Assembly: GCA_002269645.1 (NCBI GenBank)
Contig: NIVC01003940.1
Location: forward strand, 4,647 to 68,646
Source: Macrostomum lignano
Lineage: Eukaryota
Length of the DNA stretch: 64,000 nucleotides
Direction of reading: 5' to 3'
This document shows, in pieces, positions 1-64,000 of the stretch; position 1 is the first letter of the stretch; the number at the start of each line of letters is the position of its first letter. The position numbers were made by a program, and so were the translations under genes. Below the pieces are notes generated by a model. It made no database searches, was not told the origin of the DNA, and worked only from the letters and a program-made list of their open reading frames with translations.

Positions 1-1542
1 GAAGCCCTGTTTGGCGGCCGCACCGAGGCCTTTGTTCCGCACGCCGAGGCCACTGACACTGTGGAGCTGCGCTATAGGGATGTGGTAAGTTTTTTCAAAA
101 TTTCTCACACACACGCACACACACAGTTGACTTGCGTTTGAGTTTAGCCTACTCGACTAAGGTGTCGCTCTACCCGACTGTCAACAAGTTTGACAAGTAC
201 CCTGTCGGGCACCCGGTTCACCACCCCGAGCCTCATCTACTGGATGAGCAGCAGCTGGCTCGGTATTTTGGCATCGCCGAGGTGTCGATTCTGCCGCCAA
301 CCAATCTTCACATCCCGCTACTGCCCGCCAAGATTAGTAAGAAGCTTGTTTTTGGCCTCTGCCGCGTCTGCATGGAGACACAGTGCAGCAGCGAGTGTAC
401 ACACACTGACGCTGAGAGAATGCTACGCGGCACGTGGTCGACCCCAGAGCTCCACAAAGCCCTGCAGTTGGGTTACAAGCTGCAGTTAGTTCATGCCCTG
501 GCGTATTGGACCGAGACTCGGTCCGGGCTGTTTGCAGATTATGTAAACACCTTTTTGAAGCTCAACGCCGAGTCTAGCGGTTCGCCGGGGATGACTGAGG
601 GCGCCAAGGCTGCCTACATGGCCAGCTTTTTCGAGCGCGAAGGTGTCCGGCTTGACAAGGTGGAAGAGAACCCTGGTCTGCGCTTTGTGGCCAAGATTTT
701 TTTAAACTCGTAAGTTGGGGAGACCGTGTTTTTCTACTTACAGTAGCCAGATATACTAACTGCTAAAATTTATTTTTCCCTGCAGGCTCTGGGCAAATTC
801 TGCCAGCGCGACGACTTGACCTCCACAGAGATTGTGGACAGCTACGAGGCGTGGCTCCAGCGTCTGACAGACCCCTCCATCAAGTTCAAGTCGTGCGAGC
901 CTGTTGGGGAGAGCTTCATGATGCTCGAGTATAAGCCCCGATTTGGCGGTGCCAGCGAGCGAGCATTTAAGTACGCCAATGTACCAATTGGCGTTTTCAC
1001 CACCTCCCATGCCCCGCTGCGACTCTACGAGGCTCTGGAGGGGCTAGGACCAGAGTCATTTACGCCGATACCGATTCGTAAGTAATTTTTTCACTGTCTC
1101 TGTCTCTCTTTCTCCCCCAACACTTTTTTATCCTCCTCCTCCTCCCAGGGTCGTATACCGGTGCTCTCCGGGCGAGTACGAGCCTCCGGGCGGTTCGAGT
1201 TTGGGGCAGTGGACTGACGAGGTACCTGCCGGCTGCCGTATGGTACAGTTCACCACTGGGGGCCCCAAGCTCTACCGCTATGTGGTGGAGAAGCCCGACG
1301 GGTCGGTGTACTCGGTACTCAAGTGCAAGGGCATCCGAGTCACACCCGAGATTTCCGAGCGCGAGGACGAGCTGCAGGAAATTCTGCGCCACGGCTGCTC
1401 TGTACGCCTGCCCCAGGTCCAGTTCAGGCGCGATATGGCTAGCTGTACAATCAGGACCCTGGAGATGGACAAGACTTTCCAGCGAGTAATGACTAAGAGA
1501 GTGTATGGGGCCGCCAGCCGTCCGTATGGCTTTCGGGAGTGA
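1..1542 (+). CDS. Protein-primed family B DNA polymerase (DNA_pol_B_2, Polinton/Maverick/adintovirus type), 3' part. Exons <1-84, 162-709, 786-1077, 1149-1542; two 1-nt deletions (~791, ~1050) as given
   Basis: The spliced translation gives EALFGGRTE, YRDV|VSLYPTVNK..YPVGHP (motif A), LCRVC..C.H, NPGLRFVAKIFLNS|LWGKF (motif B), VIYADTDS|VVY (motif C), LGQWTDE, GGPKLY and KCKG. Introns 85-161, 710-785 and 1078-1148 are all GTAAGT...AG. Confidence 0.9.
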
Positions 1543-1643
1543 GTGATAACGATCTGTCTTAGGGGAGCGGTTTTCGTGAGTGATAAGGATCGGTCTTTGT
1601 ACGTCTCCCAGCCTGGGATTCCCCTATGTGCACACTTGGGATC

Positions 1644-1734
1644 CCTTCAAGTGTTAAAACTCCCATTTGACACCTCCAACCCCCTGTACATTGAGCGGGA
1701 TTCCTTCAAGTGTTAAAACTCCCATTTGACACCT
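1644..1734. repeat. Two exact 32-bp direct repeats (period 59)
   Basis: CCTTCAAGTGTTAAAACTCCCATTTGACACCT at 1644-1675 and 1703-1734. Confidence 0.9.
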
Positions 1735-2154
1735 ATTCCCCCGGGGCGGTTTGTAGCCCGTTGGTCCACCTCTTGGAGTAGAACTCCTGCAAAACGGACA
1801 TAAACTGCTGCGCCGATTAGCGTCCCGATAGCGCAATCGAAATACGTTTCCGCTCCCGAGCCCTCTCACGGGTTCAATCGGGCTGAAAGATTTTGACGCG
1901 TTCAAAAGCGTCGTGATAATAATATATTGTGGGTTAGGGCGGCTAAAACCTCCCTTTTGTTTTTTGTTTAATGCACCTGTGGGCTAGACAATTGCAGCAA
2001 TATTTACACCTGCAGCACCTACGTTTGTATAGCTTTATTAATCTGATATGTTTCAAAAGTGAATATTCTTTATACATATGAGTCTGTATTATACAACTAT
2101 ATATTTACGCCTGCTGATATTTGCACTCGCGCATGCATACCATTATTAATCCGA

Positions 2155-2250
2155 TATGTATCGAAAGTACACTTTGTAAACCTGCTTTATACATTAAACT
2201 GCTATGTATCGAAAGTAGACTTTGTAAACCTGCTTTATACATTAATCTGA
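2155..2250. repeat. 48-bp tandem duplication
   Basis: TATGTATCGAAAGTA(C/G)ACTTTGTAAACCTGCTTTATACATTAA.. at 2155 and 2203. Confidence 0.85.
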
Positions 2251-2529
2251 TATGTTCTTTACGCTTTATACACACATGTATTGAAAGTAAGTCTGCATTA
2301 TACTTGTATCTACCTGTGTTTTATTAGCGCCTACTACACTAATATTGATTTTGTCTGCTTTACCGTCTGTCAATATATCGATAATATGCACCTACATTGT
2401 GTGTTTTTTTGCTGCTCATATACCTATTATGCGCCATTATTCACGCCTACCAATATGTTTTATCTACTTTTTTATGTAAATATACTCAATTTCGCCTACT
2501 ATAAGTAGTTTTCACTAGCCTAATATCAT

Positions 2530-2790
2530 TGACTACATATCGGTGTACACATACATATCGGGAGAGTGTACTGGGGAGAGTGTACTGGGAAGAGTGTACT
2601 GGGGAGAGTGTACACTCGGGGTGCCTGCGGCATACATATCGGGGTACATATCGGGAGAGTGCGCATACATGTCGGGAGGGTCGCCTGCGGCTGGACGGCG
2701 CTTGGCGCCACGCGCCTGCGGCGCGCGCGCGCCGAGCGCCGATATCGATACGCGTATCGATCACCTAGTGATCGGGGCGCCAGCCAATGA
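2530..2790. repeat. GC-rich block: 14-bp GGG(G/A)AGAGTGTACT repeats, TACATATCGG repeats, (GC)6 and nested palindromes
   Basis: About 4 copies of the 14-mer at ~2560-2615; perfect 18-bp palindrome ATCGATACGCGTATCGAT at 2744-2761; GATCAC-CTA-GTGATC at 2759-2773. Confidence 0.85.
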
Positions 2791-3491
2791 GAGGCGAGGA
2801 GGGTTGACACCCACCTCACCTCCAAAATCAACGGAAACGGGGTTGTATAGTAGTGAGGTAGACCCAAAGTAGTGAGAGACCATATTTAAAATATTTCACT
2901 ATGTACCCAAGGCCGGGCAATTTGAGGCCGCGGAGGCAATAGAGCTTGTGCATGTGGGAGAAATAATTTCTCTACACGGAGCCAGCGTGCCTGAGGCCGC
3001 CTGCTGGGGGAGAGATTTTCTCTCTCGAAGTCAGCGTGCTCGGGGGTCGCGTGCATGGGAGAGAGAAGTAGCTATTATTATTATTCCATAATTATGAAAT
3101 CAGTGAGGTTTGAATACCAGATTTCATGTTTTCTAGTAGAAGTTAATCTCAGTTTTTCAGGGCATTTTTTTCTCGAATACTGTGTTGGGATAGCTATTTC
3201 AGCCATAAGAGCTTTGTACGTCAATCGATTTTAGTATATGTTGATCTAAGGGGGATTTGGTTGTCCCAGAAGCCCCATCATGACAACTACTATCCCGTTT
3301 AGATCAGTAGTTAAAATTATGACGATGAGGTAGTTGGTTTTTGGTATTAGGGCATGATGTTTAAATAGATTTTAGTACTCGTAGATAATGATTTTTTGTT
3401 GCACCAGAAAAGGGGTAGTGGTTTTTTTCCCGAAACTTTGCGGAGGGAATTTGCACCAGAACTCCCCTCATGACAACTTAGTGTCATAGTG

Positions 3492-3678
3492 GGTGTGTGT
3501 GTCTGAGTGAGTGAGTGAGTGAGTGTGTGTGTGTGTGTGTGTGTCAATCTTGTGTGTTTGCAAAGTGTCTGCCTGTCTATCTGTCTTTCTCTGTCTGTCT
3601 GTCTGTCTTTCTGTCTGTCTGTCTGTCTGTCTATCTGTCTTTCTGTCTGTCTGTCTGCCTGTCTATCTGTCTTTCTCT

Positions 3679-3712
<34 letters not shown>

Positions 3713-3777
3713 CTGTCTGTCTGTCCGTCTGTCTGTCCGTCTGTCTGTCTGTCTGTCTGGGTGTCTGTCTGTCTGGG

Positions 3778-3808
<31 letters not shown>

Positions 3809-3851
3809 GTGTCTGTCTGTCTGTGTGTCTGTCCGTCTGTCTGTCTGTCTG

Positions 3852-3900
<49 letters not shown>

Positions 3901-3901
3901 A

Positions 3902-3943
<42 letters not shown>

Positions 3944-3980
3944 GTCTGTCTGTCTGTCTGTCTGTCTGTCTGCCTGTCTT

Positions 3981-4012
<32 letters not shown>

Positions 4013-4030
4013 ACTGACTGTCTGTCTGAC

Positions 4031-4090
<60 letters not shown>

Positions 4091-4110
4091 CATCTATCTG
4101 TCTGTGTGTT
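3492..4110. repeat. (GT)n/(GAGT)n followed by a ~550-bp (CTGT)n microsatellite
   Basis: Read directly. Confidence 0.97.
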
Positions 4111-5580
4111 TAGTTAGCAAACGCACGCACTCGTTTCTCTTTTTTCCGGACGCGCGCCCAACGGCGGCCCGCCCGCTTTTTATCTCAATCGCCTTAATTG
4201 TGGCCTCAGTCGTCTCAAACGGACAGACATGGGTCGCCGTTGGTGGCGCCTCCGGCCTTGGGGCCGCCGTTGCTCCCGCTGCTTTTTTTCGCTCTGCTGT
4301 CATTTAGCTGCAAATGGTTACAGAAATTCTAGTGAGTGTTTTTATATAATACCCGTGATTTTTGGCCAACCGTGCTTTTGTAAACAGGGTTGTCTGTCTT
4401 CTGCACCACGTAGAGGTCATCACAACGCAGGAGTGGTGATCTGGATGTTTGCAAAGTGACCATAAATACCCCAGAAAATTATGCAAAAATGAACTGTTAA
4501 GTAGACAGAGTCACAGCAATGAACCAGATCTTCTGCCACAGCATTTTCTGCAAAGCGGCCAGTCTTGCAAGAGACTGTAGGATTTCTTTACTTAGCATAA
4601 AATCGGTGATTTTAAGTTTAAAAAAGACTCCAAAAAGTTTTTTGTCGGCTCCAAGGACTAATTAACAACTACTTAACTACTTAACTTACTTAACGTGTTA
4701 AGTAGTCCTTGATTGGCTCTTAATTCGAATCAATACACGCTTAAGTAGCAGTTGAGCGGCCGAATAAAGTGATACTCTGAGCATTCGGATTGGCTGTTGT
4801 CTCTAAAGCTGAATGAGACGTGCCTGTCAGATTACTGTTAGCACTTGCGCTGCTGGATGTTGCGTTAGTCAGTACAGCAGGAGCTCCCTGCGGCTGCGCT
4901 TCCACTGTTGCACTGCTTCCATCCAGTGACGGAGGAAAAAAAACGTGTCGATAAGCGCTGATTCCAGGTCCAAGCTCGATGTCGTCAGAAATGCTACTGT
5001 AGTTATCAATCTCATCAGATTTGTCTGCCGATATTTTCGTTTCAGCTCTCGTGGCAGGTGTAGCAGCGCTCGGTAATTGACAAATACCAACTCAGTATTT
5101 TCCAACTGTTCGGCCACCTGAACGCATTCTGCCCTGTTTAAATGATGGGGTGATTTAAAGTCGAGAGAATCTGCCGCATGCAAACCTGGTATTGTTTCGC
5201 TTGTCACTCTCCATTTGCTTCCAGGGAATGGGGCCTCTATTTCAAGCTCTCTTGAAAGCACTTCTGCCGCAGCTTCCATTCAGGTTTGAGCAGCGATTTT
5301 ATCTTCTTGATAATATTCCTCTCCTTTCTTGATTACTTTAGAAAGCTGTTTCACCGTTGCAGGTAATTCTCATCTCATCTGTTGGTATGGCTGGAGTGCT
5401 GGTGTCGTCTATTAATTTGTTTGCCCTGCTGAGCAGAGCCAGTCGTACATCGGTAAGACTGATCGACACAGGTGTGATCGACACCTGTACACTAGGATCG
5501 AGGAGCACCGCAAAAAGGCGAGAGCGATTCATGACCAGCTGCTAATGCGCTACGCGTGTGCCGACATCAAACATGATCAA

Positions 5581-5718
5581 AAGTTTAAAATTATTGATCG
5601 GATTTGACACCACCACAAACTAAATGTGTTGGAAGCCCTGTACATCAAACAGTTAAAGCCTACCCTGAATGTACAACTGACAGGAAGGGGGGCTAGCACT
5701 ATCCTTAGAATTTTTTGA
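5581..5718 (+). mobile_element. Penelope-like element 3' remnant (GIY-YIG endonuclease C-terminus)
   Basis: Translates KFKIIDRI*HHHKLNVLEALYIKQLKPTLNVQ, matching the LEALYI...P.LN.Q ending of PLE endonucleases. Confidence 0.65.
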
Positions 5719-6227
5719 CTATCCTACGGCTACTTAAACCTGGTTTTTAAACTCTTGGCCCGTACTTTCAAATTATTACAAAATATTGTCACCTGACCAT
5801 GCTGACAGTTACAGCGAAACATGTTGTGAATAAAATAAAATAAAATATTTTCGTCTTAATATTTGTCAACAATATCTATTGTTGTAAAGAATGCAAATGT
5901 TTACAATTATATTCTTGTTTTTGTGTATTTCTTAAGCGAAGCAGCATTCCTAAAATTTACTTTTAATAAAAGTTTACTCACTTGCAACGCTGTGCTCGCT
6001 CTTAAACTGTTGGACTGTCCTATCAACCGTATCTGAGGGGAAACAACAGGGAATTTTGCTGTTGTCAGTAAAAGAGTGAACGGTGTAATAAACAAAACTC
6101 AAATCAAATGACGCTCACTCAGATCAAATGTCACCTGACAGTGTTGCCCCGACTCTTGGCTCGCAACAATCGCATGGGCAATAAAAAATCGCAGCTACTT
6201 CGAAATAAAAAACATTGCTTTGAGCAT

Positions 6228-9112
6228 GATTCTTACCCCGAGAATCTCACAATTCTAACCCCCAGAACCTCGCCATTCATACCCCCCAGAATCTCACGAT
6301 TTTACACCCATAATCTCAAGATTCTTAACCCCAGAATCTCACGATTCTTACCCCCAGAATCTCACGATTCTTACCCCCAGAATCTCACGATTCTTACCCT
6401 AGAATCTTATGATTCTTACCCCCAGAATCTCACGATTCTTACCCTAGAATCTTATGATTCTTACCCCCAGAATCTCACGATTCTTACCCCCAGAATCTCA
6501 CGATTCTTACCCCCAGAATCTCATGATTCTTACCCCCAGAATCTCACGATTCTTACCCCCAGAATCTCACGATACTTACCCCGAAAATCTCACGATTCTT
6601 ACCCCCAGAATCTCACGATTCATACCCCCCAGAATCTCACGATTTTACACCCATAATCTCACGATTCTTAACCCCAGAATCTCGGGATTCTTACCTTCAG
6701 AATCTCGGCATTCTTACCCCCATAATCTCACGATTCTTACCCCAAGAATCTCACGATTCTTACCCCCAGAATCTCACGATTCTTACCCCAATAATCTCAC
6801 GATTCCTAGCTCCAGAACCTCATGATTCTTACCCCCTTGACTTACTTGACTTAGCTGCAGGGGGCGTCCGGCGGATGCAGCGAGGAGGTGGAGGAGACCG
6901 CCCATTCCGCTAGCCCCTGGCGACCAATGACTTCCATCGAAGCGATGTCGCTCAGGGGGACCCGTCGGTCTCGCCTGCAGCGCGGTCCTCCTCACCGGCG
7001 GTGGGGAAGAACTCAGCTCGTCCCGTGTCCTTGAGGTACCGGGCGAGCAGCGGGATGCTCTCAAGCCTGCAAACGTCGGAGAGAACCGGATTTGGCCCGA
7101 GGTGAGTGAGCCTGGCCCTGGTGAAAACCGGGCACTGGCAGATAAAGTGCTCGGCGTTTTCACTGCCTGAGCGGCAGTAGGTGCACCGCTCCTCGGGTAC
7201 TTGGCCCTGAAGGAAACAGTGGCGAGAGAAAGAGCCATGCCCGGAGAGGGCCGCGGGAGTTGATCACCGAGGCGGGGATGGGGGCTCCCGGGCCCGGCCC
7301 CAGCAGCGCGCCGGCGGAGCCAGCCTTGGCCAGCAGGTCAGCGCGCTCGTTGCCGAGGAAGCCGGCGTGGCCCGGGATCCATCTCAGCTCCACCTGGTTG
7401 CCTAGCGCAAGCCCGTTGAGCTTGGTGTTGCAGTCCAGGACGGACCTGGAGCTGGCGGTGCTGCGGCGGAGGGCCCGAAGGGCTGCTTGGCTGTCAGAGT
7501 GAAAAATAAATTTCCGACCGCTAAGCTGCCTTCGGCGCAGCTCTGCCGCGCAGGAGCTGATGGCAAGCACCTCGCTCTGAAAAACACTGCAGTTAAGCCC
7601 AGTGTGCTGGGAGTAGCTCCACACCACTTCTCCCTTGAAGAAGACGCAAGCTCTGAAGCCTGAAAGACCATGCCTCATAGAGCCGTCAGTGTAACTGTGG
7701 ACTTCAGAATCGCTCCAGCTGTCACTCACCTTTGGCTCAGGAGCAGGGTGGCTGGGATCGAGTCCGTGAGGATGTTGAGCCCGCCACACTCCTCGAGAGC
7801 CTTGAGGCAGAGGTCAGAGTGCGGGATAAGCAACCGCTTCTTAAAGGCCCGCACTTTCTTGAAGGCCACCCCAGCATCCAAAAGACGCCAATTCTTACCC
7901 CAAGAATCTCACGATTCTTACCCCCAGAATCTCACGATTCTTACCCCAGAATCTCACGATTTTACACCCATAATCTCAAGATTCTTAACCCCAGAATCTC
8001 ACGATTCTTACCCCATAATCTCACGATTATTTTTTCCAGAATCTCGAGATTCTTACCTTCAGAATCTCACAATTCTTACCCCCAGAATCTCACGATACTT
8101 ACCCCCAGAATCTCACGATTTTACCTTCATAATCTCACAATTCTTACCCCCAGAATCTCGGGATTCTTACCCCCATAATCTTACGATTCTTACCCCCAGA
8201 ACCTCACGATTCTTACCCCAGAATCTCACGATTCTTACCCCCAGAACCTCACCATTCTTACCCCCAGAATCTCACGATTCTTACCCCCAGAATCTCACGA
8301 TTCTTACCCCATAATCTCACGATTATTTTTTCCAGAATCTCGAGATTCTTACCTTCAGAATCTCACAATTCTTACCCCCAGAATCTCAAGATTCTTACCC
8401 CCAGAATCTCACGATTCTTACCCCCAGAATCCCACGATTTTACCTTCATAATCTCACAATTCTTACCCCCAGAATCTCACGATTCTTACCCCAGAATCTC
8501 ACGATTATTTTTCCCAGAATCCCGGGATTCTTACCTTCAGAATCTCACAATTCTTACCCCCAGAATCTCACGATACTTACCCCCAGAATCTCACGATTTT
8601 ACCTTCATAATCTCACAATTCTTACCCCCAGAATCTCGGGATTCTTACCCCCATAATCTTACGATTCTTACCCCCAGAACCTCACGATTCTTACCCCAGA
8701 ATCTCACGATTCTTACCCCCAGAACCTCACCATTCTTACCCCCAGAATCTCACGATTCTTACCCCCAGAATCTCACGATTCTTACCCCATAATCTCACGA
8801 TTATTTTTTCCAGAATCTCGAGATTCTTACCTTCAGAATCTCACAATTCTTACCCCCAGAATCTCAAGATTCTTACCCCCAGAATCTCACCATTCTTACC
8901 CCCAGAATCCCACGATTTTACCTTCATAATCTCACAATTCTTACCCCCAGAATCTCACGATTCTTACCCCAGAATCTCACGATTATTTTTCCCAGAATCC
9001 CGGGATTCTTACCTTCAGAATCTCACAATTCTTACCTTCAGAATCTCGGGATTCTTACCTTCAGAATCTCACCATTCTTACCCCCAGAATCTCAGGATTC
9101 TAAGGCCCAGAA
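6228..9112. repeat. 23-bp satellite (ATTCTTACCCCCAGAATCTCACG), in two arms 6228-6836 and 7891-9112
   Basis: Read directly; the second arm contains longer re-duplicated blocks. Confidence 0.95.
6837..7890 (-). mobile_element. 5'-truncated non-LTR retrotransposon (I/R1/Loa group) 3' end: RNase H plus CCHC finger, inserted in the satellite
   Basis: ORF 7160-7789 has YTDGS, FQSE, SDSQ, WIPGH and GNERAD (non-LTR RNase H). A shifted frame gives CTYCRSGSENAEHFICQCP. Minus-strand tail TAAGTCAAGTAAGTCAA at 6837-6853. Confidence 0.88.
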
Positions 9113-9329
9113 TAAAGAATCACTGCAAGATGCTGAATATGACAAACATAATCGCTCTGCTATTAAAAATCGATCAGCGATTAAAATTTGCAGGGGTGGC
9201 AACAGTGCACCTGATGAGGCTTGATGAACTTTGGCGGTTTAAAATGAGTCGGTTTTGAAGAATCGCCGCATAATCACAATAGACGATCATCTGGACGACA
9301 CTGCTAAATGGTTTGTAAAGCTGGACCCT

Positions 9330-9450
9330 GGGGAAGAAAGTATGTTGAAACTCAAAGTAGTTGAAATGAAATATTACAAAATAATGCTAAGGATTTCATG
9401 GAAAGAGAACGATCTAAATGCCTGGGTTAGGAGAAAAGTGAATTCGGGTT
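9330..9450 (+). mobile_element. Degenerate RTE-type LINE fragment
   Basis: LKVVEMKYYKIMLRISWKENDLNAWVRRKV resembles the post-RT E-M...ML-I-SW...N motif of RTE elements. Confidence 0.45.
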
Positions 9451-10712
9451 TGGAAATAATATAATAAATAAGAATCCTTCCAATATTGCAAATAAAGTTA
9501 AGTTAAAAGTAAAACAGCTAGGGTATGGAAGTCAGTGTGTAATTCAGCTTCAAGGGGGGGGGAAACTGTCTGACAGGCACAGTCTGAAACTTGGAAATTA
9601 ATGAGAGAATTGGGGGGGTTACGCTCGAATGTCAAGTGTTCAGTTAAATCAATTGAATACGCTCGCTTCGGATCAGGTTAGCGGTGTTCATATGTGCATT
9701 GAAAATGTTGAAAAAGTTTGTTTCTTGCTATGACTGCTTCTATGTGGAGATATGGATGACGTAATCGTTCTAACTGCTTGGTGAAGAGGGTTCTTTCTGA
9801 GGGAGGCTGTGCGACCCGTCAGAATGTACACTGGAAATGAGGTGAGAGAACGATTGTCAGAGAACGTGAACAGGGACGAGTGTTTGTCTCTATACATGTA
9901 CATGTACAGGTATTTGATTTGCTCGTATATGGGGTTGCTTTGTGAAATCCTATAATTCTATAATTCTAGAGATACTCGAATGGCCATGCAGTTTAATATG
10001 GCAGTTACATCAGATATTGGGGCATTTAATGTTTAGTATACTACACTGACATTTGCGAGTAGTATTATTAACATTTTTCTTGACAAAGTTTCCCAAAATT
10101 AGCTGATAAATGCATCCTACAAGTTAGTGATGAGAATAATGCTGCTGGCTGCGATGATGCACAGCAAGAATTTCTTGTGTTAGTGGGGCCGAGAGGAAGT
10201 TTGGGCAGTTTAGGCGTACAGAGCGTGAATAATGGTTTGAGCTAAATATATAGAAGCAACTCTCTCTGAGGCCTCTCGATCTCGATCAGTACTACTGAAT
10301 AGACACTTTCTGCAAAAACTGCATGGCACCACTGAGAATTCCCGCTGGGAGATGCTTGGGCCTCTTCATTGGTAACGAAACTCAAGTCATGCCTATTGAA
10401 TCCTAGTTGGGCATGTGCCGACTGAAGACTGCAGCAGCCGATGCCAGCCATTGTCTCATCGCTGCATACGTAATTAACTGCCATGCACTGCTCTTGCGGA
10501 GTTTTAAGTCTGACTTGTGACTGCGGAGAGTGGTAAATGCCTAAGTTTAGCGATCGGCTGCTAAACATGTATCTAACAAGTGTTGATGAATAAATTTTCT
10601 TCATTTCCGAAGCTGTTTATAGCATTATACCATTGATTTCGTACCCAGTCACAAATTACATGTTCTTATCCACTTAGCTAGCACAGCAGGCCATCAGAAA
10701 GCGATCTCAATC

Positions 10713-10943
10713 ACCGTCAGAAATTCGCCACACACATGTACTTCAGTGATAGGGATTCTTAACTCTCACCGTCAGATACTCGCCACACACATGTGCTTCA
10801 GTGATAGGGATTCTTAACTCTCACCGTCAGATACTCGCCACACACATGTGCTTCAGTGATAGGGATTCTTAACTCTCACCGTCAGATACTCGCCACACAC
10901 ATGTGCTTCAGTGATAGGGATTCTTAACTCTCACCGTCAGATA
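10713..10943. repeat. 55-bp minisatellite, ~4.2 copies
   Basis: ACCGTCAGATACTCGCCACACACATGTGCTTCAGTGATAGGGATTCTTAACTCTC, head to tail. Confidence 0.95.
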
Positions 10944-12741
10944 TTGAGCCTCTGGTGGTCAGCTCCTTCCTAAATACTTTCCAGCGATGTTGAAGTGCTC
11001 TGTCACAAACGCAATCCTCTCATTCTTGGGGTAAATGAGCATCAAAGGATGAGCTAATAGGCGCTTCTGTGGCTGATAATTGGTTTTGGTTTTAACTCGA
11101 ACTCCAAGCAGTATTTGTTTTGACAAATCGAGGTCCATTGGAATGAATTTCTGGTTTTGTCTCTTGCACTCATACACCTCGTAAGAGGACACGCTGCAAA
11201 GTACACAAGGCTAGAAGTTAAGGTTTTATCAGAACGTTCAGGTATTAGCCAGAAACTAAAAATTGTAAAGCTTTCAGCTGTACTTTTTGTAACAGGTAGG
11301 ATTTTGTGTCCATCCTGCCTGCACCTTCTGCTCACGTCGGATAACAAAGAATTGAACTCGAAGCACGGTTTTTCTGGGCCCAGGCTGCTGCGGCCTACAG
11401 CCCAGCCGAGGCAATGGCCATGCCTTTAGGCCCGCAGATGCGGGCGAGAGCAAAGTGAAGCGAGCGCCTCCACTTTCTCTCCTTTTATTTAAAACACTGC
11501 AGAACAGGCGCGTGGGAACGTAAACTCTTATAGGCTACACAGAACAAAATGCAAATTACGCAGCAAGTTTTAGGTGCAGCCGTCCTTTGCAAATATGACT
11601 GCATTTTATGCAGCTCATAGATGGAAGGATGAACGGTATGCCTCGTGGAGGCCGAAAAGAAGCAAGGTGCAAGGTGGATGAGGAGATTCGTGAATTTCTG
11701 GAAGCAGAGGTGAACCGCAACCCGTTCCTCACCCTGAGCTGGACTGCTGTGTTTCCATCATTTTTCTGACTGTGTTGCCATTTCTGTTGTCAATTTCTCG
11801 TTTCTATTGTTAAAATTTCATTCAAATAAACGCACACATTGCTCCCGTTGCCATTTTGATTGTCCAATTCTCATTTCGATCGTCAAAAAGTCTATGGCCT
11901 AAGCCGCAGCTGCTGCGAAGCTGAGCTGAGCTGCTGCATGCAGATCTACGGCTGTTTTCATTTTGATTGTCCATTTTCTCATATTGATTGTCAAAACCAA
12001 TACCAGCTAGCTGGTTTCAGAACTAAGCTTATCAAATTGATCAAGTATGCATTAAAACGATAATAATTTTGATTTTTAAGGCTCCACCGCCGACCATGGG
12101 AAACATGGCGCAAAAATCCCTTCTGAAAGGCCCAGAGAGCAGCTCCAATCAAGGCCAAGAGCACTTGTAGAAAGAAAAGGGATTTAAAAGAAGTTTAGTG
12201 CTGAACTTGATAGAGTCCATCTCCCCCAATGCACTGTTGCGTGCCTGCTCAACACAGCAAACCTTTGATCGATTATTCACACAGGAAAATCAGTTATTGC
12301 GCTGCTGTTTATTCAATAAACTAAAATCACTCTCACATAACGATCATTTATTAACATTAAGTCAATTTTCTCGGTCGATATCCGCTCAAGTAAAGTCAGC
12401 GATGCAAATTAATAACATTCCTGCATGATATGTCAAACTTGTGGACACGATTTCTTTTAGAAATTGAGGCCGGAAACAGGGCTTATAGGAGTTTGGGAGT
12501 GGCCAACAGACAGTATGAATTAACAGTTGTCGGAACTGAATGCACATTGCGCCAAGCGCTACCAAAAACCATCTGAATTGAATGAAAATATTTCAACTTT
12601 GACTGCACATTTAACAAATTAGGATGGGAAAATGTGTAACTGTACGACAAATTCATGTTCCATTTCGAATAAAATCAAAGTAGCGTCCCTCCATCGTGAT
12701 ACTTCCAGCTGTCTAAGAGTCAGTCAATCCTTGGATGAAAA

Positions 12742-13496
12742 TCATTTTGTACAGAAAGAACTGTCCACAAGAGATATTTCCACCTTCCCATCAGGTTCAG
12801 TGTTGCCTCCATCCGTTCCTGAGACTTGCTCAGCTGAAGCATCCGCGTAACTGGAGCCGCCGCCGCCTGGACTGCCTTTCGCCCCTCCGGAGCCGCCGCA
12901 GTAGCCGCCACCGCCACCACCTCCGGCTTCATTTGCTCCAGATCCAGCAGTTCGGCCTCCTCCGCCTCCACCGCCGTAGCCACCGGAACCGCCACCGGCA
13001 CCGTCGCCTCCAGCCCAGGTGGTGCCTCCAAAGCCACTACTATCTCCAGCAGGTGAAGCCGCAGGCGACTGCCATCCAGCACCAGCAGCGCCACAGTTAG
13101 TACCCGACGGGTTGCTACCGGCGTTCTGATTGGCCGATCCGGGGCAAGAGCCATGCGAATGAATTCCAGCTTTGCCTGCAGTTGTCTCAGTGCCTCCGCC
13201 TCCTCCCCCGGCCGCCAACAGCAGGGTGCTGCTGCTCGTGTAGATGAAAGTTCCGCCTCCTCCACCGCCGCCATCGCCACTGCTTCCGCGTTTTCCAACA
13301 ACAATGGTCAGCGTCTGAGAACTAGTCAAGGTAAAGTGAGCAATTTTTTCTGCTCCGTTGCCACCAGCGGCTGCTGTGCTTCCATCAAAAGCTGTACCGC
13401 CTTTGGCACCACGCGCTACAAATCGATAGCAGCCACCGTCCACAGGTGGCGTGTAGGTCACCGACGTTCCTAATTGGTATGACGCTGATGCTGGCG
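12742..13496 (-). CDS. Paralog 1 exon 2: ALK/LTK-type glycine-rich domain (terminal exon)
   Basis: Phase-1 acceptor TTTTCAG at 13497; YTPP..GCY.F.A.GAKGG, GGNGA, LTIVVG, GGGGGGTF, LLLAAGGGGGG; stop at 12742. Confidence 0.8.
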
Positions 13497-14059
13497 CTGA
13501 AAACGTTAGAGAAAATCAGATTTTAACTTATAATGTTATCATTTAATAAATACCAACTTGAATTGTTAAACAGGCAGGTGCTTGTTTAAATTAGGTCAGT
13601 TTCGTTTCTGTGTAAAAATATCAATTCCTAGAGCACAGAGAATAAGAATGGTTACAGAGAATACCGAAGTATTCTCACTAACTAGAATTACTACGCTTGG
13701 TTACTTTTCCGGATTTTTTGCTTACACCAATCTCAGAATGCGAATACATCTGGTGGGTTGGCCCCCTAATAAAACAACAAGAGAAACTGCAGCTGCAGCA
13801 GCAATAACATCAGCAGCCACTGCCACAGAACTGCACTCCGCCAAAGCCAATAAAGACAGTCCAGCTGATAAAAAGTCAATTAAGGACATAACTCCATTAA
13901 AAATCAGCGAAATTTTAGAAACCAATTTTCTGTGGCCAAAATACTTGCTTTAAGATTATCCACTTTATTGTCTTTTAGCCAGAGAGAATTATGCCTTTAA
14001 CAGCCTGGCTTGGACTGTAGTCTGCGGGAGAGTGGCAGCTTAGAATTCCGAGCTGTCCG

Positions 14060-14330
14060 CTTGATTGGCTTTATTGTCTATGGCCGACTGCAGCTCTGTG
14101 ACAGTGGTTTGATTGGCTTTATTGTCTATGGCCGACTGCAGCTGTGTGACAGTGGTTTTGATTGGCTTTATTGTCTATGGCCGACTGCAGCTCTGTGACA
14201 GTGGTTTTGATTGGCTTTATTGTCTATGGCCGACTGCAGCTCTGTGACAGTGGTTTTGATTGGCTTTATTGTCTATTGCCGAGTGCAGGTCTGTGACAGT
14301 GGCTTTGATTGGCTTTATTGTCTATGGCCC
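14060..14330. repeat. ~49-bp minisatellite (~5.5 copies) in the paralog 1 intron
   Basis: TTGATTGGCTTTATTGTCTATGGCCGACTGCAGCTCTGTGACAGTGGTT. Confidence 0.9.
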
Positions 14331-14961
14331 AGTGAAGTTCTGTGGCGATCTCCTTCTGCTGTTGCGAATGGGGATTCCTATCTTGATTTGCTTAATTATG
14401 AACTTTACTGACAGAAGCAATTTACAGTTCAGTATGGCTTTTACCACTGAGCAATACGAGTATTAAGAAGCTTTTGTATCTAAATCCGAATGAAACTGAC
14501 TACCTAAACACGAGAGAGCATAGGAACTCGTGAAATTTAGTCTTGAAAATTTGATTAGAATCTGATGATAGCAAAAACTGCTTTTAAAAAGAGGCTTCGG
14601 GGCGAATGCATTCACAACTGAAGAAGTCGCAACAACTCGAGCTTCTTAGAATTGAGCTGATAAGAAAAATACATATTTGTCGGATTGCTAGTGCATTCAG
14701 TATGCTCTAAAAAAACGGCATTGTTAGTGCCGGATTTGTCTGTGTCGAAGCAATATTGAGCGCCATGCGTTCTCTCGAGCATGCTCAACGCGATACTACA
14801 AATATACATTACTTACGGGCCTCAAGCTTATTTCTAAGAAATTCGAGTTTAGGTTCCTACTACGAACGTACAGCAATCCAATTTGCAAATGGTGCAAAAG
14901 GAAGATTCTATTTTTCTTAGTATTTCACTTAAATGAAAAAAATGTATACATGTATACCTAC

Positions 14962-15832
14962 CAGTCAGTGCCAGTGGACCCGGAGTCGTATACGTTGTCG
15001 TTAGAGTCGTAGTAGTAGCAGTGGTAGTCGGAGTCGTAGTGGTCGTAGTCGTAGTGGTCGTTGGAGCCTCTGTGCTCGCAGTCGTAGTGGTAGTTGGAAC
15101 CTCTGTGGTCGTAGTCGTAGTGGTCGTTGGAGCCTCTGTGGTCACAATTGTAGTGGTCGTTGGAGCCTCTGTGGTCACAGTCGTAGTTGCCGTTGGAGCC
15201 TCTGTGGTCGTAGTCATAGTGGTCGTTGGAGCCTCTGTGGTCGTAGTTGTAGTGGTCGTTGGAGCCTCTGTGGTCGTAGTCGTAGTGGTCGTTGGAGCCT
15301 CTGTGGTCGCAGTCGTAGTGGTCGTTAGAGCCTCTGTGGTCGCAGTCGTAGTGGTCGTTGGAGCCTCTGTGGTCGCAGTCGTAGTGGTCGTTGGAGCCTC
15401 TGTGATCGTAGTCGTGGCTGTCGTTGGAGTCTCGGTGGTCGTTATCGGAGCCGAAGTAATCAGAGTCGAAGTGGTCGGAGCCGTAGTTCTCATCGAAGTA
15501 GTCTCACAATCTGCTCTGGTTCGCAGCACCTGCGTGTTGCAGGCCGGTCCGCTACTTTGCTGCCAGTAAAGCAGCAGGTCGCAGCTGTCTCCGAGAATGC
15601 ATGACCGGTTGCTAGGCAAGTACTCATAGACTGAGCACAGGGTCGTGTTGCTCGCGCATTCGACAGCGCACACTCGAGCATCGACAACCCCAAGCACTGT
15701 GCACTGACCGCTCGCTGCAGTCGCAGAATTGTAGCACAGGTCCGGCCTCTTGTCGAAGACAAAAGATAGGCCATCGGCGAATGAAATCAGGGCTGTCAAA
15801 GTTATGACAGCTTCGCCTACATGCAGTGACAT
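14962..15832 (-). CDS. Paralog 1 exon 1: signal peptide + PAN/apple-like domain + Thr-rich mucin stalk (11-aa units)
   Basis: Hydrophobic N-terminus; C..C.....C..YEY.....C pattern; ~12 TEAPTTTT units; phase-1 donor G|GTAGGT at 14961. Exons 1+2 = 1626 nt, i.e. 541 aa plus stop. Confidence 0.8.
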
Positions 15833-18800
15833 TCTAAGACGCTTACTCGTAGACTAGTAAAGGCTTCTTTTAGAAGGGTTCTAAAGCCAAGAATGTTGCT
15901 TGACAGAAAGTCAGAAACCGCAGCTCCTAAATACAATGCCTCAAGCAGTCTCGAGCAGTTTCCTTCTTCAATTCTTGTTGGCTGGCTCTCTAGAGTCCAG
16001 CGGGTAGAGTTTGTAGTCATCATCACCATGAAAACCAGCCCAAGACAGTAACTATCTCTGGGACAGAGAAAAACTCTTCCCACTGCCTGTTGTGTGGCAG
16101 TTCAGTATAAGTGGTGGCTTGAAGATGCTTCAAGTTGGTTTTGAGCAATAAGAAGGGTCTTTTTACTTTGTAAAGGAGAGCTTTTCTAACAAGTTTTGTT
16201 GTTGTTCAGTAGCTTTGGCATTTGTGGCAAGCTTAAATTAGCTCAGAGCTGTCGTCAAGAAGTGAATTCTACGTCCCATCTATATGCCTTTATGCTTTTC
16301 TCTGACTAGCTATAGGTCTCTCGACCCTATCTACAAGTGGCTACCGCAACTCCGTGCACCGCGGCACGGACCACTCGCCAAACGACATCTTATCCAACAG
16401 AGCCGTGAGCGACGAGGCTACCAAGGCACGTTTTGCCTTGCTTTAACTTGCGAGTAATTATTGTTTTGGCATAAGCACAACCGTTTATCAGACACAAATT
16501 TTCTCAATTTAACGTAGGATGCAAGTTGTTAGCTGCGTTTAGAATACCAAGTCACAAGGAGATTAGGAGCTACAATCAGTCTGGTTAGAAAGTCATTGTC
16601 ATTGTCACTACTTATTTTTCTACCTCTTCACAATTCCAATTGCAGAAGTAGTTTCTCTAGCAGAGAGCAGACTCCATCCTTGGTTCATTTGAGGCTTAAA
16701 TTATTTATGCCATCGCAGAGAGCCAGCGTCTCCCTTCCACAGCTAGAGGCTTTCAGCTTTCACTGTCGTCCTTAAGTGCCAGAAAAGCGACAGAGATTTC
16801 CACGTACATGTATTTTCTTTAGAAAACGTTTTTTTTACCGGAGTGGGCTAAAACGGCGCATATTCAACTCACATGACGTTTAAAAGATGAAAAAATTAAG
16901 TCTTCTTGTATCTTTAGTGAGGTGAAAAAATTACTCATGTTCATCTTTGGTTATCCTATTAAGCTTGTCTAAATTACCTATAAGGTACTGCATGGATAAG
17001 TAAGTTTGAAAAAATGCTGCATGATTTTGAACTTTACTAGTGGTCGATTTTTATTGCTACATTCGTGTATAGTAACGATATTGGTAAATGCAAGTTTTTG
17101 TAATAAGGAAACGATTTTGAAACCTGACTTAAGATCATTTATTTCGGTCCCTGAGTGGTTTAACAAGATTTATCTATTTTAATTTATACAGAAAGCTGGG
17201 AAAAATGTAAAATTACAACTCTACCCTACTCTTCCGTGAATTTTTGTCATCCATTGAGCTTGTCTATGGTAAAACCTCATCTGGTCCAAAATGGTCTACA
17301 AAAACGAAAAAATCTGTTGAGAAACCAGTTGAAGGAAAATGCATAATTTCATTCAATATTTGTAAGAGAGATGTGTCCCACAACCAGCGCTGAAGCGATT
17401 ATGCCTATTCAGCTGACTCCAAAGAACATAGCAAATGCACCAGTACTGTACGCAAGCACGCACTCATACACACGCTCACACAGGATGTACAGCAGCCCTG
17501 ACTTTCTAATCGTCAGACATGTACACTCTCTGTGCTCTCTTTTGGCCCTCGTGGCTGCGAATCACACGGCAACCCACGCCAAATTTTCGTGCACACAATC
17601 CTCAATTCAAGTATTCGAAAACTGGTGTAGAGATCTCCAAACCTAGTAGACTACTAGAAGTAGTAAGATAAAATTACATGTACGAATGCAAATTTAAAAA
17701 AGCATGCGTCATACTCTATTTTCAGTAATACCAGTAATATCACGAAAACAGTGAGTGATCATTCCACAGTTCGAAAAATCGGTTTTCAACCTATATTTCC
17801 AAATATGGTAAATGTTAACTCAAATGCGACCCAAGTTTCACCCTTTTTTATTAGAAACCGCACCGATCAAAGGAGAAAGTTCATTTCTTGATTCTTATCA
17901 ATAAAACCGGTTTAGGGCTCAAGGTCAAATAAAATTGTGTATAAATGAATACAAGCGAAAAATCCGAGCTGAAACCTCAGACTCGGAGCAGTCAGTCTTT
18001 AATTGTTAGTTGATTATTGAGAGCTGTGTTATTGCCGGCAGTTACTGATCAGTTGATTTAACTGAGTTTATTGAATTTGAGGCCTCCCCTTTTCCTAAGG
18101 AATTGGATAGGATCTGCGGACCGATTCTGATACTCTTAGTCCATTGATTGATTTTGGTACCCTAGAGTAACCGAAGGAGCATACGACTCCGATTCCTTTA
18201 TTTCTAGTAGAAGACGCCCTTTCTGGAGGACCTCGTTATCGTCATAGAGTTGACTTTGTTATTAGGGCGCATCTCTGCACTTGAGGAATGTATTGACGTC
18301 GACGGATTAAATTGAAGTGCTCTCATATTCGGCCGATTTTAAAACTCAAGAAGACTACTCCGGAGGAGGAAGATTTGAAGAAACGAGCTCGGAGAACCTG
18401 CCCAACAAAGAAGCGGAGCCCGCACCACTGATCACTAAATTTCGTTCCCAGGCTTGATGTCTGGAAGTGGAAGTTCGTGCGTTTGGATACTAGACTTAAT
18501 TCTCCCTCTCTCTTCTCTTTCTCTCTCTCTTTCCATCTCTCTCTCTAGTGTGCTAAAACGAACTCTTCACAAGGTTACAGTCAGCATCTGATCAAACGCA
18601 TACCAACTTAATGCGCATATAGGACTGATATAAACTGGTCTAGCATCTAAATTTTTCAGGACTAAAATGTCAATAGAATTCCTTCATCCAGTACAGAATA
18701 AAAGTACTTTTTAAATTCTGTATTTGATTATATGCGGTCTGGAAAACAGTTTAGGCACTGTATAATTAAAGTAAGTTGCATGTATATCCCACGGGTTCAT

Positions 18801-19104
18801 TTAAGATTAGGGTTTAGGGTATAGGGTTATGGTTAGGGTTGGGGTATTGCTGAGATTTCTAGACTGATGGGGTATTTGCTAAGATGTCATGTCTCACGGG
18901 GGGAATAGCTGAGATGTCAAGGCTTACTAAGGGAATTGTTGGGGTCATATGAGAGAAGAAAGAATGCTACATGTAGTTTATTCAAAAAATTGTATTCAAT
19001 TTTTGTTTGCCCAACGGGGGGCGCTGATTGCTAGTATACATCTAATAATAACTGACTACAATGGTTTTCATTAATGAATGAGTATCATGTCTTCTTCCGC
19101 TATC

Positions 19105-20445
19105 ACTTCTTTGAGACGGACTCTTTGAGACATCCTCCGGGGTGCTTGATTGAGATACGCTAGCGCCGTTCCTGTTCGTTCTGGTGCTTGACTGGGTGCT
19201 GCGGACCGCTCCTCCTACCAACGACGATGGTTTTCTGTTGCGGCGACGCGTGTCGACGCCAACCGGAGAGACGGCTCAGTGTGCTTGGCTACGCCGACGA
19301 TCTTGCCCTGCTGTCCTCGATCGTCGAGGGCGCCCAGCGCCAGCTGGACCGGCTGGTGAGCGTTGCGGCGAGTGTCGGCCTGGTGGTCGACACGCAGAAG
19401 ACCGTTTTGCTCTGCGTGCCGGACGACATTCGAGACTTCTATTTTCTGCCGAGGTGCTGACGGGCAGGTGACGAGGCTTCCGCGCTATCAGCAGTTTGTC
19501 TACCCCGGCAGTCCGGTGCCTCACGTTCGCGAGAACCGGCGACGTCTCCGTGGACTTGCCTGGGCTGCTTTCGTTCCGTGAGGATTGTCCTGCAGCCCGT
19601 GGCCCTGCCTCACAGCCAGAGGACGGCGTTGTTCCAGGCGGTGTTCGAGACCGTCCTGTGGTACAATGCCGAGACCTGGACGCTGACGAGTTTGCTCGAA
19701 CAGCAGGTCGATGCAGCGCACGCTGGCCTGCTGCGCGCCGCTTTCAAAGATCGGCTACGAGCATCAATGCGTCAATGCGGCACTCTATCGCCGCACCTCA
19801 AATTTGTTGCGCCGTCGGCGACTTCAGCAGGCCAGCTAGGTCATATTATCCGAGCCGAATCGTACTGCCCGCAACCGGTGCAGGAGCTGGAGGTGCTCTC
19901 TCTCTCTCTCTCTGCACCGCACACCCCGAAATCAGCGCTGCTGCGAGGGGCGGGGGCGTCAAAATTGGCGCCCCAGTCTGCGAAGGAGCCTGAGAACTGC
20001 CTGCGCGTCACAGAGGAGAAGCTCACGATCGGCCGGGCGGGCCGCGTGTACTCTGGGGCAGTCGAAAAGAAGATGCTGCTCGGTGTCCGGGTCCCCGCAG
20101 TCCAGGCACAGCGCGCGGGTTGACAGACAGGCCGAGCCGATGGCGAGTGGCGGCCGCTTGGAGGCTGCAGCCGGCGCAAAGCGAATTAATGGCCACCTCG
20201 GCCCTTCTGAGTAAAGCTGGCAGTTGTGGCCAGGAGGTTTCCCGGCCCCAGAACTCGAGGTCGAGGTTGGATCTCAGATGGTGGAGGATGGAGGTGCTGC
20301 TGCTGACGCTGCAGGCACCCTACCAGCGGGCCGGGCAGGCGCGTACTCGGCGTTTCGTCGACTGCCTGCTGGCTGATGCCGGCGCCCCGGACACTGCCGG
20401 CAGTGCGGCCTAAGTTCGCGCCCAGGCCCTGAAACCCGCATAGCA
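19105..20445 (+). mobile_element. 5'-truncated, frameshifted RTE-like non-LTR retrotransposon (reverse transcriptase)
   Basis: SGVLD*DTLAPFLFVLVLDW (GVxQGDxLAP), LGYADDLALL, VLWYNAETWTL and LGHIIRAE, spread over several frames. Confidence 0.88.
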
Positions 20446-21881
20446 AAATTACGTATCCAATAGAAAGTGAGACGTCTCCGATACTAAACTTTTTTGGTTG
20501 CAGGAACGTCCTTGATACGTATCCAATTTTTATGATCCTCTAAAGATCAGCTCGCTTCTACGTAATGGTGGAAAAAATAATAAATAAAATTACAAGCATT
20601 ATCTGTTTATCTGTTCACTGAAAATATTTTTAAACTTTATGACAGAATTTACAAAAAAAGAAAAGATAAAAACTAGCAATTAATCTGCTATATTTAAACA
20701 TTTTAATTTCGAAAAAAGTTAGAAAAAATTAGTGAAGTTACATTCATTTTTTCCGTAACCTTAAAAAAATATGATTTCGGTGTAAAGTGCATGTAGCTAC
20801 TGTAGAACAGAAAACTTGCATGCGTTTTATCTAACTTGACTGCAAAATGCTATACTAGCAAGTAGTGTTTAGATTGTAAGCAAAGTATTTGATTAAAAGT
20901 TCTTAATTGATATTAGACAGTTGATAAAGTACATAAAAATTAAAAGATTAAAATTGTAAGACAGAAAGGTTAAAAAAACGTAATTTAAAATTTTTTTGAA
21001 CAAAAAGGAAATGTTTCAAAAGATTCAATTTAATTCTCATAAATTTTAATAATTTATTATATAATTTTAACTAATTATATATAATAATTTATTAATTTCA
21101 ATAAGAATTAAAATTATTTTGAAATAATAATAAATTATATATTAATTTTTGTAAAATTTAAAATTTTCAATTTTCAATTTTCAATTTTACATTTCTATAA
21201 TTGTAATAATTTAAAAAATTTAATTTTAATTTTAAATGTTACTTTTCGAACAAAAAGGTACTGTTTCAAAAGATTCTTTAAATTCTCATAAAGTGGAGTC
21301 AAAAAGAAGAATGGATAAATATTTTCAAAAGCCACAAGAAAAGTATATCAAAAGGAACTCAATTCAAAGCAAAGATAAAAGGGCGGCTGCAAAAAAATCA
21401 AATTTACCCCGGCGAACACTGCAGTGGCAGGATACTGGCTGCACTCGATTATCTTTAGAAATGAACTGGATGCCGGCTAAGCTAAAAACGTACATTTTTC
21501 GTAGCTACAGCAACAAAAAGTGCATTAATTAGTACTCGTAACGGTGTGCTTTCAACAAATCGGAGTTATCTCGACCCAATTTAAAGCTGAATAGCAATGA
21601 ACAGATAGCTCGTCAGTGTCTTGCTCAAAGGGACATAAATTGTTCCGAGTAGGTCGAGAATCGAACCCTCTACCCTCTACCAAAAAGGGTTTACCACTGA
21701 TAACTACTATGCCTTAGGCCGTCAATTTAGTGCTATAAACGAGATATTTATTATATTCTTCTAATGCAACATACCTCGAAAACTAGGTTTCAAGTGGTAT
21801 CTTGTTCTATGTTGGCTGTTCGATTTCACAATAAAGATCTTGAAGCAATTTCCTCCTTGATGTCCAGCGATTCACTCTAAC

Positions 21882-22681
21882 TCATTTGCAGTAAGAGTTG
21901 GCGACGGCTGCAATGACGACCTTTCCAGCAGGACCGCTATTGTGCCCGTTCGATCCCTCGGGGTTCCTGCCCGATGCGTCCACGAAGCTGCCGCCTCCGC
22001 CTCCTCCATCTCCGCTGCTGCTTCCAGTTCCGCCGCAACCACCGGAGTAGCCGCCGCCTCCGCCGCCGCCGCCTTCACTGTCACTACCGTCTGTGCCGCC
22101 GCCTCCGCCGCCTCCGCCGTAGCCACCATCGCCGTTGCTGTTTGCGCCGCCTCCCGCCCAGCTTCCGGTGGCGCTCTTTCCTCCATAGCCTCCATCGTCG
22201 CCTGTGGGTCCGGAACCTCCAGCAGAGCCCCAACCAGCGCCACTGCCGCCAGACCTGTCAGTGCCCTTGCTGGGACCTCCCTGTCCGACAGTCGAGCCAG
22301 AGCAAGTGCTGCTAGTGCCATCGTTGCCGTCTTTTCCCGTGTCCGAGTTGGAGCCATCACCGCCTCCGCCGCCTCCTCCGGCAGCCATAAGCAGCTGATG
22401 CGAGTTACTGCTTCTGGTTATATAGACAAAGGTTCCGCCTCCACCGCCGCCGCCGCCATTAGAGTCGCTATCGCTTCCGGCATCGGTCCCAGACTTTCCC
22501 ACGACAATCGTGAGCGTCTCGGTCAGATTGAAATAGGCCATTTTGTAAGCTCCTTTACCTCCAGTTGCACCTTTTGTTGACTGGCCACCGTTGGCGCCCC
22601 ATGTTTCGATTTTGTAGCAGGTGTTCACTTCCGGTGGTGTGAAGAATTGCACTAATCCCGTTTTGCCAGTTGTGCCACTCG
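21882..22681 (-). CDS. Paralog 2 distal glycine-rich-domain exon (terminal)
   Basis: Phase-1 acceptor ATTTCAG at 22682; FTPP...CYKIETWGANGG, GGKGA, LTIVVG, LLMAAGGGG; stop at 21882; near-identical to 26717-27544. Confidence 0.8.
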
Positions 22682-23553
22682 CTGAAATGCGGTTGATAGA
22701 GTGTGCGTTCAGTGGTAATTCGATTGTAAAGACACAGAACTGCATGATGTTTTGAATGCAGCTATCAGTATTATCAGACATATATCGCAGCCAAGTTATG
22801 GCCAAGAAGTCAGAAGTAAGAGACCTGCCGTCGCCCAGATTCAAAGGGTGTAGTGCTTGTGTTGACATGCTGTGGCGTTTACGGGGATAGTCATACTATT
22901 GTTAATTCTGGCAAAATATTGTTCTACCGGATGAAATAGATTAACTTAATAAAATATCTGTGTATGTAAATTTAAATGTGGCTTTTGTTAGAGTTTTATA
23001 AGTTTCTTGAGTGCTTGCAACCAAGAGTTTGTGGCGTCTGTGATTCCTGAAGTTTGATTGCAGATCGAATCCTACCTCGCAAAAGTGGAAGGCTTATACC
23101 GTATAGCTTCGCTTTTCAATATCTGAGGCAATTAATTTTTTTAAGAATAAAAATACGAATTTTTGACTCGCAGTCGCTGCTCTGCTGTTAACGCCGAGGT
23201 ACTGTACACTCAGTCTACTTGTATAAAGCACTTGGATTCACTTTGGTATGAGTATGCCAAGCCAGAAAACTTTGACACACGACAGAGTTCTCAAATTTTG
23301 TATACATTCAACCAGTTTATGCCTCTTCATTTAAGCATGAGTATGTCATTATGCTGTCTGTCGCCAAGAGTAGAATTTTAGGTGTAAAATTTGTACCCCT
23401 CTACAAAGTAATAACGGCATGCTATGAACTTGTGACGCTTAATGAAATGCGCGTAGTAGGCTGTTTCCACAAAGTATCAACTACGTAAATGGCAAAGTGT
23501 CTAACGATTGTAGAGGAATCTAAATAGATTCAGTAAGTAAATGACATGAAGTA

Positions 23554-23700
23554 AGGCTTTGAAAAGCTATTGATATATACCTCAGCAAGTGCAGACTAGC
23601 ATGCAGTCAGGCTTTGACAAGCTATTTTGATATATACCTCAGCAAGCGCAGAATAGCATGCAGCCAGGCTTTGACAAGCTATTGATGTTTACCTCAGCAA
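23554..23700. repeat. ~55-bp repeat, ~3 copies, with a partial fourth copy at 26573-26606
   Basis: AGCATGCAGTCAGGCTTTGACAAGCTATTGATATATACCTCAGCAAG. Confidence 0.8.
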
Positions 23701-26577
23701 TCGCCGTTCTTCACCTAAGTCGTAACCTAGATCTTCGAGGGAACAATCGAGGCACTGTACGAGTTGAGCGACGAGTTGCAACGAAACAACAGCGACGCAG
23801 CACAGCACTCTCGGCTGCTCGATGAAATAGAAACCGTCGAGGAGGACTACCGCGTCAGCATGCGAGAGGTCCAGCGTTTCCGGCTCGCACCCGAGACCTC
23901 AGAAGGTCCGAGGCAGGTCCAGTCACAACAACAGCAGCAACAGCCACACTTGGAAATCGGTGGCTATGGTGAGTTTGGCGACGAGTTTTCTCCGAACGAT
24001 GCCAGTAGACCCGAGGCAGAACAAGCTAGCTTAGCGGAGGAACTGCTGGCAGTCAAGGTGCGAGTTCTACGGAACACGAACTGTCAAAAGAACTTTGGAA
24101 GATGTTGCGTCGAGTTGAAATTCCTACCTTCTACGGAGAAAAACAACAGTACGAGGCGTGGAAGGCAGCGTTTATGGCTTGCATCGATAGGGCCCGAGCC
24201 ACACCAGAGTTCAAACTGCGCAGTTGCGTCAGTATTTGCGTGGATCGGCGCTGAAGGTGATAGAGCACTTGGATCATTCGGCTGCTGCCGACCAGGCGGC
24301 TAAGGAGAGATTGAAGCGTGAGTACGGCGGCAAGCGACGAAAGTTGGCGCACTACTTGGAGGAGCTAGATAGTTTTCCACCCGTGAAGCAGAATAGTGCC
24401 GAGGAGCTGAAGAAATTCGCAAACATCCTCGATGTGGCTGTAATTAATTTGGAAGAAGCTGGTAAGAACTCCGAACTTAGTGATGGACTGCTTCATGCTA
24501 GATTGCAAAAAAAGTTACCAGAGCCGATGGTCGCAGCATTTCGTCGATGGATCTTCGAGAAGGCAAAAGCAGAAGGCGTTAGGACCCTTCGAGAGTGGGT
24601 TTTGCGTGAGGCAGAGTTCCGAACTGAGGCAGCAGAAATTGTGTACGGGGTGGCCGCATCAAGTCAGGAGCAACCAAGTAAGGACAGCAAGCAGAAAGCT
24701 TTCCATGTAGCGCAGCTAAGCAAGAGCACAAGCAAGGGGAGCTACTCCTGTGTCGTCTGCAAGGAGGCACACGATCTATGGAAGTGTCCCGCGTTCGGGA
24801 AGCTGTCGGCTGAGAACAGATGGAAGGCTGCTCAGGAAGTCAAAGCCTGTTTCCGCTGTCTTGGCCATGGTCACATCGGTATAAACTGCCGGCGAGGTGG
24901 AAAGTGCGGCGTTGATGGTTGCAGAAAATCCCACCATCGTCTGCTGCATTCGACAACAAGGTCGGAATCGAAAGAGAAGCCAGAAGGCAAAGCCGGCGCT
25001 GAGCAAGAAATGCAGTCGAAGCCGAAAGCTGCAACCGTGACAATGGTAGCTAGAGAAGCCAGTGCGGTTTCACTTCGAACGCTTCCGGTCATTCTTAAGG
25101 CGAGTAGGCGAGCTGTGAAGATCAATGCCTTACTTGATGACGCCAGCACAAAGACCTATTTGAATACGGCGATAGCATCCAAGCTGCTGGAGGCCTGCAC
25201 GGCAAACAGGAATCAATGCAGGTAAACGTGTTGAACGGACAGGTGGAAACCTTCATAACAGCACCAGTGTCATGCACCTTGGAGAGTACTGACGGCCAAA
25301 TAAGCAAGGAGATTACTGTGCTGACGGTAGATAGAGTGACCGGGAGCATGGAAGTAGTAGATTTGCAAAAATTGGCGTCGAAATGGTCGCACTTAGGAAA
25401 CATTCCGTTTCCAAGAAGGCAAACATCAGCGGAGGTTGACTTGCTGATCGGAGCTGATCACACCGACTTGCATGCGTCGCATCTGGAAGTGTGTGGCAAG
25501 CCTGGAGATCCGCAAGCCCGTCTAACACCTTTAGGTTGGACCTGCATTGGCAAGGTTGATGGAGCTTCGGAACGCTCTTTATTTGCGAGCACATTCTTCA
25601 GCGGAGGCGAATTCGAGAACTTGGCCCCATTGTTGCGCCAATGCTGAGAAGTTGAAGAGCTTCAGCGGGTGGAGTCACCTTCATTCACGAATTCAGAGCA
25701 GCTTGCCCTGGAACGCACTCGATCATCGCTGAAGTTCATTGACGGGCAATACCAGGTTGGGTTTCCATGGGAACCGGATGCCAAGCTACAAGCCAACAAC
25801 TTCGAGATGGCCATTAAGCGGCTTGGAAACACTGAGAAGCGGCTCCTCAAGGATCTGGAAATAGCCAAAAAGTACCAGGACGTCATCAATCGCTGCGAGA
25901 AAATAGGCCACGTCAGAAGGGTGCTGCAGAATGAGCATCAGGCTATGAAAAGGTACTACCTTCCGCATTTCCCAGTGGTTCGAATGGGCATGGCAACGCG
26001 TGCAGTTCATTTAAAAATGGCGTATGGCCTTGATACAAGCAGCTTCCTAAACTCGTTGTTTCGCATGATCAGTCGCCGAGGTCAAGTTCTGGAAATCTTC
26101 TCAGACAATGGAACTGATTTTGTTGGTGCAGATAGAGAACTAAAGGAGCTGTGCAAGTCGATGGACAAGAACGCATTGCAGTCACGCACATCTTACGTAC
26201 CGATCAAGTGGCACTTTAATCCGCCTGCGGCTCCGCACTTCGGCGGTGTGCATGAGTCAATGATAAAGTCAACAAAGAGAGCGATAAATGCGATCTTGAG
26301 AACGGCAGAAGTCAGCGATGAACAGCTTGTAACAGCATTTGCCGGAGCAGAGCCGCTGCTGAACTCGCGACCTTTGACATACCAGTCGTCCCATCCTGGC
26401 GACGATCCGGTCCTGACGCCAGCGCACTTCCTGTACGGGCATGTCGGCGGACAGCTGGCACCAGAGACCGCGGCTGACGAGGTGTTCAACCCAACCAAGA
26501 GGTGGCGCTACGTGCAGCAGCTGGTGCAGTCCTTTTGGCGGCGATGGCTCCGAGAGTGGCTGCCAGCTAGTGAATAG
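23701..26577 (+). mobile_element. BEL/Pao LTR retrotransposon, internally deleted (gag, zinc knuckles, protease, integrase core; RT and RNase H absent)
   Basis: CxxC...H..C knuckles (CVVCKEAHDLWKC, CFRCLGHGH...C, CGVDGCRKSHHRLLH), LLDDAS protease, DLLIGAD, YLPHFPV, then TRAVHL, SDNGT.F, APHFGG..E, LNSRPL, LTPAHFL. Confidence 0.93.
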
Positions 26578-26716
26578 CATGCAGTCAGGCTCTGACCTCA
26601 GCAAGCAAACATCTCGATCAAAATACCAAGTGCACTTCCGCTCTTTCATGTCAGACCTGACAAAGTGATTTGCCTTTTGAGGGAACGAAAATTTAAAATA
26701 GCTATATATTACTTAC

Positions 26717-27544
26717 AGGTAAATGTCACCGGAATAGAGGCGTTGATTTCACAATAGGAACTGGCGACGGCTGCAATGACGACCTTTCCAGCAGGACCGC
26801 TGTTGTGCCCATTCGATCCCTCGGGGTTCCTGCCCGATGCGTCCACAAAGCTGCCGCCTCCGCCTCCTTCATCTCCGCTGCTGCTTCCAGTTCCGCCGCA
26901 ACCACCGGAGTAGCCGCCGCCTCCGCCGCCGCCGCCTTCACTGTCACTACCGTCTGTGCCGCCGCCTCCGCCGCCTCCGCCGTAGCCACCATCGCCTTTG
27001 CTGTTTGCGCCGCCTCCCGCCCAGCTTCCGGTGGCGCTCTTTCCTCCATAGCCTCCATCGTCGCCTGTGGGTCCGGAACCTCCAGCAGAGCCCCAACCAG
27101 CGCCACTGCCGCCAGACCTGTCAGTGCCCTTGCTGGGACCTCCCTGTCCGACAATCGAGCCAGAGCAAGTGCTGCTAGTGCCATCGCTGCCGTCTTTTCC
27201 CGTGTCCGAGCTGGAGCCATCACCGCCTCCGCCGCCTCCTCCGGCAGCCATAAGCAGCTGATGCGAGTTACTGCTTCTGGTTATATAGACAAAGGTTCCG
27301 CCTCCACCGCCGCCGCCGCCATTAGAGTCGCTATCGCTTCCGGCATCGGTCCCAGACTTTCCCACGACAATCGTGAGCGTCTCAATCAGATTGAAATAGG
27401 CCATTTTGTAAGCTCCTTTGCCTCCAGTTGCACCTTTTGTTGACTGGCCACCGTTGGCGCCCCATGTTTCGATTTTGTAGCAGGTGTTCACTTCCGGTGG
27501 TGTGAAGAATTGCACTAATCCCGTTTTGCCAGTTGTGCCACTCG
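26717..27544 (-). CDS. Paralog 2 proximal glycine-rich-domain exon (internal phase 1-1, or terminal if read to the stop at 26709)
   Basis: Acceptor at 27545; GTAAGT donor at 26716-26711; same motifs as the other GRD exons. Confidence 0.8.
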
Positions 27545-27744
27545 CTGAAATGCGGTTGATAGAATGTGCGTTCAGTGGTAATTCGATTGTAAAGACACAG
27601 AACTGCATGATGTTTTGAATGCAGCTATCAGTATTATCAGACATATATCGCAGCCAAGTTATGGCCAAGAAGTCAAAACTAAGAGACCTGCCGTCGCCCA
27701 GATTCAAAGGGTGCTTGTGTTGACGCTACTTTGTAGCTATCGAC

Positions 27745-27940
27745 CCGCGCGATACCATCAATGACCACTGGAACCCTGGTGAGCTCCATTGCCACACCGA
27801 CGGTTCTAAGCAGTCAGTCAACACCGGCTTTGATGTTGGAATCTTCCTGAACGGTAGGGTCATCGCACCCACGCCCAGTATACTTGGATCAACTCCAGTG
27901 TCTTCCAAAATGAAGTTCTTGCTATCAGTTCCTGCAGTGT
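27745..27940 (+). mobile_element. Short non-LTR RNase H fragment related to 6837-7890
   Basis: LHCHTDGSK...GIFLNG and NSSVFQNEVLAISSC, compared with YTDGS...NCSVFQSEVLAISSC. Confidence 0.75.
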
Positions 27941-28910
27941 AGTGCTTCTCGTCACTTGTGTTGCTGGTAAGAACATCATTTTCTGCAACACCGCGGCATT
28001 GGTCTCGTTTTCTACTCTAAGTTCACTCATAGACCGTGTCGGACAACTTAGAATGCTGTCGATATATATTTATAATTATTACCTTGATTCAGCACGAATA
28101 AGCAAACAAAAAAGTGCAAGTCCCTATTGAGCTGCGGAGAGGTGGGTCAGATAAGTAGTGTGCCCGATCAATCAAGCTGTGGAAGCTTTTGATTCAACCA
28201 GTCGGATACTCAACCTGCTGGTGAGTAAACTGTGGGAGTCTACAGCGACCGAGGCTGCCGTCGAGGCTGCGACAGAGTGCTGCTGTCGATCTAGTCGAAG
28301 TCATTTCTCACTATTCACCTGTGCTGTAGGTCCAAAAAGACTTTGTTGATTGGATGCTAAAGGGGTAAAGGCCGAAATCCTTAGGAGAAGGGGGGGAGAA
28401 GCAGCGTCAGACAGGGGCGCCGCGAGAATTGAACGGAGTTTTAGTGGTTGGAGCAACGGGTGTCAACTGTCGACGCGAGCAACGCCTCTGATTGGCTGAG
28501 CTTAAGGTCCCAAAAGCCACCCGATCACCTGCTTTCTTTCTACCTCTTAGAGGGCAAGAATTTAAGGTTTTTTGGCTCCAATCGCTGTCACGAAATGATT
28601 TACAACCGTAAAATTATGTAAAAATTGCATTTCTAAAAAGAGTTCAAAGTGACAGTGAATTACATGTGGAACAATACTTCTATTAAATACAGTAAGAATT
28701 CCATAATCCCAGAGAAAAATTGGCAAAAATATGATTACGGCCTACTGCCAGTAGCGTATACTGTACCAGACCAATTTGCGAATGCAGAATTTAAAAATAT
28801 GCTGCCTCATCGTGTTCTGTCGTGCACTTTGATGGGTGGATTCTTTTGGCTGCTATGTATCCTGCTATTATATATAAAATATAAAATTTTTAAACCCTGC
28901 TTCTGCCTAC

Positions 28911-30525
28911 CATTAAAGATGACCGACGACAGAGCCGTCGTTTTTGTAGTCGTAGTGGTCATATTTTGAGTCGTGGTGGGGGTAGTCCAATTTGAAGCTG
29001 TAGTAGTCGAAGCCCCTGTGGTCGTAGGCGGAGCCTCTGTTGTCGTAGTCGAAGCCCCTGTGGTCGTAGTCGGAGCCTCTGTTGTCGTAGTCGAAGCCCC
29101 TGTGGTCGTAGTCGGAGCCCCTGTGGTCGTAGTCGGAGCCCCTGTGGTCGTAGTCGGAGCCCCTGTGGTCGTAGTCGGAGCCTCTGTGGTCGTAGTCGGA
29201 GCCTCTGTGGTCGTAGTCGGAGCCCCTGTGGTCGTAGTCGGAGCCTCTGTGGTCGTAGTCGGAGCCCCTGTGGTCGCAGTCGGAGCCCCTGTGGTCGTAG
29301 TCGGAGCCCCTGTGGTCGTAGTCGGAGCCTCTGTGGTCGTAGTCGGAGCCCCTGTGGTCGTAGTCGGAGCCCCTGTGGTCGTAGTCGGAGCCCCTGTGGT
29401 CGTAGTCGGAGCCTCTGTTGTCGTAGTCGAAGCCTCTGTGGTCGTAGTCGGAGCCCCTGTGGTCGTAGTCGGAGCCTCTGTGGTCGTAGTCGGAGCCCCT
29501 GTGGTCGTAGTCGGAGCCCCTGTGGTCGTAGTCGGAGCCTCTGTTGTCGTAGTCGAAGCCTCTGTGGTCGTAGTCGGAGCCCCTGTGGTCGTAGTCGGAG
29601 CCCCTGTGGTCGTAGTCGGAGCCTCTGTGGTCGTAGTCGGAGCCCCTGTGGTCGTAGTCGGAGCCTCTGTGGTCGTAGTCGGAGCCTCTGTTGTCGTAGT
29701 CGAAGCCTCTGTGGTCGTAGTCGGAGCCCCTGTGGTCGTAGTCGGAGCCCCTGTGGTTGTAGTCGGAGCCTTTGTGGTCGTAGTCGGAGCCTCTGTTGTC
29801 GTAGTCGAAGCCCCTGTGGTCGTAGTCGGAGCCTCTGTTGTCGTAGTCGAAGCCTCTGTGGTCGTAGTCGGAGCCCCTGTGGTCGTAGTCGGAGCCTCTG
29901 TTGTCGTAGTCGAAGCCTCTGTGGTCGTAGTCGGAGCCCCTGTGGTCGTAGTCGGAGCCCCTGTGGTTGTAGTCGGAGCCTTTGTGGTCGTAGTCGGAGC
30001 CTCTGTTGTCGTAGTCGAAGCCCCTGTGGTCGTAGTCGGAGCCCCTGTGGTCGTAGTCGGAGCCTCTGTGGTCGTAGTCGGAGCCCCTGTGGTCGTAGTC
30101 GGAGCCCCTGTGGTCGTAGTCGGAGCCTCGGTGGTCGTATTCGAAGTCGCAATCGGAGTCATGGTGTTCGGAGCCGGAGTTGTCATCGAAGTAGACTCAC
30201 AATCTGCTCTGGTTCGCAGCAGCTGCGTGTTGCAGACCGGCCCGCTACTGAGCTGCCAGTAAAGCAGCAGGTCGCAGCTTTCTCCGAAAATGCATGACCG
30301 GCTGCTGGGCAAGTACTCATAGACTGAGCACAGGGTCGTGTTGCTCGCGCATTCGACAGCGCACACTCGAGCATCGGCAACACCGAGCACTGTGCGCTGA
30401 CCGCTCGCAGCAGTCACAGCATTGTAGCACAGGTCCGGCCTCTTGTCGAAGACAAAGGTAACCGTTGCTGTAAGTGAAATTAGAACTGCCAATATAATGG
30501 CAGTTCTGAAAAGACATGTAGACAT
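28911..30525 (-). CDS. Paralog 2 exon 1: signal peptide + PAN/apple-like domain + long mucin stalk (~54 x 7-aa (E/G)A(P/S)TTTT units)
   Basis: ORF 28807-30525; phase-1 donor G|GTAGGC at 28910; 21-bp tandem repeat at ~28990-30130. Confidence 0.82.
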
Positions 30526-31252
30526 TAATTAATTCTGGCTGATAAAACAAGCTGCAGATAAACACCGACTGTGTAAGCGGAGGTATTAGTGAGTGAGGCT
30601 AAGTTGATACAGCAACTTTAGCTATTTCTAGTCGTCATTCGTACGTGCACTTAACCCACCTCATCGGCCTGGGCAAGGTCTTCAGCACGGAGAAACTACG
30701 GAGTAAATAAGTTTTGTTACCGAGGTAACTCAGTTTAAATGATGTACGTACAGAATTTTTATAGCCTCAACTTGAGTTGCAATGCAGTCAATGCAGCCCA
30801 TCTGTAGGTTAGAGCAGAAGTCAAAGAGGCATATCTCTATGCGCATTCTTGAGAATCTGCTTCCCATGCCTAGTTAATTCCTTACGCTGCAGTTAAAAAA
30901 AGCATAGCTTAACTGCAGGGATGTAGGGAACAACTCCCGTACTAAGAAAAGTTTTCTAGCTGTTCTAGTGCCTGCTTCTCGGTGAGTGAAAGCTAACTAA
31001 GCTGCAACATGTTTTAAAGAGCTATTGTTCTTTACACCTCACTCCCTTAACTATCGACAGTCATGTTAAGGCTTGGTTTGACTTTCTACTGATACCTCGG
31101 CCAGTCAGTCCCCACAAAAATACCACCTCCATTAGAATTATCCATTACAAAAATTACAACTTTATTGCTTGCTCTATCGGTTTCAATCCTCATTTTTTAA
31201 CCTCTTGGTTCACCAACCATCTCCTGAATGTCCAGAGCAACCAGAGCCGCCT

Positions 31253-31457
31253 GCTGAGCACCGAAAGCCTTCTGAACACCGAAAGCCTCCAGAGCAGTCT
31301 GCTGAGCACCGAAAGCCTCCAGAACAGTCTGCTGAGCACCGAAAGCCTCCAGAGCAGTCTGCTGAGCGCCGAAAGCCTCCAGAACAGTCTGCTGAGCACC
31401 GAAAGCCTCCAGAGCAGTCTGCTGAGCGCCGAAAACTTCCAGAGCAGTCTGCTGAGA
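31253..31457. repeat. 30-bp minisatellite, ~6 copies
   Basis: GAGCACCGAAAGCCTCCAGAGCAGTCTGCT. Confidence 0.9.
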
Positions 31458-31916
31458 AGTTTAAATCGCCTGTTGTCATTTCTTCATAGTCCTTGAGCAC
31501 CATTAAGCCGAAAACTTCACTACAAACCCAGGCAGCTTTCTTCACTTCGTGTCACGCCGTTAAACAGTCATGCCCCAATTGGCCTTTTTTCTCGTCGTCA
31601 CAAGAGCACTCTCCAGCATTACTCGGTCAATCGCTTCATTTGACATAATCTTCAATCGGGCTTCTTTGGGCTTCTCCAGTCCAATCTGCTCGGCCACATG
31701 AGAAAATTGTGCTGAGACGCCGGCTTGTTGTTCTAAAAGAGAAGTTGAAGAACTCGTCCAGCGAACTTTCCTCCATGTTTACTTTGATGGTCACAAATGC
31801 TTGTGTGTCTTCGAATTCTAACGTGAAATCTTTATGTTTGTCAGTCGACAGATATTTGTGGGGTGGTAGTAATGCGATGCACTGAAAGTGAAGAAGAGGG
31901 AAGCTGATTGGCTGCA

Positions 31917-32070
31917 GGGGAGAGAGGGGTACAATGTACGCGGAGGAGAGAGGGGTACAATGTACGCGGAGGAGAGAAGGGTACAATGTACGCGGAGAGA
32001 GGGGTACAATGTACGCGGAGGAGAGAGGGGTACAATGTACGCGGAGGAGAGAGGGGTACAATGTACGCAG
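31917..32070. repeat. ~26-bp minisatellite, ~6 copies
   Basis: GGAGAGAGGGGTACAATGTACGCGGA. Confidence 0.9.
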
Positions 32071-33195
32071 AGAGTACATGTCAGACTGGGCCAGGCTTTA
32101 AATTGCCACCAAAAACGTTTGATGCTACGCCTCGGCCAGAGAAACTGCGCAGCCGTAGAAACGTTTTTGGGGTGGGGCATCATCTTATCCTTAAGCGCCC
32201 GGGTGTATCTTCGCCAGTCAATTCAGTTTACTGATTGATTTTATATTCAATAATATTAAGCAAAGTTGATCCTTAACCGCCAGCAGTCTGATGGTAAGCA
32301 GTTGTCACGTTATTTGATGTTGGCTGTGACCCTTAAAAGGGCCGTTTTAGTCCCAAAATAAGTTGAAGTCAACTTAGGCGAAGTGGATGGTGTAGCGGAG
32401 CACTTGGCAATAAGGGCAGGAAACTGCCGTAGTCGTTTTTATTATCAATATAAATAGTAAGTTTGGTTGTTACTGGCAAATAACAAACTATGGCTTTCTG
32501 GGCACTGGCGGCTGCAACAATGGTTTCTTTTTGAAGATAAATTGGATATGAGTTCAAGCGACAGACGAGTGATGTAATGGCGACGTAACGTGATGAGCAA
32601 TGGCAATGAGCACAGTGAAGGCAGTGAGACGTAGTAGGCAGGCAGATGAGCAGTGGCGAGGTTGGCGTCAACCGTGGCGTGAGGTAAGGAGGCTCGAGGC
32701 AGCCAGACAGAGAGAAGGAAAACAAGGCTAGACAAGGCTAGGCAAGCCAGACGGGACGGAGGACAAGCCTAGGGAGAGAGAACACAGAGCACCAGTGAAG
32801 CCCCCAGCCCGCCAGGCGAGGGTTAATAAAGAGCGCAAAAGGGGGTAGCGTAAACACGGAGAGTTTTCATTGGCTGGCGAGAGAACTTGAAATTATCGAT
32901 CGTGCCAAAATTATACGGTCGCGAGAGAGGATAGCAAAATATACAGTGAATTAGAAATTGCCACAAAATCGTTGGGCACTACTACAAGTAAACGTCGCAA
33001 TAAACAAATGGAAAAGTTTAGTTGAAACGGTGAAACTGAAGGGTTGAAACTATAGAGAAACAGCAGTCCAACGGCCCTTTTGCGGGACCACTTAAACTAG
33101 CAACGTCACACAGTGCTTACCACGCTGACACTCCAATCCAAGCCTAAACTTTCGCGAGTGAGGAAAGTCTCTATAAGTCTATGGCTGGCCACAGG

Positions 33196-33274
33196 CCGTT
33201 CCGGTCGGCTATGGTAAGCAGAGCTTGCCATAGAATTGAAGTTAGGAAAATCAGATTGAGCAGCTCTTCAAAAC

Positions 33275-33333
<59 letters not shown>

Positions 33334-35620
33334 TCAGCCATTAGGGGTCATGGACAAATATTTATTCAAAAAGGAACTAGCTTTACTTTTATCCTTCCAA
33401 ATAAAAAATTTGTCATTTGCCTTTTATACCGCAGTTGGTTGAAATCTGCTACAGATTATTCACGGTCTGGAAACAACTCGACTGAAGAAAAAAACATACG
33501 AAAAATATTTTAACAAAGTAAAACAAAAGTAAGCAGATCATACAGATCGTACATTTAGATGCAAAAGTACTCCAAAACGCAAAAAAGAACATTGTGATAT
33601 GTGTTAGACAACTTTAAACTTTAAATAAACATAATAACTCAGTAAACTTACAAACTACATTAAAATATACTGACTTGCATTATATTTTGACTAAGTTCGA
33701 GTGAACAGTTGCCTTCAAATAGATTCATTAAGGCAGACTTAGTCCAAATCGCAGTCGAAGATCAGGCATGCCACTGCTGAAAGCAGGCTTCCAAGCAGAG
33801 CCCCGGTTCCCCTGGACACTCAGGGCAGCAGTAGATCGTGCGCTTGCTGCTGTCAGCTCTGTAGCAGACACGACAGCGCTTTGTTGGTCTTGGCTGACTG
33901 TCCCGCGCCACAATCTTCGTTGGAAAGTGCGGACTGACTGGGCCACCTGGAGCGGCCTGGATGCCAGCGGCCGGGCGCTTCCTGCTCGTTCCGGTACGCT
34001 CCACCAGCTCCCGAATGCTGGCCTCAAGAAACTTGGCGAACGTCTTCTCTCCACCGCACCGGCTGTACACAATCCAAGCGTTGCGAATCATTTGAAGAAA
34101 AAGATGCAAGCCGAGCTTCAAAAACCACTTTGTAGTTTTCCTCCCTGGCAGATGAGGCTGTAGATGACAGTCCATTCTGTCAACACCACCCATGCACCGA
34201 TTGTAGGTGAGAACTGACCTGCTCTTCTGCACCACTGTTTCTGCTCCTCCACGAACCACGCGTCTGGTTTGAACCCTCTCAGCCGCCTCTTTCGTGTCCA
34301 GCAAATATAGAGTCTTCAGGCCACTCTCCTTACGTTCAACGATCTTGACAGCCAGCACCCCGTCTTTGCGCATGAAGGCGACGTCGTTAGGTGGAACGTG
34401 CAGCTGTCTGAGCTCAATCGGCACACCTCGGTCGGCCCGGACGGTACAAGTCAGGTGCGTTCCTTGAGTCAGCAGGTACTCTGACAGCCGATAGGAACCG
34501 AACCATTAATCGACAAAGATGCGGTAGCCTTGGTGCAACAAGTTGTAGCAGAGCTCAACAACAATCTTCTCGCTGAAGGACAGATTGTCTCCCTGCAACT
34601 GTTCATCGAACCGGCGGTTCTCCTCTGGGGTCGAGTGAACGCGGAAGTTGTACAGGTAGCCTGATTTGGCCTCACATGCACAATATAGCTTTATTCCGTA
34701 CTTAGCCCGCTTCGTTGGAATATATTGCTTAAAGCGCAGGCGACCTTTGTACAGCACCAAAGACTCATCCACGCTCACATCCTCCTCGGGCCTGTACACA
34801 TTAATACAAGCCTCTTTCAAAGCCTGCAGCAACGGACGGATCTTAAAGAGAGGATCGTTGACAATCGGATACTCAGCGCAATCGTAGAAACGGAGCAGAC
34901 CAAGTAGCTGCTTGAAGCGGTCCCTAGAGAGAGCTTGAGGTGCTTGAAAGTACGGCGTACTGTAGTAACTGCCTGTGCTCCAGTACTCGTTCATTTTGGC
35001 CTTTTTATTGGAACCCATGTAAAGGCACATTCCTAACACTTTCTTTACTTCATTCGCACTGCAATCTCTCCATTGCGCAAAACTCCGAGGCAGGTCGTCG
35101 ACATTGACAGAGTGGATCGCCGCCCAGGCTCTTCGATTAGTCCATTTTGCCAGTTCTTCGAAAAAGCTATTGGACAAAAAAAAACCGAGAAAAAAGGACG
35201 TTGCCTGCTCAACATCACCAGGTACGCAAATTCCTGGATTCAGTCCAGGTGTCCCTAGAAACTCGTGCACATTCGCTTGCACGTCATGCCCAGCAACTAC
35301 AGAATGCCAAGACAGCTCTTCCGTCTCTTCGGCAGTGCTCTGGCCGTCCGACTCACCATAATCGTCCTCTGACATGATGTCTTCTTCTTCATCGGACGTC
35401 ATTAAGTCCGAATCGGAAAAACTTTAAAATTTTTCCATGAGTGCAGCCATAATCTTCAGCTGTAAAATTTTCTATGTTAGTTTGTGGAGACTTAGTTTTG
35501 GGCCTTATTCATAACTAGTCAATGTCTTTTTATCAGACTGGAATGACCACAGACTTAGCAAACCATTCTGCTGAAAGGAATAGTCTATGGTAAGCGCTGC
35601 TTACCATCCGACCGGAACGG
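33196..35620 (-). mobile_element. piggyBac-family DNA transposon with ~36-38 bp imperfect TIRs
   Basis: Left CCGTTCCGGTCGGCTATGGTAAGCAGAGCTTGCCATAG (33196-33233) matches the reverse complement of 35585-35620 with a 2-bp indel and 2 mismatches; encloses the transposase; no TTAA flanks seen. Confidence 0.8.
33762..35402 (-). pseudogene. piggyBac (PGBD4-like) transposase, 547 codons with one in-frame stop at 34506-34508
   Basis: SVDESLV, FKQYIPTKRAKYGIK, FVD*WF, YNRCMGGVDRMD and a C-terminal Cys-rich domain CRVC...CPEC....LC...CF..WH; the two ORFs are in the same frame. Confidence 0.92.
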
Positions 35621-36851
35621 AGATGAATAAAATCCTCTTCAGTTCGCGAATTTTTAGGCTTAAATTTATTCAATTATACAGGCGAAGATTTTACTTCTGC
35701 AGCTTCCACAGCCAAAATTTGCCAGTTCACCTGCCCTGTAATTCAGTTTCCGTCGACTTTCAATGGCTGCGATTTGTGCCACCGAAACTGCAACTGAAAT
35801 AATGCTAAGAAATCAAACCTTACTATTTAGCACTTAAAGTTTTATGCAGAGCACAATGGAGAGCAACCTATCGAAGTTAAAAAGCATTAGAGAGCCATGG
35901 AGTACACTGCAATAAAAATGACATCGAAAATGATCAAAAAAGAGCGCTGCGTCACTGAACAAAGCAAAGATCAAGTCCTCGGTCGAATAAAATCTCACCA
36001 GAGCAAAAGCAGCAACTGGGGACACAAAAATGGAGTCTTCAAGTCTTCTTTAGGCCTCCGATCCCACAGCCAGATTCTACTCGCGACGCTCCTCCTCCTT
36101 GCCTGCTTCTTCTTTCTTCGATCTCTTCTTCCTTCTGGCTGCGAGGTTGTTTGGCAGGTTGCTCCAAGTCGGTCTCGACACTGATTAACAACATTTTCTC
36201 CTGCTCCTGCACCAGGACGTCCTGTCAGTCGCATTCCCTCTTTTTGTGCTCTCATATTGATGTCGGCCAGTCGCTTCTTGTAGTCGTCCAGCTGCTGCTG
36301 CTGCTGTGCTACGACTTCAGCGAGCGATGCCCTCAACCTGAACATTATCGACAAATAAGGGACAAATAATGCACAAATAATTCATTACCCACAAAAAATG
36401 CGCGATTTCGTCTCACTGTAAAAATGCAATATTCCTGCTACTTGCAAATTTTGCTCGCTCAAACTGAGAGTCCATCTGTGGCAATCTGAATTAGAAATTT
36501 TTCTCTTTCATCAATTTTCGGAAAAAAAGTTTTGTCAAACAAAAAATGCAATTTGGAAAACCATTTACAACCTGAAATCAAAGTTGACATAGTTGACAAA
36601 GTTAGCGGTTATAAGTAATTAATGATCGGTCATTAGAAGTCTTGGTAGGTAAAAAGGCAAAGAAAAGTTCTAATCTTTAGAATGCCAGTTATATTTAATA
36701 GCAAAGAGCTCTATGTATGTTTAAAAATGGGACCGACTAAACTTTTTCTATCAGAAAGTACAGCTCCTGCCTCGTAACCAAGAACTCTGAAGTTATTGAA
36801 GACTTGTAGGAACTTCTTAAAATCATTTGCAGAAGTTATTCCTCCAACCAG

Positions 36852-39800
36852 TTAATTAGTCAGCTTGTCAATGAGCTGCCGCAGCACGATGTTGCGCGTC
36901 CTGCCGCTCGAAGCTCGCACCTTGACGCCCTCTGCAATCTGCGCATGACTCAGAGCCACGTAGAGCTGGCCATGTTGATAGCAGGCCATCGCCAGGCCAA
37001 CGGCGTAGGTGCTCAGCGTCTGGCCTTTGCTATGGTGGATGGTCATGGCGAAACACAATCGGATCGGTAACTGCAGGCGGCGGAAGGTGAAGGGCAGCTC
37101 GGTTGGACCCGGTTCCTGTTGGATCCGCGGGATGAGAACCTGCCGCCCGTGGTAGCTGACGCCCGTGGCGACCTCCGAAAGCAGTACGTTGTCCCGCAGT
37201 TCGCGAAGCAGCAGCCGGGTCTCGTGGCACATCAGCGGAGGGTCCAGATTCATCGTCATCATGACCGGCATGCCGACCTTCAGCTCTAGCCGGTGATGTG
37301 GCAGGCCGTTGGGGTCCAGCCGGTTCAGCAGCTCCGGTAGGGAAGTTGCTCGCTGCCCCATCGTCGTGCGGAAATCGAGTCGACCGACAGGTAGACCCGA
37401 CTCTCACCGGGAAGCAGCGCCAAGCAGGTGACGTTGGCTTCGTCCAGGGTCTTGTTGAGCGGTCTTGTCTTGCTCCGCGAACATCTGGTTGGTTCAAACG
37501 ATGGTTAGACGTGCCGGATGAGCTACTAGTTTTGTCCTCAGGCTTGAAAATAGCTAAATTCAACATTCAGCGTTCAAGCTCAAGTTTTTCGATAGATCTT
37601 GGTTAATTCTAAAATAAGGTTGTAGTGTGCGTACGCACGGTATCTTAGCCCAAAGTGTACGCCCGGGCGGTCTGATTGGCTGCAGAGCGGGGTGGGTGCC
37701 GCCACCCCAAAAATTCTAGCTCTAAATATATAGATGTGTGCCCAGTGCGGCGAGAGTGTAAGAGTTTCGGCTACACCGCAAACACGGCCTCTGTCTCAGT
37801 TACTACAAAGGTTAAAGGAAATTCACCTGATCTGGCTCAACACGTGGCTCAGGCAGTCCGTAGGCAAGCAGCTCAGTTCCTCCCATGGTGTCCAGCAGTG
37901 TCTGCAGCTCTCGCTAAACCTCCAACTCGGCAGCCTCTGGGCTATAGCCTTAGTCTAGCAGATCAACTCGCCGGAGAACTTCTGCCACAGCTTTGCAGGG
38001 TCGCTGGGGCCGCCTGCATGGCGACACAAAATGGCAGCGAAAAGGCGGCACAGAGCCGCTGGCAATCGCGTCTCCGTGGCTTCGCACAGGCAAAGTCACC
38101 ATGGTGCCTGTCGTCTTCCAGCAGTCCACGAGTCTGGCAGGCGGCGGCAGTCCTCTGAAGGTCGGCAGCAGGACGCCATCAACGGTGCGCAACGCCTCGA
38201 ATGACGTCGGGCCTCGAACATTCACCAGCAGCAGGCGCAGGCAGAAACTGTCTCCCGTCCGAGGGCTAACTGTGTAGACGCGGCCGTTGTTGCCAGTCGT
38301 CAGCACGCCAGCTGGCTGATCGGCAGTCTCTCGGCTGTGCCTCGCGCGATGCCACTGGTGCGCCCTGTTGTCTCAGGTGAAGTTCCGGGGTACCTCCTGG
38401 TACAGCAGGTCTCGCGCAACTGCATCCTGGTCGTCCTTCAGGCTGATGAAGGGCCAGCCTGATGACAGCCGGATACCGACTGTTCATGTGCACTTAAAAG
38501 CCCAAGATGGTGCTGACCACCTCCATGGGACTAAAGTACCCGCCCAGAAGGTGCTGCCTGACTTGCGCTTCGCTGGCGCCGCCTTGGTCTGAGCTGACTG
38601 ATGGGGCTGCTGATCGCCACTTTCCTGAAGAGCCGCCGCGTCGCTAGCCGTAGTAGCATGGCTGTCGGCCTTCGCATCAGCAGCAGCAGCTAGCTCCTTC
38701 CGGACTTGGAATGTCGCTGCCCTTAAATATAAGGGTACCGACGTAGTTTAATGCCTTGACTGTCGCGCAGATCTAGACGTTCAGGTGAGACCTAAACTCG
38801 TGCAGAAGCACAGGGCAGTAAGCACCACCTAGCGCGGTTGTCAAAGGTGAAATTTGCCTTCTGACCGCCGCGCAGCTTTGCGACCTTGGCCACCGAGAAG
38901 CCGCTTATCTAAGTTAATATGCGATGATAGTGCGGGTAGCCGTCCTCTTGAATCATGGTGACCGCCTAGAACTCTCTCGGATAGCGCTTGCTACATGCGC
39001 CATTCTCCATGCACTACGCGTCTGGATTCAGCTGCATTACACAGGGACCATGTGTTGTATTTTCTGCTTCCGTCCGTGCGGACCGCAGACGGGTGATCAG
39101 GGGTTTGGGTACTGGACTGCCCAGAGCTTGCCGGCTGGGATAGGCGAGAGAGTGGCGACCCCCGAGGCGTACGGACACTTCGAGGTGGAGGTGGAGAGGC
39201 TGGGAGCGTACAGACACTCGGCCAGCCCCACGGAGAGAGGGAGACGCAGATGAGGAGGCTGTGAGCAGGTAGCCACTCAGCAGCAACAGCAGAGGTGAGC
39301 ACGGGTCTGGAGGCGTACAGACACTTCGCAGACCCGAAGGAAGACGGTGGCGAGAGAGGTGAATAATGAAGGCGGGACAAATTAACGAAAGCGAACGCTG
39401 TCTTACCGGGCGGGGTCACTTGTCGCGCTCATGCAGGCGTGGCCTCTAATATCTCAGCCTCAGTTGACTGTATTTCAATTTCAAGCTTCACTTTCACTCA
39501 AACACGTGTAGAGCTAGAGTTGTAGAGAGAGAGAGCAGGGAGGGCGAGAGCCGGGCGAGGGCCGCGCGCGCACATAAATACTGGGTGAGCACTGAGCAGG
39601 GGACTGGGGAGGGCTTAGCCACGCAGGGCTGGGGGGTGGGGGCAAAACTCACAGAGTTGAAGGGCGAGAGGGAAGGCTAGCCAATCAGGTGCCTCCACGG
39701 CGAGACACATGATTGGACTAGCCCACGCGAGAGAGAGAGATGAAAATACGCCAGCCAATGAAAATGTGGGCTGATGAAAGTGAGAACAAAAAACGAATAG

Positions 39801-40680
39801 CAGCTTTAGACGGAGGGGGCAAACCAGAAAAAACCAGTGGCAGGGAGAGGAGGGGCGGAGAGCGCAGAGGTCGGGGCAAGGGCATTGCGAGGCGCAGCTC
39901 ACAACACCGACCAGCTTGTGCGTCGGCAACGGGATCCGGGAGTTCTGCACTGATGATGGCGACATACTGACCCGGCTTCAGCTTAACAGTCAACCAAAGC
40001 AGTGCGTGCACGTGGGGAAGACCTACTTGGAGTGGGATTGGAAAATGAAAGTTTCGATCTAACCAGATGATCAGCAAATACATATATAATGATTCTGTTC
40101 CTATGAATAACTTTTTAAACCATTTTATTAGTACATAATAAAGTAGGCAATCAATAATGGCATGATAGTAGTTACTTCGCTTCTGGCACTCGAGAGCGCA
40201 GACTCGAGCCAGCGTGTCGCCAAACAGAATCTTCAGCCTGTCGAGGAAGGTCTTCTTTGGCTCGAACACCCAGTCGGTGATACCCGGCCGGCTGATCCAC
40301 GGCAGTTTGGCCAGCAGCAGCTCAGAAAGGATCTCAGGCCATTTCGGGTTACACTTCATTGTCAGGAACAGGTCTGGGCGGCCGAAGGCGTGCACATACG
40401 CCATGGCATCCTGCTGACGTTCTAGACGGTACCGAGGGTCACCGACGTTAGCTAGACGTCAGGATGACCTGGTTCCCGATGTCGATCCCCCTGGGGTCGA
40501 TCTCGCTCGGGTGTCCGTCATTCGCGTGGAGGGTGTCTCGCAATTTGTGCAAGCGCTTTGACAGAAGTTCCTTCCGGTGCAGCCAGATGTAGTTAAGCCT
40601 CTCCAACTCAATCTTGGCAGTAATCCTGAGCACATCAAGCGCCAATACTGTACGCAGGCACGCACTCGTACAACGCTCAC
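36852..40680 (-). mobile_element. Degenerate Helitron (Rep/PIF1 helicase), fragmented by indels, an interruption at ~38600-39900 and loss of the helicase core
   Basis: KIELERL, DAMAYV..FGRPDLFLT.KCNPKWPEI, ECQKR|.LPHVH, ISAELPDP, PAVIRLALH, GRVYTVSP..G..F.LRLLL..VRGPTSF..LRTV, LPHHRLELKVGMPVM, FRRLQLPIRLCFAMTI..SKGQTL. Confidence 0.92.
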
Positions 40681-42034
40681 ACAGGACGCTATCTAAAATT
40701 TTCAGGACATTTCAATAGAATTCCTTCATACTGTACAGATTTTCCTTGAATAAAAGTTACTTTTTGAACGTGATATTTGATTTTTGGCTGGCTGGAAAGC
40801 AGTTTAAGCACTGTAAGTAAAGTAGCTACGTTGCACGCATACAGTATACATGTATAGCCAACGGGTTTATTCAAGAACGGGGCCCAGTTGACTCTCACGT
40901 GTCCGCTGCAAACCAATTCAGTGACCAGGAAAATCTCTGCTTCGTGGCTGTTTTGGCAATTGATTATTCAATGCAGAGGAAGTTTTGTATGAAGTAATAT
41001 GAAGGAAATGAAGGAATCTTTCAATTTCTTAATAGCTATTTGATAACGAAAGTCAGTTTCAATATTTGCATCCAATCTTCTTCAAGCTGTACCAGCGAGT
41101 TTCCTATTAAAAGATTGAGTAGCCATACATGTATATCCCTATTTTCCTTAAATAGATACAACACTCTTGGCTTTGACGAATCTGAGCAAAAAATTCGTTT
41201 CATTTTCACTTCAGTCAGTGTCCTAGTGTTGCTACTATGCATAGTAGCTATAGTGTGCTTTGTATTGGTTTAGTTTGTTCCGTCATTTTAAAATTCCAAT
41301 TAGGTGAAGAAAATGACAATATTTTTAAAACTTTATTGTAATAGAATCTAAAAACAACTAAAAAGAAAAGACAACGAAATAGCAAAACTGTTATATTTGA
41401 ACATTTTAATTTCGAAGAAGTTGGAAAATTTTGATGATGAAACTTTCATTTTTCTTAGCTTAAAAAATTATACAATTTCAAAGTGACCGTACAGTAATGT
41501 AAAACAGCAAACGTACGCTTAAGCTGCTACCTTGTAAATTTGTTTATTAAAAGTTAGAAATTGATATCAGACAGTTAATCGAGTACATAAATATTTAAAG
41601 ATAAAAAGTTTCATTTAGAAAGGTTAAGAACGTAATTTTTTCAAACGGAAAGGTTAGCTGGTTTAAGATATTTAATTTTCTGATGAAGTGGAGTCAAAAA
41701 TAGGAATGGGTCCATATAACTACAGCCACAAGCAAAAGTATATCATGGAATGCGGAACTCAATCCAAAAAAAATCCAAGAAAAAATAGCTGCTACAAAGA
41801 AGTAAAATTTATCCCAGGGACAACTGCAGAGGAACTGCACTCGATTTTCTTAGAAATGAGCTGAATGCCGACAAGGAATGCACATTTTTAGTACCGCCAC
41901 AAAGTGACTTTAGTACATCTACTCGAACCGGTGTGCTTCTCAAGAAGAGTTAATTATGTCGACCCAGCTTGTCTATGGTGAAGCCCTTTTGAGCACTATG
42001 CTTTCTCTAAAGTAATAAAAGAATTATTTAAAAC

Positions 42035-42326
42035 ACCTGCCCTAATGGTCAAATGTGCAACTGAGAGACAGCTCAGCCGCAGCTATTGCGCGGCGCATCT
42101 GATGGCTGCGTACGTCTGTTCAGTCCAAGGACTGGGGGGTCGCCACACACACCCTCAATTACCCCAGCTAATGCTGGCACCCATTTTACAGCTGGTTGAA
42201 CTGAAGCAATGCAGAGTTAAGTGTCTTGCTCAAGGACACAATTTGTCCTAAGTGGATCGAGAATCGAACCCCCGACCTTTTAATCACGAGTCCGACTCTC
42301 TGACCACAATAGGCTATACAACTCCC
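42035..42326 (-). mobile_element. tRNA-derived CORE-type SINE (degenerate counterpart at ~21560-21720)
   Basis: A-box TAGCCTATTGTGG, B-box GGTTCGATTC, then TGTGTCCTTGAGCAAGACACTTAAC...CTGTAAAATGGG, similar to the MIR/CORE consensus. Confidence 0.75.
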
Positions 42327-42590
42327 TGTTACCGACCTCCAGCTCATTTCTGAGATAATCGGCGCCAAAAAGTGTTTAGCCAATGATAACCACTACAAGT
42401 AATGGCCTTGAGCCTGCCAATTTAGTGCTACAATGAGATATTTAACATTCTTCCAATGCAATATCCCTCGAAAACTATGGGTTTTGATTGGATTTTGGTT
42501 CGATGCTTTAGTAGGCTGTTCGATTTCACAATGCTTCCTTATCTTAGAGCAATTTACTCATTGATATCCAGCGTTTAACTCCTTAACTTC

Positions 42591-43051
42591 TTAGTTGCAG
42601 TTGGCACGAGCGACGGCTGCAATGACGACCTTTCCAGCAGGACCGCTGTTGTGCCCGTTCGATCCCTCGGGGTTCCTGCCCGATGCGTCCACGTAGCTGC
42701 CGCCTCCGCCTCCTCCATTGCCGCTGCTGCTTCCAGTTCCGCCGCAACCACCGGAGTAGCCGCCGCCTCCGCCGCCGCCGCCTTCACTGTCACTACCGTC
42801 TGTGCCGCCGCCTCCGCCGCCTCCGCCGTAGCCACCATCGCCGTTGCTGTTTGCGCCGCCTCCCGCCCAGCTTCCGGTGGCACTCTTTCCTCCATAGCCT
42901 CCATCGTCGCCTGTGGGTCCGGAACCTCCAGCAGAGCCCCAACCAGCGCCACTGCCGCCAGACCTGTCAGTGCCCTTGCTGGGACCTCCCTGTCCGACAG
43001 TCGAGCCAGAGCAAGTGCTGCTAGTGCCAGCGTTGCCGTCTTGGGTTTGGG
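42591..43051 (-). CDS. Paralog 3 exon 2: C-terminal half only of the glycine-rich domain (possibly a pseudogene)
   Basis: Near-identical to the paralog 2 GRD from 43040 down to ~42600; candidate phase-1 acceptor GATCAG at 43052; stop at 42591. Confidence 0.55.
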
Positions 43052-43766
43052 CTGATCCCAGAGAATTCCTGTGGTACAAAACAGATCTATTGAAGCTTTT
43101 AAGCGTCTAAGAAACTCATAAGCATGTACCCGGTATGCAGGCTCTGATCGATCCTATACAACTCATGATGACCCATCAATAAGCACGTGTGGACTTGAAA
43201 CTTATATACATATGTTAGCAATAATATGTAAGAATCGTCTCCTAGAAAGAGTGCAAAGGTGACAGAGAAAAACATAATTAACAAGTCTTATATATTACTT
43301 TAAGAAATAGCTCCCAAATCAGAGAGAAAAATGACAAAGACCAACTGCCAGTAGTCAATACTGCACTTAGGCCAATATGCGAATGTAGAATTTGAAAAAT
43401 GTTGCATCATCATGATCGGTTCTTTCTTTAACTCCCTGGTCCCTGATTCATATATGCGCCGGCATTTCGACAGATGAAATTCCTCTAGGGAGAGACTATA
43501 CGCTCGTACTATTCCATAGGTAGAAGAGGATATGATGTACAATATTATTATACATGTACAGCCAGTAAGGCATAAATGATGTACTTCGTTTCACTTATGC
43601 TTTTATCAGCTTTGACTCCACTAAGAGAGAAAAAGTAGTGGCGTAAATAATTGTGTGCATATAAATTTTATACAGGCCGATTGCTTGAAAAATATATATT
43701 AAGATTTCTCAACGCCTATTGTATAGCATTAATTATACAAACAGAAACATTAAAAATTCCGCCTAC

Positions 43767-44193
43767 CACTAAAGACGACCATCGGCGTTGCAGTCGTTGA
43801 GGTCGTAGTCGAAGTCGTAATCGGAGTCGTAGTGGTCGGAGCCGCAGGTCTCATCGAAGTAGTCTCACAATCTGCTCTGGTTCGCAGCACCTGCGTGTTG
43901 CAGACCGGCCCGGTGCTGAGCTGCCAGTAAAGCAGCAGGTTGCAGCTGTCTCCGAGAATGCATGACCGGTTGCTATGCAAGTACTCATAGACTGAGCACA
44001 GGGTCGTGTTGCTCGCGCATTCGACAGCGCACACTCGAGCATCGGCGACCCCGAGCACTGTGCGCTGACCGCTCGCATCAGTCGCAGCATTGTAGCACAG
44101 GTCCGGCCTCTTGTCGAAGACAAAAGTCAGTGGAGATGTAAGTGAAACCAGAACTGCCAATATAATGGCAATTCTGAGAATACTTGTAGACAT
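43767..44193 (-). CDS. Paralog 3 exon 1: signal peptide + PAN/apple-like domain + very short Thr stalk
   Basis: ORF 43750-44193, highly similar to paralogs 1 and 2; phase-1 donor G|GTAGGC at 43766. Confidence 0.78.
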
Positions 44194-46939
44194 TAACTAT
44201 AATTCCAGCTGAAAAAGCAATTGCTGCAGATAAAAGCTGTCTTAGTTAACGGAGCTGTGCAGAGGAGCGCGCTGATGCAGCAACTTTATAGCCATTTCAA
44301 GTTGCCAATTGTGCGCTTCACCCACCCCACAATGTCTCAAGCTCGCAGTAGCTACGGAGTAAACATGTTTAGTTACCAAGGTAACTGAGTTTAAATGCTA
44401 TACCGGACTTCTATAGTCTCAAAATCGAGTGCTAATGCATTCATGAGGTTAGGGCAGAAGTCGCTGGGAAGTCAAAGAGGCATGTCTCTACGCTCGTGTG
44501 CACATTCTTGCATTGACAATCGGCTTCTTCTTCTAGTCCCCCCCCTAGCTGCTGCCGCTGCAGCACCTCTTTTCGCTGCCGGTAAAATTGCATACTTGAC
44601 TGCGCTGGGTCAAATCCCACACTAAGAAGTTTTATTCTATCTGCTTTTTGTCAGTTTTTCTGCGAGGTGGAAGCTTAGCTCCTGTTGTGTTAGAGAGCAA
44701 TATTGTTCTCACTCCGATCCCTCACTTTCCCTAGCAATCGACAGTCTCTAGAGATACTGCAGGGCTTGGTTTGACTTTTTCTCCTGATACATTCCGTGTA
44801 CCATGTAAGAGCTTCCATATTAGCCTATGCATATAGCTACATGTGTATACGGATGCATCGCATATAGTATTGCGTGCACGTAAAGAGGACCACCCCCGGC
44901 CAACAAATCGCCCCCACAAAACACCGTCACCATTTTAACTTCTGAAAAACTACATGTCAGTGAAAAGAACATGACGTCAACCAAACTTGACGAACGACGC
45001 AGAAGCTCAAATTTTGCCGCTCTTTGCATTGAACGTTTGCCTGCATTGGGATCGTTGCCAAGGGCATGTCCCCAACTAATTCTACAATAGCCTCTGTCCA
45101 CAAAGACAATTAGACGACATCAAATATCAATTGGCATTCCATTTGCTTAGGGTTGCGTCACTATAGCTTTTCAATTAATACATGTATTTCTGTGCGTCAG
45201 TGCGCGCCACTATAATTTACTAAACTCTTTTTTAATTGCTTATTTTTTGCAATAAATTTTTATTAGCGGCTCAAATCTTCCAAATAACAAAATCTGAATA
45301 ATAATGCTAATTTTGAACCCAACAATACGCAACTCGTTTAGGAAAATGTTTAGAAATACAGTACATAGTAGCAAACAATAATAAACAAAGTAACATGTAG
45401 CTCGTACACATGTGAAATAATTGTTTATATCCGCTATTAATTTTTTTTCAGATTTATGATGCTGTCTAAGAGGACTTGGTATTCTCACGTACCAAATTGT
45501 TCACAGTAAGCAATTTCCCGCTAAGCTGTTATATTAAATTATTATGTACGAGAATAAATGTAACAATAAATAACATATTTCACTCTAACAAAAATTTTAA
45601 TTTGAGTTGAGCTATATTAACATCTTCTATCGTTATTATACCCAGACACAGGTTAGGTTACATTTTAACTGCTTATTATAAAAGAAAATTTTCACGAAGC
45701 GACCAGAATTAATGCAAGAAAAATAGCCGTGTAAATAACGATGTGCTCTATATGCACAGCTTTACCTTCGAGGAAAGTTTTAATTTACCTGAAATGCCTA
45801 AAGTTAAAATTTTATACTTAAAATTAAAAGTATAGTCAAGCCCCTAAATTATGAGCTAAAAAGTTATGCTTCGAAAAATCAAAATGCTTCTGGAATTCTC
45901 AAATTCTGGAATCAAAATTGATAAAATATAACAGCCACAGTTTTGGCGTCATTTTAAACAACAAAAATTGTTGAGGCGTGCACGCATGATGACAGCGTAC
46001 GCACGACCCGCCGCGGCGTGCATGTCGCCGGCTAATGCACAGCGCAGCTGCAAGCGAGCTGTTCATGAACTCGACATTTAATGAAAGGACCCTCGACATG
46101 TTTGTGAGGTCTTACGAAAAGCAAAAACAAAAACAAACAGATAAATGTCTGACTCTAAGAACGGACTGTTTGTAGAATAGAATGTAGAGCTGAATCTTTA
46201 TTCTTTATCTTTACTATAGTATATAGTAGGCCGATGACTATGTAGCATTAACAGCATATAAAGCGAGAATTAGGGTGGCAGTTTTGCATAGATCTTTTCA
46301 AGAGTCAAGACTTCCGAAGGTTATAGAGGTATAAACCCTACCTCTATAGGGTACTTTAAGTTTAGTCATTTAATAATACTATAAGTAACTGGGGCTATGG
46401 CCTATAAATTTATAATATAGACTATGTCTATAGATATTGTACAACATAGGTATGATAGGTCATAGGCATATTCCATATAATTTTTCTTATTATTGCCTAT
46501 GCAGTAGGTCCCCTATTACATATTGAAAGCATTTAATTTTTTAGAATGTTGGCCTAACTGGCTAAATTGCTTGAATTTTTTAAACTTGGACATAGCCTTA
46601 GATTAGGCCTATGCAATAGGCCTAGCCCTAGGCTTGAATTTCATCCTATTTAACTTTCAATTTAAATATTATATTAATTATATCATATATTATAGAGTAT
46701 AGTAGGCCTAAAGTAAATAGGATATAATATCATATTCTTATTTATTTTTAATTTTATATAAAGTATATAGCTAGCTAACCTAAGTTAACATATAGATTTG
46801 TCTTGCATTTAAAGTAAAATTTTAATAAGTATAAATCATTATCAGACATAGTTCTAGTTTACTTCGTTATATTATTTCATAATTCTACTTTACTTTGTTA
46901 TATTAATTTTTCATCATGTATTTTCTTGCATCTGTACTC

Positions 46940-47597
46940 TAGAGCTGTCAAAATTAGAGATTTTATTCGAGACGAGATTTGAGACGAAAAAGGCTTATAA
47001 GTCAAGAATTTCGAGACAAGACAAGACAAAGTAAATCTAAAAAATATATTTCAGAATTGCATCTTGTCTTGCTCTTATCTTGCCTTATCTTGTCTTAAAT
47101 GTCTTGATAAGATACAATTCTAAAATATATTTTTTTAGATTTTGCAGAATACTTTCTTAATTCTAGTTTAAATTCTTTGCTATTTATTCATAAGAATTTA
47201 TGCTTGTAACATATAGGCCCTTGGCCCTACTATGTCTATTACTAATTCGTCAAAAAAGACCTGTGTAGATTGTCTTCAAGTGTGCTATGATACACCTTGC
47301 TGTAGAACTGAAATGATAACTAAAAGAACGCATATGCAATGCAAACTTGTATATAACGATGTTCGTTAAATAATTGCTTGATATTGGCTAGATTTTACCA
47401 TTTGAAAATTGCCCTATCAAGCGTGTTACAACAAACAACAACAATCTTATCACTTAAAAGCTTTTGAAAAAAGGTATCAGAAAAATTCTTGAATCTCGTC
47501 TCGAATTTCTTGACAAAATTCGAGATTTCTTGAGACGAGAAAAAATGTCGAGATCTTGTCTCGAATCTTGTCTCTTCAAGATCTCGTGACAGCTCTA
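46940..47597. mobile_element. hAT-type MITE, 658 bp
   Basis: 11-bp TIR TAGAGCTGTCA/TGACAGCTCTA; perfect 8-bp TSD CTGTACTC (46932-46939, 47598-47605); subterminal GAGAC/GTCTC arrays. Confidence 0.92.
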
Positions 47598-48379
47598 CTG
47601 TACTCCTACCACAACCCTTTGAGCAACGCACTTTTCAAGGCCCATCTCGAGAAGTATATCTGGCGCGGCATGTACTATAATAACCCCTTTGGCGCCATGC
47701 TGTACTGGGCCTTTGTTTATTATCCTGTTTAGGACTTGACTTGACCTTGAACCTGAAATTGATAGAAGAAATAATTTAACAAAAGGCAGAATAATATAAT
47801 GAAGTAAACTAGAACTATGCCCATTATCAAATTAAACTTATTTATTTGCTTATTAATAGTGTAGGACCTAGGTTTTGTGCTAAATTTCCACTTTCTAGGT
47901 TGTTAGTTGCCAATATAGCACCTTTTTGGAATACAATTTCAGATCTTGCAAACATGTAGCATAGATTTATAAACATGCTTAGACATAGTAAATGTTATAC
48001 ATCCCTATTGTAGTGCATGACTTAGATATGCCGGATGCCTACCTTAACTATACCACAGTAGCATGGTAGTTGATAGATAGAGAGAAGTACTTTGCTTTTT
48101 AGCTTTTTTTGTCTCTTGCTGTTTTCTTATACTATGCTAGGCCTCCTGCTGCTTTGCCATGCTGCACTGTGCTAGGCTAATCCACACTAGATGCTATCTA
48201 TCAAAATGCCGATGCATTGCAATTGGGTTATATATGAATAAGGCCTATAACTAATTTTGCAATAGTGCTACATAGCACTAAAATTAAGCAACTTGTATAT
48301 TGGAAATTTGTACATAGTATTTATACATGCAGTTATTCAAGTAAATATGATAATTGCTATTGCCAAAATGTTTATTTGT

Positions 48380-48549
48380 TATTCTTGGATGCAACCTAGG
48401 GATTTACCTGGCCATTTCTATTGGTAACACACACATAAGTCACTATTGGATAGAAGAGTAGTCACGTGACTGCTCTTAGCCAATAGCAACTTACATGTAT
48501 ATTTTGCCAATAGAAATGGCCAAATAATTTTCAAGGTTGCGCATGTATG
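48380..48549. mobile_element. hAT-type fold-back MITE, 170 bp
   Basis: 8-bp TSD TTATTTGT (48372-48379, 48550-48557); right end AGGTTGCGCATGTATG is the reverse complement of the left end of the 49641 element; left end decayed; internally palindromic. Confidence 0.75.
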
Positions 48550-49390
48550 TTATTTGTCACAAAATTATTGCCAAAATGTCTTTAAAATGCCTTATATGCC
48601 TATCTGGAAAAAAATATATACCTAGTACTACATAGATGATAAAGCATTTAGCTTTATTAATAAAGTCATTACTCTTGCCATTTACCCAAAATTACATTAG
48701 TTTTTACTTTGGTTTCTTTTATAGGTAAGTCACAATTTTGTTAAAATGTTGTATAGCTAGTATAAATATGGGGATAGCACATAACCATAAACATTTATTA
48801 ATAATAATAATAATAACAGGGCCTAGACAAAATAGACTATCAAACTTTCTTAACAATTATATTGTTACGTTAGTTAAGCTTATAAGTATTAATAGATAAG
48901 CCTAGCCTTTCTTTTTTTAAATAAATTTAAATTTCTACCTAGAACTAGGCCTGAGACAAGGCTACAAATGAAAAAACTATATGAAATAATTTTATATACT
49001 TTGCTATAACTCTTTGTTTGTCTTTTTTCCAAACCTAAATGTTTGATAAAGATTTTTGGGCTCTTATACAAGTTAATTTAGATATATTTTAGAGGCATTT
49101 AGGTACATATTATTGTTTGCTATATGTTGCAATTGAAATGTAACTGCTTCCAATTTATACTCTCCTTCCTTACTTGCAACCTTCCTAGTTTACACCAGCC
49201 ATGAAATATCAGTAGTGTTTGCTTGTTTTGACTTGTGGTCTCTTTGCCTAGCCATCCATATATACTGTACCATGTTGTGATGTTTCCATTTCATGCCAAC
49301 AAACTAGAGTTCTCAAGGCCGAACTGAAAGCTATTAATTATCGTGTGTCAAGCAAAGTTTAGACAATAAAATCGATAATCGGCTCACTCT

Positions 49391-52300
49391 ATGCCATTGC
49401 CAATTGGACGATTCTCTTTGACCAACGTTGCCCGACTTTATCAACTACCGAGGCTACTGCAAGTGCAGCACAATCTCAGAGCGGCAATGTCCTCCTCACC
49501 TGGATACCTAATTAATGAGCCTAAGTATGCTTGGCTGAAAGATCTTGGACTAGAGGTTAGTAATCAATATTTAAGTACACTGTGTACTGAATTGTTGTTA
49601 TTATTAAGCTTGAAATTTATGTTTTTATGGTAACTTAGAGCATACATGCGCAACCTCCGAAATTCGGTCGGCCATGCGACTTAGTTTTAACAAAAATGCG
49701 ACGTAGTTTTTGGCCAAAAATGCGACTTACATGTAAAAAAACCCTAAAGCAAAATTAACGCAACTTTAGGTAAACGGCAGGAGTAACTATGACTGTGTTA
49801 TTAATCCAAAATGCCTCGTCAGCTACTTAGTACTACTATTTGGTTATTTTTTCGGGTGGGCATTTTTGCGACTTCCTTGGTTGGCCGCCAAATCGGTCGG
49901 CCGGATCGGCCGACTCGGCCGACTGTTGCGCATGTATGACTTAGAGGGCCAACCCTTAAGGCACAGAGGGTGTACATGCCTGATGATTTGGAAATTCAGT
50001 ATTGTTGCAATTAGTGACGCAAAGTCATTAACAATGGTCTCAGCAAGTGTAGAACCCTCTGCAAACAATAACTTGTGCACTCCATATTCGCAGGAAGTCA
50101 ACAAAGGAGTGTACAGCGGCGGCGCCTGGAGCGGCAGCGGCAATCGGATTGACTCCATCTGTCCGGCTAATGGTAGAAAAATTGCCTCAGTAGTTGAAGG
50201 CACCCCGGAAGATTATAACAAACTGATTGAGGCGGCCCGGGCCGCTTGGCCAGCCTGGGCGGAGACCACGCCACCGGCTAGGGGAGAGATTGTTCGCCAG
50301 ATTGGCGACAATCTGCGCAAAAATCTGCAACTACTTGGCAAGCTGGTGTCGCTTGAAATGGGAAAAATTCTGCCCGAAGGGGTGGGCGAAGTGCAGGAAG
50401 TTGTTGACATTTGCGATTACGGTGTTGGATTGTCCAGGACGTTGAGCGGCCAGGTGAGGACCATCTGAAGGACCTGGCGGTTCTAAGGACCTGTTGGCGT
50501 TGGCGTTTTGAGGACCTAGTGGGGATCTGAGGACCTAGTGGGGTCCTGAGGATCTAGTAGGGTCCTGTCCGGAGGACGTAGTGGGTCCTGACCTGAGGAC
50601 GTAGTGGAGTCCTGACCTGAGGACGTAGTGGGGTCCTGACCTGAGGACGTAGTGGGGTCCTGAGAACCTATTGGGGTCCTGACCTGAGGACCTAGTGAAG
50701 TCCTGACCTGAGGACGTAGTGGGGTCCTGGGAACCTATTGGGGTCCTGACCTGAGGACCTATTGGGGTCCTGACCTGAGGACCTATTGGGGTCCTGACCT
50801 GAGGACCTAGTGAAGTCCTGACCTGAGGACCTAGTGGGGTCCTGTCCTGAGGACGTAGTGGGGTCCTGACCTGAGGACGTAGTGGGGTCCTTACCTGAGG
50901 ACCTATTGGGGTCCTGACCTGAGGACGTAGTGGGGTCCTGGGGACCTAGTGGGGTCCTGACCTGAGGACGTAGTGGGTTCCTGGGGACCTAGTGGGGTCC
51001 TGACCTGAGGACGTAGTGGGGTCCTGACCTGAGGACCTATTGGGGTCCTGACCTGAGGATCTAGTGGGGTCCTGAGGACCTAGTGGGGTCCTGACCTGAG
51101 GACGTAGTGGGGTCCTGACCTGAGGACCTATTGGGGTCCTGACCTGAGGATCTAGTGGGGTCCTGAGGACCTAGTGGGGTCCTGACCTGAAGACCTAGTG
51201 GGATTCTGAGGACCTGGCGGGGTTCTAAAAACCAACTGACCACCTGGGGATGTTTCGGGTTCAGTAGAGTGCTAAATGAATGATCAGATAGGAACTGTAA
51301 TTAATTAGTTATTATTATACAGTAATGTCTCAGATAGAGTAGGAGTAATATGAATCAGTTAAAACTTTAATGCATCACATCGTTCTTGCAGGCAGCTTAA
51401 TACTAGATGGTCAGTTGGTTTCGTTGAATTTTAAAACATACCACAAAGCGAAATAAAATTTCAAGGTGGTTACCTAGCAAATCTGTGGGGGTTAGATGGG
51501 TGAATATCTTAGAAGCAGACTGCTGTACAGTGGGTGTGGTCTATTACCCGAGTTTGTGTATAGCAGCAAGCGTTGGAAAGAAACTCGCTTTTCTTTCCGG
51601 TCGAAAATTTCTCTTACCCCACAGTGCTAGCGGTTGTGTCCAGGGCGGTTGAAATACCGAGCGTACACTGCAGGCCCTGGGGTTTTCAGTGACGAATGCC
51701 CGAAAGAAGGTTGATAAGCCATCTGAAAACGAATTAAAGTACTCGTTGGTAGTCAAAACAGTTTACGCAACAAACTACTTTCTTATCATTTATCAGTAGT
51801 ATGCTGTGATTAAAATTTGAGTTTTTGTGCAGAACTAATTAGGTGACGAGGCGTTAAAGCATTTACTCCCGAATTAAACGACTAGTAATCAGTGTACTAA
51901 TTAGATGACGAGGCGGTGCCATAGTCATGTTTACTCCCGCCTTTTACCCAGTAAAAGAGCACAATAAATGCATTGAATTTTACCAGGTGCTACCATCCGA
52001 GCGGCCCAATCACTCTCTAATGGAAGTGTGGAATCCACTGGGCGTCATCGGAGTCATCACCGCTTTCAACTTTCCCTGTGCCGTGTTTGGCTGGAACTTC
52101 AGCCTGTCAGCCGTGTGCGGCAATTGCACAGTGTGGAAGGGCGCCCCCAGCACGCCGCTGACTACCCTGGCTGTCACCAGAGTTGTAGCTGAAGTGTTCG
52201 AACGGAATGGCGTCCCGCCCGGCGTCCTGTCAGCCATCTGCGCCGGGGCCGACGTTGGAGCCGCGATGGCGGCTGACGAGCGACTGCCACTGGTGTCCTT

Positions 52301-53279
52301 TACCGGCAGCTGCGCCGTAGGGCGCGAGGTCAGGCTGCGCGGGGTTAAGGATGCCAAACTGGGGGGGGGAGGTCAAGGGTCTCAAACTTGGGTGGGGAGG
52401 TCAAGGGTGCCAAACTTGGGTGGGGAGGTCAAGGGTGCCAAACTTGGGTAAGGAGGTCAATGGTGCCAAACTGGGGATGGGGGTCAGAGGTGCCAAATTC
52501 AGGGGGCTCAGGGTGCCAAAAGGGGGGGTTAAGGGTGTTAAGCTTGGAAGGGAGGTCAAAGGTGCCTAACTTGAGTGGAGGTCAATGGTGCCTATCTTGG
52601 GAGGAGGTCAAGGGTGCCAAACTGGGGGGGGGGGTCAGGGTGCCAAACTCGGAAGGTCAAGAGTACCAAACTTAGAGGGGGGGGTCAAAAATGCCAAACT
52701 CGATGGAGTCAACGGTGTCAAACGTAAGGGGAGGTCAAGGGTGCCAAACTTGAGGGGGAGATCAAGAGTGCCAAATTCAGGGAGGGGTCAGGCAAGCTTT
52801 AGAGGGGTGCAATGCAAAACTTTAAGGGGGTCAGGGTGCCAAACTTCAGGGGAGGTCAAGGGTGCCAAACTTCAGGGGAGGTCAAGGGTGCCAAACTGTA
52901 GCTAAACTGGTTCAGCTGTGCCAATTTTTTCTCATTAAATATGGCCAGATTGCTAATAATGCGCCCCTCAGGTTGCGGTGACTGTGGCTGGCAGATTCGG
53001 CCGCAGTCTGCTCGAACTGGGCGGCAACAATGCCATCCTGGTGAACGCCGATGCGGATCTGGACATGGTTGTGCAGTCAGCCGTCTTCGCCTGCGCCGGC
53101 ACCGCCGGTCAGCGCTGCACCTCAACCAGGCGGCTGGTGTTGCACAGCTCCTTGCACGATCAGGTCGTATCCCGGCTGGGCAAGGCGCTGGAGTCGCTCA
53201 TGGCCAAGGCTGGCGATCCTGTTGAACAGGGCGTGCTGTACGGCCCGCTACACTCGCCTGCCTCCGTGGAAAAGTGAGT

Positions 53280-53326
<47 letters not shown>

Positions 53327-53448
53327 TTCTGTCTGACTGTCTGTCTGTCTGTCTGTCTTTCTGTCTTTCTGCAGTCTGTCTGTCTGTCTGTCTTTCTGTC
53401 TCAGTGTCTGTCTGTCTTTCTGTCTGTCTGTCTGTCTGTCTGTCTCAG

Positions 53449-53500
<52 letters not shown>

Positions 53501-53633
53501 AGGGTGTCTGTCTGTCTGTCTTTCTGTCTTTCTGTCTGTCTGCAGTCTGTCTGTCTGTCTGTCTGTCTGTCTCAGTGTCTGTCTGTCTTTCTGTCTGTCT
53601 GTCTGTCTGTCTGTCTCAGTGTCTGTCTGTCTT

Positions 53634-53672
<39 letters not shown>

Positions 53673-53675
53673 CAG

Positions 53676-53708
<33 letters not shown>

Positions 53709-53745
53709 CAGTGTCTGTCTGTCTGTCTCAGTGTCTGTCTGTCTT

Positions 53746-53795
<50 letters not shown>

Positions 53796-55270
53796 AGGGT
53801 GTCTGTCTGTCAATTTGTCAGTCTGTCCATCAGTCCATATCTACCACCGCGCACCAGATACGAGTCGGCACTCGGCAGTGGCCCGGGCCCAGGCGGAGGG
53901 CGGCCAGATCGTGTTCGGCGGCAAGCGAATCGCTCGGCTGTCCAGCAGCGGCGGCTACTTCGTCGAGCCGACCCTGATCACCGGGCTGAAGCCGGACTCG
54001 CCGCTGGTGCAAGAGAAGACTTTCGCTCCGATTGTGTACGCGCTCAAGTGCGACTCGCTTGACGAGGCTATTCGGATTAATAATTCGGTAAATTTTTTGT
54101 TTACTATCTGCGCTTATTTACTATGGACTACTGATTTCACTGGTAGAATTTGATAGACTCAAATCTCAAGTGGAAATAGTTAGAGATTAATTGGGATGCA
54201 GTGAGGTGAATGCACATTAGAAAGTGAGAATATTAGAACAGGAAGTTTAATTTGGTCGAGTGAGATTGGAAGAGAATGAGATTGGTAGGGAGTGAGATTG
54301 GTAGTGTGAGATGGGTAGAGTGAGAATATACGAGGTAGAGTGTGAGATTGGTGGAGAGTGTGATTTTGGTAGAGAGTGTGATTTTGGTAGAGAGTGTGAT
54401 TTTGGTAGACTGAGATTGGTAGAGTATGAGATTATAGTAGAGTGTGAGATTAGTATAGTGTGAGATTAGTGGAGTGTGAGATTGGTACAGTGAGATTAGT
54501 GGAGTGTGAGATTGGTAGAGAGTGAGATTGGTACAGTGAGATTGGTAGAGAGTGAGATTGGTAAGGAGGAGATTGGTTGAGTGAGATTGGTAGAGTGAGA
54601 TTGGTTGAGTGAGATTGGTAGAGAGTGAGATTGGTTGTGTGAGATTGGTAGAGTGAGATTGGTTGAGTGAGATTGGTTGAGTGAGATTGGTTGAGTGAGA
54701 TTGGTTGAGAGAGATTGGTTGAGTGAGATTGGTTGAGTGAGATTAGTAGAGTGAGATTGGTTGAGTGAGATTGGTAGAGAGTGAGATTGGTTGAGTGAGA
54801 TTAGTAGAGTGAGATTGGTTGAGTGAGATTGGTTGAGTGAGATTGGTTGAGTGAGATTAGTAGAGTGAGATTGGTTGAGTGAGATTGGTAGAGAGTGAGA
54901 TTGGTTGAGTGAGATTGGTTGAGTAAGATTGTTTGAGTGAGATTGGTAGAGTGAGATTACCAGTAGCAGATCTCCAGCCTCAGCCGCTAAACTCCCTCAG
55001 GTGAAGCAGGGCCTGTCATCCAGTTTATTCACCCGGGACCTCAGCAACCTGTTCCGCTGGATCGGGCCTCGCGGCTCCGACTGCGGCCTCGTCAACGTCA
55101 ATATACCGACGTCTGGCGCCGAGATTGGCGGCGCTTTCGGCGGCGAGAAGCACACTGGCGGAGGCCGGGAGTCTGGCAGCGACGCGTGGAAGCAGTACAT
55201 GCGACGGAGCACCTGCACTATCAACTATGGCAAGGACCTGCCGCTGGCTCAGGGCATCAAGTTTGAGTAG
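49391..55270 (+). CDS. ALDH7A1: Aldehyde dehydrogenase 7A1 (antiquitin). Exons 49391-49555, 50094-50453, 51987-52328, 52972-53273, 53858-54087, 55001-55270; 7-nt duplication frameshift in exon 5 as given
   Basis: [64 protein letters not shown] (catalytic Glu), AGQRC (catalytic Cys), and the family-specific end [31 protein letters not shown]. Exons total 1669 nt, or 1662 nt (553 aa plus stop) without the 7-nt duplicate. Confidence 0.95.
49641..49938. mobile_element. hAT-type MITE, 298 bp, in ALDH7A1 intron 1
   Basis: Perfect 14-bp TIR CATACATGCGCAAC; 8-bp TSD ACTTAGAG (49633-49640, 49939-49946). Confidence 0.92.
50497..51220. repeat. 24/19-bp satellite in ALDH7A1 intron 2
   Basis: GACCTGAGGACGTAGTGGGGTCCT; each unit contains the AGGAC/GTCCT inverted repeat. 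Confidence 0.93.
52340..52900. repeat. G-rich ~25-28-bp satellite in ALDH7A1 intron 3
   Basis: GGGAGGTCAAGGGTGCCAAACTT variants. Confidence 0.9.
53281..53825. repeat. (CTGT)n microsatellite filling ALDH7A1 intron 4
   Basis: Read directly. Confidence 0.96.
54255..54960. repeat. 14-bp satellite in ALDH7A1 intron 5
   Basis: GAGTGAGATTGGT(T/A). Confidence 0.93.
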
Positions 55271-55510
55271 GCTGGCTTCTAGCTCGTAGTTTTGCTGCGC
55301 GTTCAATATCGTCAAGTTGTTTGATGGATTGAATTCAATTTTTGACTGGCTTCGATTTTTTGTGTAAGGAAATCTTTGTTTACATTTTTTACAATACGAT
55401 CGTATTCTGCCTATACTACTATCGAATTCAGGGTTGCTTCATCTTAATCAATGTAAGTGTTAAAACATTTCCTCATATAAATCAGCTTTTCTCCCATCCC
55501 AAACTTTTCA

Positions 55511-55750
55511 TATCTAATCGCCCCTGTTCCCGTATCTAATCTCCCCTGTTCCCGTATCTAATCTCCCCTATTCCCGTATCTAATCTCCCCTGTTCCCGTA
55601 TCTAATCTCCCTGTTCCCGTATCTAATCTCCCCTGTTCCCGTATCTAATCTCCCCTGTTCCCGTATCTAATCTCCCCTGTTCCCGTATCTAATCTCCCCT
55701 GTTCCCGTATCTAATCTCCCCTGTTCCCGTATCTAATCTCCCCTGTTCCC
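55511..55750. repeat. 22-bp minisatellite, ~11 near-identical copies
   Basis: TATCTAATCTCCCCTGTTCCCG. Confidence 0.95.
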
Positions 55751-56283
55751 AATAATCTAATCCAATCTGATATATCCAATATGAACAAAAATAGTTCTTC
55801 CCATTATTTCGTGTATTAATTATGAACAATTGTCCGGTCAATCATAATGCCATGTTTATCACACCATTGTCATTCGCTTCCCTGCATCGGTGATCGAAAT
55901 CAATTATTTATTATTTTCTCCATAAAACTAATTTTTCAATTTCATTTTTTCTACAAGCATCGCATGTTATGCATTATCTAACCTTTAGCTTACTACTTTG
56001 AATTTAGCTAATTAGTAGTATGTAGACTAACCCGATAGCTAATTCACAATATTTTCATAAGCACGAGCGGTTGTTATTTTCGCAAATTATTTTATATGGT
56101 TCTGTATGCCAATAAGAAACGTATATCATTTTGAGTAATATATTTCTACCAATACTGATAATAAAGTTGAACTCATTCTTGCATGCTTTTCTGCTCAGTT
56201 AAAAAGCAAACTGCAATTCCGCGTTGTCTTCATTTCTATCGGTTCGCTTCGTTTAGTTGTCACGAAAGATTTGTGAGGCCCGC

Positions 56284-57086
56284 TTGCCCTCTTCCCTTCC
56301 CCTCTTCCCTTCCTCTCTTCCCTTCCCCTCTTCTCTTCCCCTCTTCCCTTCCCCTCTTCTCTTGCCCTCTTCTCTTCCTCTCTTCTCTTCCCCTCTTCCC
56401 TTCCCCTCTTCTCTTGCCACCTCTTCCCCTCTTCTCTTCCCCTCTTCTCTTCCCCTCTTCTCTTGCCCTCTTCTCTTCCCCTCTTCCCTTCCCCTCTTCC
56501 CTTCCCCTCTTCCCTTCCCTCTTCTCTTCCCCTCTTCCCTTCCCCTCTTCTCTTGCCCTCTTCTCTTCCTCTCTTCTCTTCCCCTCTTCCCTTCCCCTCT
56601 TCTCTTGCCACCTCTTCCCCTCTTCTCTTCCCCTCTTCTCTTGCCCTCTTCTCTTGCCCTCTTCTCTTCCCCTCTTCTCTTCCCCTCTTCTCTTGCCCTC
56701 TTCTCTTCCCCTCTTCTCTTCCCCTCTTCTCTTGCCCTCTTCTCTTCCCCTCTTCTCTTGCCCTCTTCTCTTCCTCTCTTCTCTTCCCCTCTTCCCTTCC
56801 CCTCTTCTCTTGCCCTCTTCCCTTCCCCTCTTCTCTTGCCCTCTTCTCTTCCTCTCTTCTCTTCCCCTCTTCTCTTGCCCTCTACTCTTGCCCTCTTCTC
56901 TTCCCCTCTTTCTTCTCTTCCCCTCTTTCTTCTCTTCCCCTCTTTCTTCTCTTCCCCTCTTTCTTCTCTTCCCCTCTTCTCTTCCCCCTCTCTTCCCCTC
57001 TTCTCTTGCCCCCTTCTCTTGCCATCTTCTATTCCCCTCTTCTCTTGCCCTCTACTCTTGCCCTCTTCTCTTGCCCTCTTCTTCCC
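56284..57086. repeat. ~800-bp polypyrimidine/polypurine low-complexity tract
   Basis: CTCTTCCC / CTCTTCTCTTGCC units, almost entirely C/T on the + strand. Confidence 0.95.
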
Positions 57087-57258
57087 CAAGTATTCATCAA
57101 ATGCGCAACTTAACCGAAATATCTGGGGTCCGTTTTCAATCTGTCTTCCCCTTACCTACTGCAGACTAATTTTACTGAAAATAGGCAGTTCTTGAAGACC
57201 CAGTTTTTCTGTAGTTAAAATGCAACACTTCTTTAATTTCTCTTTCAAGACTTTGGAA

Positions 57259-59922
57259 ATGTCGTCTTCGTCAGCGCTGTCATCGGTGGAGAACCAGCTG
57301 AACAATCAGCAGCCTCTGTCGCCACAAGTCTCCGGCGTCCAAACTCGAATGTCGAAAATCTCCGACTTCGACATCGGCTGCCCGCTCGGCAAGGGCAAGT
57401 TCGGCAATGTGTATTTAGCCAAGGAGAAGAAGCACGATTTCCTGGTTGCTCTGAAGATTCTGTTTAAAAGTCAGTTGGTCAAAGGTCGGATGGAGCACCA
57501 GCTTCATCGCGAGATTGAGATTATGAGTCATCTGAGGCATCCGCATATTCTGCAGCTCTATACAATGTTTTACGATCAGAAGCGCATCTACTTGGTGCTT
57601 GAGTACGCCTTTCGAGGCCAGATGTACTCCCTGCTCACCAGGATGGGCCGCTTCAGCGAGCGGAGGTCCGCCACCTACATGTACCAGCTAGCTGATGCCC
57701 TGGCCTTCTGTCATAGCAAGCAGGTCATTCACAGGGGTGAGTGAGAATCTCATGTAGCCAGATCTATTCTCATGGGTGAGAATCTCATGTAGTCAAATCT
57801 ATTCTCATGTGTGAGAATCTCGTGTAGCCAGATCTATTCTCACGGGTGAGAATCTCGTGTAGCCAGATCTATTCTCATGAGTGAGAATCCCATGTAGCCA
57901 GATCTATTCTCATGGGTGAGAATCCCATGTAGTCAAATCTATTCTCATGTGTGAGAATCTCGTGTAGCCAGATCTATTCTCACGGGTGAGAATCTCGTGT
58001 AGCCAGATCTGTTCTCATGAGTGAGAATCCCATGTAGCCAGATCTATTCTCATGGGTGAGAATCTCATGTAGTCAAATCTATTCTCATGTGTGAGAATCT
58101 CGTGTAGCCAGATCTATTCTCATGAGTGAGAATCCCATGTAGCCAGACCTATTCTCATGAGTGAGAATCGCATGTAGCCAGACCTATTCTCATGGGTGAG
58201 AATCCCATGTATCCAAATATATTATTATGGGTGAGAATCTCATGTAGTCAAATCTATTCTCATGGGTGAGAATCTCGTGTAGCCAGATCTATTCTCATGG
58301 GTGAGAATCTCGTGTAGCCAGATCTATTCTCATGGGTGAGAATCTCATGTAGTCAAATCTATTCTCATGTGTGAGAATCTCGTGTAGCCAGATCTATTCT
58401 CACGGGTGAGAATCTCGTGTAGCCAGATCTATTCTCATGAGTGAGAATCCCATGTAGCCAGATCTATTCTCATGGGTGAGAATCCCATGTAGTCAAATCT
58501 ATTCTCATGTGTGAGAATCTCGTGTAGCCAGATCTATTCTCACGGGTGAGAATCTCGTGTAGCCAGATCTGTTCTCATGAGTGAGAATCCCATGTAGCCA
58601 GATCTATTCTCATGGGTGAGAATCTCATGTAGTCAAATCTATTCTCATGTGTGAGAATCTCGTGTAGCCAGATCTATTCTCACGGGTGAGAATCTCGTGT
58701 AGCCAGATCTATTCTCATGAGTGAGAATCCCATGTAGCCAGATCTATTCTCATGGGTGAGAATCCAGTGCAGTTAGAACAGAGTCGAACCCCCGCTGCCC
58801 CATCGCAGACATCAAGCCGGAGAACCTGCTGCTGGGATTCTATTACGAGCTGAAGCTCGCCGACTTCGGCTGGTCAGTGCACGCGCCATCGCAGCGGAGG
58901 CGAACCCTGTGCGGCACCCTGGACTACCTGCCGCCAGAGATGGTCACAGGGGTCACCCACGATGAAGGCGTCGACGTCTGGACGATGGGCGTCCTCTGCT
59001 ACGAGATGCTGCACGGCTCGCCACCGTTCGAGGACGAAGATGAGCATGGGACCCAAAAACGAATCGCTATGGTGGACTTCACCTTCCCCGAGCACATCTC
59101 TCCTCTGGCCAGGTGAGGCGGTTAGGAGGGGACAGTTTTGTCGTTTTCCGTTGCTTACCGGTTTTTTTTTATGATTATTATTCTAATGTCAAATCTCATG
59201 AACCCACTTGCCGCCTCAAATGCCACTCCAATCTCATAAATCCCACTCCCCATCTCATAAATCCCACTCCCCATCTCATAAATCCCACTCCCCATCTCAT
59301 AAACCCCACTTCTAATCTCATGAATTAGTTTAGTTGGATAAATATTGTTTAAAGCGTGGATAAAGTTGGATATATCCTACTTTCCATCTCATAAATCTCA
59401 ATTCCCATCTCGTAAATCTTACTTCCCATCTCAAAATCTCACCCACCACCTCATAAATCTCACTTCCCGTCATAAATCTCACTTCCTATCTCATAAATCT
59501 CTCACTTCCCATTTCATAAATCTCACCCACCATCTCTAAATCTCACTTCCTATCACATAGATCCCACTATCATCTCATAAATGTCACTTCTCATCTCAAC
59601 TCTGAATTAACTCCCAAGCTTGCACTTTTGACATTAGAAAATTCCAATTATTTACGCCCCTATATCTTTTATATATTGATTCCCATAAAAAACTGTTGCC
59701 ATCAGAGACCTGATCAGCCGCATTCTGCGCAAGCGCTCCAAGGACCGCATCAGCCTCCAGGACATCCAGTGCCACCCGTGGATTGAACAGCACGCTACAA
59801 AATCTGTAGACACGAACCCCAGCCATCTGGAGTCTTACCTGCGCGAGGATTTCAATCGGACGATGAATGAAGAGTCCAAGGCTCTGCTGACCGACTGCAC
59901 TGCTGAGAGTCACGGAGAGTGA
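57259..59922 (+). CDS. AURKB: Aurora kinase (B-like). Exons 57259-57736, 58809-59112, 59706-59922; 332 aa; alternative in-frame ATG at 57220
   Basis: [27 protein letters not shown]|[39 protein letters not shown]; the exons total 999 nt and are in frame. B-type assignment is tentative: short N-terminus, and Thr rather than Gly at the LY(G/N)YF position that separates Aurora A from B. Confidence 0.9.
57741..58765. repeat. 35-bp satellite (~29 copies, partial 4-unit higher-order pattern) filling Aurora intron 1
   Basis: GTGAGAATCTCATGTAGCCAGATCTATTCTCATGG; unit ends cycle TGG/TGT/CGG/TGA. Confidence 0.96.
59228..59600. repeat. 21-bp repeat (~4 copies) decaying into AAATCTCA-rich sequence, Aurora intron 2
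   Basis: CATCTCATAAATCCCACTCCC. Confidence 0.8.
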
Positions 59923-61814
59923 TTGCCGGTATTTTCAAGGTGCAAATTTTAACTGACCTACAATATACTGCAGCTCTAGCTCTGATGTGTGCATAAATGT
60001 TTGTATTAGTTATATTTGCTATTAGTGTGACTAACTAACCTTTCCATCAATTACTACCTGTTGAGAACGTTGCCCTGACCAGAATTGCTAAGGAGTCATT
60101 GCACACAATATATTTAAGTCTCTAGCGATTCTAGAGCGATCTTTTTGTGACATTTTAACGACACAAACGACTAACTCAAGTACTCTGGTACGCCTCAGAT
60201 CCGACTGTACGGTCTCAGTCGCAGACAATTGAGACAGAAAAACGTTTCAAATTGTTTTAGAGTCGTCTAGAGTCACTTCTTTCCTAGTTTACCTGTGTTA
60301 CCTGCAACGACTCTATGCTGCTTCTTGGCCTTCTCGTTTTCATCGGGTGGGGGCAATTTAGTTTGCAAAATACATGCAATTTTCTTTTTTATTTACATGT
60401 ATGACCATCTTCATTACATTTGCATAATTCATATGCTATTACTAATGTAATAAACAATGAATTAGTAATGATATTAGCTTGAATTTCTGGTGCTGATTTA
60501 TTTTTTCTACTTATTGCTCAAAGCTACAAGTCTTAATTAACACTCGTTGATTTAGCCGATACCGATATATATTTACAATATTTTGTAAGTTTTTTCTGTC
60601 TTAATCAGCATTTTGTAAGAAACAGCTGGTAACTAAAATAGTATATTTTGTCCTGCGTAATAAATTTTTTAATAAATGCTACTAATTAAATTGCCTGCTC
60701 GCAATATTTTATTTATTTTATTGTCAAAACATAAACACGTTTCTTAAGGGGCTTGTTGTTATTTGTATTAATACACATCTTTAGTTAAGCATATATTAGG
60801 AACAAAGTATAGTTAATCAGCCAGTCTCAGGGGTTTATCTCAATTTTGCATAATGCTGGAGCAGTCGCAGACCAAACAGACATTTTTTGCCTGAAAATCT
60901 AAATAAAATTGATTAATATATCGATGAGTTTCTAGCTACTTAAATCTGTATGAGTAACTTCCCCTTGGGTTAGACAAAATGGGGAGACAACATTTTTATT
61001 TCAATTTTAAATTTGCATTTTTATGCAAATGCGAACAGGGGTTAGAATTTGATTTATATTAAAATACGATCCATACGACAAATATGATTAATTGGTTGCT
61101 GGTCAATTGTTATATTCTATTTCGTCATATAGGATAACGAAGTGACCAGGAGCTAAGTAGCATTCTAAAGTAATATGAGATGAAGTTAGCAAATATTTTA
61201 ATAATACCTGGAACCTAGGTTAATCAATACTTTGTTATCAATTTCAATCGGCTAAGTGGTGGATGACAATCCATTGCAACACACTCGTATGTAACAATGC
61301 ACATATAACTAAACCGTAAATTTGGACCCTTCGAGAGAGTAATCACCAATAGAGATGGACACCAAGTCTTAATTATAAAAAATGCAAACAATTAATACTT
61401 TAAGCACACGTATTTGCATACAATAAATACTTTATACTCGTAAATGATCCACATTAATTCACTTGGAATTGAAATGCTTGTGGATGACAAAATGACTCCC
61501 TTCAGTTAGTGTATGTTGATTAAGATGACGAAGTGACCAGAACCGGGAGGGGGGTCATACATATAGACACCCTAGATGACGAAATGACTAGGGACGCTTT
61601 CATAACCGACCTCCTGCTAAACTGATATTAAAGCTAGATGTGCATACTGTACAAAAGGTACTTGAATGTTATGCCTATGTTATACTTACTATGTACAACA
61701 ATGACATTCCTTGATATCACCTTACCAAGTTAGAAGCAACTCAAATTTAATTAAATCTGATGTGGACACTACTTGTACTGTAGTTTTCTGATCATCAAGC
61801 TTCTAGTGTGGGCT

Positions 61815-61925
61815 CAGAGAAGATAGTTGAGCTCGGGGTAGGTACTCGTAAAATTCACCATGGCGATCTGTTTCTGAGTCCGCGCTTCATCCTCGAGGAG
61901 TTGGACGAGGCCCGCATGCAACAAC
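61815..61925 (-). pseudogene. Degenerate inverted fragment of Aurora kinase exon 2
   Basis: EDEARTQKQIAMVNFTSTYPE compared with [19 protein letters not shown] in the local gene. Confidence 0.6.
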
Positions 61926-63461
61926 AACCCTCCTGTCCTGCAACGAAACTGCTGGGGCTGAACGAACCGACTGAAGAAGTTGCGTTCAATCCTTCTCTGC
62001 ACACGGGAAGAATATAGCCAGCATCAGACAAAATAACGCAGAGTTTCTGATTCCTGGAATGAGTTCGATAATCACCCAGCTGGTTCGGAATTCCACAAGA
62101 GCTGTTAACTGCCATTCTCGTTAGCAGAGCTTCCTGGCGCTGTCTCATTTCGTATTTACAATTGGAAATAGCGGAATACCTTTGTCGGCATCTATAATAG
62201 AGCTCTATGCGTTCTCGAGAGACTACTTAATGCAGTAGCAATAAGACAAATATGCGTTTTCTGCCGCGGCCTCCAGCTCATTTCTAAGAAAAAGCGAGTT
62301 TAGCGTCCCTATGAATTCGATGACTGGATATGAATGTATCAACTACAGGTAATCTTTGGACTTGTCTACTTATAAAACTATATGAGTAGTATATAAAACA
62401 TCTGGACTTGAAACGTCTCGCTAACGTACGCGACTTTATAGAAACAATTCTATACTCATTTAGGTTTCTATACAGCAACCCATTTTTTACATGGATAAAA
62501 GTCATGACTTACACTGCCTGAGCAAAAGTGTTTGACAGCATAAAAAATAAAGAATATTTTATTTAAGAGTTTCACCACAGTGTTAGTCGTTAAGCGGGGG
62601 TATTACAAGAGGGTTTGGCTCTGAAAAATAACCACTTTCGGTACTGTAAGGAAAGAAAACACAAATCGGGATTACCGTTTGATTTATTAAGGGTTCTAGT
62701 TAATCATGATTAGGGATAAGTCGTGTAGCTAAGTAGCTATAAGGAGTTCGGGACTGAAATGCTTCTGAGAAATAAAAGTTACGTAGTAGGGGTACAGTAC
62801 AGCTACACACGTTATATACACGTAGATATATGTATACTAGAATGTTATGCCTTAGTTGCTTTTCGTTAATTAAAGGTCTTGCTTTGGCCTTTACAATCAT
62901 GTCTGATTAATAACAGACAATCGGTAGACATAATTATCCGCTCTTGCACTTTCCACACCATGCTTTATCCTACAGAGGCGTTTCATTCGCTAACACGTGA
63001 AAGTTTTCTTAATTTTTTTTCTTAATGTGTTTTCTAAACTATAATTGAAGTTGTCTTACGCTATTTTAACTCCTGCAAATATCGCGATTTAACTAATGGC
63101 ATGGGCGGATAAGCGGATAATTTAGCGAAAATAGTGCATTTAGACTAGTTGCGCAACCCCCAGTCGTAGCTTCCACATGTTGAAGCTTTTGATAAATCTT
63201 ACCTGCAAGTGTAAAGATACTTTGATACTTCAAATCTGTTGTCACTCAACTCCTTAACAATGTAACAGGCGTGCAGAACAGGTAATAGTAATCACAGTAA
63301 GCAAATATAATACGTACAGAACTAAATGAAAATAGGTTCCTATTAAATGATTCAGCCGTAGCTTTAAATATATCGATATGAAGAATTAGTAGCGGGCATG
63401 CAGAAACAATTAGTAAACAACAAAGCGAATACAATTCGAACGACAGCATAGATGAGAAATA

Positions 63462-63743
63462 TCACAGCAGATTGAGCTGCGCCATGTAAACTCTGCGCAA
63501 GATTGTCTGACAGTCCGCGAACACTGCCTAATGTTCTCCGTGTCCACGGCTGTTGTGTAGTGCGGATAGCATCTGCGCTGCCCGTCGCCTTGGGCGATGG
63601 CCTGGAACTTGTCCCGCACGAAGCTTTGGCCCTGGTCAGCTCCGGCTCCTCCTTGGGATTCTTCGTGAGTCCGGCCCCGGCTGAGGGTAGTTTTTGTACT
63701 TTCGAGAAGTCTTCCAGTTTCGTCTTTCCTTTAAGAATTTTTC
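63462..63743 (-). CDS. GNAS: G protein alpha-s-like subunit, last coding exon (gene continues beyond the window); at least two 1-nt deletions as given
   Basis: [12 protein letters not shown]...EEPELTRAK / [32 protein letters not shown] / [20 protein letters not shown] aligns to the G-alpha-s end KVLAGKSKIEDY...TRAKYFIRDEF...[36 protein letters not shown]; acceptor TTTGCAG at 63744. Confidence 0.85.
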
Positions 63744-64000
63744 CTGCAAAGCAAAACCAAAATAAAAATTAGGGAAACAGCTTTTTTGGCCAAAATGTGT
63801 GCTCGTCTGGTGTGTTTTACTACACTATTACCTCCTATTTTGAACGAACTCCTTTTTTACTCAAACAAGCGGACATCATTTCAGAGACTGGTACATAGGT
63901 TCTTTTCAATTCCTGAACGTGTTTAACTCGAAAATAAACTCCTATGCAAAAGGAAGATAATCGAAAGAGACAGATCGTTTTCAAATCAAACGTGATGGCT

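What the first reader, a model, noticed from the sequence alone, without database searches (positions are those of the whole stretch)
1..1542. Polinton-type pPolB with a short spliceosomal intron in each of its three catalytic motifs
Seen: three introns (85-161, 77 nt; 710-785, 76 nt; 1078-1148, 71 nt), all GTAAGT..AG and with no similarity to each other. They cut motif A (DV|VSLYP), motif B (LNS|LWGK) and motif C (YADTDS|V); introns 2 and 3 both sit in a TC|G Ser codon. No intron interrupts the longer stretches between motifs. Established: Polinton/adintovirus pPolB ORFs are typically continuous, and these three motifs are the known intein hot spots (pol-a/b/c) of archaeal and giant-virus PolB. 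Inference: this is either a splicing-dependent virus-like element lineage, where host splicing would license the replicase, or a domesticated polymerase, or the trace of motif-targeting insertions that became spliceosomal introns.
Basis: partly seen in the sequence, partly recalled or inferred. Interest (0 to 1): 0.82.

Follow-up and report, generated by a model that had tools for sequence, protein, structure and literature searches.

The report
Intron-split polymerase in mobile mini-Polinton
A small, multi-copy, virus-like jumping element in a flatworm genome has host-type introns, spliced out in transcripts, inside all three catalytic motifs of its DNA polymerase gene; such elements are described as intron-free, and this one shows no integrase or capsid gene, so it likely borrows them from full-size relatives.

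Summary
The three introns are real. They lie exactly where reported, recur in 37 of 37 family-A loci and in a sister family 68% identical in protein, and are skipped at GT..AG in contigs of six RNA-type runs but not in two DNA-like runs. The window copy itself is broken (two frame breaks, an upstream stop), and the gene has three more introns upstream. [quoted passage not shown] So it is mobile, not domesticated. The motif bias exceeds chance (p about 6e-4; 0.002 counting all six introns), and 2 of 85 distant relatives gained introns independently at other fairly conserved sites. The sites lie 2-8 nt from intein sites, not on them. Most likely the introns persist where only exact removal is tolerated; this is inferred. 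My searches found no paper describing it, but this scan noted motif introns in Polinton polymerases in five other windows. New variant of a known kind.

The parts
1..84 (+). 3' end of the large pPolB exon (GGRT motif, first half of motif A, ..YRDV)
   Evidence: the exon continues upstream in the contig
85..161 (+). intron in motif A, phase 0, 77 nt, GTAAGT..AAG
   Evidence: skipped in contigs of 4 of 4 runs on a sister copy and in one contig bridging all three introns (X10 record 5)
162..709 (+). pPolB exon from VSLYP (motif A) to KIFLN (motif B); 548 nt in 30 of 30 loci
   Evidence: PF03175 E 2.6e-12; 56 synonymous against 13 non-synonymous variant codons
710..785 (+). intron in motif B, phase 2 in the Ser codon, 76 nt
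786..1077 (+). pPolB exon from motif B to YADTD (motif C); broken in this copy by frame breaks near 790 and near 1048
   Evidence: the first break is absent from the otherwise identical contig C3314, the second is shared with it
1078..1148 (+). intron in motif C, phase 2 in the Ser codon, 71 nt
1149..1542 (+). last pPolB exon (GPKLY, KCKG, KRVY..PYG) and stop codon
1543..2144 (.). 3' untranslated and subterminal region of the element
   Evidence: matches other copies to about 1850-1890; RNA-type contigs run on past the stop (table 7)
2145..2854 (.). right terminal inverted repeat, ending ..AGTAGT at 2854 (start approximate)
   Evidence: matches both ends of complete copies; conserved 28-mer found here
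2855..2860 (.). candidate target-site duplication GAGGTA; untested, because the left end is not in this contig and appears truncated in C3314

Best explanation
[quoted passage not shown] SHOWN: six introns, shared by two families 68% identical in protein; splicing of the three motif introns; dispersed insertions with target duplications; purifying selection; intronless full Polintons with intact integrases in the same genome. INFERRED: (1) the introns were gained once, long ago, in the stem of this clade, since relatives are intronless and the intron sequences of the two families no longer align; (2) host RNA polymerase II and the spliceosome make the mRNA, so replication is tied to the host nucleus; (3) the polymerase starts at the ACTACT ends by protein priming, as established for pPolB; (4) integration needs a helper rve integrase; (5) the motif bias comes from retention. 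[quoted passage not shown] The window copy is a decayed member.
For: Same three sites in 37 of 37 family-A loci and 11 of 11 family-B loci (third acceptor unresolved in 1). Exon 2 is constant at 548 nt while the introns vary 65-121, 67-83 and 67-74 nt. Joints at GT..AG in 4 of 4 RNA-guess runs from 4 studies and in 2 more, with none in the 2 unlabelled runs whose contigs read through the introns. 6-bp duplications in 11 of 11 family-A-type elements with both ends read (10 carry pPolB, two of these probably one insertion; 1 palindromic derivative) and 3 of 4 family-B loci examined; TIR arms 93-100% identical. No rve hit in 71 ORFs, though Pfam finds the helper's integrase at 8.6e-14; 122 integrase matches elsewhere in the genome. 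Sites at the 98th, 97th and 92nd percentile of conservation, p 6e-4; seven sites gained independently in L139 and L132 are also enriched, p 0.010, at different exact positions, including Exo II, Exo III and another point in motif A. A graded bias without fixed sites is what retention predicts.
Against: The three upstream introns sit in poorly conserved sequence and are also kept in both families, which retention alone does not explain. No loss event was observed, so differential loss is not shown. The test was defined after seeing the data, and the scan selects such windows. The L139 and L132 introns have no RNA support and are easier to detect in conserved sequence. The runs are labelled RNA by guess and are contigs. 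Absence of capsid and ATPase genes rests on weak tools: Pox_A32 found 0 hits in the genome although ATPases are present, and tblastn reached the PC4 homolog only at E 0.002. None of the integrase-bearing elements whose ends were read has ACTACT ends, so the helper is unidentified.
Confidence: 0.55

Rival explanations
1. Shield: the introns were kept because they break up the only stretches conserved between competing Polinton families, hiding them from a site-specific nuclease (pPolB proteins carry VSR, HNH or EndoVII-like domains) or from cross-family small RNAs acting on nascent transcripts.
For: All three sites are in the most conserved stretches. Several Polinton families share this genome, some with an Endonuclease_7 domain in pPolB. 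Nuclease domains in pPolB appear functional (10.1101/2023.08.22.554363, passages). Collaborative homing is described for self-splicing introns (PMC11296320, passages).
Against: No target or cleavage was shown. 83 of 85 relatives, most with the same HGC-type domain, lack introns. The three sites share no clear DNA motif.
Confidence: 0.15
2. Intein- or homing-primed origin: inteins or group I introns once occupied the three motifs and left, or seeded, spliceosomal introns.
For: The sites are within 2-8 nt of the three PolB intein sites (pol-c from PMC549080; pol-a and pol-b recalled). [quoted passage not shown]
Against: None of the three coincides with an intein site. No insert of intein size at these motifs in 43 proteins. 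Other lineages have introns at Exo II, Exo III and elsewhere. The introns are 65-121 nt with no shared remnant.
Confidence: 0.12
3. Chance: ordinary host-type intron gain at random sites, picked out by the scan because it looks striking.
For: Half of the six introns are outside motifs; one ancestral set of gains; selection among about 250,000 windows.
Against: P(3 or more of 6 in 60 motif codons) = 0.002; the independent sites are also biased, p 0.003-0.02; five earlier notes report the same tendency (unchecked).
Confidence: 0.1
4. Regulatory switch: the introns are placed so that retention yields a dead polymerase, letting the host cell type or state license replication.
For: In family B the motif-A intron is mostly 81 nt and stop-free, so retention would insert 27 residues into motif A. 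Introns mark latency genes of punuivirus (10.64898/2026.10.09.758095, passages).
Against: Most of the introns shift the frame or carry stops and would kill the enzyme at any position. Contigs give no retention rates.
Confidence: 0.06
5. Domesticated host gene.
For: Six host-like introns, expression, purifying selection.
Against: Dozens of dispersed copies, TIRs, a different 6-bp duplication at each site, and non-coding derivatives with the same ends.
Confidence: 0.02

Closest known systems
Polintons/Mavericks (adintoviruses) of animals
   Same: pPolB (PF03175), long TIRs, 6-bp target duplication, PC4-like gene homologous to that of a full Polinton in the same genome (33% over 81 aa, E 1e-8 pairwise); nearest non-host pPolB about 37-40%.
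   Different: Six spliced introns, whereas intact vertebrate and nematode elements are described as intronless (PMC8097293; 10.1101/2022.07.12.499685). 9-10 kb against 12.9-16.8 kb for full elements measured here. No integrase, capsid or ATPase found. Ends ACTACT..AGTAGT, the reverse of AGTAGT..ACTACT.
Capsid-less Polintons (PMC4028283, passages)
   Same: Loss of the morphogenesis genes.
   Different: The passages read describe loss of MCP, protease and ATPase; here the integrase is missing too while copies still have target duplications.
Introner-bearing Polinton-like viruses of dinoflagellates (10.1101/2025.03.18.643946, part 1 of 3 read)
   Same: Spliceosomal introns inside Polinton-like elements.
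   Different: Those are recent repeated introner copies, mostly acquired after integration. These are old, unrelated to each other and fixed through the spread of the clade.
Chlorovirus PBCV-1 DNA polymerase intron (PMC7019647) and punuivirus latency-gene introns
   Same: A viral gene, including a polymerase, that needs the host spliceosome.
   Different: Giant viruses; no motif bias reported in the passages read.
PolB inteins (three allelic sites) and group I introns at conserved sites (PMC549080, PMC2814812)
   Same: Intervening sequences in the three active-site motifs.
   Different: Spliceosomal, no homing endonuclease, offset by 2-8 nt. PMC2814812 found no preference of spliceosomal introns for conserved sites.

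Membership tests
Polinton/Maverick | protein-primed PolB | tested here: met
   PF03175 over cut-off in two exons; homologs are Polinton-type pPolB
Polinton/Maverick | long terminal inverted repeats | tested here: met
   about 650-950 bp in family A, 230-325 bp in family B
Polinton/Maverick | 6-bp target-site duplication | tested here: met
   11 of 11 family-A-type elements with both ends read; 3 of 4 family-B loci; not testable for the window copy
Polinton/Maverick | retroviral-like (rve) integrase gene | tested here: not met
   0 of 71 ORFs; tblastn with 50 ORFs of 5 full elements negative; a heavily spliced gene could be missed
Polinton/Maverick | major and minor capsid, ATPase, protease | tested here: not met
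   no ORF of fitting size or match; the tools are weak for these genes
Polinton/Maverick | 5'-AG..CT-3' ends (definition recalled; seen in full elements here) | tested here: not met
   ACTACT..AGTAGT in family A, ACTACG..CGTAGT in family B; AGTAGT..ACTACT in C114, C291, C494, C110, C592, C10
Polinton/Maverick | intronless core genes | tested here: not met
   six introns
U2 spliceosomal intron | GT..AG ends with GTRAGT donor and pyrimidine-rich 3' end | tested here: met
U2 spliceosomal intron | removed in RNA, present in DNA | tested here: met
   skipped in 6 of 6 RNA-guess runs (for X14 the motif-A joint is not among the rows shown), 0 of 2 unlabelled runs; contigs only
U2 spliceosomal intron | branch point | tested here: inconclusive
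   CTAAC/CTAAT-like words by eye in some introns only
PolB intein alleles pol-a/b/c | exact insertion site | tested here: not met
   8 nt downstream of YGD|TDS; 3 nt upstream and 2 nt downstream of the recalled pol-a and pol-b sites
Introner | repeated, similar intron sequences | tested here: not met
   no similarity between the three sites, z up to 1.3; the rest of the genome was not searched with the intron sequences
pPolB2 with VSR domain (10.1101/2023.08.22.554363) | VSR nuclease insertion | tested here: inconclusive
   FHGCFHHGC stretch by eye; two homologs named very short patch repair protein; no Pfam hit; no fold computed
Domesticated gene | single fixed locus without element ends | tested here: not met

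The most novel reading that the evidence does not exclude
A polymerase-only satellite of Polintons with its own end sequence, whose spliceosomal introns behave like homing parasites: placed in the catalytic motifs, they shield the gene's DNA from nucleases or small RNAs of competing Polintons, so that spliceosomal introns gain a selfish, site-biased life cycle inside animal viruses.
Probability: 0.15. Interest if true: 0.87.

Novelty: new variant of a known kind. Interest (0 to 1): 0.66.

Why it matters
(1) Surveys treat Polinton core genes as intronless and count insertions called as introns as decay (PMC8097293), so recently mobile intron-bearing lineages may be discarded as fossils or missed by ORF screens. 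(2) Spliceosomal introns were reported to show no preference for conserved sites (PMC2814812); here they do, in one gene with repeated independent gains, which makes intron gain against retention testable. (3) The element reverses the usual non-autonomous pattern: it keeps the replicase and lacks the integrase, and has a swarm of non-coding and palindromic derivatives. (4) The host appears to be a laboratory flatworm (UniRef labels), so splicing, small RNAs and helper dependence can be examined.

Tried and rejected
Intronless sister family: open frames of 867 aa suggested one, but the motif-A intron there is simply stop-free and a multiple of three. Bipartite partner: TIR pairs without pPolB were checked as a possible integrase/capsid segment; 3 of 3 long ones read are 8.7-9.4 kb palindromes and 3 short ones are 4-5.7 kb, without recognisable genes; about ten more such pairs were not read. 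Polymerase-less helper: the C110/C291 group does encode pPolB. C234 as intronless sister or retrocopy: it is 37% identical and groups elsewhere. Pattern scans for the same junctions: 8 viral loci and 3 prokaryotic-bin loci, none pPolB. Aligner calls near columns 485-488, at alignment ends and in degraded loci were rejected by eye as coding inserts or noise. Pox_A32 search uninformative. No PDB relative by sequence. The ESM Atlas gave only a sub-0.9 PC4 lead and nothing for the 360-aa ORF. No listed holder was on record as RNA. The search of protein representatives never ran, so no wide survey of exon-bounded ORFs was made. No fold was computed. The original Polinton paper was not held, so the end-sequence rule is recalled. 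Supplements of the papers were not read and Repbase was not available; intron-bearing Polinton entries could exist there.

Full report
OBSERVATION. The three intervals are exact: 85-161, 710-785 and 1078-1148, each GTAAGT..AG, lower in GC (38-44%) than the exons (56-64%), and they hold the only GTAAGT words in 1-1600. The exon between the first two matches PF03175. A spliced aligner written here, using an 824-column profile from 43 database proteins, found the same three at columns 414 (phase 0), 597 (phase 2) and 693 (phase 2); motifs A, B and C occupy about 412-418, 596-601 and 688-693. It also showed that the window copy is broken: two frame breaks in exon 786-1077 and a stop upstream. A second contig (C3314) matches window 1-3200 with no mismatch and one gap and lacks the first break, so that one is probably an assembly error; the second break and the upstream stop are shared. 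The aligner also made a false call in a coding insert near column 30, so its calls need checking.

FAMILY. The exon gave 123 matches in the own genome. In the 30 best loci the first two introns are at the same place in 30 of 30 and the third in 29 of 30 by pattern; the remaining one was resolved. Seven more loci bring family A to 37 of 37; the other matches were not read. Exon 2 is 548 nt in all 30 while the introns vary in length, and its variant codons are 56 synonymous against 13 non-synonymous. Of 17 family-A loci run through the aligner, 7 show no break in the core and only the window copy has a stop. Family B, 68.5% identical over 785 columns, has the same three sites in 11 of 11 loci (third acceptor unresolved in one). 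Its intron sequences do not align with those of family A (z up to 1.8), so the gains are old. Three further introns lie in the N-terminal part, at matching places in both families by eye. Two unnamed database ORFs, 59-68% identical to A and B, begin and end exactly at the exon-2 bounds and join the clade with support 0.999 (119 rows); their DNA was not seen.

SPLICING. None of the 24 runs listed is on record as RNA; 14 holders are guessed to be. On a family-A copy, contigs of 4 of 4 such runs from 4 studies skip each of the three motif introns at GT..AG; the upstream introns are skipped in 1, 2 and 4 of 4. On the window's own contig, two more such runs skip the motif B and C introns, and one 2026-nt contig bridges all three; two unlabelled runs show none of these joints and have contigs reading through the introns, as DNA would. 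The spliced contigs differ from the window copy by several percent, so the transcripts come from other copies.

ELEMENT. Complete pPolB copies are 8.8-10.1 kb with TIRs of about 650-950 bp, 93-100% identical between arms, ending ACTACT..AGTAGT. All 11 family-A-type elements with both ends read have a 6-bp duplication: 3 and 8, of which one is a palindromic derivative and two are probably one insertion. In the other 8 of the 16 stretches the script did not find both ends. Family B elements are 9.5-9.7 kb (13.8 kb with a nested insertion) with 6-bp duplications in 3 of the 4 loci where TIRs were found. The window holds the right end at 2854. Besides pPolB, family A has a PC4-like ORF related to that of a full Polinton and one unknown gene. 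No integrase or capsid family matched 71 ORFs (41 of a family-A copy, 16 of a palindrome, 14 of a family-B copy), and 50 ORFs of five full elements found only pPolB and weak PC4; these tests are good for rve and weak for capsid and ATPase. The genome has other pPolB families with open frames of 1125-1478 codons and 122 integrase matches. Six of these integrase-bearing elements whose ends were read all begin AGTAGT. A 28-mer of the family-A TIR occurs 87 times. The host is labelled Macrostomum lignano in UniRef records 71-89% identical to family B.

RELATIVES. Of these 85, two carry credible introns: L139 (columns 195, 316, 416, 517, 665) and L132 (69, 588). Both lie far from our clade in a FastTree tree of 131 rows and 804 columns (midpoint root; loci with under 480 aligned columns dropped), where A plus B form a long-stemmed clade with support 1.0. 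So gains were independent and at different exact sites.

MOTIF BIAS. Against 112 intronless rows, our three sites fall at the 98th, 97th and 92nd percentile of local conservation (p 6e-4 at 7 columns; 6e-4 to 1.4e-3 over three widths). The seven other sites give p 0.003-0.02. Counting all six of our introns and 60 motif codons of 1230, P is 0.002. These tests are post hoc. [quoted passage not shown] The sites here miss the intein sites: 8 nt from YGD|TDS (PMC549080, passages), and 3 and 2 nt from the recalled pol-a and pol-b sites. No intein-size insert lies at these motifs in 43 proteins.

MECHANISM. Shown: splicing, mobility marks, selection, shared old introns, intronless full Polintons beside it. 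Inferred: protein-primed replication from the ACTACT ends, integration by a helper, and retention of introns where inexact loss is lethal. I put this reading at 0.55; shield 0.15, intein-primed origin 0.12, chance 0.10, switch 0.06, domestication 0.02. The element-level part (a mobile, splicing-dependent Polinton derivative) I hold at about 0.9.

LITERATURE. Ten full-text searches found no description of spliceosomal introns in pPolB motifs or of this element; the search for Macrostomum plus Polinton gave one unrelated paper. Most hits were seen only as listings. Passages were read in PMC8097293, 10.1101/2023.08.22.554363, 10.1101/2022.07.12.499685, PMC11296320, PMC8502044, 10.1101/2024.03.25.586562, PMC3749507, PMC2814812, PMC549080, PMC7019647, PMC12220804, PMC10675990, PMC4028283 and 10.64898/2026.10.09.758095, and the first third of 10.1101/2025.03.18.643946. 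Subscription papers, supplements and Repbase were not seen. Public automatic gene models already join some of these exons, without comment. The scan itself noted motif introns in Polinton polymerases in five other windows; these are unchecked leads.

VERDICT. It works like a Polinton and descends from one, but fails membership on integrase, capsid module, end sequence and intronless genes. New variant of a known kind; interest 0.66.

Noticed in passing
L212, L219, L226 (G000 C303, C93, C2944): Whole-element palindromes of 8.7-9.4 kb that share the family-A TIR; one has a 6-bp duplication; no recognisable ORF. About ten more TIR pairs of similar spacing without a pPolB hit appear. Possibly foldback or defective replicons of the same polymerase.
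   Followed up: partly
L079, L080, L081, L227: Non-coding 4-5.7 kb derivatives with the same ends; L081 has 2.76-kb arms.
   Followed up: partly
L139:1-7144: Metagenome Polinton with capsid- and protease-like ORFs (by eye), five predicted pPolB introns and a TBP gene (PF00352, E 7e-34).
   Followed up: partly
L197:5720-6358: Full Polintons of the host genome also carry a TBP-like gene (E 7e-19).
   Followed up: no
P0107, P0108, P0111: Two database ORFs start at (V)SLYP and stop at KIFLNS, exactly the exon-2 bounds, and fall in the same clade. P0111, from another lineage, stops at KMLLNR, which could be an independent intron at the motif-B site or just a lesion.
   Followed up: partly
L032, L034 (family B motif-A intron): Begins GTGAGTAGTGATACTACT, a small palindrome of the Polinton end hexamers; may be chance.
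   Followed up: no
L075:5140-7440: AT-rich, degraded, intronless pPolB of another lineage in a GC-richer genome.
   Followed up: partly
L059:1379-2458 minus; L031:3-374 minus: The gene behind the PC4-like ORF differs between subfamilies, has no family match, and one version has a spliced minus-strand intron (joint 1452-1544 in 3 of 4 runs).
   Followed up: partly
L217 and L218: Apparently one insertion in two contigs (reverse-complement duplications) with 0 against 4 frameshifts in the core: a sign that many breaks are assembly errors.
   Followed up: yes
L041-L042 (C3314): The contig matching the window carries a nested insertion of about 10 kb with retroelement-like ORFs inside the element.
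   Followed up: no
window 3347-4117 and 6072-9258: TCTG microsatellite and a long tandem repeat.
   Followed up: no
window 7160-7813 minus; 19154-20123: RNase H-like and reverse-transcriptase-like (YADD) fragments of retrotransposons, by eye.
   Followed up: no
window 12742-13515 minus; 14849-15853 minus: A 257-aa glycine-rich ORF, and a 334-aa ORF with a signal-like start, a Cys-rich domain and a Thr-rich repeat tail.
   Followed up: no

What the first reader, a model, noticed from the sequence alone, without database searches (positions are those of the whole stretch)
12742..44193. Tandem family of secreted PAN - mucin stalk - ALK/LTK glycine-rich-domain proteins with no membrane anchor or kinase
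Seen: three minus-strand paralogs (ATG at 15832, 30525, 44193). In each, exon 1 (signal peptide + Cys-rich PAN/apple-like module + Thr-rich stalk) ends in a phase-1 GTAGG donor, and every complete Gly-rich exon begins at a phase-1 acceptor (CAG|CG); the joins are in frame (541 aa; 804-1080 aa; ~295 aa). The six-frame track does not show this link. Established: the GA.GG / VG..G / GGGG.F / L.AAGGGG signature is the ALK/LTK TNF-like plus polyglycine-II ligand-binding module, normally part of a receptor tyrosine kinase; PAN domains bind proteins or glycans; TEAP/T-rich tracts form O-glycosylated rods. Inference: a dumbbell-shaped bivalent secreted protein, such as a ligand trap or presenter for ALK-type ligands or a mucus/adhesive cross-linker. 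I do not recognise this architecture from characterised proteins.
Basis: partly seen in the sequence, partly recalled or inferred. Interest (0 to 1): 0.8.

Follow-up and report, generated by a model that had tools for sequence, protein, structure and literature searches.

The report
Flatworm secreted PAN–mucin–glycine-rich-domain gene cluster
This is a tandem cluster of flatworm (Macrostomum) genes for secreted proteins that join a PAN/apple module, a threonine-rich mucin stalk and a stand-alone copy of the ALK/LTK glycine-rich domain. The PAN–glycine-rich core already sits in databases as an uncharacterised, expanded gene family, so this is a new variant, not a new kind of protein.

Summary
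On the minus strand there are three signal-peptide + PAN exons (ATG at 15832, 30525, 44193). Each ends in a phase-1 G|GTAGG donor. There are four glycine-rich-domain (GRD) exons, and the three complete ones start at a phase-1 CAG|CG acceptor. In-frame joins give 541 aa (g1), 816 or 804 aa (g2) and 295 aa (g3).

A profile of this domain family, with its bacterial and metagenomic relatives, matches the ALK/LTK ligand-binding domain (E 2e-34). So does an AlphaFold model (TM about 0.7). The N-terminal module folds as a PAN/apple domain. No transmembrane segment or kinase exon follows.

Annotated Macrostomum lignano paralogues (Mlig028980, Mlig019850 and others) have the same signal peptide–PAN–phase-1 intron–GRD–stop layout but no stalk. 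A coral protein combines PAN, fn2 and GRD. The architecture is therefore a mucin-stalk variant of an existing, uncharacterised family.

g3 lacks the N-terminal half of its GRD here and looks degraded. g2 carries a duplicated GRD exon separated by a retroelement.

The most likely role is a secreted, O-glycosylated matrix, mucus or adhesive protein that can bind at both ends. Nothing supports an ALK-ligand trap. No transcript or expression data could be reached.

The parts
14962..15832 (-). g1 exon 1. Signal peptide (about aa 1-23), PAN/apple module (aa 24-114, window 15491-15763) and Thr-rich stalk (aa 115-290; 33-nt repeat x12.2 at 15039-15442). Ends in the phase-1 donor ACTG|GTAGGT.
13497..14961 (-). 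g1 intron (1465 nt), containing a 49-nt x5.8 tandem repeat at 14061-14344.
12742..13496 (-). g1 exon 2. Complete GRD (251 aa) plus TGA stop, with the phase-1 acceptor TTTTCAG|CG. It is only 45% identical to the g2 GRD.
28911..30525 (-). g2 exon 1. Signal peptide, PAN (30184-30456) and a 424-aa Thr-rich stalk (21-nt repeat x54.3 at 29003-30143). Ends in the phase-1 donor AATG|GTAGGC.
26709..27544 (-). g2 proximal GRD exon (g2a), giving the 816-aa product. Homology to g2b ends 15 nt before g2b's stop. It has a neo-C-terminus EINASIPVTFTCK and no poly(A) signal within 400 nt.
23764..26577 (+). Truncated LTR-retroelement-like gag / protease / integrase ORFs lying between the two g2 GRD exon copies. 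An insertion, not part of the gene product.
21882..22681 (-). g2 distal GRD exon (g2b), giving the 804-aa product. It is 98.5% identical in nucleotides to g2a over 952 nt, including 170 nt of upstream intron. It keeps the family-type C-terminus ...NSYCK*, and AATAAA lies at 21752-21747.
43767..44193 (-). g3 exon 1. Signal peptide, PAN (passes the Pfam PAN_1 threshold) and only about 28 aa of Thr-rich linker. Donor AGTG|GTAGGC. Window 43846-43781 read in the +1 frame encodes the first 22 aa of UniProt A0A1I8J935.
42591..43051 (-). g3 GRD remnant. It holds only the C-terminal about 150 aa of the domain (homology starts at 43042-43043). The only in-frame acceptor nearby is a weak cryptic CAG at 43051. 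Probably a degraded copy in this assembly.

Best explanation
The region is a tandem cluster of Macrostomum genes, from M. lignano or a very close relative. They belong to a lineage-expanded family of small secreted proteins built as signal peptide + PAN/apple module | phase-1 intron | free-standing ALK/LTK-type glycine-rich (TNF-like + polyglycine-II) domain | stop. In this subfamily, exon 1 has gained a Thr/Pro/Ala/Glu tandem-repeat (mucin/PTS) spacer of 176 aa (g1) or 424 aa (g2) between PAN and the intron.

g1 and g2 look intact. g2 has a duplicated terminal GRD exon separated by a retroelement. g3 has lost the first half of its GRD and is probably decaying.

Shown: exon structure, phase compatibility, domain homology and fold, absence of a transmembrane segment or kinase, family membership, and purifying selection on the GRD.

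Inferred: the product is secreted and heavily O-glycosylated, forming an extended rod with one binding module at each end. It would act as a structural, cross-linking or adhesive component of an extracellular secretion (epidermal or gland mucus, apical matrix, or a reproductive or adhesive secretion). PAN would hold one partner (glycan or protein) and the rigid GRD another. It is not a signalling receptor.
For: - Gene models: three phase-1 GTAGG donors and phase-1 CAG|CG acceptors give uninterrupted ORFs of 541 and 804/816 aa.
- Paralogue structure: P0002 (BOX15_Mlig028980g1) and P0121 (BOX15_Mlig019850) are annotated SP-PAN-GRD proteins. Each has a phase-1 intron at the same domain boundary, and P0002 even uses CAG|CG. 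They share the same C-terminal Cys-then-stop ending.
- Closest paralogue: P0137 has a PAN 43% identical to g2's, followed directly by a GRD.
- GRD: family profile against PDB gives ALK/LTK at E 2e-34 and C. elegans SCD-2 at 3.5e-19, with no other hits. The AF2 model has pLDDT 90 and pTM 0.91. All Foldseek hits with E<=0.001 are ALK/LTK/SCD-2; the ALK/LTK hits have TMq 0.62-0.72.
- PAN: Pfam PAN_1 scores 23.1 bits (above threshold) for g3 and 19.3 for g2. The PAN part of the profile hits a 15x PAN_1 protein. Foldseek's top hits for the AF2 model are almost all PAN/apple modules (HGF N domain, plasminogen, leech antiplatelet protein, factor XI A4, apicomplexan lectins), TMq 0.6-0.68.
- Stalk: 55-62% Thr and 9-12% Pro, from 33-nt x12 and 21-nt x54 in-frame repeats.
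- Secretion: an N-terminal hydrophobic segment is the only Kyte-Doolittle peak above 1.6, so there is no transmembrane segment.
- Selection: GRD dN/dS is about 0.3 for both the old (g1/g2) and the young (g2a/g2b) pairs.
- Domain context: GRD homologues elsewhere are mostly free-standing extracellular or surface proteins of bacteria, some carrying PEP-CTERM or type-IX sorting tags, FN3 or PKD domains. This fits a general extracellular binding or structural module.
Against: - No transcript, EST, proteomic or in situ evidence could be reached, so the junctions rest on phase, paralogue structure and one mis-framed database model.
- Neither spliced protein looked up (g1, g3) nor any close relative of exon 1 is in the protein collection.
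- The individual window sequences fall below Pfam's gathering score for PF12810 (best 20.7 against 24.5).
- The locus is rich in transposable elements. g2 is interrupted, and g2a lacks an obvious poly(A) signal.
- PAN dN/dS of 0.6-0.7 could mean relaxed constraint.
- The function is pure inference: O-glycosylation, binding partners and tissue are all unknown.
Confidence: 0.6

Rival explanations
1. Soluble decoy or presenter for ALK-type ligands. The free GRD would bind the worm's ALK ligand (Jeb/HEN-1/ALKAL-like) and modulate receptor signalling, with PAN and the stalk tethering it to the matrix.
For: The GRD is a true structural homologue of the ligand-binding TG domain of ALK/LTK. Soluble receptor ectodomains acting as decoys are a common theme (general knowledge).
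Against: - The window GRDs are far closer to free-standing bacterial and metagenomic GRD proteins (E 1e-15 to 1e-12) than to ALK/LTK (E 2e-4 to 5e-3).
- The family is expanded to many fast-diverging copies (g1 and g2 GRDs are 45% identical), which is unlike a dedicated decoy.
- From a by-eye alignment and remembered ALK contact residues (unverified), the acidic ALK residue E978 corresponds to Lys in both g1 and g2.
- No ALK or ALK ligand of this species was examined.
Confidence: 0.05
2. Non-functional relics. The PAN-stalk and GRD ORFs are decaying duplicates in a repeat-rich, polyploid genome, and are not joined or expressed as proposed.
For: - g3 lacks half its GRD, and g3 dN/dS is about 0.7.
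- g2 is interrupted by a retroelement and a duplicated exon.
- piggyBac and Helitron fragments lie between the genes.
- No matching predicted protein exists for exon 1, and the spliced g1 and g3 products are absent.
Against: - ORFs of 541 and 804/816 aa stay open through 0.5-1.3 kb of repeats.
- GRD dN/dS is about 0.3, including for the young g2a/g2b pair.
- Donor and acceptor motifs and phase are conserved among the copies and with annotated paralogues.
- g2b has AATAAA 129 nt after its stop.
Confidence: 0.12
3. Secreted recognition or defence factor. PAN (a lectin-like module) and GRD (an adhesin-like module) would bind microbial surfaces, agglutinating or trapping microbes in mucus.
For: - Structural neighbours of the PAN model include galactose-binding apicomplexan PAN lectins.
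- The next-best Foldseek hit of the GRD after ALK/LTK is a mycobacteriophage tail-tip protein (E 0.08, weak).
- A polyglycine-II domain serves as the host-binding adhesin of phage S16 (cited in PMC13243192).
- Tandem duplication, variable stalk length and PAN dN/dS of 0.6-0.7 fit externally acting, fast-evolving proteins.
Against: There is no direct evidence of any kind. The same features fit mucus, adhesive or reproductive secretions equally well. This reading overlaps the main explanation and differs from it only in the target.
Confidence: 0.15

Closest known systems
Macrostomum lignano 'Apple domain-containing' / 'receptor protein-tyrosine kinase' predicted proteins: BOX15_Mlig028980g1 (P0002), BOX15_Mlig019850g1/g2 (P0121), A0A1I8IMG2 (P0137), and the A0A1I8GL89 and A0A1I8JKJ3 clusters
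   Same: Signal peptide, PAN with the same conserved Cys pattern (30-43% identity), a phase-1 intron at the PAN|GRD boundary, a single-exon GRD, and a stop 1-2 residues after a C-terminal Cys. No transmembrane segment or kinase.
   Different: None of them has the Thr-rich tandem-repeat stalk. All are uncharacterised and named only by automatic rules. The window's exon 1 has no close match among them.
ALK / LTK receptor tyrosine kinases (TG supradomain: TNF-like + glycine-rich; PDB 7N00, 7NX0, 7LS0) and C. elegans SCD-2 (7LIR)
   Same: Homologous domain by profile (E 2e-34) and by fold (TMq about 0.7). The YxIxAxGAxGG, VGQxG, GGGGGxF, LxAAGGGG and GGGGGYSGG motifs are shared.
   Different: No MAM, LDLa or EGF-like modules, no transmembrane helix and no kinase. 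The domain sits in one exon and is shorter than in ALK. Single-sequence similarity is weak (E about 1e-4). Ligand binding was not tested.
Free-standing GRD proteins of bacteria, metagenomes and cnidarians (PF12810 / PF21722), e.g. the Oculina patagonica protein P0049 (PAN_1 + fn2 + GRD)
   Same: The GRD is the C-terminal module of a secreted or surface protein of 250-450 aa. The coral protein also pairs it with a PAN domain.
   Different: The partner domains differ (fn2, FN3, PKD, sorting tags). None has a mucin stalk. Some bacterial proteins carry 5-7 GRDs in proteins of 2000-3000 aa.
C. elegans LET-653 (PAN-PAN-mucin-like linker-ZP apical matrix glycoprotein; PMC4970718)
   Same: A secreted protein with N-terminal PAN module(s), an O-glycosylated mucin-like linker and a different C-terminal matrix-binding domain. 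PAN and the C-terminal domain bind different matrix partners.
   Different: Its C-terminal domain is ZP, not GRD, and it has two PAN domains. There is no homology beyond PAN. This is an analogy of design, not family membership.

Membership tests
ALK/LTK glycine-rich (TG) domain, Pfam PF12810 | Score above Pfam's gathering threshold (24.5 bits) for the individual sequence | tested here: not met
   Best window GRD scores 20.7 bits (E 4.4e-4); the others score 14.4 and 10.7. PF21722 scores 12.3-16.9 against a threshold of 24.3.
ALK/LTK glycine-rich (TG) domain, Pfam PF12810 | Full-length profile homology to solved ALK/LTK ligand-binding domains | tested here: met
   A 41-sequence profile that includes both window GRDs matches ALK at E 2.3e-34 (profile positions 9-282 of 305), LTK at 6e-34 and SCD-2 at 3.5e-19. 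No other PDB hits.
ALK/LTK glycine-rich (TG) domain, Pfam PF12810 | TNF-like beta-sandwich packed against a polyglycine-II lattice (fold) | tested here: met
   AF2 model has pLDDT 90.2 and pTM 0.91. Foldseek's top 21 hits are all ALK/LTK/SCD-2; ALK/LTK have TMq 0.62-0.72 and SCD-2 0.49; best E 6e-11.
ALK/LTK receptor tyrosine kinases | Transmembrane helix and intracellular tyrosine kinase domain after the GRD/EGF-like region | tested here: not met
   Every GRD exon ends in a stop at the family's conserved C-terminus. No hydrophobic 19-mer scores above 1.6 outside the signal peptide. The only kinase-like exons in the window are Aurora-type, on the + strand.
ALK/LTK receptor tyrosine kinases | Binding of ALKAL / Jeb / HEN-1 type ligands | not testable with these tools
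   No ligand sequences or binding assays were available.
PAN/apple domain (PF00024) | Pfam gathering threshold (21.4 bits) | tested here: inconclusive
   g3 scores 23.1 bits (passes), g2 scores 19.3 (E 1e-3) and g1 has no hit. The three are 76-84% identical.
PAN/apple domain (PF00024) | PAN fold with conserved disulfide cysteines | tested here: met
   AF2 model has pLDDT 73. Foldseek's top hits are almost all PAN/apple modules, TMq 0.6-0.68, probability about 1.0, but E is only about 1e-2. Six Cys align between the window genes and P0002, and four are invariant across all nine aligned family members. The profile hits a 15x PAN_1 protein.
Mucin-type PTS domain | Long tandem repeats dominated by Thr/Ser/Pro | tested here: met
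   g1: 176 aa, 62% T, 9% P, 33-nt x12.2. g2: 424 aa, 55% T, 12% P, 21-nt x54.3.
Mucin-type PTS domain | Dense O-glycosylation | not testable with these tools
   Needs biochemistry.
Macrostomum secreted PAN-GRD family | SP + PAN | phase-1 intron | single-exon GRD | stop just after the C-terminal Cys | tested here: met
LET-653-type PAN-mucin-ZP proteins | C-terminal ZP domain | tested here: not met
   Pfam finds no ZP domain; the C-terminal module is a GRD.

The most novel reading that the evidence does not exclude
The ALK/LTK 'TG' ligand-binding module would be an ancient free-standing extracellular binding domain, not a receptor-specific invention. Macrostomum would have expanded it into a family of soluble two-headed PAN-(mucin)-GRD proteins. 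These would either form a previously unrecognised class of mucus or adhesive cross-linkers based on a polyglycine-II surface, or act as soluble modulators of ALK-type signalling.
Probability: 0.12. Interest if true: 0.6.

Novelty: new variant of a known kind. Interest (0 to 1): 0.4.

Why it matters
In the literature I could reach, the ALK/LTK glycine-rich domain is discussed only as part of the receptor. No paper I found treats it as a free-standing module. This locus, with its paralogues, shows that the same fold circulates as a free secreted module in a flatworm, paired with PAN and here with a mucin stalk. Its closest relatives are bacterial surface proteins.

If expression is confirmed, the family offers a tractable system for asking what a polyglycine-II/TNF-like domain binds when it is not attached to a kinase. 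M. lignano has RNAi, in situ hybridisation and transgenesis. The family could also belong to the worm's mucus, adhesive or reproductive secretions.

There is a practical point too. These genes appear unannotated or mis-annotated: one database model reads the stalk in the wrong frame and is named 'receptor protein-tyrosine kinase'.

Tried and rejected
- Exact look-up of the spliced g1 and g3 proteins: absent from the collection.
- Word-indexed homology search with the PAN exon alone: no hit at E<=0.01.
- The exhaustive profile search was meant to be PAN-only, but the profile covered all of P0002, so GRD hits dominated. It still recovered the M. lignano paralogues.
- Look-up of the contig encoding P0001: not on record.
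- Species check with the neighbouring Aurora-kinase exon: no M. lignano hit. The best match was 67% to a cestode, so species identity rests on the 22-aa exact match to A0A1I8J935 and on the paralogues.
- Literature searches for Macrostomum with glycine-rich, apple/PAN or ALK, for Mlig028980 and for PF12810 found nothing on this family.
- The ALK structure papers were not held.
- A search to verify the ALK ligand-contact residues failed, so that argument is marked as from memory.
- Rejected: continuation into transmembrane or kinase exons.
- Rejected: a 1080-aa g2 with two GRDs, because there is a stop in the first GRD exon.
- Rejected: horizontal transfer of the GRD as a necessary explanation. 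The genes have spliceosomal introns and a metazoan partner domain, and metazoan ALK carries the same fold.

Full report
**What is there**

The window is metazoan DNA rich in transposons and satellites. Its best protein matches are to the free-living flatworm Macrostomum lignano.

On the minus strand, the ORF listing and an internal tblastn find exactly three related first exons, with ATG at 15832, 30525 and 44193 (76-84% aa identity). They also find four glycine-rich-domain (GRD) exons: 13496-12742, 27544-26709, 22681-21882, and a fragment at 43043-42594 that covers only the last 150 residues of the domain.

Each first exon encodes three parts:
- a hydrophobic N-terminal signal-like segment;
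- a 91-aa module with eight Cys;
- a Thr-rich tract. In g1 this is 176 aa, 62% Thr, built from a 33-nt repeat x12.2. In g2 it is 424 aa, 55% Thr, from a 21-nt repeat x54.3. In g3 it is only about 28 aa.

**Splice logic**

The three first exons end in ACTG|GTAGGT, AATG|GTAGGC and AGTG|GTAGGC, all phase 1. The three complete GRD exons begin at TTTTCAG|CG or ATTTCAG|CG, also phase 1.

The joins give open reading frames of these sizes:
- g1: 541 aa.
- g2: 816 aa with the proximal GRD exon, 804 aa with the distal one.
- g3: 295 aa, through a weak cryptic acceptor at 43051.

The '1080 aa' upper bound for g2 would need read-through of a stop codon.

**Independent support for the junction**

Three lines of evidence back the join.

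- BOX15_Mlig028980g1 (P0002, 373 aa, assembly GCA_002269645.1) is an annotated M. lignano protein with signal peptide, PAN and GRD, and no stalk. Its PAN-to-GRD intron is phase 1, with donor TAT T|GTGAGC and acceptor AATGCAG|CG. That is the same position, phase and even dinucleotide as here.
- BOX15_Mlig019850 (P0121, 403 aa) has two exons split by a phase-1 intron at the same boundary.
- The first 22 residues of UniProt A0A1I8J935 (P0001, named 'receptor protein-tyrosine kinase') are encoded exactly by window 43846-43781. This is the g3 stalk read in the +1 frame from a donor 15 nt upstream of GTAGGC. The model then continues 'ASGTTGKTG...' into a GRD.

So an existing gene model already joins g3-type exon-1 sequence to a GRD exon at the CAG|CG acceptor. 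It uses a frame that loses the start codon, signal peptide and PAN. The frame proposed here is the only one continuous with the ATG-signal peptide-PAN ORF.

**Domain identities**

*GRD.* Taken singly, the GRDs are below Pfam's threshold for PF12810 (best 20.7 against 24.5 bits), and they hit ALK/LTK chains only weakly (E 2e-4 to 5e-3). A 41-sequence profile of the family does much better. It matches human ALK and LTK ligand-binding domains at E about 2e-34 over the full length and C. elegans SCD-2 at 3.5e-19, with nothing else in the PDB. An AlphaFold2 model of the g2 GRD is confident (pLDDT 90.2, pTM 0.91). All 21 of its Foldseek hits with E<=0.001 are ALK/LTK/SCD-2, with TMq 0.62-0.72 for ALK/LTK and 0.49 for SCD-2.

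*PAN.* The N-terminal module passes Pfam PAN_1 for g3 and narrowly misses for g2. The family profile hits a 15x PAN_1 protein. A moderate-confidence model (pLDDT 73) retrieves almost only PAN/apple modules at TMq 0.6-0.68: HGF N domain, plasminogen, leech antiplatelet protein, factor XI A4 and apicomplexan lectins.

*No anchor or kinase.* The only hydrophobic window above 1.6 is the signal segment. The only kinase-like exons in the window are Aurora-type, on the opposite strand. The proteins end '...C(K/TK)*', as the paralogues end '...CA*' and '...CTG*'.

**Family context**

An exhaustive profile search shows that signal peptide-PAN-GRD is an expanded family in M. lignano. Members include P0002, P0121, P0137 (the closest, with PAN 43% identical), two clusters of 9 and 7 near-identical entries, and chimeric long models. 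UniRef names them all 'Apple domain-containing protein' or 'receptor protein-tyrosine kinase', and none has a stalk.

A coral protein (Oculina patagonica) combines PAN_1, fn2 and GRD.

Most other GRD relatives are free-standing proteins of 250-450 aa from bacteria and metagenomes, some with surface-sorting tags. There are also giant bacterial proteins with 5-7 GRDs. The window GRDs are much closer to these (E 1e-15) than to ALK/LTK.

I found no paper on the family.

**Evolution of the cluster**

g2a and g2b are 98.5% identical over 952 nt, including 170 nt of intron. Their homology ends 15 nt before g2b's stop. A truncated retroelement (gag-protease-integrase, + strand, 23764-26577) lies between them.

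g2b keeps the family-type C-terminus, an AATAAA 129 nt downstream of the stop, and a 3' flank shared with g3. g2a has a 12-residue neo-C-terminus and no obvious poly(A) signal.

GRD dN/dS is about 0.3 both for g2a/g2b (dS 0.05) and for g1/g2b (dS about 1.5, saturated). The PAN exons of g1 and g2 differ by a dS of only 0.25, with dN/dS of 0.6-0.7. The first exons are therefore much younger than the GRDs they precede. That points to gene conversion or exon shuffling of the PAN-stalk exon.

g3 lacks the strands that form the TNF-like half of the domain, and its GRD dN/dS is about 0.7. In this assembly it is probably decaying. The locus behind A0A1I8J935 does carry that half, so a haplotype or assembly difference is possible.

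**Function**

Sequence shows a secreted protein with a PAN module, a mucin-type spacer of variable length and a rigid GRD.

My best inference is an O-glycosylated, two-headed component of an extracellular secretion or apical matrix. By design it resembles C. elegans LET-653 (PAN-mucin-ZP), where PAN and the C-terminal domain bind different matrix partners (PMC4970718).

The alternatives compare as follows:
- An ALK-ligand decoy is not supported.
- A microbe-binding role is possible.
- Non-expression remains a real alternative until transcripts are checked.

**Verdict**

The architecture is a mucin-stalk variant of a PAN-GRD family that is already in databases but uncharacterised. It is not a new kind of protein. 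Interest is moderate.

Noticed in passing
window 43781-43846 (-) and UniProt A0A1I8J935 (P0001): A public M. lignano gene model named 'receptor protein-tyrosine kinase' reads the g3 Thr-rich stalk in the +1 frame (CGSDHYDSDYDFDYDLNDCNAD) and joins it to a GRD. It is a mis-framed fragment of a PAN-stalk-GRD gene. It carries the GRD N-terminal half that g3 lacks in this window.
   Followed up: yes
window 15491-15832 / 30184-30525 versus 12745-13494 / 21885-22679: The exons have discordant ages. The PAN exons of g1 and g2 differ by dS 0.25, but their GRD exons differ by dS about 1.5. This suggests gene conversion or shuffling of the first exon.
   Followed up: partly
window 21899-22850 and 26762-27713, with 22851-26761 between: A 952-nt direct duplication (98.5% identity) of the GRD exon plus 170 nt of intron flanks a truncated LTR-retroelement-like gag/protease/integrase segment. 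The origin is unresolved (tandem duplication or repair-associated duplication).
   Followed up: partly
window 33762-35402 (-): piggyBac-type transposase (DDE_Tnp_1_7, E 1e-48) split into two ORFs. Probably a decayed element between g2 and g3.
   Followed up: partly
window 36852-37566 (-) and 39718-40404 (-): Pif1-type helicase fragment (Pif1_2B domain), which I read as Helitron-like, with a further unscanned ORF that looked related by eye. These are further transposon debris between g2 and g3.
   Followed up: partly
window 49866-54153 (+): Exons of an aldehyde dehydrogenase gene (Aldedh, E 4e-22). Its introns hold a 24-nt satellite (50527-51209), a 26-nt array (52343-52897) and a (TCTG)n array (53280-53827). 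The (TCTG)n array recurs at 3566-4109, and a short (CTGT)n run lies at 33274-33331.
   Followed up: partly
window 57220-59796 (+): Aurora-type Ser/Thr kinase exons (Pkinase, E 1e-30; best relatives are flatworm Aurora kinases at about 67%). A 35/140-nt satellite (57738-58765) starts directly at the end of the first exon. The gene is unrelated to the GRD genes and lies on the opposite strand.
   Followed up: partly
window 6228-9113: A large 23-nt satellite with higher-order periods of 182 and 478 nt, in two blocks. An RNase H-containing retroelement fragment (7160-7789, minus strand) separates them.
   Followed up: no
window 132-713 (+): Fragment of an organellar/viral-type DNA polymerase B (DNA_pol_B_2, E 1e-12), as found in Polinton/Maverick-like elements.
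   Followed up: no
L002 (GCA_018402085.1, JAGYJM010000002.1): A bacterial-type contig encodes giant proteins (2975 aa and 1658 aa; a neighbouring 1471-aa protein has IgGFc_binding + GRD). They carry up to six GRD repeats, showing that the ALK-type GRD is used as a repeated surface module in bacteria.
   Followed up: partly
window 56283-57082: A 13-nt repeat x63 (CTTCCCCTCTTCT) produces long spurious ORFs on both strands (SLPLF... and EEGKRRG...) just upstream of the Aurora gene. Probably non-coding.
   Followed up: no
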